DNA of 64,000 bases from Lepidodermella squamata (GCA_047495785.1 JBLDXI010000075.1:1-64000); one strand, 5' to 3'; counted from the stretch's first letter, positions 1 to 64,000 are shown. Notes: generated by a model from the sequence alone, not told the origin. Translations and numbers: made by a program.

Positions 1-1528
1 GCGGCAACAGCATCGTTGATCTTTTCGTTCAGCCGCTCCACGCTATTAAATGAAAGAAATTTATTAAAAATTAAAAAAAATTTCAAAAGATTAAAATTTT
101 GATGTTAGAATTATAAAATAACCCGAATTAAAATCAAAGAGCCCACGACGAATTAAAAATACCCACCATCCTTGAGATTGACTGTGTCGAGGTCGACCAT
201 GGACAATTCTACCAACAGGGTTCAACTCGTTTACGCGTTTCACCAGCTGCGCATTTGTGAATTCTTTGCCGTTGTCACACTAGTGAAAAAAAATTAGATT
301 AAAAATTAATCAATTTTATATAAAAAAATTAAAAGATAATAAAAAAAATAGCAAAATTGTAAATAAGCGCGAGAAGGGTAATACTCACGTGCAAAATTGT
401 TGGACAGCCGATTATGCTGAAAATATCGACAAGAACACCCGCTACAACTTCCTTGGATTTCGCAATCAAAGGACGCAGGAAGCAAAATTTTGTCAACAGA
501 TCGATGAAACATAAAATATAGACGTAAGGAGATCCGGGGTTTGCGTTAGTATCATCTGGTTTCCGAGTCATGTCTGCAACAAATATTAAAAAGTTAGAAC
601 TCACGTCTTAATGTATGAAAAAACTGATAAAAAACACGAAAAATAAAAATAAACTCACCGATAAGGTCAGCCTGACCTCGCTCGAGAAACCGCTTCGGTC
701 TCGACGGTCGTACCACAACCTTGGTCGTTTTCGGCTTTCGACGGCGATCGCATGTTTCGCAGGTTTCGACGTACAGCTCGCAAGCCTGCCGCGTGATGTT
801 GGCGCATTTGTCCTTCAATTGCTCGTAGGTTCTTCTATAGCCCCGATGGTTTTCACCATGGGCCATATCAATGATCTAAAAAAAAATAATAATATTATAA
901 TAATAATATCTGCTTATTTAATATGAAAATTTTTACAAATATCTAGATGTCTAGTTAAAATATCTAGAAAATGATTTAGGAACTTACATCGTAGAAGTCT
1001 TCAATGGGGTAGTAGAATAACACCCGCTGCTCGCTTTCGTAAGCCTTTCGATCAACAAGCCGTTCAGTACCATCGACGACGTGGACCAGGTAGCGATGAT
1101 CGCGGCGGCGGTCGAGAGAAGTCTCGCGCTTGTTGTGGGCGTTTTTCGTTTCTTCTATTTTCGCCGCTAGTTGTTGACGGTTGAATAGCGCGTGATTATC
1201 GCCCGCTTTCTCGCTAAAAAAGCGCAGGAAATAAATATCGAACCTATCAATCCAACATTGGAAGGTCATCATCGGGCAAAACCGGGTCTATGTGAAGATC
1301 GTCGACTTCGTCCGTCTCGGAGCCGGAGTCGCTGACCTCCGACCCCAAGGTCGAGTCCTCCAGGTGCTGCTCGATCTCATCCACGTCGATGAGCACGTGG
1401 CCATCCTGGTTGACGTAGTAGCCAACGCGATTTTCGTCAGCCCGCCAATTGTTGCCGTTGCCCTGCCCATTGTTGTTGCCGCTGCCGGAGCCGCCGTTGC
1501 CGAAACCGCCGTTGCCGCTGCACGCCAT
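1..1528 (-). mobile_element. Intron-containing Ginger2/Tdd-type (KRBA2/SCAND3-like) DDE integrase gene, runs off the window start
   Basis: Spliced reading gives an HHCC zinc finger (AHGENHRG...CETC) and a DDE triad: QADLI, CDNGKEF and GRPRHSQSQGCVER. Exons are joined by short AT-rich GT-AG introns, e.g. 43-166. Confidence 0.8.
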
Positions 1529-2101
1529 TGAATAGTAGTGAGTAGAGAGTAGTGAGATGGGAGTATTGAGTTTAGTTAGTTGAGTTGTTATCAAAAATTG
1601 AAACTTCTCAAATGATGGTTACAAATTGAGCTTTCAGTTATCGGCTGTCAGTGGGTGGAGCTTAGTGTTACACGTGCGTGATATTGACAGGTATACCCGG
1701 GTGCCAGCGATGGGTGCGCGTGCACATTCAGCGCGAGTCTTGTCGTGCCGCGTGTAATCTAAATAAATCACGCATACCATCAGATGCGCGTTACAGCGGC
1801 GATGTCAAACAGCGGCGTCTCTATGATCTTCTAAGATTCATCAGTAACCTCATCATTAAACAACACGTGTCGAGCTTCATTCAATTGCGGCGACTTTTAT
1901 TGTCAAACGAGAAGCCAAAAAAAATGAAAAATGATAATGATAGAAAATAACAAAGATTGGAAAAGACACTCCATCATTTTTATTCCGTTTTAAGAGTAAT
2001 AACAGTCGTTAAGGTACAACAGGTTCCATGCTGGTTGTAGAACGGCCGCGCCCAGGCAATAAACTTATGTTGTAAGACGGCGCTAGTCAGGCGGCCGAAG
2101 T

Positions 2102-2170
2102 CCGGCGGCCCGAGCCCGGCGGCCCGAGCCCGGCGGCCCGAGCCCGGCGGCCCGAGCCCGGCGGCCCGAG
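2102..2170. repeat. Tandem repeat, 5 x 14 bp CCGGCGGCCCGAGC, within a GC-rich GGCCCG-motif island (about 2040-2406)
   Basis: Units read directly. Motif-rich islands like this are typical of DNA-transposon subterminal regions (inference). Confidence 0.85.
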
Positions 2171-4075
2171 TGCGGCGCTGAACAATAGCGCTGGTTCCCA
2201 TTGTTCTCCGCCGTGCTCGGGCCAATACCTCGGCCGGCCCGTGTGCAGTGAAGCGGAATTCGTTGAAATTCGTTAAATTTACAGTAAACGTCGCATACGG
2301 GTAAATTTTAAACCGGCCCGAGCGCGGAGTGGTAAAGTGCTGTTACCCGGCCGCGTACGGGCTGACCCGAACGCGGACGGGCCGAAATCGGGCTCGGGCC
2401 CCAACAATAGCAACGGCAACTCAGGTAAATTTCTTCTGAAAAAGAGGTTCGGCTTTCAATCTAAGACATTCTGCCGACTCAGAATTTGATTTTAGCCTCT
2501 TCTTGATTTTCTGGAATTTTCTGAAAGGTGCTCGAGTTAACACGTCATTGCGCCGGCGTCTAAAGATTAAACGACTGATTTTCGTGTTTTTTTCAGTGAG
2601 ATCAAAAGGTCATAGTGGCAAAAACCTCATTAGCAGCGATCAGAGAAAATTTTCATTTACAAAAAACATGTGTTGACGGAGAGATCAATTTTTTGAGTTC
2701 AAAATTCGCTATTCCCACATGGTTGGTTATTTTTTGCTTCAATGGAAAATGCGATTCCGCCCGGAGTTTCCGCCCGGTGATTCCGCCCGCTCACGCGTTT
2801 TAAGGTGGATCTTTTATTTTTAATTTCTGTTAAATTCCAAATCACTGAATTACTGGACGAACTAGACTCCATTAATGGATTAGACTAGCAAAGCAATAAT
2901 TTGAACTAAAGAAAGCATTTCAACGAAAACCATTTTTATTGAATGCTTAAACTGTGGGAGGTGAGCTTATGATAGTATTTAGGTAGTCCTCGATATTTGA
3001 AATGCACCGTGCAGTTAGTTACTTGAAAACTGGCATCGACCGTGAAATGGCGTGATTCAAACTTGCTTGAATGCTGGTTACGATCATAGCCCAACAATAC
3101 CAATGCAGTCGCTTCGCACAGAGGTTTTCCTCCGAAACTCGTAACATCATAGTCGGCGAATCGTTTCCTGGAAACGCAAATTCTTCGATGTCTTGTTGCA
3201 GTTATTCAGCGACGCCTTCAAAGTAAGCGCCGTCATCGCCCTCATCGCCGTCGGATTGAACGCCGGAATCGTAATGGCCAAGGGGAAATTCGGACTTTAG
3301 CTGTAGTAGCATCTTGAGCACTACAGTTTTCACGAGCTGATTGGCGTTGCTGCCAGCAGACTGCATTTGGTTAGAATCGACTGTATTGCCAAGGATTAAA
3401 TCGCCGATGACGAGCAGCGTGATGACGAGCGCCGTAAAGGTTTCAGTGCGAAAATCATTCGATTTAAAAAGGGAAATGAGACAACAAGAATTTGCTAAAC
3501 AATTCTTTAAGGTTGCTTTTTTAATTGCAACAGAATTTATTTAATCAGACTCCATGGGCATGAGTATTTAGGCATTTTATCCAGTTTTCAAGCGGAAAAT
3601 TAGTTTTTCTTCGGAAAATAACCAACCATGTGGGAACAGGAATCCTAAACTTGTGTTGAGGATTCCTTAATTTTGTGCTCGTAAATTAAAAATCGATTTA
3701 CTTCTGTCTACCGTTCTCCGCCCTCTTACGCCACCAACTCTCATTCAAATGTGAGCCAAGTTTGAATGATCTAGACTGATCTGAAATCCGTCTGACCTAA
3801 CAATTCGTTCCATTTAAACAAAATAGCAGTCAAAAATGCTAATTTTCGTATTTTCAGAGGCGAATCAACGGAACATAGACTCGCTTCGCTCGCATTCTAA
3901 TTCATCTGAAGTCTTTATTATTGTTGCACTGTTTCGCTTGTTTATCTGTTATATAGCGCCGAACACTTTTAAATTTTGAATTCAAATTTATTCGTCCATT
4001 ATTAGTCACAAAAATACAAGACCAATACAACAAAATAATTTTCCTTCTTTCGAACAATATAGACGAAGTCACATA

Positions 4076-5176
4076 CAGTGTGGTCTGAAAATAGTAAAGA
4101 ACGCGCATTTCTTCAAATAATTGCGTTTTCAGATAATGATCACGAGGCTAATCAATTTCTTCAATCTATTGATCAGCTTCAATTCAATGGCGCACATCTG
4201 ATTAGCCAATTTCGAGGGAAAAAATAAAATCAGTCCTTATAATTCAAAAATCATTAAAACAAAATTTTAATTTGAAATACGGATTAAGAGAAGAGATGCT
4301 ATGTTAAAGAGAAAGTTTCTGGTTGCACCTGCATGCTCAATGAAAGATGACCCAAAATATCAAAGACCTTTCCTATATGTATATAGTTGGCTCCAAGCAC
4401 AGCCCTGTAAGAGGAAAAGCCATTTTTAGACTAACCCTTACGGAGTCATCGTGCAGGTAGATCTTCGCTAAGCGTGTGTCCCTACCGCCAATGTCGCCGA
4501 ATTCACTAACATTTCAATGCTAAAAAAGCAGATTTTCAGGTCACGAAATTTGAACAGAGAAAATTTTCCAGGTTTTCAAACTGTTAATAACAAGTTCAAC
4601 AATACCTTGAAAAGGCTCTTTAAATTCGTCTTCTACCGAAGAATTCCAATTAATTTGAAGTTCATACCTTTCGTAAATACGTTCGTAAATACTTTGACGT
4701 TTACTTAGAATTAGCTCTTTTTTCCTAGATTCGCGTCTTCACCTTCACTTCTACCTCTCCTCAATCATTAACTAGGCCAGATAATTGAAGGTATGAAAAG
4801 GCATACTATTTTTTCTGCCACAAAAATAAGTCCTAATCATTGTGCTAGAACATTTCACTTTTTCAAATTTTCTTCCGGGCTTGGGTAAGGACCCTTATCT
4901 TACTGCGTGTCTCCTTCACGGATATGTAATTCGGTAACTCTAAACCGAGATAGTTTATTGCTTCGATAAACTAGTTTCTGAATTCTTTTCAATAAAGTCA
5001 ATTTTCATTTAAAATAATCTTTTTGAAAATGAAAAAAGCAGATGGAGAAAATGAACTCCAACTACTGCGTAGCTACAAGGTCATGTGCCCATCACATGAT
5101 AACCATCATTCAATTTAATTTTCAAATACGATTCGCGAATTTTAAGTCGCAGCTTTACTAGTTTCAGACCACACTG
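4076..5176. mobile_element. Non-autonomous Tc1/mariner-type element (MITE)
   Basis: 24-bp TIRs CAGTGTGGTCTGAAA(A/C)TAGTAAAG with 1 mismatch, flanked by TA at 4074-4075 and 5177-5178. No transposase ORF. Confidence 0.85.
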
Positions 5177-6374
5177 TAGATAGCACGCGGTTGCGAGACG
5201 ACATGCGCGTTTTTATTTAAAAAGGCGCTGAGTCCGAAATTTCATCATTAGAACAAGAACGTTTGCCATCTTTCACCATCGAAAGTTAGCTACACGCCGT
5301 GACTGTCGTGCTTAGGTAGTTCTGACAAGAGGCGATTTCTTCCGACAGCATGCCAGAATCGACCGGAATTGACCCAACGCAAATTGCCAGTGGCGACTCG
5401 ACAAACCGCAACAGCGCCGACATTTGTCGCAACAGACTCGACAAATGCACAGCGCCTTGGTCGCGGCCTCATCCGGGTTAAATCGTAGGCCGGTGGCACT
5501 TTAAGGAGAAGGGACAACACCATCGTTTATTACGTAATATCGTCGTAATATCCGGAAAAACAAGTGGAATAATTAGCATTAAGATTATAAATTCAAAGCT
5601 ATTGGGTTAGAAAAAAATAAAAATTCAAACTAACTTTCTTCCTTCAGGTTTTTGCCGTTGCAAAACTGGAATTTCTCGTATTATTTCCTTGTATTCAGCT
5701 TCGCCGAAGTGGAGCTGAAGCGAAAGGGCTAATCAGCTTCCTTCTGGGCATGAGCTAGCCGTTCGAACTCCGCGATTTCTTCTCGCAACTTCCGACTCAT
5801 TTCGTGAATGTAAGCCAATAGCGCCAACCCGCTAGTTCGAAAGTTGTCTGGCCTTGCGACTATTTCTAAAAAACGTGGCTAGGTACGTTCCAGCCCAAGG
5901 AGTGGAGCATGTTTGGCGCAGATGTCCGAGCCAATAACATAGTTGAGGTAATTTTTAACTCAATTTATTCTTAGACACATTGTAATTTGAACTTTTAGGC
6001 TTGGCATCATCACATCAGCTCAAAAATTTCGAAAAATCACCCCGCGTTTTGGTCCTTCGTCGAATCGCTCATCCAAGTAGAGCAATCTATCGAAAACCTG
6101 TTACTTCAGCAGACAACTGGCACCAACGTGAAGCCACAGCGACAGAACATTGACAACCCTTACAACCAGCAGTTGCGATTCTGCGCTGAGCAACTCGAAA
6201 CCGACCTTGCTAAGCTAAAGGATCAGCGTCTCACAGGCAATAATCGTCAAGTTGAAAGTTTCAAAAAATTTTAGACCGCGCTGGCGTTCATCATCCTAGC
6301 ATTTCACCCTAGACGGACTGCCCAAATCTTCAGCTTGCACAGCTTAAATATTGGACTGAGTGGTCATATGAGCC

Positions 6375-6450
6375 AAGAGGTAATTAGCTTAGTGATGGAG
6401 CGTCTGCCTATTAAGCAGAAGATTGAGGGTTCGATCCACCGTGAGCTTTT
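6375..6450 (+). pseudogene. Decayed tRNA-like sequence (identity uncertain)
   Basis: A-box-like TAGCTTAGTGATGG, stem-loop CTGC-CTATTAA-GCAG and B-box GGTTCGATCC are present, but the acceptor stem does not pair. Confidence 0.45.
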
Positions 6451-6518
6451 CTCAACCATTTTGGCGAGACCCAATTCGTATTTCGAAAACAGCAAAACGC
6501 TAATTTCAGAGCAAAACC

Positions 6519-6590
6519 TTTCCTGACCGGGAATCGAACCCGGGCCGCCGCGGTGAAAGCGCGGAATCCTAACCACTAGACCATCAGGGA
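6519..6590 (-). tRNA. tRNA-Glu(TTC), one acceptor-stem mismatch
   Basis: Reverse complement TCCCTGATGGTCTAGTGGTTAGGATTCCGCGCTTTCACCGCGG...; nearly identical to the copy at 16166. Confidence 0.85.
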
Positions 6591-6650
6591 GATGTGATAT
6601 GATAGCTTTTGTTGAAATTGATAATTGTTGAAATTGAAGAAAAAACAAGT

Positions 6651-6722
6651 GGGCTCGTTCGGGAATTGAACCCGAGATCTCTCGCACCCGAAGCGAGAAT
6701 CATACCCCTAGACCAACCGGCC
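6651..6722 (-). tRNA. tRNA-Pro(CGG), acceptor mismatches (possibly decaying)
   Basis: Reverse complement GGCCGGTTGGTCTAGGGGTATGATTCTCGCTTCGGGTGCGAGA...; anticodon loop TT-CGG-GT. Confidence 0.8.
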
Positions 6723-6793
6723 TGTGATGTAAAGTCATCGTGGGCTGCAGGCATTCCATTCAGTATAGGCCGGAGACGACGCAAAACATTATA

Positions 6794-6865
6794 CGCCGAG
6801 GCCCGGATCGAACCAGAGACCTTTAGATCTTCAGTCCAACGCTCTCCCAATTGAGTTATCTCGGC
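6794..6865 (-). pseudogene. tRNA-Phe(GAA), degenerate
   Basis: Anticodon loop CT-GAA-GA and Phe-like body; D-stem and T-stem carry mismatches and a 1-nt deletion. Confidence 0.7.
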
Positions 6866-6935
6866 TTTATGGCTGATGAGTAGCCAATTTCCGCTGAATT
6901 TCGTATTTCCTTACTGATACGGATCAAAAAATTTC

Positions 6936-7008
6936 GAAGCTGCCAAGAGTCGAACCCCCCGGAATCTTCTGATCCTTAATCAGACGTTTCGCCCTTCGTG
7001 CAACACCA
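6936..7008 (-). pseudogene. Decayed tRNA-Arg(ACG)-like pseudogene
   Basis: GTCTGA-TTAAGGA-TCAGAAGATTCC...GGTTCGACTC matches the Arg(ACG) scaffold with a mutated loop; the 5' half is scrambled. Confidence 0.55.
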
Positions 7009-8227
7009 ATGTACACAGTTTGAACCATGGAATCCACGCCATTATAATATATAATCCCATCTTGGAAAGTGCAATAACAGAAAAAATTTAAAAGGTGGTG
7101 CGTGTCGCGTGCTTTTCGAACCAACCAATCACATACTTCAAACCACCCAACCAATCAGGAAATTGTGGATTCACTGGTTCCACTAAGGCCGGAAGTTAAT
7201 TTATAAAGGTTGCGCACAGCAAAAGTTACGCACAGAAAGTTACGCACGCGCGGTTGCGCACTTGAGTTTGCGCTGACGGGAATTGACCTTTCACCTTGAC
7301 ATCTAGCCTGGCGGCTAGTTCAGAGATAGCATCACATTTTTAGCGCGCAATATGGAAATTTAGTTTACCTATACGTAATACTAAAATCTGAAATAAGGTA
7401 CAGAAGTATAATGCAGCGTGTTACGCTTTGTTGTAAACAAGTCCGAAAGCGACCATGATTTGCAATAGTCCAGATTTTCTCTTCGAGTTTCAAAAATAGA
7501 ATAAATCAAGTCCCCATTATGGACCTGATTATTCCTCTATTCACCTAAAAATATCGATTCCCAGAGGATGAAGCAAACTTGAACTGAAATTTACATGACT
7601 TTAGAGTACTATTGTTGTTACAATAATTTGAAGTTTCGAATCTTCTCAGAATAATGTTTGACTACTTTTGGCGCCCGGTTATAACTCGCCTTCAAATCAA
7701 GCTGAGAAACAAAAGCAAGAGTTCGTAAGTAATTTGCACCCTGCCTTCGGTTTATGATGTTAGATAATATTCTTCCTTCGTTCATTTCGCATTTTATGAG
7801 CAACCTCTCTGACCAACCACGGTATGTTAGGGGCAGAGGTGGATACCCAACCGGCGCCTATATCACCCACCGGCCCACCGGCACGTTCAATTATCTTAGT
7901 CTCGATATGCAGCGTCAAATTCCTACTACTATTGTCGCGATAGTGGGACCATGGTCGGGTTGGTAGGTGTGATTTTTTTATAATACCACCATATTAATCA
8001 ATTGAAAGAATTGCGTGCTGCCAAGAGCCATTTATGCTATCATAACGACCATCAAAGCAACACGTAGTTAGACTTTGACTCCGCAAAATCTGGCCTAAGA
8101 TGAAGGATAGTCCCTAGAATCCATCTTAAAATGCGTGAATTAAGTGATATCTGGCTATTTATGGTTGTTATAACGTGATCATCTTTAATTTTGATATCCA
8201 CTTGTTTTTAGACACCGCCACCAGGAA

Positions 8228-8533
8228 ATGGCAAGAGTGATCATCGTGAAATGTGGTACTTTGAAGAAGGCCATAGTGTATCAGTCAGCTGATGGGGTAC
8301 CGAAAGTTGTTCACCTCAAGAAAATCATCGCTGAATACTTTCAGCTGACATCGGACTTTTCGATTTCTATGCGAATTGGGACAGAGGACTCAGAATTGAT
8401 AACAACCGATGCAGAGCTCTACAAGGCTGTTGTTGCAAAAAAATCGGAGAAGATCAAGCTGGAAATCGGCCCTACAGCTCAAGCTGTTCTCGACTCGGTA
8501 CTGGCTAAAATCAGAATTATTTGGCATGCCTAG
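8228..8533 (+). CDS. Small PB1/ubiquitin-fold-like ORF, possibly transposon-associated
   Basis: Pattern IIVKC...LKKIIAEYF...FSISM...DSELITTDAELYKAV...IKLEI resembles PB1. An AG acceptor-like site lies just upstream, near 8210. Confidence 0.4.
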   Translation: MARVIIVKCGTLKKAIVYQSADGVPKVVHLKKIIAEYFQLTSDFSISMRIGTEDSELITTDAELYKAVVAKKSEKIKLEIGPTAQAVLDSVLAKIRIIWHA

Positions 8534-11062
8534 ATTGCGAATGAAAATTGATGAAGTTGTGGTGATGGTTGTGGTGTGACGGGTATTCAAGGTGGTCAGA
8601 GGTTCATGACCCGACTTGTGTATGATGTTGGATGAAGTAGTAGCAAAAACACGCCCGAACGTAATAAAACTAAGGAGGAGGCTTTTCATTTACGTGCGCT
8701 AGTTTTTTGCTGTGTGATATGTCGTGTGATTTTTGGTCGCAAAAAATCACTCACATCAATATCGAAGCCGTATTCACACTGAGCCTACTAATAACGAATT
8801 TTTACGCGACCGCATGTGCATCGCCTTGGTCATCAGGTCGACTATAATCGTAGGGTACGAATAATTTTCTATATTCTGTAACCTGCAAGTGGAAATTTCC
8901 GAAAATTTGGCATCCACCCTCGGCACCTGGTCGATGATCGAATATGCAGCCATCTCCCCATAACTGATCAAGCAGGTCGATGCCTTCGAAGTTAGGCCTC
9001 TCAGCGCCCATTACGATCACTGCCGCCATATCATCGTAAGTTTAAAATTCACACACTCGACCTCCCTAACGAACCGCCTAGGGATCGACAAAAAAAGCTT
9101 CGAGAAGCTAATTTCTACCCGACTTGTCTCACTATCTTAGCACGACGCAACATCCGACCAGCTGGCCAACAAGCTGCTCGAAATAGCAACAGCAAGCGCA
9201 AAGCTGCTGCCAACAAAGTTTTCTGCGATGATCAAAAACATCAACCGCGCCCGCTACTCCCGCGGCCCACCCGTACCGACACCGGGAACCTGTCGCCTCA
9301 CTCTATTACTTTGCTTTATTACTTTGAAAATAACCAGAATAATTGAAATAATACAATCAGGATCTTTAAAAGGACTGAACGATGACGTATCAACAACAAC
9401 GCATAATCCCATGAGACCTACAGTAAGTCTCATGCATAATCCAGCTTTTTGTGCTAGTAAAGTGCTAGCTCAATATAGAAAGGTTAATGATGCGGGATAA
9501 TCGAATTTAGAGGTTAAACCAACTCTCCCAAAATGCCCTCCCTTAATAAGGAAGGGCCTGATCCCCACCCTCCAATAAACCGCAGGTTTTTTTGAAGCAA
9601 CTGATTTATATACTCATAACTTCAGGAACCACCGAAATTAGCTAAAAATTGCTGAAGCTTGTGATTGGTAGATTTCCCAGCCTCTTAGCATTTTATTTAT
9701 AGAAAGGTGGAAAAACCACCCTAAAACGAACCCGGAAATTCAGGATTTTCTTTCTTATTAGTTATATAGTTATTTATCCACATTGTGGAAGTTGTAACCT
9801 CGCTTTCCAAAGGATCAATTGAAGCAATGTAAATGATTTGGACAAAGAAAAAAATGGAACTATGCATTTTAATCGATGAATTTGAATCACCACAGAATGA
9901 TCGCAGATAAACGCCACTAATAGCGCGTTTTTTGTAAGCGAGTGTTTCCCGAGATATTAAAAGGAACAGTTTCGTGACACCTTATATTATATAAAAGCAA
10001 ACCAGCGTCTGGTGTGCGGTGAAAATGTTTCAACAGCAGCGGCATCATTAAAATGCGACCGTGTGGTCTTATGATGAAAAGGGCTACGGTAAAACTAACA
10101 ATATCTGCGTTACCGCACAAGCTTTCTTTTGCTTAGCATAGTGCTATACGGTAATAATACTTACCGTCATATGGCGCGTTAGAGCGTGCGCGGTAAAATT
10201 TTTACCGTTCTCATAGAACAATAGGAAGCCGGTTTTACCGTCAAATAGACCCTTATGCCGCGACGCTAACGATAAGGCCTGATCATCGCTTTGAGATCAT
10301 GGCCTGCTTTGCCTTATTTGCCGATTTTCCTGCATTTTTAAAGAAGTCACTGTTTTTAACTTGGTTGCGTTTATGGTGCCAGGATCTAAACTTAGGCTCC
10401 GTTATCCGGATTTTATGATTTTTGACGCCGGATAACAACCATATCCGGGTCTTATCGGTGGACAGCGATGGATATTCGTCCTTCAGGCCACCATTCCGGC
10501 GTTCGGCTGCGCCCCTGGCCCACATAGAAAGCCTTCTTGCCTTCAGGCCAATATCCATCGTGCTATCCACCAATGATATCCACCCGGATATTGTATGGAA
10601 CAAGCAAATTTGGCTCTGCTAAAAATATTCTGTTTGATAATAAGCATACATCTTGGTGTGATGTCTCCTTTTCACCTAAAAGACGGAAATTAGCTTTGAT
10701 TTGACTCCAATTAACACATGGTAACATTGAGTTGCGCCCGCTCGGCAAATCTTTAATCTCAGTGCTACTCATGTCATGATTTTGTAGCACCAAACCTGTA
10801 AAATGTTTAATTGCATCATTTTGATCCACCATCGTTGGCCATGTTATTAAACAGTGGTTAAAAGTCCCTGAATTACTTGAAAAACTCGTTACGAACTAAA
10901 CGCAAGAGATTAACATAGACGTAACCGCAATTCACCCGTTTCTTGATAGCAGGTTGCAAGAGACTTCCCGATCATTTTCTGAACAAACAATATGTGCTGC
11001 AGTGTAATAAGTAACACCTGGAAAAATCATGCGAAATTTGCATTGAAAATTGCAATGACACG

Positions 11063-11092
11063 ACCAAGTCACCAAGTCACCAAGTCACCAAG
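11063..11092. repeat. Minisatellite (ACCAAGTC) x about 4
   Basis: Read directly. Confidence 0.8.
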
Positions 11093-11263
11093 CTCTCTGG
11101 ACGACAACACGCGAGCTGACTGTGGCTGATGGATGACAGCAATGGCTGACAATGGACTTTGACCCGGAAAATCGGAAACATAATGTGACAGCTTCTCTCG
11201 AAAAATTAACTAAAATAAAGACCCTAGATTAAATATGCACATGTATAATCTGGATAGACTGAA

Positions 11264-11877
11264 CTATACCTCATGACTGAACTCCGTCGTTTGCAGCTGC
11301 AACAGCCAAGGGTAAGCCACCCGAAATTGATCGGCTACGTAACTGTAATCTGAGCTTCTGAAGCGGCGCCCGGGGTTCCTTTCGAGTAAGTAGCGAATAA
11401 TGCATTGTCTTAACGAGTTCCAGGAGAATCTTAGGCAGTTGTTGTTCATTTCTGCTTCAAGGAGTGGATTTATAGCCGCGAAGTCGAGCTCGTTGATTTC
11501 GAAATGAAAAGGTGGTTCGTCTTTCTGTAAATATAAGAATTAAATTACATGCTAATTCCTAATGAATGATTCGCTAATTCTGATACCTTGTTCTTGGCAT
11601 TCCGGATAGAGTCAAGCATTCCACGAAAGGCTACGCGATAGCCGATCTTGCTAGGCGGAAAAACCTCATTGATCACCTCATCTGTCGTTTTCGACTCATC
11701 CATTAGATCTTCAACCACTGTAAGGCCAGCATCTATGACAGGATGGGCATGAAAGTCAACGCTGCGCAATTCGAGTAATGAACAATACCCTCCAGGATAT
11801 CAAAAATGCCATCTCTGATGTCTTCGGGTTGATTGAATTTCCCGAAAGTTCGCATCAATCGCTCTCTTCCCGCCATG
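11264..11877 (-). CDS. Spliced hypothetical protein fragments with a SAM-like segment (possible transposon accessory ORF)
   Basis: ORFs 11545-11769 and 11264-11449 can be linked by a short GT-AG intron. FPPSKIGYRVAFRGML resembles the C-terminal helix of a SAM domain. Confidence 0.3.
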
Positions 11878-12466
11878 GTCACTAATCAATAAGTGGCTAA
11901 AAAACAAGGAAAAGGAAATGAAATAAAAGAAGGGTATCTTTATGATAAAGTTATATAGCCGGCAGAAAATGTATGAGGATTAGAAAAGACAGAAGGTGTA
12001 CAGAAGTAGAAGCGGTTGGAGCGGTTGAACGTCGGCATGACCGTTGTTCACCGCTCACAGCAATGCGAGCGCATGCCGCTTTGAGATTTGAGACAAATTT
12101 GAGACAAAATAACATTATTTTGCATACAATAAATAGAAAATTTAATATTGCATCATCTTCAATTAAATTGAATACCTGTCATGAAATTTGAGCGTTAAAA
12201 TGGAACTTGTGTGAGGCCCTCACCACCGCGGCTCTAAGGTTAGGTCAACCTCATGCCGGCGACTTCGTTTGAAAATTCAAAACCTGCGTGTCACACGATA
12301 CACAACTCACGTGAAATGTCTGGCCAGAATCCTTCAAAAAAAGAAATAGCAGTGCAATTCCCCGAAATTAAGGAGCTTCGGGATGTCATGCCGTACGGCC
12401 GTGAGTTATCTGCTTTTCAATCCTTGCAAGTAATCCAGCATTTTTATTTCATTAGACAAGCTTGTT

Positions 12467-12850
12467 ATGGCCTGTCAAAAGCAGCAAGTCGATGAAAGGG
12501 TCAATCCTACCCCGACCTTGCCTCAAATACCGAGTAACGAATCATCACCCAGCCGCATTTCGATTGCTAGCTCTTCAAGAAACTCCATTCTAACGGTCAA
12601 GCGTCGACGAAAGAAGACGACTTTATCACAACGCAAGGACCTTCAACTGCCAAATGGACATATTGTGAAAGTCCAAATCGGCGTTCGGCCGAAGTGCTGC
12701 CGTTGTCGCGATAACACTTACTACAGATGTGTTACATGCGTTGGTGACAAGAAACCCGCAATGTGCAACGGCAAATGTGCTTTCGATTACCACGGTTTGG
12801 ATTTTGATACAAATGAGCTTGAATCTGGGCAAATGTCCCCTTCTTTGTAA
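12467..12850 (+). mobile_element. piggyBac transposase C-terminal cysteine-rich domain remnant
   Basis: Basic NLS-like KRRRKK, then GH...CCRC...TYYRCVTC...AMCNGKCAFDYH. No DDD core in the window. A piggyBac-like terminus (CTCTAAGG-TTAG) lies near 12240. Confidence 0.7.
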
Positions 12851-14102
12851 ATGAAATTTATTATGCTAAAATTGTGACTTTTTAACAGATATATGCGCAA
12901 TCTAGATCGTGGTGATCGAAAACACATTTGCCGTTGTGATAATATGTTTTGTTGTTATGTCGTTAGATATACCTCGAATTTTACATCGAATTGAAAGAAT
13001 GACTTCTTATAATATTCTGATAGATTTATAATCAATAGGTACATAATAATGACAGAAGGCAATAATTACACTATGCAGCCGTTTGGGAAAGCGTGGAGAC
13101 GCCCGCCCCGCCAGCCAACGGCACTTGAAGTCGCTAACAGCCTGGTTAGGGCCGTTGACAAACTGGAAAAGGAGAACGCCGGTGAGATTAATTTAAGAAA
13201 ATTGCAATTATGTATTAATTCTGTTGCTTTTTAGATCTCAAGACGAAGATAGCTGAAAAAGAAAGCAAAATTGGATCACTATGGAGCGATTTGTCTCAGC
13301 TGAAGAGCGAACTGGCAGATGCACAGAAACGACTGGTAGTTTCTTCTTCATTTTTCTTTATATTCAAAAATACCTGCTTTTTGTAAATTAAGGATTGGAA
13401 GGAAAAATTGCTTCATGAATCAACTGAACTGGTTTTGGCCCTAACTGAGAATGTGACAGTCGAAAACGAGATTCCACATGTAATACCCTTTAAAAATGTG
13501 TGTGTTTCTCAAGTAAACTATTTCTTCTATATCTCAGGGTCGCAAACTTCCAAAAACAATAGCGATAGACGCTGGCGATTGGCTGAAAAATGCTCGACTG
13601 CCTTATGCCGTGGAAAAGCCGAAAAAACGACTCGCTGACTGGTAGCAATTCTAACTCACAAGGCGAGCAATGACGAGCATCCCAAAAACTTGAGAACTAT
13701 CAGAAATTTGTTTGGCTTAACTCTTTGCATAAATTTTCATCAAAGCTTACTGTTGTACTTAATTCTCAATTATAATCAAAGTTACATCGCAAAGTTATAT
13801 CGCAAATATCGCTTCACTATGTGCCAATGTATAGCCGAGGAGAAGTAAAACATTTCATTGAAAAGGCTTAATCCTTTTTGACTTCTTCAACAAAGGTGAA
13901 AACTGATAGAGTAATTCCTTTCAGAAATCAAACATTGTCATGGTTGAAACCCCCGCTGTCGTGATGAACAAAATTAGATTCAATCAGATATCGAGTTCGA
14001 CCAAGTTCAGTCGCAGGTATTAGGTTTTCACAACAGCAGAGAAAGCTGAAGGAGGTTTTTCCCTGGAAAATTCAATATTATGGCTGAACATTCGTAAAAA
14101 AA

Positions 14103-14314
14103 TCAATCGAACTCGAAAAATCGATAACTTGATCGACCTATAATCGATAATCCATCGGCAATGTTTAAAAATAAATCGAATTCGAGAAATCGATAATTTG
14201 ATCGATCGATGTTCGATAATCGATAATTTGATCGATCGATGTTCGATAATCGATAATTTGATCGATCGATGCTCGATAATCGATAGCCGATTATCGATTT
14301 TCTATGCAATGCTA
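14103..14314. repeat. ATCGAT-rich 30-bp tandem array, probable DNA-transposon subterminal region
   Basis: Unit CGATAATCGATAATTTGATCGATCGATGTT x about 3 plus degenerate copies; ends in TATGCAATGCTA (hAT-like terminus, partner end not found). Confidence 0.7.
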
Positions 14315-15872
14315 AATACACTCAAGTAACCTCAAATAATCTTAACCGAGTAGTAAAAAAGTCGGTTATGCCGGATTTTCTTCATTTGTCTAGTTTACAA
14401 CCGACTTATTATACTCGGTTATAGCGGAATTTGGCAAAAAGTCGGTTGCAAACTCAGTTTTGCCGGGATTTAACGCCGAAAAATAGTAATCACCGATTTT
14501 TGTAATCGGTGGTGACTGAGTTATTTTTTACTGTGTAATACGTGTTCTTGTTTTGATAAATGGAAAACGGGCCCCGACTGTCAACAACGCAAGCTTATCT
14601 GGAAAAATGTAATAACGTATCTCTGAATTTAAACATTTTTTCCATCAGCTTTTTGCGACTGCGCTGTTGCAAAGCGATGCACGGGCATGTTGTGCGACTG
14701 CCCAGACGGCTACCAAAGAAACGATTGCAACGATCCAAACGCCTTGGGCTGGACGCAATGAACGGGAGTTGCCATGGCTGACTGAAGTACACAAAAACTT
14801 GTTCTTTCTATCTTAGCTGAAGCGCTAGTTTTTCCTGATAATACCCCAAAACGTAAAAGCATAATGTTTTCATAATCGTGTATTCCCGATACTTGCCGTA
14901 CAAGAACGCATACTAGTTTACTCTAGCCCTTATGTTATACGTTGAACCAGGCAAGCTTTCGTATTTAATCTTTTTTGACCATCCACCATTAAGGTGCTCT
15001 CGGTCGCCATGTTGAGTCATTCGAAGGCGTTATACGTCATTATCACTTCATCAATTAGGCACACAAATAAAGCATAATATAATATTCATTTTATATAATT
15101 GTTTTCTGGATTTTTTGTTTGTTTGTTAACGGTATTTTCGACTCTTTCCCAGAGTTCGTCCTTGTTCATCAAAATGGTGAGGCGAACAAAGGCGAACATT
15201 ATCACCGTTGTTCACCGTTGTTCACCGTTGATCGCCTAAAATGTTGATGAACAATGATGAAAACGATTTCACCCCGGGGTTCATCGAGCATGGTGCCGGT
15301 CTGGGTTTAGTTACAAGATAAAAAAATAGACGGAATACCAGAGGTCGAAGTGTTGAAGGCGCCTAAGCGCAGTCGGATGTGTGACACCCGGATGGGACAA
15401 AAGATTAATAACGGGATTTTAAAAAGACTTACATTGTGGAACCACTGGTAAGTTGAACCTTGGCGCGCACTCTGATTGGTCAATTTATCGTTGCTAATGA
15501 CTCCGGAATGAAACATTTCCGTCGTGCGATCCACTAATAAATTATTTTATATTTATGAAAAAAATGACCTTGCCGCACCCTCTGCCCGGTTTCCATTGAC
15601 CACGAGCGTAAACTCTATATAATTGTGGTAAATTGCTGCGGCAAAAAACACTTTTTGCAAAAAATCTTATGGATCGCACGACAGAACGTTTCATCCGGGA
15701 GTCATAGCAACGATCGGTAGGCCAATCAGCGTGCGCATTAGATTGGTCACACAATGTAGCATCACCGCCTCAAGCGCTCTCAAGAGCTAGCTATTTTTTC
15801 ATTGCACAAGTGCACGCGCTCTTTGATCCTGTAAAACCGAAGTATAATGATGTTACTGTTATGTTTTCAGCC

Positions 15873-15944
15873 GGCTCAGTAGCTTAGTGGTAGAGCATCT
15901 GTCTTGTAAACAGAAGGTCGCGGGTTCGATCCCCGTCTGGGCCT
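15873..15944 (+). tRNA. tRNA-Thr(TGT)
   Basis: Full cloverleaf, loop CT-TGT-AA, downstream T-run terminator. Confidence 0.92.
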
Positions 15945-16016
15945 CGGCTTCTCTTTTTCCCCTTGCATCAGTCATTCGATGATCAATTAAGAATATGACC
16001 CAGGGTGACCACAAGC

Positions 16017-16090
16017 GCCTCCTTGGCTCAGTTGGCTAGAGCGCCAGTCTCATAATCTGGAGGTCGTGAGTTCGATCCTCACAGGGGGCA
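16017..16090 (+). tRNA. tRNA-Met(CAT), elongator
   Basis: Full cloverleaf, loop CT-CAT-AA, G1-C72 pair, TTCG T-loop. Confidence 0.93.
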
Positions 16091-16165
16091 GCTTCATCTT
16101 TTTGACAATTAGGATCCTAATTATCCTAACTAATGTCACATACAAATTAGATTCCATCATCATCC

Positions 16166-16237
16166 TCCCTGATGGTCTAGTGGTTAGGATTCCGCGCTTT
16201 CACCGCGGCGGCCCGGGTTCGATTCCCGGTCAGGGAA
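16166..16237 (+). tRNA. tRNA-Glu(TTC)
   Basis: Full cloverleaf, loop CT-TTC-AC. Confidence 0.93.
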
Positions 16238-16300
16238 CGTTTTCTATGCTTGGATCCAGGCTTTTGCTGATTGTTTAGTGCCAGAGCTACTTATCATCTA

Positions 16301-16373
16301 GGTTCCGTAGTGTAGTCGTTATCACGTCTCCTTCACACGGAGAAGGTCGCGTGTTCGAACCCCGCCGGAACCT
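16301..16373 (+). tRNA. tRNA-Val(CAC), with D-loop and T-stem substitutions
   Basis: Loop TT-CAC-AC; GTCGTT instead of GTGGTT in the D-loop and one T-stem mismatch. Confidence 0.8.
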
Positions 16374-16447
16374 CGTCCAAAATTTTTCCAATTGTTCACC
16401 TTAGGGTATCAGCTATAAATGAATGTTAATGTCCTGTTAAACCATGT

Positions 16448-16519
16448 GGGGATGTAGCTCAGTGGTAGAGCGCTTGCTTTGCATGTAAGATGCCCCGGGT
16501 TCAAACCCCGGCATCTCCA
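16448..16519 (+). tRNA. tRNA-Ala(TGC)
   Basis: GGGGATGTAGCTCAGTGG...; loop TT-TGC-AT; G3-U70 pair. Confidence 0.92.
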
Positions 16520-16711
16520 ATTTTTCACGCTGACTTATCCACCCCGCTACCCCGTACATTTTCTAATGGATTTTTAAATAAAAATTCATATGAGGAAAAT
16601 AATTTTCTCAGTTTATTAAATAATGATTCCTTTTTTCTTTTGAAAAATAATATGGCACAACATTATACGACGCGAAATCCTTGCGAAGACATCGAAGCTG
16701 TTCGAGGACCG

Positions 16712-17131
16712 TCATGCCGACCATGCGCTGAAATACGGAACTTTACTGTGGCTCATAACTTTGTCAACTCGGGGCAAATTAGCTCGGTGATGAGAAGTCA
16801 AAAGGCCGTAATGCCCTGCCAGCATGAATAGAACGACAAAAATGAAGAGAACCGTAATGACGATGACCATGACTTCCAACAACAACGACTGCTCCACATC
16901 GATTCGATTCCAAAATGCATTTACATGGCTGTCATGGTTCAAATGAATTGTCGTATCGATGATGCCGTTATGTAGCTTTTTTGAAAATGAAGAATTAAGC
17001 GAGCTCGAATTATTTTCGGTTAATAAATAGCTCGCGTTTGGAGTAATCACAGCATGAGCGATGCGGATGAGGCTTGAAACACTCTGCAGCATCCATGCTA
17101 TTGAAAGCTTCGAATAGATGCACGATGGCAT
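16712..17131 (-). CDS. Hypothetical small single-pass membrane protein
   Basis: 139-aa ATG ORF with N-glycosylation sequons (NAS, NNS, NSS) and a strong hydrophobic stretch VMVIVITVLFIFVVLFML. Confidence 0.4.
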   Translation of the reverse strand: MPSCIYSKLSIAWMLQSVSSLIRIAHAVITPNASYLLTENNSSSLNSSFSKKLHNGIIDTTIHLNHDSHVNAFWNRIDVEQSLLLEVMVIVITVLFIFVVLFMLAGHYGLLTSHHRANLPRVDKVMSHSKVPYFSAWSA

Positions 17132-19003
17132 AGCTTATTCTGTGTTTTGTATACGCACGCTGGAAGTTTAAATTCTCACATTTGCTCGTGTATTAATATA
17201 TGTATTTAGAGTATATTTGCGAGGGGTGTGTATAAGATGTGCGCTCCATGTTTGATCACCTGCTCGTACGAATTGGCACCAATAACGCCGCGACAGGAAA
17301 CGCAGCCGAATATCGAGAAAGACAGTGATTAAGCAATTGTTCTTAAAAGCATTTAAAATCAAATCTCGTAAATATGAAAGATGCGCCTTACAACTATTGA
17401 ACAAGAAAAGTCCATTTTTCGGATATTTTTCATGTACTAAAGGCAAAAGGGATTAAAATGGGCTCTTCGTTTTTTGGCTTTCTAGAATGTTAAGATTTTT
17501 AAGATAAAATCCTCTTCTAAAATATTCGCATCAGTTTGAATTGGGAAGGTTTAACGAAGAACGAACCAAATGAAGACCGAAAACTTGATAAAAAATCGTG
17601 TTCCTATTTTTTTCATTTTCACTATACCTATTATTTCGCCTGAATAATGACGGATGGTGGCATTCCTCGTCTCTTTAAGGAATATCGCATTTCCGTAATG
17701 GAGACAGCACCTTTGAAGTTGCCTGGCAACCATAAACACCACGGTACACAAAATACATAGTAATATGGCTTCACCACCGCTATCTTGTAACTCGCGATTT
17801 TTAACAATAGATCTTCAAGCAGCATGAGAAGCTTTGTCTCCGAGAAAACAATATAAATTTAGACATCATTCTCTTGCAATGAACCATGTACCAGAAAATG
17901 TGGGGCATAATTGTTCACTTTCAGACTGAAATTTCATTTAAGCGCGCCATAAGCTATACCTTATAAATAATATAAAAATAACGCATTGTGTCCTTCTCAT
18001 CAACAATGCGGTCTTACCACTGGAAGTTGCACTGTAATATTCTTCTTCATAGGTAGCAATAGCGCAGCAAGAAATATGCATGTTAGGTTTCCTGATAAAT
18101 CGGGATTCAATTACTGAATAAGATTGCTTATTTTACGCGTGTTTCTGATAATTTCTATAAACGCGTTAATTAGCGTAATACACACGCAAATAATTCATTC
18201 ACGTGACATGATGATAGCTATCATATTATTATTAAAGCTGCACCGTTACACCTATAGTAAGAAGTGCTACCAAAAAGTCTGCGATTTATTGCAGCCGACA
18301 CACTGCACGCTATTAATTAATAGCCAAAGCCGCGCGCCGTTTTGTTTCTGCACGTGTGAGGTCACTGCAATATAATCGGCACATCGACAACGTGTGTTTT
18401 GATTATTGGTCTTATTCACTTGAGCAAATACTTTCAGCCTGTAATTTGTGGACAATGATGAGTCATTAACGGCGAATTGCTGCCGGTGAAGCTACTGACA
18501 TCCGCCATTATTTACTCGTCGAGCCAAATTTTCTACGCTCATTACTTTCTTTTGTAAATTTATTTCCGGGAATTCATTCGATATTTTTTATTAATATGTA
18601 TAATAGCAATAGAATGAGGGCGAATTATTTATGCCTGAGATTATTTTCGCTCGCCTGCCTCTCGCGTGAAAGTAATCGAATTTTCGAAATAAAGAGTGAT
18701 TACTTTTACGCCAAGGTGGTTTCTCGCACTCGACGCGCACCTGAGGTGGTAACATAGCGCAACTTGTTATTGCGGCGCACTCTCGTCAGAACAAGATGCG
18801 CGCCGCTCTTCGCACAACAAACACCGCGCTACAAAAACACCTCACTCGCGCGAGATAGGATTGCCTTAGGTTATGCTATTACACCTCCGGTATCCTTTTA
18901 CTTATATTGACACCGCCGCTGCGCAAGGTAATGGGGTTCCACACTGTATAACTGGGTCATCATCTTACCATTTTCAGTCTCAATTTATTTCACCGAATTT
19001 AGG

Positions 19004-20965
19004 TATGAAATTATTGAGTAAACGATATCAAAGCTGGTTTAGTGTCCGGTATATCTGCTTATCTCTCACGTTGACCGTGCTTTTGTTACACCTGTTGTGG
19101 CCGTTTTTCTGCGCGTTTTGCGACCGCGTTTTCGGGACATGCTTCAAGTGCAGCGTTTTTGAGCAGAAAATTCGAGAGGCGGACGGCCTGAGACCACGGC
19201 TGATCGGCCTCCTGTCCGCGTCCTTATTCACCCTGAACAGCTTACAGAATGCTGGCGAGTTGGCTTATTTTCTGTTTGGTGACACCCTCCTCGGTTATTA
19301 TCGCCACAATTCAAAATTAATTCCGTAAGTATTTTTTTTTTATTTATGAAAAAAATTATTTTTGAAATTTAAAAGGTGGGATAATACTCTTCAGTTTGCT
19401 GTGGTTACCTTCAACCACGGGGCTGGCTTGTCCTCAGTTGCGAAGCAGATTTTGAATGTCTCGAAGAATACAACGCTCGGCCGTCTTTCATTTACCGTCG
19501 ATTCAAAAGCCTGGACAATCACGTTTCAAGACCGCGATTCCAGCGTTCGAATTCAAGTCATGAGCTTTACTCCCGAAGAAACTCTCGTCGACATGAGCAG
19601 AAATATTTCGGTAAAATTCTGAATTTTAAATTTTAATTAATTTGAATAATCTAAATAATTATCAACAATTTTAAATTTTAAATTAAAATGTTTCCGATTT
19701 TTTTAGTATCCCGCTGATCTTATTTTGCCGCTAAAACAAGTTACCTTCGAGCAACACTTCAGCGCCTATGTCCCGAGCGACGTCATCGGAACAATCGAGC
19801 GCAGTAAAGTTAATCCTTACATTTGCCGAATAGACTCGAAGTCCTCAATACCCTGCCGTAAATTGCGCCATCTAATCGGAAATCTGACCAATTTGCCACT
19901 TATCGAAGACCGCCAACTTTGCCCGGCGCACAGTCGATTTTTGAAAAGTGACCCTGAAATGTGCGCATTTTTGCCGCAAATTACTGGCAAAGAGCGCCGG
20001 TCTATGGTGGATTTACTCGCGGTCTGCATTGATGTCCTCGATGAAATGAATAGATCGGATTCGAAATATTTCCTATATTCTGGGTCGCTACTCGGCTATT
20101 GGCGCCATAATGGCTCTATGATACCGTGGGACGACGATGGTATGTCAAGAAAAATTGAAAATTAAAAATTAAATTCGAAATTTTTTTTTTATAGTTTTTA
20201 ATAATTTAAAAAAAAATTAGTTTCATGATTTTATATTATTTTATTTAATATTTTAATATTTTTTTGAATAATTTTTTAACTGGAGATTTTTTTAAATCGG
20301 TATTTTTGTTTTGTAGCCGATATTGCATTTTTGCCGACCAATCGAACCCGGTCGTTTGAGTCCTATGTCGATGAGATGAATTCGATATTAGCTAAACGCC
20401 ACCCTAGCGGTTACGAAATGCTGTACGTGCCTGAGTCGAAACGCGTCAAATGTTTCGGAACTCGAAGCGACAACTCTGTTTTGGTCGGCCAAGGCGATGA
20501 AGAATACCCGTGGCGGTGGCCATTTGTTGACATCGATTTTTTAACGGCCCGATATTCTTGGTCGTTGAACTCCGGCGGTAAGCCAAAAATCACGAAAATC
20601 AGCCAGGCGCATGGATATCATGAATTTAGGGTTCGTTGAAATGTTCAATTAAAAAATTTAAATATAATTTTTCTTATTTTCTCCAGTACCCAGCTTCTAT
20701 TGTTCTGCCGCTAAAACGTGCCTATTTTGAGTCGATATCAGTCAATGTACCACATGATGTCGAATCAGTCTTAAAACGAACTTACGATCTCGATCAATGC
20801 GTTGGGACATCTTACAAGTAGGTTGAGAAAAAAATTGAAATATGTTCTCTAATTTTCCTTTATTTTTCCAGTCATCGATTCGAGCAATCCTTTCAAAAGC
20901 TCAACGTAAAGAGACCTTGCCGAGAAGTTGCGAAGGCTCACGGTTACTACCTTACGAACATCTGA
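19004..20965 (+). CDS. Tandem LicD/fukutin-family protein A (type II membrane; degenerate + intact domain)
   Basis: Exons 19004-19324, 19376-19610, 19707-20139, 20317-20630, 20687-20817, 20872-20965. N-terminal TM. Motifs GDTLLGYYRH..IPWDNT, GSLLGYWRH..IPWDDDADI and WPFVDI. Ends YYLTNI. Confidence 0.85.
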
Positions 20966-23607
20966 CCATAGCCGTTTGTGCTTCCATGCATGTGTATCGA
21001 AAATTTCTATGCAAATTCTGGGATCTGATTTTTTTCTACTTTTTTCTACGAAATGTTTCCGCTAAAAATAAACAAGAGAGGCGCAAAAATGATTGTGTGC
21101 CCGGATTTTTTGTGATATTATAGTGATTGCACCGAGAGGCCGCCAGCCTAGCAACTGTTACCAAGGAAATCAGGCGGAAGTTGGGCGTGAAACGTCTCAT
21201 TTCGGAAACAGCGACGCGATAGCTGAAATAAATCGATCTAAAGACGTATTAAATGAATTCGTGATAAAAAATCAAGCAAACTGAATTTTTCAAAATTTAT
21301 TTGCAATGGAATTATTACTGCGAAGCCTAATTAGTTCTGCAGCGTAATTTAAAAAAATTGAATTTTAGAATTTATCGATATCGATTGCTCAAAGCGCTTT
21401 GTATTGTTTACTCGAGATTTTAAACAAACAGTTCGGGATTAATTAATATCCTTTTGCTATAGACATTGATACGCGTCACACATTACGTGCTGAATTCTTA
21501 GTAATGCCTGCGCTCAAATCGCTTGTCGCGCGACCTGTCTCCTGTATCCGCTATTATTACTATTATTATTATTATTATTTTAATTAAATGAATTTAGAAT
21601 AATATTATTATTCAAACAATGTATCATGTATCACATTATGTGAGAATACCTGCGTATTCGATGCATATTAGCTTTCGATCGATTTCACGTCTAATTCCTC
21701 ACACATCAATGCCTCGTTCGAAAATAACATTTTCACTGATATGCCAGGTTATACGGCAAATTTTAAACTGAAAAATTTCCCTGCATCATCACCGTTTTTA
21801 GCCATTTCGCCAAGGCAACCACGCAAAAAAGTGACATTGACTAGGTGAGACATCACGCAACATCGCCATTTTTTTCATTTTAATTGATAGAAAACTTTAT
21901 ATGACCTTATCGATAATTCAGAGCATCAGTCTAGAGCAAAATTTAGTCTCTGAATTTCGTTTAGAAATTTCGCTTTCTCAATTCGCACTAACAAATTGTG
22001 ATTACAGCAGAAATATTTTTTTAACTTAATTATTTTTTGAGAATATCGCCAAATGTCCCGCGCACTTCATCATCGGTATATTTAATTTCCGCCCTAATAA
22101 CATGAGTGGAAAGGCTCACATTATGTCAATTTTGTAGTTCACCTTGAAAATTGTAACGAGCCTATTATTTAGTGCGCTAATAATACTATACGTTCCCAGG
22201 TAAAATCATCTATTTATAATTCGCTAAAATAATGTTATGGCTTATGGCTTTGTTCTGATCTCAAGAGACAATAGCTCACAGGCTAAGAAAACTATAGTTT
22301 ACATTGTAAAATACGTGATGTCTCAAAAACAATCCCATATTTGTTGCAGCTGAAATTGTGTAAAATTTTTCCAGAAATTATTTACTCGCCTGAAATATCA
22401 TACTGCGTCATTCAAGCGGTATTTTCCTTGTGTGTTAATAAATGCATATGCTCCTTTTTTGTATAACAAACACGCGTGCGCGCGCGGGCACCCCTGTTAC
22501 CGCAAAAATTACCGGGTTTATTATTCTATACGTACGCGCAATAAATATAATGTGAAGTGCACGATTCTGTTGTGTGTTCAAGTTTGACTTGTTTTTCGAC
22601 AACATTACTTCAAAGCGTACTTGTTGGCCCCCTGTTTCAACGACGTGGAATTTTTTGATTCATTGATATATTATTATTACGGGAAAAATCCGGGTGTGGA
22701 TTTGGTTTGATTTATATTACTATATACTTTTTTAGAATACATGGAATTCGCTATTATTTTATTTTATAGGCAATAAATCGCTTCTGTCATTCATAAGCTA
22801 CTATTGACTGAGGAAACGTGACTAGATTTTCTTGAAAGTGCTGCTTAGGAATTTATTATTCAAGAGTGTAGTTAAAAAGTCCGCCTTAAAAATTATATAA
22901 TTCTCATTTATTTCTCACACATTTTTTGCATCGCAGCAATTTTACGCGAGACTGACTTGGCGAGATGCAAAACGTTGGTTCCACGCTATTTGTTTCTATT
23001 CCAGGAAATTCGTTCTGTTGCCCAACCCGCTAAAGACCAAGTGCCGCTTTGAGTTTTATAATTTATCCCGGGTTCCGAAAATGTGTGGGCTCTAATTTGC
23101 TAACATCTCAAATAACCGGGTTTCCTATTCACGCAGTGCGTTCCCAAAATGAATAGTAAATTGGTGATATCATGCGCTTAGCAACGCCTCCGACTGAAAG
23201 AAATTCTTTTATTTTTACATCGCATCGTAATTATTAGCACCAATTAACAGCGTCGACATTGTGGAATATTATTGCAGGCGTAACCTAATTTTTGTTAGGT
23301 CAACGAGCAGCCTCATTCATTATTACACGTGCTAGATTTGTCACGCTAATAATAATAATAAAAGTGGCTTGCAAAAACGTTGCTCATAGGCTGCGAAAGG
23401 AAATGAAATAAGTCAGCAAACTTCCGTTATACCTAGAATTTTTGTCAACGCCATTGTTTATAAACAACCTCTTCAAATAAACAGCACAGACTTTTACCAA
23501 TCAGGCTCTCTCTGTATAATAAGTGTTATTGTTTTTGTTTTCGCCTTTTATAAATAGATTGATTTTGGACGCATGCATTTCTGCAATTATTACCACCTGC
23601 AAAATTT

Positions 23608-26600
23608 ATGGTCTTACTAAGAATTGATGGCAACGATTACGGCAGGAAACGGTGTTTAATTTTTGCTTGTCTCGTTTTTCTGTTAATCGCCGGCAATAGC
23701 ATCTACTCGCTGATTTACGTCGGCGAGCTCTTCTCAACTAACCACCTGCTCAAATTTATACTCAACCAAAACGACTCGACATGGCTGACTAGGTCGAAGC
23801 TGATCAGCCAGCGCTATTCGGCTGTTTTCGCGGAGTTATCGAAATTTGACCTAGTTCTGGACGCATCGCCTTCGATCAAGAGTCAACAAGAAGAAATTGA
23901 TCGGTTATGGAATTCCGCAGCGGTTAGGCACGCGCGATTTTCGAAACTTCTGACCCCGGCTCGGATATCGGCTTTCACGAATTATAACCGATTTTTCGGC
24001 ATCGACAACGCAAATTTAACGCAGCCTGATTATTACTACTGTGGCGCTGATGGCGACGAGACAAATTTTCGCAATCTTGACGCCGATAAAGCGAGGCATT
24101 ATTTTGAAATGTGTGTTTTCAAACGGCAGTTGTTGGCCGGCGAGCAGAGGAGAACATTGGCGGATTTGTTGGCGAAATGTACGGCGGTGTTGAGCCGATT
24201 CGATGCAGCTGGCTACTTTTTGTACGGAAATTCGTTGTTGGGGCATTATCGGCACAACCATTCCATGATTCCGTGAGTTATTCTGTTATTTCCTTTCAAG
24301 TTGAAAAATATGAAATTAACGAGCATTTCTCGAATCTATTGGGGCAATTTTAAAGATTTTCAACAACTTCAAGCATCTCGCCAAAATTAAACCATAAATA
24401 AATTGGCTGTAATACAGCGTTTCCCATAAGTTATATGTAACCATTCGTAATTTTGGAATGTTTTTAGGAGTTTGAACTAATTTTTAGAAATTAAGTTCAT
24501 TGCGGGAATCTTCCATCCTTTATCCACGATTATACCTAAGAAATTGAAAATTTACTGGAGAAACCCCTGAAAACCCCGATGGTAACTGGCTCGGTAATAT
24601 TAAATTATTCATTCTGGGAAAACTTGAAAAATTCGATAAATGATTAAACATTTAGAAGCGCAAAAATTAAGTGTCAAAGCAAAGTTCCCAAATTACACCT
24701 AAAAGTTCCAGTTGAAGTTGACGGAATTTTGTTACTACGAAATTTGTAGGAATAGTATTTCGAAATCATGTATCGAGACTAAAGATACTTTCCACCTTAA
24801 TAAGAAATCATTTCTGAAGCTAAAATTTTTCACATAATGATTAGACATAATTTCACAGCGTAATAGCATTTAGAATGAGGCAAAGTCATCTCCGTCTTGA
24901 AATCCAATGCCGACTTATATTTCTGTCACTTGCGAGGCTCTCGCTTAAGCGAATTTATGGGTGGGCCAGATGAATGTGAAATGTGACAATGTGCGCGAGA
25001 TCTGTCAATTTACGATGGTCCGGTGCCGCCTGAAGAGCGAAGTCCACCAGGCTAGTCAGGGCGAACGTATCTTTATATCGCCTGCGCTGCCACTACCAGC
25101 CGCATTTCATCAGGGCAGCGGGAGACGGGAGACCGAGATGAAGGAAGTATTGCTAACCTCTTCTTGCATAGCCGTAGGCATAGCTTCTCAGCGTAGTCCG
25201 TGAGCTTTCTACTTGTCAAGAACAGTGATGATTCATCAACCTTACCAGAAATGACAAATTCTTGCTCGAAAATCACTCCAAGTCGCTGTTTGGTTGTTGG
25301 GCCTTGGTCTTGCGTTTCTTCGGCGGAACATTCACAAGATCCAGTGGAGATGATGGATATTAAAGGTAGAATCTGTCGAGCCGGCGTTGACGTAGAAACG
25401 CCACCAGGGCCGGGTGAGAGCTCAATTGTGTGAGCAAGAGGGTACCAAACCTTCTGTACCATGTTCCAGCGACCTTCAACTTCTTTGCTCAGAATAGTAA
25501 TTATTTGAAACTACGCGCAGCTCTTTCACCAGTTGTTTTTTCTATGACCCACGCGGCTAGCGCTAACTTGGTTTTCTCAGCTCCTTCGACGCTAAGTAGG
25601 ACGTGATCCGGAGGCGCATCAGGCCTTTGAAACTTTGAAACTACCGTATTTTATCCCACAAGTAGAGATGATCATGGATCCCAATTGGTGTCTAGAGCTT
25701 GTAAAAAGATGAAAAAGCTTTCGATCGATAGTAGATGGCACATTTTATTTTATCGACTCTTTAGCCTAAATAACAGTTCTGGGACCGGTATTCCATTTGA
25801 AACTTCAAATAGTTGCGCAAGGGTAATGGAAGGTAAGGTTTAAGTCCTTCGTCGATTGCCGCCATTCGACTCACGTAACCTATCGGTAAGCTATTGAGCA
25901 CAGCCATGCGAGCCATGAATTGCAATCGCATGGGAAAGACAATGTGAGCAGAAGATCTCGCCAGTTCATTTATTTCCTGACTCTCATGACTCTCGAACTC
26001 CTCGTATGACGAGTCGCGCTTTGTCGATAGTAAAAGATCGATAAAGTCGACCTCATAGTCGTAAATCGGAAGACGATTCGCAGCAGTTGCTAGCCTAGCT
26101 ATTGCGACTAGTTGGTAATACGAGTGAGACGTTCTGCAACCTGCTAGGACCATTGACTTGATAAAAGTGACCACTCTTGAGTCGTCTTCGCCCTCGGCAA
26201 TCGCACTGATTCTACTCGAAACCAAGTCAAGAGGTGATTCCAAATAACCGGACCTCGCAGCTTCTTCTGATAGACGCGCGAGGCATTCCGTTTTAGGGCT
26301 AATGACTAGCCAAGATGCCATATCGAGCTCGCCAGCATGAACCATCCACGTCAAAGTGTGATCACCCCCATGTTTGACGAGCTGTTCACTGTTTTCGAGG
26401 TCTAACAGCTTCATTATGAGATCTTGTTTTCCTTCGACGCAGGCGTACGTCAAAATTGTGTAGCAAGTGTCCCTTTCGATCTCCAGCAAATTAGCTCCAT
26501 TTTTGATCAGCGTCATCAATGCATGGTCGCTGCAGGATGAGCGAAATGCCCGGCATAAGGAGCCAATAACGCCGAGTTCAATCAGCTCCTCTGCAAAGAT

Positions 26601-29600
26601 TGTGTTATGATCGGCGAATGCTTTGTTCAGATAGGACTGTAGGAATTCGGTCTTCAACAGCCCGGAATCGATTCTCAATATTCTGCTGAGTTTGGAGTAG
26701 CTTGAGTTGACGTGGCCATACTGCAAGTTACGTAGAACTCTTCTGATACCACAACGTCTTACCGGGCGAGGGAACCGAAAGTAGTGATGGCTGAGTTCAT
26801 GATCGGTTTCGCATTTGTCGAAAATAGCTAGAAACCTGCTGGTTTGGCGATGATCTTCATTCCGATCTTCCTTTGCTTCGACAGTCGTAAAATCAAAATC
26901 AAAATCCATGTGTAAGCTTAAATATTTGCGCTATAAGTGATAACATATGAAGAGTGGAGCTGTGGTATTAGGTCGTGTATATACCTATTTGTTTAAAACT
27001 GACGCAATACGTAATAAGGCATGGCATGATTCATCCCGTATGCAAACATCAATGCGCATGATTCATCATATTGATTATTTGGTGCGTTGGTAAAAAAGGC
27101 TTAGGAATATCTAAATTATGCGTTGGAGAATAGAAAGTAATAGCTGTAAGCTGTGAAGCAAATTTTGAAATTGTAGTTTAATGGTTTAGTTTAATAGAAC
27201 ATCTATTAATTTATGTTCTATGTATATGCTAACTATTAAGGTTGTCAGGATGCGCCAGTGTTGAACGGGATTTACAATCATTAAATCATTCATTATTTGA
27301 CTGAAGAAACGTAACAGCAAACTCACTGGAGGTGAACGTTATCTATCAATTCTTTTATAGGTGGGAAAATGGTATTACTCTGGCAGTTTTTTCAATCGAT
27401 TCTATTTTCGACTACGCTCCCGAGATGTTGGCGCGATCTCTCCTCAGTTTCATTAACAAGTCAAAAAGTCGTAGGAACTCCACGTTATCGATTTCTTACA
27501 ACCCCAAACGCTTTACGATTAAACTGTTTGAAGCCGAATCTGCCAAAGCTTCGCTGGATTCTTCATATGGTTCAATAAATGCAAGCAATCATAGCAGCCT
27601 AACTGAGAACCCTCAATGGCCATACATCGAGATTCAAATTCTCAACGTGACTCGCAATGTGGACGGCTCCATTTCTGGATTTATCGACCCGAATCGGCCT
27701 GATACTACCATACCGGCTGATTATATTATGCCTTTAAAACGCAGTCATTTCGAGCAGGATGCGGCAAGCATACCGAATGACAGCCTCGGCCTTATTGAGT
27801 TGACCTACGGCAATCCCTACGTGTGCTGGTCACGTTCGTATGAATATCTTGAAAATCGCGCCCTAGTTCAATTCTCATCGCCATGCCATCAACTGCGACC
27901 CTATGTCATTCCCGCTTTTACGAACTTGCCATTTTTCCAAGACGAAAAGCCATGCAACCTCTCTGAAATTCTGGTCAATGTTCAGAATCTAACGGCTGAG
28001 GATCCGAATCTTTGTGCATTTACATCCGCTTTCACGCCACAAGAAAAGGCGAGTTTCGTGACAACCTTGGCAATCTGTTTGGAGATTATTGAGCAGTTAA
28101 CTGACGCGGCTTATTTCTTGTATGGTGGCACACTGATTGGCTACTGGCGGCATAATGGCACGATTATTCCATGGGATGATGACGGTAAGTTGTTCTTTTA
28201 TGTATTCGATTTCAAACTACGTTATGTGGTTTTAATCAATGGAAAATACAGACAGGGAAAAAGACCATTAAGACCACATTTTACGAGAAAAAAACGCTTT
28301 TTCGTTGAGGTCAGATAGTACCGATTACCAATGCTCCATATTTCATATTTCAACAAGAATAAGTTTTAAAAGGGTGCTAATGCTTAATCACCAGTGTCTG
28401 CAGCTTATCAGCCCAGACAGGGTAGAAAATGATTGCGAAACTGCTGAATGAGTAAGCGATTTCCAGGCACGCCAGTGTAAGCAACTGATGCATCCACTTG
28501 TTGACTACTGCCATTAGAAAGAATCCCCCTCCAAACATTGTTGCGGCATTTAAGACTGCAATCCTTACGGTGGAAACATCTAAACGAAACATTGCTTGCG
28601 TGATAAGTATTTTGGTTTCGAAAAGCCGAGCAGTAGAGATCACTAGCAATATCAGATTGAATCCAGCGAACCCTGCGGACCATGCTGGTAGGTCTTTGGC
28701 GTAGCATCTCTCCGAAGTATTCACGAAGTAGGTGTCAAGTTCGTAATCAAAGGAAATTGCGCTAGTTTCTTTCGCTTTTGTAATCGGATCAGAAACTAAG
28801 AGCCAGATTAAGAGAAGGATAGTGCACATGATTGTACTGCTACCAACTACCCTTGTCCCATTGATTGCCATGCGCTTTGAGGTTTGCAAATTATTGGAGG
28901 GTTTTCTGCCTTTAGTAAAGTGCCGATGAAATTTCGACCTGATAGATCCCGTTTCCCTCCTCCGCTGCTCCGTTAGACTCACTAATGTTAGCGATCTAAA
29001 GCATAGTACACTGTTTATAACAGAAAATCCCATCACTGGAAGAATAGCTATCCAGGAGCATTCATTTATCGGTCGAATTTGGACAAGTACGGCTATATCG
29101 AGGGTGATGCATCCAAATGCTATGAAAAGACCTCCAGGGAAGTCGAAAAATACAGCGAAACATGGGGTTTTTGATTCGCAAACGAAGATAACGCACGCTT
29201 TAACGACGACGCCAATTTTAACAATCACTAGGACTGCAGTGATGGAAGAGAGGATTATTATGACCTCTGATGGCATCTGTAAGCTGACGATTTCGATTTG
29301 GGACAAATCATTCGGCGGTAATCCCGATCCAGTGGCCCAGAGTGGCGATATGGGAAAATCCCAAAAGGGCTCTATCGCAACATTTGATAAATTCAAGCTC
29401 CCGTGATCCGGATCTTTAATGAAAACGTTAAAAATATGAAGGATTGTTCTGTTGACGAGCTGCGATATGGATTGATTTTCGCTGTCAACCTCCAGTCTAG
29501 GCGAGAAATTGATGCGACTCGCTCGGACCGTTGAGATGTTCAATTTAGCTGCAGATTGATGCAAAACTTGGAATACCAACTCAGGTTTACTGCGGTAGTC

Positions 29601-32139
29601 AGCTAATGATAAGTTATAGTGATTTCTTAGTTTGTAATCTGTCGTGTTTAGCGTGAAGATAGCAGCCATCATGACATCTTGACAGAAGAGCCTGACGCCA
29701 TAGTCTGCAACTTCTTTACCGGGCCTACCAACAGCTGTACTAAGGCGATCTTCAAATTCGGAAACATTGTATCCTAGACTGCTTTTTCCGCTAAAAACAT
29801 TTGCATATACTTTTGTGAGTCCGATCCAAAATGTTGCTCGCATTTGTGGTTCAATCATGTCGTAGTTCGAGCACTCAGCAGGAAGTCGTGAATTGCTAGT
29901 TAGAGCGCAGCTGTAAAGTGCCACGAACAAGTAATGAGGAGGCGTGGCACCAGTTTTGTAAGTCTGGCACCATAAACGGCGGCAGAATATTAATTGCATG
30001 GTCGCGATGAAATAAATTCTCGCATCGCCCGACTTTATTTCGTCAAGATAGTCCGTAGTGGTGAAATCAACCGATACAACTGTTGTAACTACCTTTATGC
30101 CGCTATCGCTCGCAATTTCAACGAAATATTTTGCAAGACTATAATCCTCAAGACGCGTCGAAGTTATCACTCCAACTTGTCGCCATTTTCCTATCTCAGT
30201 CATGAATTTGATCGCTGCGTAAATGACATTTTCCATGGGTATTTGAGGTCGGAAAAGGGCTGCACGGGTGTTCCGTTGAGTTAAAAAATTGATAGCTCCA
30301 CAACCATAGGAAAAATGTATCGATTTGTAAAATTTGAACAATAAGGATGAAAACTGGCAATTGACCTGCTGGCCCACAAAAACTGGAGCTAGAAATGTTT
30401 TGCTGTCGGAGTAAGATCGATCAGACTCCATAACGTTGATTACGCTTGGAATAACGCCAATTCCATCGACTGCTTCGTCCTCAGGCTGGATTTCGAGGTG
30501 GTAGTCAGGCAGAATGTCAGGCCTTCGGTTCGCTTCGTCTACTGCGATACGATAAGACGCCAGACAAATAGTGCCGTTTGTTTGCTGTATGTAGTTGTTT
30601 AGTGAGATGAAGCTAGGTATCCTGAGAACGTTTGCTCTGTTTGCAAAAAGTGGCTCAATTGTTAGACTAGCGGCGACTATCATTTTAAGAATGTTCATCA
30701 TCTTGCTGAACTAAGCCGTGTGAGCAACGCGTAAGTCATCAGTTGTTGTCGACTGTTTCACGCTGGCTAATTTAGTAATCTTCTCGATGCCAACCTTTTT
30801 CAAGTGTTAGAAAGCAACGTCGGTTGCAACTCTAATTAGCATTGACCTCTCCCACACAACTTTGAACAACACATTCGAATCATGACGACGAGGTCGTTCG
30901 ACCAGTTAGGAATTATCCATCCTGTACTCGCACGTGAAAGATTGTCTATTTAGACAGCTAATTTGCTAGCTCAAGATAAGTCTATATAGACACTAGACAA
31001 GAGTTCTACCTGCTTTATGACTTGCTGTAAAAGCGCAATAATAGCTACTTTAGATTAAACTTTTCTTGTTGAAGTACCTGTGTAAAATTACGGTCAAGCG
31101 GCCAGAGTGCTTTCAATAGATCGTTCGTATCGTGAATAAAGTTCCCAAGTGACATTTCTTCGGAAATCGTTAGTCTCCTGAGTCGATGTGCATCGAAATT
31201 TCATTGTGAATTAAATACGGGTAGAATTAACGCCGGAATCTATCTAAAATTGAGTGAATTTATTAAATTAGAGTTGAGAAACCAGATCAATTTAGAATAA
31301 ACACTTTTTTCGTATCCTGGAAAAATATGAAAAATTCACTTGGCACCTTTATTCGCGATACCAACGAAATATCAACCCGCTAGTCGTAATCACGTCTACC
31401 TCATTCGAATAAGATCGCTTGTGACTGCGAAACCCGACAACTTCCTATCACCCACTTTGATTTATACCTGGTTCTTACCTATAATTAAAACTAATTTTGG
31501 TTTTTGCTGCAGCTGATATCGCCTTAATTCCAATGAATCCATCTCGTGGTCCATCGTATTATGCCAATCAGATGGAGAAGTTGACGAAGCGTTACCCCGG
31601 CTACGCGATACACTACGTTGCCGACCAAATGCGCTTCAAGTTTTTCGGAACTCGAACGCACAACTCACGGGTCATCGGCCAGGGTGACTACTCGTATGCA
31701 TGGCGGTGGCCTTTTGTTGACGTACAGATCATGAAAAGTGTGTTCACGACCAAACGCAAAATCAAGGAAATAGCCGATGCAAGTGGCTACGTTTCTTTCA
31801 AATACCCTGCCTCTATGGTGTTTCCGCTTCGACGAGTCTCTTTCGAGTCGATACCTACCTACGTGCCAGCGAATACCAAAGCTGCTGTCGAGCAAAACTA
31901 CGACATTCGAGTGTGCAAAGCTGCTTATTATAAGTGAGTTAAAGAAATATGATTATTCGGTTAAAATGCTGACAATTTTCGAGAAATTCTTCGGAATATA
32001 GTCAATGTGTATGGTTTAGGTAACTTTTATTCATTTTTGCAGCCATCGTTTCGAGGAACGAGTTCCGGTGGAGAAACAAGTCACCAAGCCGTGCAGCGAA
32101 ATAGCCAGAAAGCTCGGCTATGTGATGACCAATATTTAG
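23608..32139 (+). CDS. Tandem LicD/fukutin-family protein B (hosts two nested genes)
   Basis: Exons 23608-24272, 27361-28184, 31513-31933, 32043-32139 join in frame at GT-AG sites. Motifs GNSLLGHYRH..IPWENG, GGTLIGYWRH..IPWDDDADI and WPFVDV. Ends YVMTNI. Confidence 0.85.
25761..26909 (-). CDS. Intronless ankyrin-repeat / SOCS-box (ASB-like) protein, nested in intron 1 of LicD gene B
   Basis: Ankyrin-like LIKNGANL and TILTYACVEGKQDLIMKLL; C-terminal SOCS box PMRLQFMARMAV...LPLPLRNYL. Confidence 0.8.
   Translation of the reverse strand: MDFDFDFTTVEAKEDRNEDHRQTSRFLAIFDKCETDHELSHHYFRFPRPVRRCGIRRVLRNLQYGHVNSSYSKLSRILRIDSGLLKTEFLQSYLNKAFADHNTIFAEELIELGVIGSLCRAFRSSCSDHALMTLIKNGANLLEIERDTCYTILTYACVEGKQDLIMKLLDLENSEQLVKHGGDHTLTWMVHAGELDMASWLVISPKTECLARLSEEAARSGYLESPLDLVSSRISAIAEGEDDSRVVTFIKSMVLAGCRTSHSYYQLVAIARLATAANRLPIYDYEVDFIDLLLSTKRDSSYEEFESHESQEINELARSSAHIVFPMRLQFMARMAVLNSLPIGYVSRMAAIDEGLKPYLPLPLRNYLKFQMEYRSQNCYLG
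28377..30701 (-). CDS. Intronless class C (GABA-B-like) GPCR, nested in intron 2 of LicD gene B
   Basis: 774 aa: signal peptide, Venus-flytrap start AVDEANRRPDILPDYHL, no Cys-rich domain, seven hydrophobic helices (WLLVSDP in TM4, IIFYP in TM7), very short C-tail. Confidence 0.88.
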   Translation of the reverse strand: MMNILKMIVAASLTIEPLFANRANVLRIPSFISLNNYIQQTNGTICLASYRIAVDEANRRPDILPDYHLEIQPEDEAVDGIGVIPSVINVMESDRSYSDSKTFLAPVFVGQQVNCQFSSLLFKFYKSIHFSYGCGAINFLTQRNTRAALFRPQIPMENVIYAAIKFMTEIGKWRQVGVITSTRLEDYSLAKYFVEIASDSGIKVVTTVVSVDFTTTDYLDEIKSGDARIYFIATMQLIFCRRLWCQTYKTGATPPHYLFVALYSCALTSNSRLPAECSNYDMIEPQMRATFWIGLTKVYANVFSGKSSLGYNVSEFEDRLSTAVGRPGKEVADYGVRLFCQDVMMAAIFTLNTTDYKLRNHYNLSLADYRSKPELVFQVLHQSAAKLNISTVRASRINFSPRLEVDSENQSISQLVNRTILHIFNVFIKDPDHGSLNLSNVAIEPFWDFPISPLWATGSGLPPNDLSQIEIVSLQMPSEVIIILSSITAVLVIVKIGVVVKACVIFVCESKTPCFAVFFDFPGGLFIAFGCITLDIAVLVQIRPINECSWIAILPVMGFSVINSVLCFRSLTLVSLTEQRRRETGSIRSKFHRHFTKGRKPSNNLQTSKRMAINGTRVVGSSTIMCTILLLIWLLVSDPITKAKETSAISFDYELDTYFVNTSERCYAKDLPAWSAGFAGFNLILLVISTARLFETKILITQAMFRLDVSTVRIAVLNAATMFGGGFFLMAVVNKWMHQLLTLACLEIAYSFSSFAIIFYPVWADKLQTLVIKH

Positions 32140-32884
32140 GACCACAATTCATCGCTACAGTGATACTCGGTTTAAAGCGAATAGCAGGAACCGATCTTGG
32201 CGAGCAAACAAATAGATGCTATTATTAGTGACTTTAACAGTCGTGCTATTGAATGCTGCGAAGTTTGAGATTGTTTTCCAGCATGTTCTACATTGAGACC
32301 TTGGGCCTTGACTATTTTTCGCCGTATCGACCGTAAAGGTGGCGTTATTTCTTCGGTTGTGGTATGGGTCACTCGCTCCTTTCTGAAACGATGATGATAA
32401 TCACCTGGTAATGTGTAATGCCTTTGTCCTACCTTGTCAGTGCCTATTTCGACCAACAGCTGAATTTTTTATTTTCCACGTCGCCTGATGCTTATGCTAT
32501 GAATGATAAACGTGAAAACCTTGATTTGAAATGACAGATGAATTCGGAATGAATAAACAATTCCTATCATTTTTAATTCTTCTCTTCGAATCGACTTTTT
32601 TTCAAGAGGATAGTAAATTAACCGATGGCGAACCAGTGAATCGAATTCGCTAAATGCTAAATTCGGCTCTTGAGACGGGGTGAAGCAAAAGGGCAACATG
32701 GAATTTTATAGTTTTCTTCAGGAATAATCATATCGCAGCTTTTCTTTCAAGTAAGCGGCGCATGAGGATTGTTGAACGTTTCCCCGAATTTCCTTGACTC
32801 TCTCGCTCGCTAGCAGCAAGATTTGGCGGAGAAGCTATCATTCAAAGTTCGCTTTAGTTCGAAATAACAGTTGATAATAACCAA

Positions 32885-32966
32885 GCTGCTATGCCCGAGT
32901 GGTTAAGGGGTCTGACTTGAAATCAGATGCGGTCTCCGCGCGTAGGTTCAAATCCTACTGGCAGCG
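32885..32966 (+). tRNA. tRNA-Ser(TGA)
   Basis: 82 nt with long variable arm, loop CT-TGA-AA, G discriminator. Confidence 0.92.
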
Positions 32967-33329
32967 ATAACATTTAGAATTTCAGCTTCAGCTGTGAGAT
33001 ATCAAGTGATATGTGAAAGTAAAAAGCGGCACTTTCTAACGTGAATCAAAAGGCAAAAAAATACTTTTTACTATCACCTCACACCTCACATCTTCAAACT
33101 GACTTGGATTACAGTAGATCCGTGTTATTTAACAATGCTAACGATATGTCAACTTGAATGTCAAAACGCAAGAGTGGTTAATTCGCAATCCGATTCGCAA
33201 TTTGTTGCCTGAATTCACGCATTGCCCGGCACCTCTTTGGCCACCCGTAACGAATGGGCTTGTCGCTCGGCAACACGACTTGCATAGGTTTAGCAACATA
33301 GCAGCTGACTCCATTTTTGTCAAAAAAGA

Positions 33330-33403
33330 AGGTTCCGGCGGGGTTCGAACCCGCGACCTTCTGCGTGTAAAGCAGACGTGATGAACCACTACACAACGGA
33401 ACC
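33330..33403 (-). tRNA. tRNA-Val(TAC)
   Basis: Reverse complement GGTTCCGTTGTGTAGTGG...; loop TT-TAC-AC. Confidence 0.92.
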
Positions 33404-33475
33404 TGTTAACACTGAAGATCGAATACAGACCTTTGAAGTTTGAGAATTTGCCTAATTTGTTACAGTTTCAAAAAT

Positions 33476-33547
33476 TGGAGATGCCGGGGTTTGAACCCGG
33501 GACATCTTACATGCAAAGCAAGCGCTCTACCACTGAGCTACATCCCC
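33476..33547 (-). tRNA. tRNA-Ala(TGC)
   Basis: Near-identical to 16448-16519. Confidence 0.92.
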
Positions 33548-33619
33548 ATATGATTTGAAGGAACCTTAACTTTCAAATCAGTGGTCCCAAGGAAAACTGA
33601 ATTAGAAAAAATGTGGGCG

Positions 33620-33780
33620 AGGTTCTCCGGCAGGGACCAGTGATCTTCTCCGTGTGAAGGAGACCTGGATGTTGAAGATTCACAGTACTAACGTCAACCA
33701 CGCTGAACCTGCACTATGAATCAACCTGCACTGTTAATCTTAAAAACGCGAAGCTGCCCCCTGTGACCTGTGAGGATCGA
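33620..33780 (-). pseudogene. Fragments of tRNA-Val(CAC) and the tRNA-Met 3' end
   Basis: CTTCTCCGTGTGAAGGAGAC (Val anticodon arm) and TGCCCCCTGTGA...GGATCGA (Met 3' end), truncated at the edge of the GPCR duplication. Confidence 0.7.
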
Positions 33781-33906
33781 GGTGAATTTTATCATTGGAA
33801 AAACGGACATAATATATTAAGCGTATTCGAGACCACATTTCTTGAGAATAATATCGCTTTATCATTGAGGTCAAATTTCAGCAAGAATATTAGTTTTAAA
33901 AGTGCG

Positions 33907-36249
33907 CTAATGCTTAATCACCAGTGTCTGTAGCTTATCAGCCCAGACAGGGTAGAAAATGATTGCGAAGCTGCTGAATGAGTAAGCGATTTCCAGGCAC
34001 GCCAGTGTGAGCAACTGATGCATCCACTTGTTGACTACTGCCGTTAGAAAGAATCCTCCTCCAAATATTGTTGCGGCATTTAAGACCGCAATCCTTACGG
34101 TTGATACATCTAAGCGAAACATTGCTTGCGTGATTAGTATTTTGGTTTCGAAAAGCCGAGCAGTAGAGATCACTAGCAATATCAGATTGAATCCCGCGAA
34201 CCCGGCCGACCACGCTGGGAGGTCTTTAGCGTAACATCTCTCTGACGTATTCGTGTAGTAGGTGTCAAGTTCATAATCAAAGGAAACATCGCTAGTTTCT
34301 TGTACTCTTCTTATAGGGTCAGAAACTAGGAGCCAGACAATGAGAAGAATAATGCATATGATTAAACAGCTACCGACTACCCTTGTCTCATTGATCGCCA
34401 TGCGCTTTGAAGTTTGATTTCCTTGGAAACTAGTATGCTCATGATTCGACGATCTCCTGCTTGTAGTAAGGCGCCGATGAAATTTCGACCTGTGTGAACC
34501 CGTTTCCCTCCGCCGCTGCTCCGTTAGACGCACTAATGTTAGCGATCTAAAGCATAGTACTCCATTTATAACAGAAAATCCAATCACTGACAGGATTGCT
34601 ATCCAGGAGCAATCTTTTGTGGGTAGAATTTGGGTGAGTGCGGCTATATCTAGTGTTATACATCCAAATGCTATGAATAGACCTCCTGGAAAGTCGAAAA
34701 ATACCGCAAAATATTGGGCTTGCGATTGGCAGATGAAGATAACGCATGCTTTCGTGATTAAGCCAATTTTAACAACCGCAAGGACTGAAGCGATACAAGA
34801 CAGGATTATTATGAGCTCAGATGCCATCTGTAAGCTGACGATTTCAATTTGTGACAGATCCCTAGGCGGTAATCCCGACTTCGTTGCCCAGAGAGGCGAT
34901 ATGGGTAGATTCCAAAAGGGCTCAATAGCGAAATTTGATAAATTCAAACTTAGTTCTAGATCTCTCATGAAAACGTTATAAATGTGAAGGGCTGTGTTAT
35001 TGATGAGCTGAGATATGGATTGATTTTCGCTGTCAACCTCTAGTCTAGGCGAGAATTTGATGCGACTCGTTCTAACTGTTGCAATGTCCAGTCTAGCTGC
35101 AGATTGATTCAAAACTTGGAATACCAAATCAGGTTTACTGCGGTAGTCCGCCAATGTTAAATTGTAGCGATTTCTCAGGTTGTGATCTGTTGCGTTTAGC
35201 GTGAAGATGGCAGCCATCATGACGTCTTGACAGAAGAGCCTGACGCCATAATCTGCAACTTCTTTACCGGGCCTTCCAACAGCTTTACTAAGGCGATCTT
35301 CAAATTCGGAAACATTGTATCCTAGACTGCTTCTCCCGTTGAAAAAACTTCCGTATACTTTTGTGAGTCCTATCCAAAATGTTGCTCTCATTTGTTGTTC
35401 AATCATGTCGTAGTTCGAGCACTCAGCAGGCAGTCGTGAATTGCTAGTTAGAGCGCAGCTATAAAGTGCTACGAACAAGTAACGAGGAGCCGTGACACCA
35501 GCTCTGAAAGTTTGGCACCATAATCGCCAGCAGAATAATGAACGCATGGTTGCGACGAAATAAATTCTCGCGTCGCCTGACTTTATTTCTTCAAGATAGT
35601 CCGCAGCGTCGAAATCTACTGATACAACTGTTGTAACCACTTTTATGCCGTTTTCATTCGCAATTTCCACGAAATTCTTCGCTAGACTGTAATCCTCAAG
35701 GCGCGTCGAAGTTATCACTCCAACTTGTCGCCATTTTCCTATCTCAGTCATAAATTTCATTGCTGCGTAAATGACATTTTCCATAGGTATTTGAGGTCGG
35801 AAAAGAGCTGAGTGGGTGTTCCGTTGAGTCAACAGATTGATAGCTGCGCAACCGTAAGAAAAGTGAATCGATTTATAGAACTTGAGCAATGGTGCTGAAA
35901 ATTGGCAATTGACTTGCTGGCCCACAAAAACAGGGGCCAGTAGAGTTTTCTCCTCGGAGAGAGATCGATCAGCCTCCATAATGTTAATTACGCTAGGAAT
36001 AACGCCAATTCCATCGACTGCTTCGTCCTCAGGCTGGATTTCGAGATGGTAGTCAGGCAGAATGTCAGGCCTTCGATTAGCTTCGTCAACTGCAATGCGA
36101 TAAGACGCCAGGCAAATAGTGCCGTTTGTTTGTTGTATGTAGTTGTTAAGCGAGATGAAGCTAGGCATCCTGAGAACTTTTGATCTGTTTGCAAAAAGTG
36201 GCTCAATTGTTAAACCAGCGGCTAACATTATTCTAAGAATGTTCATCAT
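33907..36249 (-). CDS. Intronless class C (GABA-B-like) GPCR, paralogue of 28377-30701
   Basis: 780 aa, colinear with the first copy; the last 108 aa differ at only 2 positions. Confidence 0.88.
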   Translation of the reverse strand: MMNILRIMLAAGLTIEPLFANRSKVLRMPSFISLNNYIQQTNGTICLASYRIAVDEANRRPDILPDYHLEIQPEDEAVDGIGVIPSVINIMEADRSLSEEKTLLAPVFVGQQVNCQFSAPLLKFYKSIHFSYGCAAINLLTQRNTHSALFRPQIPMENVIYAAMKFMTEIGKWRQVGVITSTRLEDYSLAKNFVEIANENGIKVVTTVVSVDFDAADYLEEIKSGDARIYFVATMRSLFCWRLWCQTFRAGVTAPRYLFVALYSCALTSNSRLPAECSNYDMIEQQMRATFWIGLTKVYGSFFNGRSSLGYNVSEFEDRLSKAVGRPGKEVADYGVRLFCQDVMMAAIFTLNATDHNLRNRYNLTLADYRSKPDLVFQVLNQSAARLDIATVRTSRIKFSPRLEVDSENQSISQLINNTALHIYNVFMRDLELSLNLSNFAIEPFWNLPISPLWATKSGLPPRDLSQIEIVSLQMASELIIILSCIASVLAVVKIGLITKACVIFICQSQAQYFAVFFDFPGGLFIAFGCITLDIAALTQILPTKDCSWIAILSVIGFSVINGVLCFRSLTLVRLTEQRRRETGSHRSKFHRRLTTSRRSSNHEHTSFQGNQTSKRMAINETRVVGSCLIICIILLIVWLLVSDPIRRVQETSDVSFDYELDTYYTNTSERCYAKDLPAWSAGFAGFNLILLVISTARLFETKILITQAMFRLDVSTVRIAVLNAATIFGGGFFLTAVVNKWMHQLLTLACLEIAYSFSSFAIIFYPVWADKLQTLVIKH

Positions 36250-36801
36250 CTTGCTGAACCAAGCAATTGATGTAATAATCGCGTGAATACTTAGTTGCCG
36301 TCGACGGTTTGATACGACTTGCTAATTTAGACATCTTCTGGATAGCGACCTTTTCGAAACGTGCTAGAAAGCATCGTTGCGAACGTAGAGCAGAGTGCAT
36401 GATTATGTTGATGATTGTACAATTAGCATTGACCTCTCCCCCTCATAAGTTTGAAATGCATGTTCGAAGATTGTCCCTGAGTTCGACTGAGCTAGTGCAA
36501 TCTAGCACGCAATAATGAAGGCAATAATGCACATTTCAAATATCAAGGATATAGAGGTTTAATGCGAGTTTGATCAAAGCGAGTAGATTTTACAGTCTCT
36601 CTCAGGCACGCGTTATCGTAAAGGAAGTGACAAATCTTTGGATGCTAGGTATCCTGAAAACATAAATGTAAGTAGCTAGTAAGTGACCTAGAAGGCGACT
36701 TCAAGCGGTTCACATGCTAAATTATACCATATTCGAGCCCGTTTGGATGTAATACAATTCTCAACAAGCTAAAACTATGTTTTTCCTCTTTTTATCCACA
36801 G

Positions 36802-36881
36802 CTGATATCGCCTTGATCCCGATGTACCCAGCTCGTGTTACATCGTTTTATGCCAACCGGATGGAGAAGCTAACGAAGCGT
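36802..36881 (+). pseudogene. Orphan fragment of LicD gene B exon 3
   Basis: CAG acceptor followed by ADIALIPMYPARVTSFYANRMEKLTKR, versus ADIALIPMNPSRGPSYYANQMEKLTKR at 31513; homology then stops. Confidence 0.8.
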
Positions 36882-37245
36882 TTGGTTATCGAAGAAATTT
36901 TTATGATACAGCTTCAACATCTTTATGGTTGAATAGAGCGTGAGCTAGTGCCTTTAATGGCCACGGCTCGTCTATAGCCGATGAAAACTGTCGTTATAAC
37001 GCCTAGATACAGTGAGGGCTAAAATTCGTAAATTTCCTTAAAAGTGTGCTAAAGGAGGAAATTTAAATTGTAAATTCGAATGATTTCGGCAGTATTGCAT
37101 ATGCAAGAGTGTCCAGTCTCTTATTATTTGTCTATGATTGAATATTAAAACACAAGAGTGGTTATTCGCAAACCGATTCGCAATTTGTTTGGCCACCCGT
37201 AATAAATGGTTTGTGGCTCGGCCCGTTGTCGGTATGTCAAAAAGA

Positions 37246-37319
37246 AGGTTCCGGCGGGGTTCGAACCCGCGACCTTCTGCGTGTAAAGCAGACGTGATGA
37301 ACCACTACACAACGGAACC
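37246..37319 (-). tRNA. tRNA-Val(TAC)
   Basis: Same sequence as 33330-33403. Confidence 0.92.
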
Positions 37320-37384
37320 TGTTCATTCTAGAGACCAAAAAGAGGTCTTTGAAGTTCGCTAAAATTAGTTACAGCTTCAAAAAT

Positions 37385-37456
37385 TGGAGATGCCGGGGTT
37401 CGAACCCGGGACATCTTACATGCAAAGCAAGCGCTCTACCACTGAGCTACATCCCC
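37385..37456 (-). tRNA. tRNA-Ala(TGC)
   Basis: Near-identical to 33476-33547. Confidence 0.92.
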
Positions 37457-37502
37457 ACATGACTTCAAAAAGCTTTGATCCTCTTTTAATGGCAACGGAA
37501 CC

Positions 37503-39150
37503 TTGCCGTGCGACTTAAGAATTCGAGAATTCGACTTACTTGCCGAAACTTTCTCCGAAGTTCTGAAAGGCCCACCAGCTACGTCGACCAAGCCAGAAGA
37601 TGTCAAATTCTGGAATGAAACAGATGCTGCAATGGCCAGTGATGAAACGATGAAACCTTTTCCGACAGTGCCCCGAAATCAGTCTATAAAAGTTCCAAAA
37701 TGGGCGGTAAAGCAAATGCTCAGGCAGCTGAAATGGAAGGCCCCTGGTCATGACAATGTCTCAAATATCTTGCTCAAGAAAGGCGGCTCAGCTCTGGTAG
37801 GCCATCTAAGGTATCTCTACAAAGTGAGTTTGAACTCCGGGTATGTACCCCGTGCTTGGAAAATCGCGATTATAGTGCCCATACTCAAAGAGGGGAAGGA
37901 TTCACGTTTGCCAGACTCTTACCGACCGGTGTCCCTTCTGCCATCACTCGGCAAAGGGCTCGAAGTAATCGTAGCGAAATTTCTCTATCGTTTTCTCGAA
38001 ATAAACAAATTGCTTCCATCCCACCAGTATGGTTTCAGGTCTCTTAGGTCAACCATCGACCCTGTGTTCCGGTTCATCAGCGACATCGGTCTAGCCATAT
38101 CAAAACGGCAAAAGCTGGTCGCTATTCTCTTGGATTTCAAGGCTGCATTTGATGTTATATGGCATAACGGCTTGCGGCTAAAACTAAAACAATCAGGTTT
38201 GCCGATTCCATTGGTAAGATGGATTTCGGACTTCTTAAGAGAACGCTCGTTTCAAGTAAGGGTTGGCAGCAGTCTAAGTGCAAGCAGAGATATTTTTTGC
38301 GGCGTACCGCAGGGGTCGCCTTTCGCCTTTATCACCTCTACTTTTTATCTTTTATGCCATGGACATTCAGCCAAAAGGTTCCTCGCCGCAAGACGCCACC
38401 AGATCTGTCGCAAAAGGCACATTTGCTGACGACTCCCTAATCTGTGCCTTCGGCTCCTCGATTGCAGCCAGCGTCGCGAGGCTAAGAAAGCGCCTACGCT
38501 CAATCGAAGTGTGGTGCAACAAATGGCGGCTTCGCTTAAGCCCGGGAAAGTGTGAAGTGATCGTCTTCGGTAGATATGGCAACTCGCCTCCTGAAGTACG
38601 CTTTGAGCTATATGTCCAGCCCCTGCCTCAGGTCAACCGCGCACGCTACCTCGGGATTTACCTCACACCCCAGCTAAGTTGGAATTACCATCTTGAAATA
38701 ATTGCCTCAAAACTGAAGCCTCCCTTGGCGCCCTCTACGCCCTGGCCAAGCGGCATGTTTTGCCTAAAAACCTTTGTGTGCTCTTTTATAAAACAGTCCT
38801 GGAGTCCTTGGTTGCCTATGGAGCCCCTGCCCTTCGTTGCCTTGCGCCCTCCTCGGTTGGAAAACTGTTGGAAATCCAAGCCCACTGCCTTCGAGCCTTG
38901 TTTGATCTGCCCTTCGAAACGGAAGTAATTGACGTCATCGCTTACGCCGGAGTCGACTCCATTGAGGATGTCTTCCTTGGTGCCTTCAAACGATATGGCG
39001 AACGCTGCTTAGCAGCAGGTCTAGATACGGCGGACTACATCAACTACGTCTGCGGTATCCGCCGAACGTCAGAAGACGCTCGCAAAGTACTAGCCGATAA
39101 GTGCCCAGCTTGGCCGAGAGCGCCGTAACAGGCGGTGGTAGTAAAATAAA
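37503..39150 (+). mobile_element. 5'-truncated, frameshifted non-LTR retrotransposon (jockey/I-like reverse transcriptase)
   Basis: Motifs KAPGHD, YRPVSLL, QYGFR, LDFKAAFD, GVPQGS, LSPLLF, FADD and YLGI, split over three frames. Confidence 0.9.
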
Positions 39151-39200
39151 ATCAGGAATATGCCAACCTTTTCGAAGCTGGAAAAATGCTGCACGAGTTT

Positions 39201-39253
39201 CCCGCGACCTTCTCCGTGTGAAGGAGACGTGATAACCACTACACTACGGAACC
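39201..39253 (-). pseudogene. tRNA-Val(CAC) truncated at the T-loop
   Basis: First 53 nt intact; the 3' end is replaced by sequence adjoining the LINE 3' end. Confidence 0.85.
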
Positions 39254-39397
39254 TAGATGCTAAATAGTGTTGGCGTCAAACACTAGTTTAAATGCAGGAT
39301 CATCTGCCAAGCGATAGAAAAATCACACTACGGAACCTGTGTGATAGCAGAGCCACTCTAAAAGAAACTTGCGTCGTCCTCAAGGCCATAGTAAAAG

Positions 39398-39469
39398 TTC
39401 CCTGACCGGGAATCGAACCCGGGCCGCCGCGGTGAGAACGCGGAATCCTAACCACTAGACCATCAGGGA
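39398..39469 (-). tRNA. tRNA-Glu(CTC)
   Basis: Body as in the Glu(TTC) copies, loop TT-CTC-AC. Confidence 0.9.
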
Positions 39470-39539
39470 GGTTGAAGATGTAATATAATTGAGACGGGAC
39501 TATCCTTGAGAATTAGGTCCCCGTTGATAAAAATGAAGC

Positions 39540-39613
39540 TGCCCCCTGTGAGGATCGAACTCACGACCTCCAGATTATGAGACTGGCGCTCTAGCCAACT
39601 GAGCCAAGGAGGC
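39540..39613 (-). tRNA. tRNA-Met(CAT), elongator
   Basis: Same sequence as 16017-16090. Confidence 0.93.
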
Positions 39614-39722
39614 GCTTGTGGTCCCTCTTGACTCTATTCTTATCGCTGAAGCGAAAATAGAATGGCTGACGTTGGAAGAAGACGGTGATTGACGAGCCAG
39701 TATGTTTAGACTAATTATCATT

Positions 39723-39800
39723 GGCGAACCAGATGGGGCATGTGTATCGAACCTACAATTCCTGGCTTCAAGGCCGACGCCATTCATCATTAGGCTGGGG
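39723..39800 (-). pseudogene. Decayed tRNA-Arg(CCG)
   Basis: Reverse complement GCCTAATG..GGCGTCGGCC..AGCC..ATTGTAGGTTCGA..CCCATCTGG aligns with 56001-56072, with indels. Confidence 0.6.
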
Positions 39801-40073
39801 CAATCTTTCTCCCTTAGTCATGTTCAAAGGTTTCTTGCTTATTCTTTAACAGTGGCTACCTGGATCTTTCCAGTCAATCAGCTTGACGGCAAGCAGTTTG
39901 CCAACTCAAGACGCGAACTGCATTAAAAAACCCGCAAAATTAGAGAATCTTGGAAAACGAAAGCGACTGGTTTCGAGCAAACTGGTGAATGTATCACGGA
40001 TGTTGAAATAAAAAATTCCTCCCTAAAGTACTGCCGAGCACGCACGCTATGAATATATAGAGAAATCCGAAGC

Positions 40074-41834
40074 ATGAGCTCCAGGAACGCGTTAGTCATA
40101 CTCGCTATTACAGGTTTGCTTTCGTTATAAATCTGTTTTGGATATAAAGCTTTTCTGACATTTTTTACAGCTTGCATGCGCTACATTGCTGGCGACATCG
40201 GGGACGACGATGAAATCGCAGATTCATACAAACCACTCACAAACACCACCGTAACTGGGGTCATGGCTAATTACACTCTCGATTTCTATCCATTGGTCGA
40301 GACAGAAGAACTTACTAAAGCAAGCCTACTAGCTGTTGGTTGGCCACTAAGCAAATTTTATGGTCCATTCGACTTCCCGCCGAGGCTAAACCAGCCCAAA
40401 ACTGACAAAACACCTGTTGCAAAAGTTCGGCTTTCGAGCCAAGCGAAATCCCTGTCACTGTTCTACTTCATTAACGCGCCTGAGACAAACTCAAATACTG
40501 CTAAAATGCTACTTGACTTCGGCGTGAGCTCAGTACAAGTTAAGAATGGCACGCTGTTCGCGCTGCTTGGTAGAGGGGTGACGATTTATTTATCGAGGAT
40601 TGTTTCAAACGGATGGAACTTCGTAGTCTTCAAAATTTACGATGGAATGATGGATAAGCTGGACAGCCGTGTGAGTATTTACCAAGACACTGCTTGTTTG
40701 ACGAGTTACAACAGCAAGTTCCTTTACTTGTCAGAAGAAAACGTGGCACTGATTCACTGCAACTGCCGAACATTGGGGAAGTGCGATTTGAAAAGAGGTT
40801 ACATAGGTCCAGCACCCGATCAACTGATTGGATTCTGGCCGCTCAACGGAGAAAATCTCGCGAACGAATTTGCTTACAAAGAGGAGCCTTTTTACATCAA
40901 CCCCGCTGTTCAAGTGACTTTGGATGAGCCTGGTCCTAATGGGAAAGGTTCTACTTCAATCTCAGTGGAAAGAAGCATTACGGGCGCCATTTTATCATTC
41001 TGTCTTGCTGGACGCGTGGACTTATCCATGGGCTACACTTTGAGCTTCTTCTACCGCATAATGGCTCATCGGGGGCTTAGTTCGTTGAAGATCTCATTTG
41101 TAGCCCCGGTAGCCAACTCGTCGCTAGAGTTTACATACTACAGCGAAATCGGAAAGATGGATTTCGCACTGAGTTCACCGCAAGGGGTTGAAAATGGGTC
41201 TGCAGCCGTTCCAATACCAGGCACTGAATGGATTTTTTTCGCCATCGTTCACGACTCTCAGCGCTTTGGGCTGTACAGCCAATTCAGCGTAGGAAAGTTA
41301 AAGTACATGGAAGAAGGAAATCCTGTTCATATTGACTTTCCAACAAATTCCGAAATATTAATGACGATTTCAGGGCAATTTATTCCCGGCGATTTAGTAT
41401 CATGCGTTCAGTTGCACAACACGGTACTCGTCAAAACAGAAGTTGAATTACTAACATGTGTTTGCCGTGAAAATGGGCTATGTAAAGAAGCCGCAGACCT
41501 GAATCGCCCGGTTGAGGATAATTATGATATCAAGCAGAGGAAAAGAGAACTTGGTATGAATGTTAAACGGCCAAACTCAGCGGCGAGCTGTTCTCACGCC
41601 ATTGCGCCAATGCCTGGGGGAGAAATCGTGGCTACGACAAGATTCCAGCAAATCACTATCACACCGCTTTCTGAAGTTAGTAATACCATGGGATTAACCT
41701 CAACTGAGTCCAATCCTCTGACGATTCCGCAGGAAACAACCGCGGGAAACTACGCTACGGCTCAGAAGGGTTCCAAATACGTCACATCTGCTGGTATCTT
41801 AACTCTGATTCTTAGAAGATTTGTCTCAGAGTAA
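40074..41834 (+). CDS. Secreted or surface protein with two LamG/pentraxin-like (ConA jelly-roll) domains and a Ser/Thr-rich tail
   Basis: Exon 40074-40113 splices in frame across intron 40114-40170 to give signal peptide MSSRNALVILAITACMRYIAG. Motifs VGWPL, LIGFWPLNG, GWNFVVF, EWIFFAIVHD, VSCVQLHNTVL. Weakly hydrophobic C-terminus. Confidence 0.7.
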
Positions 41835-42571
41835 AATATGAAACCAACAATTTCAGAATAACGAAAGGAAATCGCAATTACCTAAATCTTTGACTCCCGA
41901 CCACCCAATTGATCCAAATATCTACATTTCGTCATTTTAAAGCCACCGACGTTGCTTTTTCCAAATTCAAGCCCAGATCTGGAGAAACAATTCAAAAATG
42001 TAAAGAAAACAGCAAAGTTAAAGCAATAAGCAGATGTCCACTCTTAATAGCTTAGAACAAAAGCATCTGTGCCATGACGATTTCTGGCTTCAGCCTGTCT
42101 CGATCTGGCATTGGGCTGCCTAGGCAGCTGAAAAGCTCCTCAGCTTCGGATGAGTCACAAAGCTTTGGGCAAGGCAGTGCAAAAAAGCGGGGGTGAATTA
42201 ATTGTAAGTGATAAGTATTTAGGGGCGGGTCGGAGGAAATGACCCCTACCCAACTGACAAAAGTAAAAAGACAACCGAAATGACTCACATTGATTGATTG
42301 ACCCATTTAGCCCACCCATTCTCATGTCTGGCAAGACATCAATTATAGCACCTTAGTTATGTTTGCACTAGCATATTGTATATATGAGCACCGCTGTCCA
42401 TGATAAGCAGTACCGGAGATACTGATTAGCCCAGTATTAGACATGTATGAAATGGTATAAGTTGGTATACAAGTGGATCTAATTATGATAGTTATTCATC
42501 GCTCAATGCGGTCTGCGATCAAGCAGAATTTGTATATGTAACAGACATTTTGCGACCTGTTCATCGTAATA

Positions 42572-44447
42572 ATGAATGTGACCGCCCGTCGCTTACTATC
42601 ATTCAAACCGTTACCATGGTTTATATGCTTCGTTCTGATTATCTACATCGCCATCCGCGACTGCTCGGTCTCCCATCAATCAGCACAGAGAGTTCCCTTG
42701 GAAATGTATTCCACCCTAGCGAATATGACGACTTCGGATGTGCCTCGAGGCAATGAGGAAATGGAAACTTTCAAGAGGCTCATCAAATCGAGTTCTAGCG
42801 CAATGGCGAGACTGAGGGAAGTGTGGAAAATATCCTCAGAGGTTATATTCAAAATCGAAAAGCAGTTCAAAATATCACATTGTCTATACAAAGAATCCCT
42901 ACTCGGCTATTTACGTCATAACAAGCGAATTATGCCGTAAGGGAGAATCAATTTGGATAACTTGAATTTCATAGATTCCTTTTAGGTGGCACGATACAAT
43001 CAAAGTTGCTGTGTTCAACCACGATGTGACTACAGTGGCGCAAGTATTGAGAATAGCAGCTCATTTTGAACAAGCGATCAAGGGTTTGGACGGATATGGC
43101 TGCCACTATGACTCTGATACTTACAGGATACGAATCTTTGGCACGTTGCCCGGTAATTCTGAGCCAATCGAGGGCGAGAAGTGGCGCTGGCCTTATGTGG
43201 AAATTCAAGTTTTCAGAGATCATTTCACAGATTCTGGCCGTTTGCGAGAGATTGAGAACCCGTCGACCCCGGATTACTGGGTAAGACAATGTTGCCTACT
43301 ATTGATTAAAACCAGCTGTTTTGTTTTAGTATTCCGCAGATCTGATATATCCTCTCGAAGAGGTCGTTTTCGAAGGATCACGAGCTAAGGTGCCGAAGCA
43401 GATAATGGATGTAGTAGTGCTAGACTTTAATCCTAAATGGTGTGAAACCGCGATTCTCGTGTCAAGAAACAACACTCATATCGAAAGATACGATTACGCA
43501 TTGGTGAAATGCGAAGAGATGGAAAGCTTCGTGGAATTCAGCCTTGATTTCAAAGAAGTGGACAGGTACTACAGCTCACGAGTTAATCGTTCATGCGATA
43601 CGCACCCGGACGATCCAGCTCTGTGTTTCTTCGAGCCCCAGGTAACCGAGAGGCAGAAAATCGAAATAGCCAGCCTTTTTCGAGCTTGCTACGAGGCCGT
43701 TAAAAGCATTGAAGAGGACGCAGATCATCTCTTATATTCTGGATCTCTGATCGGCTTCTGGAGACACGGTGGTCACATGATTCCGTAAGAATCCTTTCTT
43801 AATTCCTGTCAGATGTATCGCTATTTTTCATCATCAGGTGGGACGACGATCACGACATAGCGGTGATCCCGCGATCGAACCCAGCAAAATCCGACGACTA
43901 CTACGCCCAAAAAATGATAGATGCTATGAAAACATATGACGGGAAATACTCCATGTATTTCGATGATTCAAGTTCGAAGATGAAGTGTTATTTGAATGAC
44001 GAGAATTCGTTAGCTGTTCCTGCACTTCGTTCCTACCGCGTTCCATGGCGGTGGCCGTTTGTTGATATCAACATTATGGAGACGCGTTTCTCGAATAGGA
44101 CCGGTAAGCTGCTCAAAGTCAGTGAGAAAGGCGGTTTTGATAATTTTAAGGTAAGTTTTTACTCTCTAACTGGCAATTTAATTGATTTTTCCCGTTTTTT
44201 CCGCCAGTATATGGCTAAATGGATTTTCCCAACGGTAAAGGCGATATTCGAAGGCATTGAAGTTAATGTCCCGAATGACATGGAGTCATTTTTGGGACAG
44301 ACTTACACGATCGAAGATTGTGTGGCACCATACTACAGCCATCGTATCGAATATGCGGTCGACCACGGAGACCTCGATAACAATCATGGATTTCTCAGTA
44401 GACCTTGTTCTGACTTGATACATATGTATAACCTTACAAACATATAG
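42572..44447 (+). CDS. Tandem LicD/fukutin-family protein C
   Basis: Exons 42572-42936, 42986-43280, 43330-43784, 43838-44150, 44208-44447. TM WFICFVLIIYIAI. Motifs ESLLGYLRH..MPWHDT, GSLIGFWRH..IPWDDDHDI and WPFVDI. Ends YNLTNI. Confidence 0.88.
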
Positions 44448-44586
44448 AGCTTTAACCCCGTTGAATGTGCAGCTATATCCAATCTGGTATATTTTTCATT
44501 TCAAAAGAAGCGAACAATCACTGGAAACAGACAATAAAATGTATCGTGACTTTCAATGTATTTTGAGATCGATAATAAGAGAGACA

Positions 44587-47500
44587 TCACAGATTAGTTT
44601 CAATTTCATTTTCGCCAACTCCACCTATTGCATCGCCACTGCTGCTGGCCGGGGAAGTTGCAATGTAAGTCGTGGTCGTTGCGAAAGAAACGCTTCTCGT
44701 CATTAAAGCCTGGTGACTGCCAGCTCCAGAACTGCCGTGACCTTCACGCTTGACTAAACACCCGCTACTACTGGTGGCTGTGCTGTTCGCGGATCCGTTG
44801 CCTGCCTTCGTCCTGTAACCGCCATTGCCATTCAACTGCCCGCTACCGTATGTCGCCTCTCCGTTTTCACCTCCAGATTTCGAAACCACAGATAGGGATT
44901 GAGGCTTGCGGGAAACATTATGGTGATGGCTTTGAGAAGCTCGATGGTGCACGCCGTTGCTATTGTGAGACGGGCTTATTTCTTGCGGATAATTGTGCGG
45001 TGAATGTGCGTGACAGTGACTATTTTTCAAGCTCGGACGACTCTTCAACAAAGGTTCGGAATCTTCTTCATCATCGTGTTTTTGGGCTCCGTTCGGGACA
45101 TAGCCTGTTGTGCTGATTGAGTGCAAAATTGAAGGAGGTGATGGCAAGGCTCTGTGATAAAAAATGAAAGGTGTCAAAAATAAACAGATTGGATTTCAAG
45201 GGGTAAATCTTCCATCTCGATGTCGAAAGACTCAGATTCTTTCAGTTGACAGTAAGAATCTCGTTGTCTTAGATTCAAAACAAATATTCGAAACCAAGCA
45301 ACATTTTAGGAAAAGTCTGACTTACGGTTTGCTAGGAGTCATAATTTGCTTTGTCGGAGTAGATTTCACAGATTTCAAAGGGATATTAGGATTGCCAACT
45401 ATGGGTGACTTGAAATTGACAACTGGCGAGTCAGCTGGATTATCGGGGCCAAAAGTCGTCTCTCGCTTTAGAGGTGTCCCAGTGAATAAATGGGCCCTAA
45501 AACCAAACGCTTTTAAATGCAGACATTGACTCGAAGAAAATCTTACTCGAAAACCCGAAGTTGATTTCTAGCCCGTCGCAATTGCGCCTTCAAAAATTCG
45601 TGCTGAAACTGGCAGGCATGGCTGGTACACGGCTTTTCCGACTGAAGCTTCCAAATCGCACCCGCAACGGTGTCTTTGAAGCTCAGAGATGCTCCCATGC
45701 TCTGGAAAAGAAAGTTAATTATTAATTGGCTAGAGATTGCAAAGCGATGATATATTAAGTGCAAAAACCAAAATCTTGTGAGTTCTGAAAAGTGAGGTTC
45801 TGGGTGTTTGCTGAACTAGAATCGTGAGTAACACAAATTATATTTAGGTTACGCCTTACCCGTTGTCTCATTTTGAGACGGTGAGATAAATCCTAAATTC
45901 GATCATGGGAGGGTTTATTTCCGACAAAATTCGGACCTCAGAAAAATGACTTACAAGTGAAATTAATCCGCATAGACCGCATTTGTCTACTTTGCGAAGT
46001 TGCCGCCTTCCATATCTCACGTAAAGGTGTTCGAATAGCAGGAAGAATGAGCAAGCTACCAGGCCAACGACCAACATGATGAAAGCTGAGGTGAAATTGA
46101 GAATCCCCAGCTCTTGGCTTTGGGTCGACTCCTGTTTTTGCCTTTCTTTGCAAGCTCCGGTTAACCAAAATTCTTGCAGTTGCTGTAGATACCCAGTATG
46201 TTGGTAGTCTATTATGAATTTGTTGATGACTGGTAGCCATTTCGAGCCTTTGGGGAAGGCGATTCCGTAACCAGTCATCGCATACCATTTACCAACAGTC
46301 CTTAACCGGCATTCCTTATCTCGTCCGGCTTTATATTCAAGGACGGTGGCGTCGTAGATGAAAGCATCAAGATCTCTGGATGTGTAGAGCATAGATTCAA
46401 GAACTTTCATCCTAAAAGGCATACCCTTTCTTAACAGCCCACATCCCATCATCGGCTGTGCTTCTGTTGTAAATCCGCATGTATTCATACATATCAGGAA
46501 AATTGTGCTTGATAATAGCTTCTGTTGCCCCAGAAGGAATTGTTGCAAATTTCCAGGGAGGGTTTTTCGAAAAAGGATTCTTCAAGCGGAGATCATCGAT
46601 TCCAGTAAAGTCGTAGAAGTCTTCTTTGGTAATCATGAAAGCAGCGAGCTGAAATGGACCAAGTCTCAAACTGGCATTTTCCGAATGGGTAAACTTACAT
46701 TGGCCATGTAGCTACTCATAAAAATGACGCAGAATACACCCCAGAAGCTAGCCATTAGCCGAGCGCCGATACCACGTGGAATATCGACCTTGACAGCGGC
46801 TTTGAACAACATGGCCCATACCAGCCAAAGTGATCGAAAAAGCGAGAACTTGTGAGCTGTATAAGCAGATAAGTAACAAAGGAGTGACAACTGTTTGACC
46901 CAGATTAGAACTCAAAGCTAGAAGCTAAAATGAAAGAAATTTGTCTCACTACCAGACCAGACATGGGGGATGAGTTGAGGAAAATAAAACCGAGAATTTG
47001 GATTTATCGAGTTGAACCAAACAAACCTCTCATCACTATCATTCCGTTGCGAAGCATCAACATTTTAGTAATTTTTCATCAAGTGAAAAAACTTCACATT
47101 AAAGCTGATGATGAGTGTTAACATACTGATCGCTGAAGCTTGACCACGATCTAGTCCACGGGGGCTGAAATACTCGAACAAAAAGCATGATATGGCGCTG
47201 GCGTTGACGCATCCTATCAGTACAACCACCCAGGCACCAATTGAGAATGGCTCCAAGAATGCAACTGGAGAGATTACTCCTTCCCTGACTCGAACAAGAA
47301 TCGTAATTCCTACAATAAAGAAGTAGTTTTGAAATCACACATAAGTCATGAAGAGTTTACCAGTCTCAAGGAAGGGAATCGAGAAGTCAATAGCAGTACT
47401 TCGCTCCTTTGAAATTTTCAGAGATGTAACAACCATATCGGCATGGCCTTCCAGCAAAGCTTCGACTAATCCGTTCCACTTGCCAGTGTTTCGATCGATC

Positions 47501-50238
47501 GCTCCCCATTTACGATCATGGACTTCGTAGAGCTCGAAACGAAACCCAATATCGGTCGAAAGACGGCGTAGTAGATCCATGCAAAAGCCAACGCAGCACA
47601 CCCAAGATCCATTGTTATGAATTTGTTGTTGTAGGGTTGATGACGAAGTTGGGCTTACGAAAGTGTAGGACGTAACAGCTCGGGGTTTTCCTGTCTCATT
47701 ACTGTAACAAGGTCATTGGGGGTCATTTTCCTAGGTAACTCGGTATACTGACCTGTAAGTTCCAACCTCGCCTTGAAGAACCAGTGTCATAGTGGCGTTT
47801 AATTCGGTTTTGCTAACAATAACTGGGGACAATCGGCAAGGAACAGCCGTCCGAGGGCAAACCCCACTGATGGGGTCCGGAGGCTCATACACCACATACT
47901 GAAGAGATTAGCAAAATGATTGAAGAAAGAATAAGAAAAGGTGACAATTACCGGAGGCTCTTCTAGAGTGGCGATTTTCAAGATTGTAGCATCAGGCCTG
48001 CCAGAAGGTGGTTTACCCGGGCCAGCTGGCCAAGTGATATCGTCCATTAGAAGCCCTAATTCTCGCGTCCACTCGCCAATCTTCTTCCACTGCCGATTTG
48101 GATCGAGATTGAGCACAGTAACTGCTCCCAGATCGGTCAATCCACTGTCGTCGAACTTCGAACTCACTTGGTCAAACATTTTCACTGGAGTCCTTTTGAT
48201 CAGTCTGTACACAAGTTGGAAAACTGTTAGCATAAGTCTTGAACAGTGGATGAAGTAGGATCCTCGAGGTGGGGGAACGTGTGGGTATTTTCAGCCCAGA
48301 ATTTATCTAACCAAAAGGTCTCCCTGTGGTTTTTTGGGTTTTTTTTAGCAGGAACTCTCGAGGAGTACGGTACCCCTAAAGTCCGGTACTTCGCACACTG
48401 GTCTTGAAAAAGAAGGTTGGAGTGAATAAGTGTGAACTGTTTGCAAAATATGGCATTTTCTGTTAAGATTAGAGGGAAATACCGTTAGACAACCTCAATA
48501 GGTAGCGTGGCCGAGTGGTCTAAGGCGCTAGATTTAGGCTCTAGTCTCTTCGGAGGCGTGGGTTCGAACCCCACCGATGCCATCATTTTTGCTGGGAATG
48601 TCCTTATTGCTGTTGCGCTTTTAATGGACCTAATTATGAAATAGCCAAAACTAATGGCAGCGGTGGGGTTCGAACCCACGCCTCCGAAGAGACTAGAGCC
48701 TAAATCTAGCGCCTTAGACCACTCGGCCACGCTACCTATTGAGGTTGTCTAACGGTATTTCCCTCTAATCTTCAAAGTGCCCCATGTTCCACATCTAACC
48801 GTTAGAACACACGGGTTCGTACATCAAGCGCACTGTTCGAAGTTCGATCCTTTCCATAATTGAGAATTCCATGTAGGTAAACTCTAAAACCCTATTTCAA
48901 TTCACTTTTGACCTAAAATCTCCTCTACATCCCGAGAAAGGGCTATCCTAAAAATCGCAACTTCTCTCTCCGTGAACGACCCCACTTAGAAAGGACTTAC
49001 TTATGAAATGTTTCGCCCCATCTCCATTTCTTTAGCGCCGAGCCATCGCACGGTATGCGCGGCGCAACTCGATCGATCGTAATATTCGGCATCTGTACAA
49101 ACTTCTCCATCGCATCCGACCACAACTTGGTCGCCGCTTTCAAAGCTTCATGCTGAACAGCCAGCGTTGTATTGTACGTAATCGCTATCGTACCAGGTAT
49201 AAAATTCATCGATGGCGTCGACCGTTCGCCAGAATCGCCGAGAACTGGCTTGGCACATATCCATAAATACTCGCCGCTTGTCATTCCCAACATTCGAGCC
49301 TCCTCGAAAATATCGTTCGAAGCGCCATGGTCTGCGAATAGCACGACAATACGGGTGTCAGTGCTGTCGCGAAGGTCCATCAACTCGCCCCGTATGACGT
49401 CACGTGACGAATTGGCTAATTTTACCACGCGAATGATACGCGATGACATATGCGATTGGTGCGAATCGAACGAAAATCGAGTGTACCGATTATCCTCAGA
49501 ATTGACAAGGTCGCGCAGTTCATTGATAAAGTACTCATTCCCGGCAGTTTGGCTCGAAACCAGGATTGAAAACCGCCGCCATTGATATGTTGATAGAAAC
49601 GCGAAAATTGCATTGGCTTGCGCTCGAGTGGGCGGAGCGATCAAAAATCGGTAATTCGTCGCGCTATTCGTTGAGGAGTCTTCAATTTCGTTCGACAAGC
49701 TCGACCAGGCAATTGTCGGTATCCCAGCTGTATCGGCTAGGGTTGTTATGAAATTAGCGATTCGAGTCCCGTCATCGCTTTGAATTGACTTATCGACCAG
49801 AATGAACATTGCATTGATACCCTCGGCGGCTCTTGAGCAGAATAAGTTTTGAGTCAGCTCGCCTAGGGACACTCCATTTGCGTAGACCGGGTTAACCCGA
49901 AGCCGGTAAGGTACCGATGGGTAATTGGTTTGCTTCCGAGTGGTTGATGTTGATGAGGTGAAATTTGCAGTTGATGACGTTGGGGATACTTTGTTCATGG
50001 TGGAAGATGTTGAACCTTTGCCAGCTGTAGTTCGTCTCGCTTGGTTGACTGCGAGAAATTGGCGCAGTTGTTCACGCGTTTTTGAGTCCGTCAACGATTG
50101 GCTGGGCAAGACGAAGCCTATTGTCACGGTGACAGGCTGGCCTTGAGTCTGGGCTATAGCTGCTTGTTGATGGAGCGGCATTTGAGCAGTGGTGGCAGTG
50201 ATGAGCGTCGAAATTGTCAAAACCGTTGATAGCTTCAT
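44587..50238 (-). CDS. Nmdar2: NMDA-type ionotropic glutamate receptor, GluN2/Nmdar2-like subunit
   Basis: Exons approx. 50238-49001, 48204-47952, 47898-47753, 47701-47361, 47309-47127, 46856-46699, 46648-46425, 46375-45955, 45701-45547, 45496-45326, 45152-44587. Motifs [60 protein letters not shown]; C-terminal PDZ-type ETNL. Confidence 0.9.
48501..48582 (+). tRNA. tRNA-Leu(TAG), one acceptor mismatch
   Basis: 82 nt, loop TT-TAG-GC, long variable arm; ends CGATGCCA instead of CGCTGCCA. Confidence 0.88.
48655..48736 (-). tRNA. tRNA-Leu(TAG)
   Basis: Inverted copy with a paired acceptor stem. Confidence 0.92.
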
Positions 50239-52728
50239 CGCTGAGTCGAAATTCGAGTGTAGAGCGATATTTGAAGTTCTATCATGAAATGTGTAACATT
50301 CTAGCCCATTCATAAAATAATCATCGAAATCAAAAAAGTAAAATCGAACATAGGCACAGGGAAGATCGCAAAAGCGGTGTCACGTGTAATAAAGGGAGGA
50401 TTGGGTCATCCCCCATTCCTAACACAATTTCTACTACGAATCCGGAAATTTTAGAATTTAATTTAATTTAATCAATCAATTCTAAGAACTGTACGTTGTT
50501 AAACAATCGATTAATTTGAAAAAAAACCAAGATTGGTGATTGTTGGATTTTTGGAATGATGCGAGGACATCATAATAATCATGAATTATTCGTTCGCCCA
50601 AAAATTCATTCTCAAAATGTTCGGCAGTTTCATAATTAATCCCAACAATTTAAATAAAATTCCTTGAATTTGTTGGCGAGAAGGCTTCCTCATGACGTCG
50701 ATAACAAGGCATTAGTTGAATATTATTTGAAAAATTATTCGCAAAATTACGTTATAAATATTTCGCGTGCGATATTATGTTAAAATAGTAATGTTTAAGT
50801 AGGTCATCTCCAGGAAAATTCTGTTCCGCTAAAAAAATCAGTTAAAATTAAGACAGAGAAATAATTAAATAAATTTAAATTAAGTTTAAAATTTATAAAT
50901 TTCCTTATAAATTTGTCAAAAAATTGTGCACCCCAGCCTAAGAGTGATTAGTTTCCTCAACGGTTTTTAAACTAACTAACTACTTGAGTTGGAGAGTGAA
51001 AATTATCGCACCTGTTCGAGCGGGATGGGTATGTATTATCGGCTCGCTAAATAGTGTGAAAATCCAGGATCCACGCATAGGTATTATATCACTGTCCACA
51101 TGATGCCGCGCATTTAAATGTGACTCGGCCGCAAGTGGCCGCTGCCGCGCATTGCGCACGTGAGAATGCGGTCGAATTTCAAAATCACCGCACAAACACA
51201 ACGGCAAAAGCCATCATCTGCGCGCGCGCGCCAATCAATGCGGTAGTCATCATCGTGCTTAAACTGGAATACATACCGCATTGTTGTTCTATCACAGAGC
51301 ACTTTTCATCGGCGTAAAATTTTTTACCAATTATTTTGCATTCAGGTATTATTAATTCATATTTGCCCATCAATAACAATAACAGAGGGTAAAATTTTAA
51401 TTCTATTGTTGGCTGCTGGCCATATAATATTAAAACTGGAAGATAAAACTCACAATAAATATTTCGAAAAAACTTTACAGTAGAAAACAAGCATTATTAC
51501 AATAGGCGACGATAATAGATCGAAAAATGCGCACGAGTACAGATTTCAAATCCCGTGAGATTGATTTGCAAACCGTGGATCAAGAATAGCCATAAATAAT
51601 GCTAAATGATAATCAATAGTAATAATCATATGCATCTGTATTACGAAGAGGAATGTTTTTTGTGTTCAATAAACTATAGTAAATTCGAAAAGAACAAAGA
51701 ACAATTGAGACTGTATTCAGCATCGTAATTAAGAAAAATATCGAAAAATTGAGAAGCAATTCGTCACAATTTTTTGTTTGCCAAAATAATTGCCTTGAAA
51801 ATTTGATCAAGGTGGAAAACCTTCACTACAAAGAGTGAAAAAGGAATTTATTTGGTTAATTGTAAATTAAATAAATGATTGGAATGTTATTGAGTTATAA
51901 AGCAAGTGAACATTTGCGGAAATGCGTTGACAATATAACTATGAGCGCGATTTTGGTGTCGACTTTGTTGACTGACGATATGTATAACAATGATGAGGAT
52001 GACAATAATTGCCATGATTGGCAAGGCATACACGGATCCTGTTCGTATACTTGTATGTATATATCAGAGGCCAATTTTCATACATTATCGTCAAGTTTAT
52101 TTCTGAAAATGACGCGCGCAATTTTAGCGGAATAATTATTTGCGGCGACACCAGGCGCGCGCGCGCGCGCGCATTAAGGCGGTAGCAGTAATAAATATAG
52201 CAATAAGAATAAATCATGTGAAAAGCGCGCACACTTTGCATTTGATATATTATTATTGTAGATAATTTTATATTATGGCACTGATGACAAGTGCGCGCGA
52301 CTTATCGCCGCGCTCGCCCAGTCACCATGCGAGGCCACTTCATTTCGGCAGCTCCCGCAGCCATGAACGCCCTTTATATTGTGGTAATCCGCGAGTAATA
52401 AAATAGTCTTTATTATTGTAAACATTGGTAATCCCTATTTAAATGATATTTATAAGCGAATAGCAAATTCATGATCATAATATTAATATAATTGCGAAAA
52501 AATCGATTCTTTCATTCTTTGATCACATGATTATTTCTCGATATCTGTCTGAGATTCTGAGTTCATAGTCCCTTGGAGCTTGAAGAGTAAAAGATTTTCA
52601 AGTGAAATGCTGACATATAGGAAAGCAGGAAACTCGGAATCTGGAACAGCTGCATGATCCTATCCTTGATTTACTGCTCAGAGCTGTTCACATTATAACC
52701 TCTGAAAATCAGATATATATGCAGCCGA

Positions 52729-52801
52729 GACTCCGTAGCTCAATTGGCAGAGCGTCTGACTCCAGATCAGAAGGTTGCGTGTTCAAGTCACGTCGGGGTC
52801 A
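52729..52801 (+). tRNA. tRNA-Trp(CCA)
   Basis: GACTCCGTAGCTCAATTGG...; loop CT-CCA-GA; T-run downstream. Confidence 0.92.
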
Positions 52802-53620
52802 AACATTTTTGTCAATTTCTACAAGAGGTTTTTTTTATCAAGATGTCGACTTATGTGTGCCAAAATGATTCATCAAGAGTTTTTGCTTTTTTGGTCACTT
52901 GACCAGTTCTCCACTAGTCAAGAGCTTTATAAGAAGTACGGCGTCTGACAGTTGATTCAGGGCTTCTATTTCAACCCAATTGACCTGTTCTTCAATTTCG
53001 ACGGGGAAAATAGGGAAAATATAGGTCCAACCTTCAGCTCGGCGCTCCTTTAATTCAAATTTCCGGCCCCAATGCTACGCTCAAATAGGTGCGGCAAGAG
53101 TCGAAGCCCGACCTTGATCATCAAATAACAGCAAGCCGAAAACTTATACCGGCGTCCGTTGGCGCTGGATGGTTTTTCAGTGCGGCCCGAAAAGTGAACT
53201 GTACATGTAAAATGTAAAATTGATTGTCTAAATCTGACTGATTTTTCTGCCACGATCGTGGTTTATACAAAATTGACATGGTCTGGTATCTACCGGAGCA
53301 TAACATCAATGATTCAAGGAACTGCATTACTCGAAGTTGAATAGACAAAATGAGCCCAAGGTACTAAATCCGAAAAAACGAGTTAAGCCTTGATGCTGCT
53401 TGGTTGGTCGGTAAACGTGACACCCAACCTTCCTTTCAAACTAATAGGAATTAAGCTATTACGTTTATAAGCTCCAGTTACGTTTATTATTATATGCGCC
53501 GCGCGTGAATGGCTCACTCCTTACGTAATAATACAGCGGTACTTCATCTCCATCGGATTTCTGAACAAATACGGCTCTCAAAATTGCTCTCAGGGCAGCT
53601 GTAGCTTAATTCTTCTTAGG

Positions 53621-54237
53621 TAGGGTGGCTGTTTCTACTGTAGAAGCCTTTTTGGGTCCATGTTTAAACGTATAAACTGTGTAAACTGATATGATATAGA
53701 AACTGGGTGCCAAAGACACCGATTTCATTTCCTTTTTATTCATAGCATAGTTTCGGCCCCACACAGTGTTAACAGTGGTGGCCTAGATCGTTCATCTGGG
53801 CTTTTAAAAGTCTATGTCCACAACGTTATGGATTTTATTGCATTGCGGTCGCTCGGCTCCTCGTGCGATGTGTCGGAATCTTGACGAATTTTGACCGGAT
53901 TTGTGGAGTGCCTCTTCCAGCCACTACTATTTTATACAGATAGGTCATCTCGCCGACAAACCTCCGTTTTGTTAGGGGTTGCAGGGTCACACCATTGCCG
54001 TAACGAAGCGTTGTTGCACGGCCTCAAGTCGTTGTAGCATCGCTTCGCTGGCTGCGAACGTGTAGGCCTCCTGTATAGATACATCAGCGTGAGGGTGATT
54101 CCTAAAACTCCAGTACTAAAGCCATGCTACCCAGCCTTGTTGTCACCCAGTTTCTACATCAAGTATAAACATATTTATGTAGTTTATACGTGTACCCTTC
54201 AACCCAAGAAGATTTCTACAGTAGAACAGCCACCATA
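53621..54237. mobile_element. Non-autonomous TIR element with about 95-bp imperfect inverted ends
   Basis: GGTGGCTGTTTCTACTGTAGAA...AGAAACTGGGTG on the left mirrors CACCCAGTTTCT...TTCTACAGTAGAACAGCCACC on the right; TA at both ends. Confidence 0.7.
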
Positions 54238-54680
54238 CATTTTTCATGTAACCAACGTCTTTTTCACATAATCACGTGGAATCTGATTCACGTTTTGAGT
54301 ATGTATCACGTTTACGGACCAGCTAAGCGGAGAGAAAGTTTAAGAGCAATTTCATCGTTTTTTATCATTTCGTGTTGGCGAGGCGCATTACAACAATTTG
54401 AACGACGGGGAGAGCGAGAAGTTAAGTAGATTCCGTTACGAGCGAACTGAAAGCCAGAATTTCGCGAATGAAGGCCCTCATTTTAGACTTATCACGGGCT
54501 GTCTCTTCAAACCCTTTTGGCCTGCTTAACGTTCTCTGTCAGCCCTTGGGTGGGGTCCATAAGTATACTCTCTTGACTGAGTTTCCATCATTCATTCTGA
54601 GTTCATTCCCAATTATTGTTTAGCCTGATTAATTTACTAATAATTTCATCTGGTTAAATATCTCTGATCGGCGTAGCATC

Positions 54681-55719
54681 ATGGCGAAACTGCACCTGGC
54701 CGTATTTCTAGCGATTATCTGTCAAACATTAGCAATCAGTAAGGCACTTACAACAATGATACTTGTAGGAGAGGTACCCTAGTAAATACTCCAGATCACT
54801 CGCTTACTTTCAAGCTTAACTTGAGGATATAGAGTTTGGCCAGTGAATATTTAATAGACTACCTCATTAATCCAAATCTTGATCAAGAGTTCTCACGAAT
54901 GCCCTGGAATTGGGTGCCTTTTCTTCCTGCTTGAAGTAATCTTATTTTTTCAGAATCTCCTGAGCGTGAACTGGGAAAGTATCTGATTCGCACAGCTGAA
55001 GAACAGGGGACAGTAGGACGACCTGTCTCAGATGCGTAAGCTATGCTTGCAATTTCCTTGTAACAAGATGATTTCAGTCGATCCTAACGTAGTTCTGAAG
55101 CTGTCAACGTAACTTTGACGCTCTATTTGGTTAAAATCATCAGCTTCGATGATTCAACTTACCATGCAAAAATAGCATCGAAACAAATGATGACGTGGAA
55201 TGACCCAGCTCTGACTTGGGATCCATCTCGTTTTGGAAAAGTTGATTCTATCATTCTACCGGCCAGGAAAGTTTGGACGCCTGATGTCACATTTGTCAAC
55301 AAGTTAGTTTGCTTTATTTGACTGATAAATTTGATCCTAATAAGTCTATTAAAAATAGCTTCAATGGCGGAGCTGCTGATCAGAAGAACAATTTGTTGGA
55401 TGCTGATGTATCGGTTTCCCCTGACGGATCTGTCATTTGGATGTCTCGTCTAAATCACGAAGTACCGTGCATGAAAATATCCATCAATATATATAACTGC
55501 ACAATCAAAGCTGGCTCCTGGAATTACGATAATTCGCAGGTGGAGGTCAATTTTGCTGAAGGCATGAACAACGTTAACATGGATTTCATGGAACCTATTA
55601 CTCCGGGAATGGAACTGTTTGAAACTTCTGCGACGTACGAAGATGCTGAGTTTGGCGGGCTCATTTATCGCACGTTCTCATTTACATTTCGGATCGGTGC
55701 ATCTCATATCCGGGAATGA
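54681..55719 (+). CDS. Secreted AChBP-like protein (Cys-loop ligand-binding domain only)
   Basis: Exons 54681-54738, 54954-55035, 55093-55302, 55359-55719. Signal peptide, GRPV, WNDPALTWDP, VWTPD, C-x9-C, GSWNY. Stop follows beta10 with no TM helices; AATAAA near 55823. Confidence 0.82.
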
Positions 55720-56000
55720 AAAAGTTCCAGGTTCCAACGGATTGAACATTTGTCGCCCCATTTCTGGTTTCGGCGGGAACCTCCTTATCTGGATGGTTTT
55801 TATATTTTACATTATTTTTTAGAATAAAAATACTTAGTAATTATAAGTAAACTAAATTCTAATTTCTATTTAATAAAAGCTAAAACTGCAAAAAATTCGA
55901 TTATGCCTGAAATTGGGCTGTTTACACAGACTGACATCAGCGAAGAATCATAAGCGCCAGTAAAATTGTGGAGGATGGGCTCGTGATCTTTTTTCAACCC

Positions 56001-56072
56001 GGCCTAGTGGCCTAATGGTAAGGCGTCGGCCTCCGGAGCCGGAGATTGTGGGTTCGAGTCCCATCTGGGTCG
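56001..56072 (+). tRNA. tRNA-Arg(CCG)
   Basis: Full cloverleaf, loop CT-CCG-GA. Confidence 0.88.
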
Positions 56073-56143
56073 CTACTTTTTCCCCTCCTTATTCACCGCA
56101 CTGGCTCTTCTCGGAAAAGCAACGATTTGCCTCGCCATCAGCC

Positions 56144-56222
56144 GGCTTAGTAGATTAGTGGTGGAGCATCTGTCTTGTAAAAAGAAGGGCACGGGTTCGA
56201 TGTTCGATCCCCGTCTGGACCT
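56144..56222 (+). pseudogene. tRNA-Thr(TGT) pseudogene
   Basis: Homologous to 15873-15944, with a 7-nt GTTCGAT duplication in the T-loop and stem mismatches. Confidence 0.8.
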
Positions 56223-56267
56223 CGGCTTCTCTTTTTCCCAATTGAAAAAATCAGTCTTCAATTATGC

Positions 56268-56887
56268 GATGCATTTTAGGAATTACAGTAATGGACTATA
56301 TTCCCAACATCGATATCAGACTATCAATGTGTGGCGGAATAATTGAAGTCGGTAGATTAATTGAAAAACAACGGCTTAATTACCTAGGACATATAATAAG
56401 GATGGAAACGTATGTCGATGATAAGGGTGACCCGATACCACCGGGGCCAGTATACGACCTTTACAGGTGGGTAGCGCCTAAGGAATGGCAGAGACCGGTG
56501 GGGAGACCTCGAACTAGGTGGCTAGATTCGGTAGAAAGAAGTCTGAGGAGAGTGGGTCTTACAACCGAAAATATAATAAGGAAAAAACTGACGGGTCCCG
56601 TGGCAGACCTCGTAAAGATGGTAGCAATATAACCGAAATTATCGAAATAACTGTTGACTGGACATTGACCGAAACAACTGCACTAGATCGAGACGAATGG
56701 CGTAAAATTGTCGAGGCTTTGGAAAATTTTGAATTTTACAACAAAAGCAAGATACTTTCGGACGTGGGGGCGGGTGACTGATTCGTTTGGTTTGATCTGC
56801 CTTCGCCTTCCTCAAAACCCGAAAGGGTATAGGCACTCAGTCGCGGGGAAGACAAACAAATAAATCATTTTCATTTTCATTTCATTT
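56268..56887 (+). mobile_element. 5'-truncated RTE-clade LINE with 17-bp target-site duplication
   Basis: Motifs RLNYLGHIIRM, RPVGRPRTRW and ALDRDEWR; (TTTTCA)n tail; TSD TCAGTCTTCAATTATGC at 56251-56267 and 56888-56904. Confidence 0.9.
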
Positions 56888-56935
56888 TCAGTCTTCAATT
56901 ATGCCATAAGATTAGAATCGAGGGTGACCACAAGC

Positions 56936-57009
56936 GCCTCCTTGGCTCAGTTGGCTAGAGCGCCAGTCTCATAATCTGGAGGTCGTGAGTTCGATCCTCA
57001 CAGGGGGCA
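56936..57009 (+). tRNA. tRNA-Met(CAT), elongator
   Basis: Same sequence as 16017-16090. Confidence 0.93.
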
Positions 57010-57173
57010 GCTTCCATTTTTATCAACCAAATAACTCGTATTTGGCGAGCAGATTCAACGATCAAACAGAAACAGAACGATCACAAAGTTTGCAATTTAT
57101 TAGTAATAGTAAGCTGTTTTTATTAATAAAGGAATCACCGAATTAATTATTGGTCATTTCAGTTTAACCTTTC

Positions 57174-58217
57174 TCACTCGACTTTATTCGAGCTGCTGTC
57201 GTTATGAACATAGGTCTCGTTTCCTTCCCGTCCAGATTTCTTGTTGCCCCAGATTTTCGCAACCTCTTCTTTCGAACCTGCGTACTCTCCCAGCAGCCAG
57301 TCCATCGGAAAATGAGCGGCCCCATAATTGCAGTCGAAATGTAAGTGATGCAGGGTGTGATAATAATCCCCAGACCCTGGATAGAGATGTCCGTCATGGC
57401 CTATCCAAGCACCCATTGCACAATCGACAATAACCGCAAGAGGGAGGGCAGGATGAACCCCAAGTGGAATGCACATCAACGCAGCGCTGTAGTACAAAGT
57501 CGACTCCACTGGGTGCATATTAGTCCCCGAAAACGCAGTGATGTTGTAAGACTTATGATGTAGAGAGTGAACAGCTTTGTACAGAAACTTCCCGACATCC
57601 GGGATACGGTCCGTTTTCCATGGATGCATGACCCTGTGGATGGCCCAGAAGTGGACAACCCTCCAGTGAGTCAACGTCAAAACGAGTATTACGTGAAGAA
57701 GCGGCTTCTCCATCACGGATCTTACCATAGGAAACGCTCCGATTGAATAGCAATGACATATGACGATTTCAATGCAAGCTGCGAAAACTGATGAAATAGT
57801 TGTGTAGAACATGTCGTGCTTCATCTGTGCGAATGACGGGTACTTCTGAACAATCTTGAAGTTGAACAGCTTTTCTCGGAGGGGGCCAAAGTAGAGCCAA
57901 TAATCCCAGAATCCGCAGATGAGCCATGTTCCGATCAAGTTTCGAGCGACAATAGGCCACATCCACGATAGTTCGAAGGTCGCCCCACGACCAAAAGCAG
58001 GGTAGTTTTTGCCCTCATAGAAGTCGTAAATTAGGCTGAAGGCGATTAGAAAAGACCGGATCGCGGCTCCAGCGGCTGATATATGACCTGGTGCATTTAG
58101 AACAGGAGTTGCCTGCAGGACAGGTCGAAGCTCGGATCCTTTGAGCCTCAGTGTGCTGATGATGTGAGGGATTGGCCACAGCAGAGGCGTCACGAAAGAA
58201 GACAGCAATTCGGCCAT
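57174..58217 (-). CDS. Intronless sterol desaturase / fatty-acid hydroxylase family membrane enzyme
   Basis: His boxes HRVMH, HSLHH and GHDG...HTLHH plus FSGTNMHPVE; several hydrophobic segments; 347 aa. Confidence 0.88.
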   Translation of the reverse strand: MAELLSSFVTPLLWPIPHIISTLRLKGSELRPVLQATPVLNAPGHISAAGAAIRSFLIAFSLIYDFYEGKNYPAFGRGATFELSWMWPIVARNLIGTWLICGFWDYWLYFGPLREKLFNFKIVQKYPSFAQMKHDMFYTTISSVFAACIEIVICHCYSIGAFPMVRSVMEKPLLHVILVLTLTHWRVVHFWAIHRVMHPWKTDRIPDVGKFLYKAVHSLHHKSYNITAFSGTNMHPVESTLYYSAALMCIPLGVHPALPLAVIVDCAMGAWIGHDGHLYPGSGDYYHTLHHLHFDCNYGAAHFPMDWLLGEYAGSKEEVAKIWGNKKSGREGNETYVHNDSSSNKVE

Positions 58218-58785
58218 AGAGTTGCGTTGGAGTGGTAGAGTGGTAAAGGCTTATCTGATGAGCTGAGCAGTGGGACCCAAAAAAGATACGATAAGTTTAT
58301 CTGTTTCAAGCGACCCGAGCTGATAGCATTTGTTGCGAAACAAGCAAGGTTGCAGCTAGTGTCTGTTTTCTCCCCGCTTTTTCCATGATATCGCTGACGA
58401 GAAAAGGCTGGACGGAAACAACCTTTCGCGTAATTTTCAGGAAGCAGCATCGAGAAATTATGCACCAATACTGGATGATCGAAACAAAAATCACCTTCCG
58501 TTGGCGTGCTGCCAACCTTTTGCTGCAGTTCAGATTTTAAATTTTACCATGCATCGATTTGAGGCCATGAGTCTCCCAATATAACTGGACGAACATGAAA
58601 GAATAGCAACGAAAAAATACGATCAACCTTATACTAGGCTTAACTCATAGCGCCTAACATGATCGCTTTATTACCCTGTTTGCTATTACCCTGGTCGACC
58701 AGACCGCGATGTGGTCGCTTTCGGACTTGAGTCATAACATAGACACGGGTATTTACATTTAAACTAATTATTTCTATACAAATGA

Positions 58786-59070
58786 TTATTTATAATTTTG
58801 CATGAGTCTTATCGTTGAAATGATGATGTCGCACATGAGTGAGTGCGGTAGTTCGAGACGTTTGGCGAAGTCGCGGAAGAACTTGGTGATGGTACCACGG
58901 ACTCCAACGAAGAGACCGATTACTTCGAGGGAAGTTAAATTGTATTTTTCCTTGAAGTAGTCTGTGCAAGCCTCGCAGTGTGCCCGTTTTTCTTTGTCGA
59001 CTTCCAGGGCTTGATCTGGGCTTTTTTCGAAGCGGATGGCAGGGTCCAAGATCCACCCTTCTCTCGTGTT
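58786..59070 (-). mobile_element. C-terminal fragment of a restriction-like-endonuclease non-LTR retrotransposon (R2/NeSL-like)
   Basis: ILDPAIRFE...VDKEK...EVIGLFVGVRGTI resembles the end of the RLE domain; the upstream part is absent. Confidence 0.6.
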
Positions 59071-60126
59071 TTTAGTCTTCGTGTTTATATCAAATTCAAT
59101 TTTCAAGTCGAAATTCCGAAATCGTTCTTCCCACCGTGAAAGGGTTAAGCCACTTTTATTGCCCGCCCTTTTGATTTTTATGTAATTCTCCAATTTATTT
59201 TTCCGGGATTGACGAGAGAGACTACAGGCCCATCGCATCCTTGTCGACCAGAGCTGGACTTCGAAATCGAGTAATCCGACATCGAGGTCAGGTCGAGCTG
59301 CGATGTGGTCGGAGTTCAGTCATAATGCGTTCAAACGCATTTTTTCAAACATAGGAATAAAAATTACCGCATAGTGGAACGTTTTGCCGCTTAGTGTACT
59401 GTATATTTTTGGAAAAAAACCGAAAAACTACGATCAGGGTTATACCAGAATGAACTCGCATAGCATAATCTAGTTGCTACTCTAGTGTTTTTTCGGCGGC
59501 GTCAGGTGAAATAGCCTGAATTAATACAACTTTTTCCTATTTTATTTCCTCTTTTATTAACGCTAAAACCACCTGAGTGACGATTGCGAGGTCATTAATA
59601 CCACTCTCGGTGGATCATACATTTTTTCAGGTAGATGAGGCGAGGCAGATAGAAATCATTGAACTAGCGTTAGCGTACTGTACTAAAAAAAGTTAATGTT
59701 GCGCACTCAACAACTGAACTAATTTTTCCCTGAGCGCCGGTAATAAAAATCACCTGACAAAAATAAAATTGCAGAAAACACAGGCAAGGCTATAAAGGAA
59801 TCAGTCGCTCAATCGCTGCATGTCCTAAATTAACCTCTCGCTCGCTTTTAAATGTACACCCCCCCTGCGCTGGTGCTGGGTGCGCGCTTTGCGAAAAAAT
59901 CATTGAGGCATGTCGTTCAAACTTTTACAAATTTTCTATGTTCTCAGTTTAAATGGTATAATTTCCGTTCCGTGATATGGACGTGGACCGGTGCCACTAG
60001 GCAAACCGGGTAATAGGTAATTGGTTTTGGGCCCCCATATTTCGCAACAACCTCGAAGGGTTTCTCGCAGATCGAAATGAGCTCGGAACGATTGGAGGCA
60101 CTTTACGCGCCTGGGACTTCTTCGCT

Positions 60127-60371
60127 CAAGTGATGTTAAGTACCGGATGCTGAACTTCTGACTCCTCCATAATAATTTTCTCGCGCCGTCGAACCATTTT
60201 TTGTAAATGCTAAAAATAGTAACAAAATCTTCGATATATTGTGATTTGCTGTGAAGCCAAAGCTAAAAATAGAACATACTACTATTTTTGGCATTGCAAA
60301 AAATGGTTCGACGGCGCGAGAAAATTATTATGGAGATCAGTAGCTCTGCATCCGGTACTTAACATCTCTTG
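60127..60371. mobile_element. 245-bp fold-back MITE with 8-bp TSD (P-element/hAT-like)
   Basis: About 90-bp imperfect TIRs starting CAAG(T/A)GATGTTAAGTACCGGATGC; TSD TCTTCGCT at 60119-60126 and 60372-60379. Confidence 0.88.
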
Positions 60372-60566
60372 TCTTCGCTAATATTTTTAACATCCTAAGA
60401 GACTCTTACGGCGACAAACCTTCAACGAGTTTAATTACAATGGTATCAATTCAGTTTCGTTTTTGAAATGAAATAATGTTCCTCGCAAGCTATTTTATAG
60501 GCAACAATATTGGGAAAATAGGATCAGCCTCCTACTAAGAAATGATAAGAAATTACTTCAAGAAAC

Positions 60567-61941
60567 TTGGATGGATACACCAGCCATTACGACTCAGAAA
60601 CCCGCATAATTAGATTTTTTGGCACGCTGCCGAATAATTCCGAACCAATCGAAGGCGTCAAGTGGCGCTGGCCTTGTGTCGAAATTCAGATCTTCGAGGA
60701 TCGCTACACCGAATCTGGTCATTTGAGTGAGATTGTGAACCCTTCTAGGCCAGAGGATTGGGTATGGGCAGTTCACTCTAAAAATTAACGATTAATGTTA
60801 ACCATTTACCATTTATTCATCTAGTACCCTTCAGCTTTGATCTTCCCGCTTGAAGAAGTGGTTTTCGAAGGTTCGCGAGCTAAAGTCCCAAAACAACTTA
60901 TGGACGTGGTAGTTCTCGACTTTAATCCAAAATGGTGTGATGCGAGAATATTTCGTTCGAAAAGCGATGCTACAATTATGAAAGATGCTCTCGTGCAATG
61001 CGAGGAAATCGAGGACTTCGTGGAATTCAGCCTTGATTTCAATGATGTGGACCGGTACTACAAAACACGGGCTAATCGTTCATGCGATAGGCACACCGCC
61101 GATCCAGCTCTGTGTTTCTTCGATCCTCAGGTAACGGAGATGCAGAAGAGCGAAATTGTCAGGCTTTCCCGAGCTTGCTACGAGGCCGTTAAAAGCATTG
61201 AAGAGGAGGCAGATCATATTCTATATTCTGGATCTTTGATCGGCTACTGGCGACACGGTGGCCACATGATCCCGTAAACTGCTTACTTCTTCATTAATTT
61301 TTCAATGTTTTGCTAATTAATTTATAGGTGGGACGACGATCACGACATAGCAGTTATACCGCGATCGAACCCAGCGAAACCAGCCGTTTTCTACGCAAAT
61401 AAAATGATTGATGCAATAAAAATATATGGTGGAAAATACGCAATGTATTTCGATAGGAGACAAATGAAGATGAAGTGCTATTTGAATGACGAGAATTCAC
61501 AAGCTGCTCCTGCCAGACCTTCCTTCCGCATTCCGTGGCGATGGCCGTTTGTCGATATCAACATAATGGAGACGCAATTTTCCAAACGGACTGGCAAGCT
61601 GTATAGGGTGAAAGAAGGAGCAGCTCATCCTCAATTCAACGTCTGTTTTGTCACCAAAAGCTGTCGCAATGAAACATATTTTCTGTCACTAATTTCAGTA
61701 TTTGGCCAAATGGATCTTCCCGACGGGGAAAGCGATTTTTGAAGGCGTGGAGGTAAACATTCCGCATGATGATGAAGAATCATTTTTGGACCGAACCTAT
61801 ACAATTGAAGAATGTGTGGCGCCTTACTACAACCACCGCACTGAAATGAGAGTTGACTATGGAGATCGCGATGATAACAAGGGACATCTCAGTAGACCGT
61901 GTTCTGAACTATTCCACTTGTATAATTTTACGAATATCTAG
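60567..61941 (+). CDS. Tandem LicD/fukutin-family protein D, 5'-truncated paralogue of C (possible pseudogene)
   Basis: Colinear with 43086-44447 with the same intron positions; WPCVEI, GSLIGYWRH..IPWDDDHDI, ends YNFTNI. In-frame stop at 60546 and no TM-encoding first exon found. Confidence 0.75.
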
Positions 61942-62190
61942 AATATTGCAATATAGTCCGATTCAAAACAATAACAATATAGAATGAAATATGTACCTGA
62001 GAGTCAATCATATTGAAGAGACATTCTGTGACTTTCGAACAGCGGGAAGTTTTATTAAATACTCGGAATGCTTCTGGCTATATAGTATAAAGAGGATGTA
62101 TTTTTTCATATACGAATCTGTTTATTGTTTGAAAGGCTGAACATATGGCTGGCAAATGGCTTCCATTATGTCTATTCGATGATCGCAAGC

Positions 62191-62263
62191 GCCTCCTTGG
62201 CTCAGTTGGCTGTGCGCCAGTCTCATAATCTGGAGGTCGTGAGTTCGATCCTCACAGGGGGCA
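62191..62263 (+). pseudogene. tRNA-Met(CAT) with damaged D-arm
   Basis: TGTGCG replaces TAGAGCG; otherwise as the other Met copies. Confidence 0.75.
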
Positions 62264-62315
62264 GCCTTATCATTTTGGCAATCGGATCCTAATATTTAAA
62301 ACGAATTATTAATTA

Positions 62316-62356
62316 TTGAAGGTGAATTATTTAAACTTTAAATAATTCACCTTCAA
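62316..62356. repeat. Perfect 20-bp palindrome with a 1-nt spacer
   Basis: TTGAAGGTGAATTATTTAAA-C-TTTAAATAATTCACCTTCAA. Confidence 0.9.
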
Positions 62357-62389
62357 CGGGACGCCTTTTGCTATTTGATGTTTCAAGCC

Positions 62390-62461
62390 GGCCCAGTGGC
62401 CTAATGGTAAGGCGTCGGCCTCCGGAGCCGGAGATTGTGGGTTCGAGTCCCATCTGGGTCG
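62390..62461 (+). tRNA. tRNA-Arg(CCG)
   Basis: Near-identical to 56001-56072. Confidence 0.9.
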
Positions 62462-62530
62462 CTACATTTTTTTACCTCATGAACATATTGGCTCTACTTC
62501 GAAAATCAATGATTGACTCAGCTATCAGCC

Positions 62531-62609
62531 GGCTCAGTAGCTTAGTGCTTATTGGTAGAGCACCTGTCTTGTAAACAGAAGGTCACGGGTTCGATCCCCG
62601 TCTAGGCCT
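62531..62609 (+). pseudogene. tRNA-Thr(TGT) with a D-arm duplication
   Basis: GCTTAGT-GCTTATT duplication and stem mismatches. Confidence 0.72.
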
Positions 62610-63424
62610 CGACTTCTCTTTTCCCTCAATCATTAGATGCTCAATTAGAAGATGAGAATGGGACCTGGAGTAACCACAAGCACAAGCAATTTGTTATCAT
62701 CACGAAGAATTCGAAATTTTCGAGAATGAATATAGTTATTCTTCCATGGCAAACGTTCATCGTAATAAAACGATCAAATGTTTCAAATGTATTAAAAGAT
62801 TACAAGAGTAGCTGAAATCATAACTGGAATAACCAGCTTCTTGATAAATATCGGTCATTTCGGTTAAACATTTCAACCATAAAATTGCTGAATTATTAAA
62901 GGTTGATAGTGGCGCCTAATTTCAAACCAGTTTCCGCGAGCCAATACGCGTTTTTGTTTGATGAACACTTTCCTGGAAAAAATGAACTGGGAAGGAAATG
63001 GCACAATTAGTGCATCAATCAATTTAAAAAAAATTCAGCTCTTACAATTTATTACAATTTGAGATTTTCCGGGTAGCACCTCAGTTTACTTACTTTGATT
63101 TAATTATTCTATAAGGTAAATCTGCCCGCATTGTACAAACAAAGACGCTGCTGGCATGGAGGATTGAAATTATTGGTTTCCTGGCACATTCATTGTTCGC
63201 GGAAATATCAATAATAAATCAGTGTCATTCATGTAGCTTTTTACATAGGCTATTTAACCAATATCGATCTCCTTCAATTCCTAACTCACACAGAGAGTAT
63301 ATGTTCAAACAAAAAATCCTGATAGTCCTAGTTATAGTGGGAGAATATAGAGAGCAGACATATCTGGGTAACTGGGGGCTGCTTTGAAACACTTTTCAGG
63401 CTCTAACCGAGACCGGGCATTGCA

Positions 63425-64000
63425 ATGCTGGGATTTATCGTGCTACAATTTTTAGCTTATTCGGCAGCCTTAGAACGATTATCCCACCAGCCGGTGTTAA
63501 TCACTCAACAGGACCTCATCGATTACTGCGGCCTATCTACAGAGGTTCCGAATGCGAAACGAATTTTTAACAAAACCTCGACTGAGTCTCAATCAGTGAG
63601 TGTTGAATTCATTCTGGACCGGTTCATTGGCATCGATGATCGAAGTGAGACTTTCACGGTGACTGGAAATCTGCATTTTCGATGGAATGATACATGTTAC
63701 TCGGAAGATTTCTACTCGCTCAACAATGCTACAGCTGGGAGCGTAGAAAGCGGCACACGGATTTTTGCGAAGAATTGGGAAGACATGTTCCACCCTCGCA
63801 TTAGGTTGAGAAACAGTATCAAAGACACAGGTAAGCTCAAGACATGTAAATTTCCTAATTTTAGTTATTTTCGCAGCCATGGTGACTGATTTCAACATAT
63901 ACTTGACGCTAACTAGCTACAACCAAGAACAGCCGCGTCAAGTTCTTATCAGTAATGTCTGGACTTTTTACGGAAGATTTGAAACAACCTGCAGTCTCGT
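63425..64000 (+). CDS. Divergent Cys-loop ligand-gated channel/LBD gene, 5' part (runs off the window)
   Basis: Signal peptide, VSVEFILDRFIGIDDRSETFTVTGNLHFRWND, FHPRIRLRNS; intron 63831-63876, then ...YGRFETTCSL (first Cys of the loop). Confidence 0.75.

Follow-up and report, generated by a model that had tools for sequence, protein, structure and literature searches.

A catalytically dead LicD domain fused ahead of an intact one in a family of Lepidodermella squamata genes

The window, a 64-kb (64,000-nucleotide) stretch of Lepidodermella squamata DNA, carries four genes (A to D) with LicD-like sequences, and a preliminary description had read each of them as a two-repeat protein in which a pseudo-enzyme precedes an intact transferase. 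The locus raises the question of whether the first repeat (D1) is a true LicD domain, whether it is dead, and what it might do in front of the second (D2). Gene models assembled by hand from the window placed all four genes on the + strand, split by short GT-AG introns:

Gene A, 19005-20965, + strand: 6 exons (19005-19324, 19376-19610, 19707-20139, 20317-20630, 20687-20817, 20872-20965), 508 aa
Gene A signal anchor: aa 17-35
Gene A D1, ~19152-19949: dead motif PWDNTLQ at 19323-19394, spanning intron 1
Gene A D2, 19950-20962: PWDDDAD at 20124-20321, WPFVD at 20517-20531
Gene B, 23608-32139, + strand: 4 exons (23608-24272, 27361-28184, 31513-31933, 32043-32139), 668 aa
Gene B signal anchor: aa 18-36
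Gene B D1, 24100-28000: PWENGIT at 24271-27379, spanning intron 1; WPYIE at 27617-27631
Gene B D2, 28001-32136: PWDDDAD at 28169-31517, WPFVD at 31707-31721
Gene B exon 3 relic, 36799-36882, + strand: translation DIALIPMYPARVTSFYANRMEKLTKR
Gene C, 42572-44447, + strand: 5 exons (42572-42936, 42986-43280, 43330-43784, 43838-44150, 44208-44447), 555 aa
Gene C signal anchor: aa 8-26
Gene C D1, 42764-43611: PWHDTIK at 42935-43004, WPYVE at 43188-43202
Gene C D2, 43612-44444: PWDDDHD at 43783-43856, WPFVD at 44052-44066
Gene D, 60552-61941, + strand: exons 60552-60761, 60825-61273, 61328-61640 and 61699-61941, 404 codons
Gene D D1, C-terminal ~60% only: WPCVE at 60669-60683
Gene D D2, complete: PWDDDHD at 61272-61346, WPFVD at 61542-61556

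Genes A, B and C are spliced animal genes whose products begin with a type-II signal anchor, followed by a LicD-like D1 and then by an intact LicD D2. The genes lie where they had been placed, except that A begins at 19005 and not one base earlier at 19004, and B reaches much further than had been implied, to 32139. Two introns of gene B are ~3 kb each, and unrelated minus-strand ORFs are nested within both of them. The claim of two LicD-like repeats per gene held for A, B and C, but D has only the C-terminal ~60% of the first repeat. Gene D is a 5'-truncated duplicate of C, with similarity beginning within exon 2 (C 43086, D 60567) and stop codons just 5' of that point; its model contains no start codon, anchor or first D1 motif. 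Truncated as it is, gene D is still under constraint, and it probably relies on an unrecognised 5' exon. The exon 3 relic, 84.5% identical to 31510-31593, derives from a ~5.5-kb segmental duplication and lies outside any working gene; the LicD profile found no further exons around it, and a search of both strands found no other LicD-like exon in the window.

The N-terminal anchor proposed for A-C was recovered as a hydrophobic segment (19-aa Kyte-Doolittle mean 2.0-2.2) with K/R residues ahead of it; the same scan found no hydrophobic N-terminal segment in gene D. The A-C proteins have 6-12 N-X-S/T sequons and 12-13 cysteines, and their sequence features are those predicted for type-II membrane proteins of the secretory pathway. 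The set expected of type-II Golgi enzymes, namely a short basic tail, a single N-terminal anchor, and cysteines and sequons on the luminal side, was found in A, B, C and the relatives E, F and G, and was lacking in D. Neighbours of the four genes were tRNAs, receptor-like genes, a retroelement ORF and a fatty-acid hydroxylase, and there were no donor-synthesis or glycan genes near the LicD genes in the window. These genes are a dispersed family among unrelated genes, not the "system" that had been suggested.

D2 has the properties of a LicD enzyme domain. The Pfam LicD model (PF04991, cut-off 22.6 bits) matched exon pieces of D2 in gene A (29.6 bits) and in gene B (exon 2, 37 bits; exon 3 also matched), and the full D2 of G (P0001) scored 53.5 bits. 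Against a home-made profile of 104 single-domain LicDs, the D2s of A-D gave E values of 1e-46 to 1e-55. All four carry G[ST]L[LI]G[YF]WRH, four residues, IPWDDDxD and then WRWPFVD, as had been described apart from the spacer, which had been given as two residues. The hG[GS] motif is kept in A-D as [YL]Y[SG]G[ST]L, and DDDxD and WPF[VI]D are retained in all seven D2s (A-G). We mapped residues to human FKRP by profile alignment, in which the LicD consensus IPWDDDiD aligns with FKRP IIPWDYDVD, and by reference to PMC6965139; the D2s of A-D have equivalents of Asp362, Asp364, Asp416 and also Asp360, all essential in FKRP (PMC6965139).

D1 is related to the same family. Whole D1 domains matched the profile of 104 LicDs with E values of 1e-16 (A), 9e-32 (B), 1e-31 (C), 2e-21 (D, partial), 3e-46 (E) and 1e-33 (F), and the isolated D1s of E and F scored 24.4 and 24.3 bits with Pfam LicD, above its cut-off; that model gave no match on the D1 exon pieces of the window. 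Alignment of B D1 with A D2 (tblastn, E 1.9e-5) put the repeat far beyond chance, and every full protein gave two matches to an independent LicD profile. D1 also retains the cysteine pattern and the scaffold motifs LLG, RH, IPW, WRWPY and YPxDxIxPL...FE...VP. The structure prediction that had been proposed was carried out on the D1 of relative E, standing in for the window D1s at ~25-30% identity. This AF2 model had pLDDT >90 over residues 60-290, its top PDB match was FKRP (E 5.5e-9), with further proteins of the nucleotidyltransferase fold coming next, and its best Atlas match was a mollusc LicD cluster (TM 0.76); the alignment behind the model was dominated by true LicDs, so that a LicD fold was favoured. 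We concluded from the profile matches, and for the fold from the relative's model, that D1 is a true LicD homologue with the nucleotidyltransferase fold.

The metal-binding acid pair and an intact hG[GS] motif were absent from all six complete D1s. The first motif reads PWDNTLQ in A, PWENGIT in B and PWHDTIK in C, as had been reported. In A, B, C, E, F and G, respectively, the position of FKRP Asp362 is T/G/T/F/T/T, that of Asp364 is Q/T/K/N/H/Q, and the second glycine of hG[GS] is replaced by D/N/E/T/T/N. The third acid, said earlier to have become E or Q, is indeed E in B (WPYIE), C (WPYVE) and D (WPCVE), but is lost in A; it is E in relative E, Q in F and lost in G, and the D1s of A and G have no WPxxD/E motif. 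Despite these losses, D1 might not be inert: through the residues that remain, its pocket might still take up a metal, a CDP donor or a glycan bearing phosphodiesters. D1 would then be an allosteric or lectin-like module or a non-canonical catalyst, with the two domains doing successive steps like fukutin and FKRP or LicD1 and LicD2. Such a pocket would fit the retention of RH after LLG, of IPW and of WRWPY[VI]E, the position-1 acid (D or E), which four of the six full D1s keep, and, for C-D and E-F, purifying selection equally strong on both domains; there is precedent as well, in that FKTN and FKRP work sequentially and acceptor recognition by FKRP needs the second subunit's domain (PMC6965139). 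However, no D1 has a counterpart of Asp362 or of Asp364, neither of which FKRP can do without; the nucleotide-binding glycine has gone too, and the replacements vary among paralogues (T/G/F; Q/T/K/N/H), which is unlike a new conserved active site. We regard a functional D1 pocket as unlikely. D1 is a pseudoenzyme domain, homologous to LicD and under purifying selection, that is without the essential catalytic residues, and the dead D1 is fused before the intact D2 in one reading frame; on this point the preliminary description was right.

A dead domain could also be a decaying remnant or a spacer, with the genes, or at least D, turning into pseudogenes or into enzymes of one domain. By branch length D1 changes two to three times faster than D2, even WPxxD/E has gone from two D1s, gene D is without the entire N-terminal part of D1 and the anchor, and the exon 3 relic indicates that the region sheds pieces. 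Against decay, three gene pairs (C-D, E-F and A-B) had D1 values of pN far under those of pS. For C-D, pN and pS were 0.146 and 0.77 in D1 and 0.145 and 0.57 in D2, giving pN/pS of ~0.2 in both domains, and for E-F, dN/dS was 0.25 in D1 and 0.23 in D2; the dN/dS values are rough because synonymous sites were saturated. The per-domain comparison that had been called for thus did not bear out neutral evolution of D1. Moreover, D1 has been kept with intact frames in seven genes across two distantly related animals since one ancient duplication, the D1 of relative E reaches E 1e-46 against the LicD profile and gives a confident model, and genes A and B yield spliced transcripts. Purifying selection acts on D1, which is not decaying, and we consider the remnant explanation very improbable.

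The history of the domains was read from their tree and introns. Support was 100/92 for the D1 clade, 98/93 for the D2 clade and 99/88 for the two joined, a group separate from 51 other LicD domains in the tree, and introns at profile positions 109 (phase 2) and 192 (phase 0) are common to D1 and D2. As sister clades with two intron positions in common, D1 and D2 point to one ancient internal duplication, in which the single LicD domain of an intron-containing gene was doubled in tandem. That duplication predates the split of the window's organism from a second, distantly related animal, represented by metagenome contigs, which has three such genes; the architecture, put down earlier to one lineage, is not restricted to this genome.

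Splicing could be followed in transcriptome contigs of run X1, which we took as RNA from its spliced joints and exon-only coverage rather than from its record. Introns 1 and 3 of gene A were seen as joints (19324 to 19376 and 20138/9 to 20316/7), and contig continuations backed intron 5 of gene A and intron 1 of gene B. A contig running past 20817 has exon 6 letters with 4 mismatches in 30, and because of these mismatches may come from an allele or close relative; a loose end at 24275 goes on into the letters of gene B exon 2. The proposed RNA check thus succeeded for these introns, and the splicing of C, D and B intron 2 was assigned by homology and GT-AG borders. That the two repeats are separate adjacent genes joined in error is scarcely credible: prokaryote-style gene calls on related contigs do break genes at introns, but in each of the seven genes a single unbroken exon leads out of D1, through the linker and into D2 (A 19707-20139, B 27361-28184, C 43330-43784, D 60825-61273), no stop, start signal or anchor lies between the domains, and RNA contigs cover this exon in gene A.

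The closest known parallel is human FKRP (PDB 6KAJ-6KAN, PMC6965139), the only protein in the PDB that the family profile matched by sequence. FKRP too is a type-II membrane protein with a C-terminal catalytic domain of the LicD/nucleotidyltransferase fold, it shares with D2 the hG[GS] motif and Asp360/362/364/416, and it places an enzyme-fold domain without the catalytic motif before the catalytic one. Its stem, a catalytically dead GT-A-like domain, oligomerises and recognises the acceptor phosphate (PMC6965139). In contrast to D1, that stem resembles ppGalNAcT-10 and is not a dead LicD copy, and FKRP is only ~16% identical to the D1 model in structural alignment. FKRP_N (PF22921) and FKTN_N (PF19737) gave no Pfam match on the exon pieces or relatives at E up to 10. 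Assignment of the genes as FKRP or fukutin orthologues was rejected, the N-terminal domains specific to those families being absent from these scans.

The nearest named relatives of D2, at ~30% identity, are single-domain invertebrate LicDs, among them a Paralvinella palmiformis [quoted passage not shown], together with unnamed Lymnaea stagnalis and Argonauta hians proteins. They resemble the present proteins in their signal-anchor layout and in the domain with its trailing Cys...Y.H..E...PC..L segment, but have one domain with intact DDDxD and do not belong to the D1+D2 clade. Polypeptides with two or three LicD domains are also represented by P0003, P0021, P0136, P0140, P0143, P0103, P0026 (from the ctenophore Pleurobrachia bachei) and the triple P0043; most of these tandem LicD-LicD proteins are metagenomic sequences. 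Unlike the present family they keep both catalytic sites, except P0103, in which a degenerate first site, WDHSAY, stands ahead of an intact WDHDAD. In P0003, P0136 and P0103 the protein's own two domains share one clade apart from D1+D2, indicating independent duplications. In answer to the architecture search suggested earlier, tandem proteins that retain two intact sites do occur in other organisms; we met no description of the dead-plus-live form in the literature searched. The family is a variant architecture of the known LicD/fukutin enzyme family and not a new system.

The DZF domains of NF45 and NF90 are not known to have catalytic activity or any role beyond that of a dimerisation surface. 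They were among the structural matches of D1 (PDB 4AT7-4ATB), have the nucleotidyltransferase fold and form the NF90-NF45 "dimerisation domain complex". They belong to an unrelated family of nuclear RNA-binding proteins with the two domains on separate chains, and so offer a possible analogy, and only that, for the role of a dead domain of this fold. Bacterial LicD phosphocholine transferases (pneumococcal licD2, Mycoplasma fermentans Mf1) are of the same Pfam family, but are single-domain and only remotely related to the proteins described here. Mf1 moves phosphocholine or phosphoethanolamine from CDP donors, and its Asp50/51/52/54 cluster is the counterpart of DDDxD (PMC11982090). These enzymes hint at the kind of reaction that D2 may carry out, not at which one.

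We propose, as the probable reading of the whole, a family of luminal transferases with a dead D1 and a working D2 that arose by one internal duplication. After duplication, D1 lost the second glycine of hG[GS] and both carboxylates of the metal pair (the Asp362/Asp364 equivalents), and its third acid became E or Q or was lost. D2, by homology, would be the working enzyme, moving a phosphate-linked group from a CDP-activated donor to a luminal glycan by a two-metal mechanism as in FKRP; candidate groups are phosphocholine, phosphoethanolamine and ribitol- or glycerol-phosphate. D1 may act as a pseudoenzyme stem: it would keep D2 off the membrane, supply a surface for oligomerisation or for an intramolecular partner, and perhaps hold the acceptor glycan or a phosphate attached to that glycan, as the dead glycosyltransferase-like stem of FKRP does. 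Much more speculatively, and with rather long odds, this family, or some member of it, could provide the long-sought invertebrate enzyme that adds zwitterionic phosphodiesters (phosphocholine, phosphoethanolamine) to glycans, with D1 as a built-in reader of the acceptor or of an earlier phosphodiester. If that were true, the D1-D2 protein would do in one chain what FKRP does with two subunits when it recognises its acceptor.

Each of the four LicD genes of the window (A, B, C, and D) encodes a protein with a first and a second LicD-like domain, D1 and D2. The window is animal DNA, with short, AT-rich GT-AG introns, and we modelled the exons by hand, guided by open frames, splice signals, and the similarity of the genes to one another, as follows.

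19005-20965, + strand: gene A, 6 exons, 508 aa
23608-32139, + strand: gene B, 4 exons, 668 aa, two introns of ~3 kb
42572-44447, + strand: gene C, 5 exons, 555 aa
60552-61941, + strand: gene D, 4 exons, 404 codons

The N-termini of A, B, and C consist of a basic stretch followed by a hydrophobic segment (19-residue Kyte-Doolittle mean of 2.0-2.2), which is the layout of a predicted type-II signal anchor, and these proteins have 6-12 N-X-S/T sequons and 12-13 cysteines. After the anchor, one unit occurs twice per protein. Its N-terminal part runs from a Cys-x-Phe lead-in through a helix and YFLY-G-[ST]-L-[LI]-G-x-x-RH to IPW plus five residues; its C-terminal part contains K[FI]F, NS, WRWP[FY][VI][DE], and YPxDxIxPL...FE...VP, followed by a Cys...Cys tail. 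On re-reading A-D we found that the motifs quoted in the preliminary description were correct and that its coordinates matched for all four genes, except that A starts at 19005 rather than 19004 and that the spacing from WRH to IPW in D2 is four residues, not two.

Because the Pfam LicD model, run on single window exons, matched D2 pieces only, D1 was tested with our own LicD profile, built from 104 natural single-domain LicD proteins out of the library search and run locally. Over the whole domain, D1 of A, B, and C matched this profile with E values of 1e-16, 9e-32, and 1e-31, and the partial D1 of D with 2e-21; the two LicD matches per full-length protein that had been predicted for the Pfam model were obtained with this profile in its place. 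The same two-domain architecture was found in E, F, and G, three related genes of a second animal on metagenome contigs L001-L004, and D1 alone of E and of F scored above Pfam's own LicD cut-off. An AlphaFold model of the first exon of E (anchor, D1, and the start of D2) had pLDDT >90 for residues 60-290; the alignment behind it is mostly of true LicDs, which favours a LicD fold, and the model is of a relative's D1, not the window's. Its D1 matched FKRP (human fukutin-related protein) best in the PDB (E 5.5e-9), then other nucleotidyltransferase-fold proteins, and the best Atlas match was a mollusc LicD cluster (TM 0.76, rmsd 2.6 Å, 209 residues). These results showed that D1 is a LicD domain by fold and homology.

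FKRP requires four aspartates for activity: Asp362, Asp364, and Asp416, the three acids that are conserved in this fold, and also Asp360; an hG[GS] motif was defined in the same paper (PMC6965139). We aligned the LicD profile consensus IPWDDDiD to FKRP IIPWDYDVD and compared both domains at these positions.

Residues of D2 (A-G) and D1 (A, B, C, E, F, G, in that order, unless named) at FKRP positions
Asp362 position: D2, D; D1, T / G / T / F / T / T
Asp364 position: D2, D; D1, Q / T / K / N / H / Q
Second glycine of hG[GS]: D2, kept; D1, replaced
Third acid (Asp416): D2, D; D1, E in B, C, D, and E, Q in F, lost in A and G

Gene G is like window gene A in that the D1 WPxxD/E motif is lost in both. 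Judged by homology, D1 cannot carry out the two-metal mechanism. D1 might instead be a ligand-binding or non-canonical catalytic module, a reading that we consider unlikely and that carries the most weight among the alternatives; the replacements are unlike among the paralogues, which speaks against D1 having gained a new active site that is conserved.

A maximum-likelihood tree of 65 LicD domains (7 D1, 7 D2, and 51 others) placed all seven D1 in one clade (ultrafast bootstrap/SH-aLRT 100/92) and all seven D2 in another (98/93), the two together forming a clade (99/88) separate from the 51 other domains. Other tandem LicD proteins were placed elsewhere, with their own two domains in one separate clade. 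D1 and D2 have two introns in common, one at profile position 109 (phase 2, within the IP|W codon) and one at position 192 (phase 0, before YPxD). The clades and common introns point to an origin in a single-domain gene with introns that underwent one internal tandem duplication, and the tree indicates that this duplication predates both the divergence of the paralogues and the split from the L001-L004 animal, whose proteins are only ~25-45% identical to those of the window animal.

We regard it as improbable that D1 is a decaying remnant. D1 branches in the tree are 2-3 times as long as D2 branches, but Nei-Gojobori estimates speak against decay. Since the Jukes-Cantor correction failed for several partitions through synonymous saturation, raw pN and pS are given for these, and the ratios are rough. 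For C and D, pN was 0.146 and pS 0.77 in the part of D1 kept by D, and 0.145 and 0.57 in D2; for E and F, dN/dS was 0.25 in D1 and 0.23 in D2; for A and B, pN was 0.445 in D1 and 0.331 in D2, with pS ~0.76-0.80 in both domains. Non-synonymous change in D1 is thus several-fold rarer than synonymous change, and the comparison by domain proposed in the preliminary description shows D1 to be under selection in all three pairs rather than decaying. Taken with the longer branches, the low pN indicates that constraint on D1 has changed or relaxed but is not gone.

In all four genes the end of D1, the linker, and the start of D2 lie within one uninterrupted exon.

19707-20139, + strand: gene A, D1-linker-D2 exon
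27361-28184, + strand: gene B, D1-linker-D2 exon
43330-43784, + strand: gene C, D1-linker-D2 exon
60825-61273, + strand: gene D, D1-linker-D2 exon

That D1 and D2 are two separate genes is accordingly very improbable, the least weighty of the alternatives, behind the decaying remnant. Contigs of a public sequencing run (X1), which is RNA by its behaviour rather than by its record, covered the exons of A and exon 1 of B, not intergenic DNA; they are short, and none alone spans a whole gene. In A they contained the joints 19324->19376 and 20138/9->20316/7, and one contig ran past 20817 into letters of exon 6, of which 4 in 30 mismatched, so that it may represent an allele or a close relative. 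A further contig went on from 24275 with the opening letters of B exon 2 (27361). Of the splicing first proposed, that of A and B was therefore borne out by RNA contigs, which also show both genes to be transcribed, and the introns of C and D and intron 2 of B (28184->31513) are predicted from homology and GT-AG borders. Joints between opposite strands that X1 contigs show inside exons (19775-19882, 20374-20577, and 22889-23040) appear to be assembly hairpins and not biological.

Similarity between D and C starts at C 43086 and D 60567, within the exon equivalent to C exon 2, and two stop codons lie directly upstream of this point in D. The stretch in question for its 5' end is 60552-60570 and upstream to about 57000; tblastn, six-frame profile, and blastn searches gave no 5' exon of D. 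As the LicD profile, run on both strands in six frames, found no LicD-like exon elsewhere in the window, D is without the anchor and ~153 initial codons, among them those for the LLG..RH..PW part of D1. These 153 codons were lost at a duplication breakpoint within the exon, and the gene is still under constraint. D has an intact frame and three introns, and its differences from C are mostly synonymous; it is probably still in use, via a 5' end outside the recognised exons.

A phmmer search with B exon 2 against 1.84 billion representatives gave 145 matches, none better than E 2e-20, and the only two-domain kin among them were truncated gene calls for E, F, and G, from one metagenomic organism. 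Two giant proteins in that list (P0004 and P0040) are not LicD proteins. Word-index searches with the database proteins P0002 and P0001 (the latter gene G) returned only single-domain LicDs and no further two-domain proteins, and a scan of the metagenome loci found eight single-domain LicDs with intact sites and no added two-domain genes. In the second animal, the three dead-plus-live genes lie at L001 10001-11741 and 12336-14055 and at L004 9168-10948; two are in tandem and the third is ~8 kb off, past Forkhead, HAD-hydrolase, and PH-domain genes. Among named proteins, the closest relatives have a single domain and come from one annelid and two molluscs, at ~30% identity. Tandem or triple LicD proteins of other organisms have all sites intact; tandem LicD is therefore not new in itself, and the standout feature is that animals have a dead-plus-live form which is both ancient and conserved. 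P0103, an independent tandem LicD protein of 594 aa found in the assembly of a public run, reads WDHSAY, a degenerate site, in its first domain and WDHDAD in its second; its two domains group together, away from the A-G family, and it is possibly a second case of a degenerate first site. Full-text searches of the literature that paired LicD with pseudoenzyme or with tandem, two, or duplicated domains gave nothing relevant. At the level of sequence, A-D are well supported as members of a known enzyme family with a new domain architecture; they do not constitute a new kind of system.

Genes A-D extend over 43 kb and are interspersed with 26 tRNA genes, receptor-like genes, one ORF for a reverse transcriptase, and one for a fatty-acid hydroxylase.

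25761-26909, - strand: 382-aa ORF with weak ankyrin-repeat matches, nested in gene B intron 1
28377-30701, - strand: intronless 774-aa ORF, within gene B intron 2
33907-36249, - strand: intronless 780-aa ORF, 83% identical to the 774-aa ORF
37503-38429, + strand: reverse-transcriptase (RVT_1) ORF, probably from a retroelement
57174-58217, - strand: fatty-acid hydroxylase ORF
6378-6865, 15873-16520, 32885-33548, 37244-37457, 39184-39613, 48501-48736, 52729-52801, 56001-57009, and 62191-62610: tRNA clusters (Rfam/ARAGORN)

Near A-D we found no genes for CDP-donor synthesis or other glycan parts. The dead-plus-live architecture, the homology of D1, and its residue losses all stood from the preliminary description, whose interpretation was borne out in part; the word "system" was too strong for a gene family among unrelated neighbours. 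Each ~3-kb intron of B holds one minus-strand ORF unrelated to it. The ankyrin-like ORF in intron 1 and the Ank gene beside E on L001 are not homologous, so that synteny was rejected. The 774- and 780-aa ORFs have an ANF_receptor ligand-binding region, then a long hydrophobic C-terminal part, and belong to a tandem segmental duplication of ~5.5 kb (31510-31593 vs 36799-36882; 33318-33559 vs 37235-37468). After each come the gene B 3' exons, of which only a decayed relic of 84 bp is left in the second copy, together with a tRNA-Val/tRNA-Ala pair. Rfam found only tRNAs in the window; the 26 genes (22 by ARAGORN) form small groups with mixed anticodons and are unusually dense for animal DNA.

LicD/fukutin enzymes put phosphate-linked groups on surface glycans, and their loss in humans leads to muscular dystrophy. 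By analogy with the family, D2 would take a phosphate-linked group from a CDP donor and attach it to a luminal glycan, as FKRP does with ribitol-phosphate (PMC6965139) and bacterial Mf1 with phosphocholine or phosphoethanolamine; the invertebrate transferases for glycan phosphocholine and phosphoethanolamine are uncharacterised (PMC11982090). We propose that D1 may take the role of the FKRP stem, a catalytically dead enzyme-like domain that oligomerises the protein and recognises the acceptor phosphate (PMC6965139). Structural matches of D1 also include the NF90-NF45 dimerisation-domain complex. The NF90-NF45 domains are non-catalytic partner surfaces and would offer a further possible analogy for D1. 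The long retention of a dead LicD domain before a live one is a natural experiment in how a non-catalytic partner domain serves enzymes of this class, and A, B, and C are defined candidates for its biochemistry.
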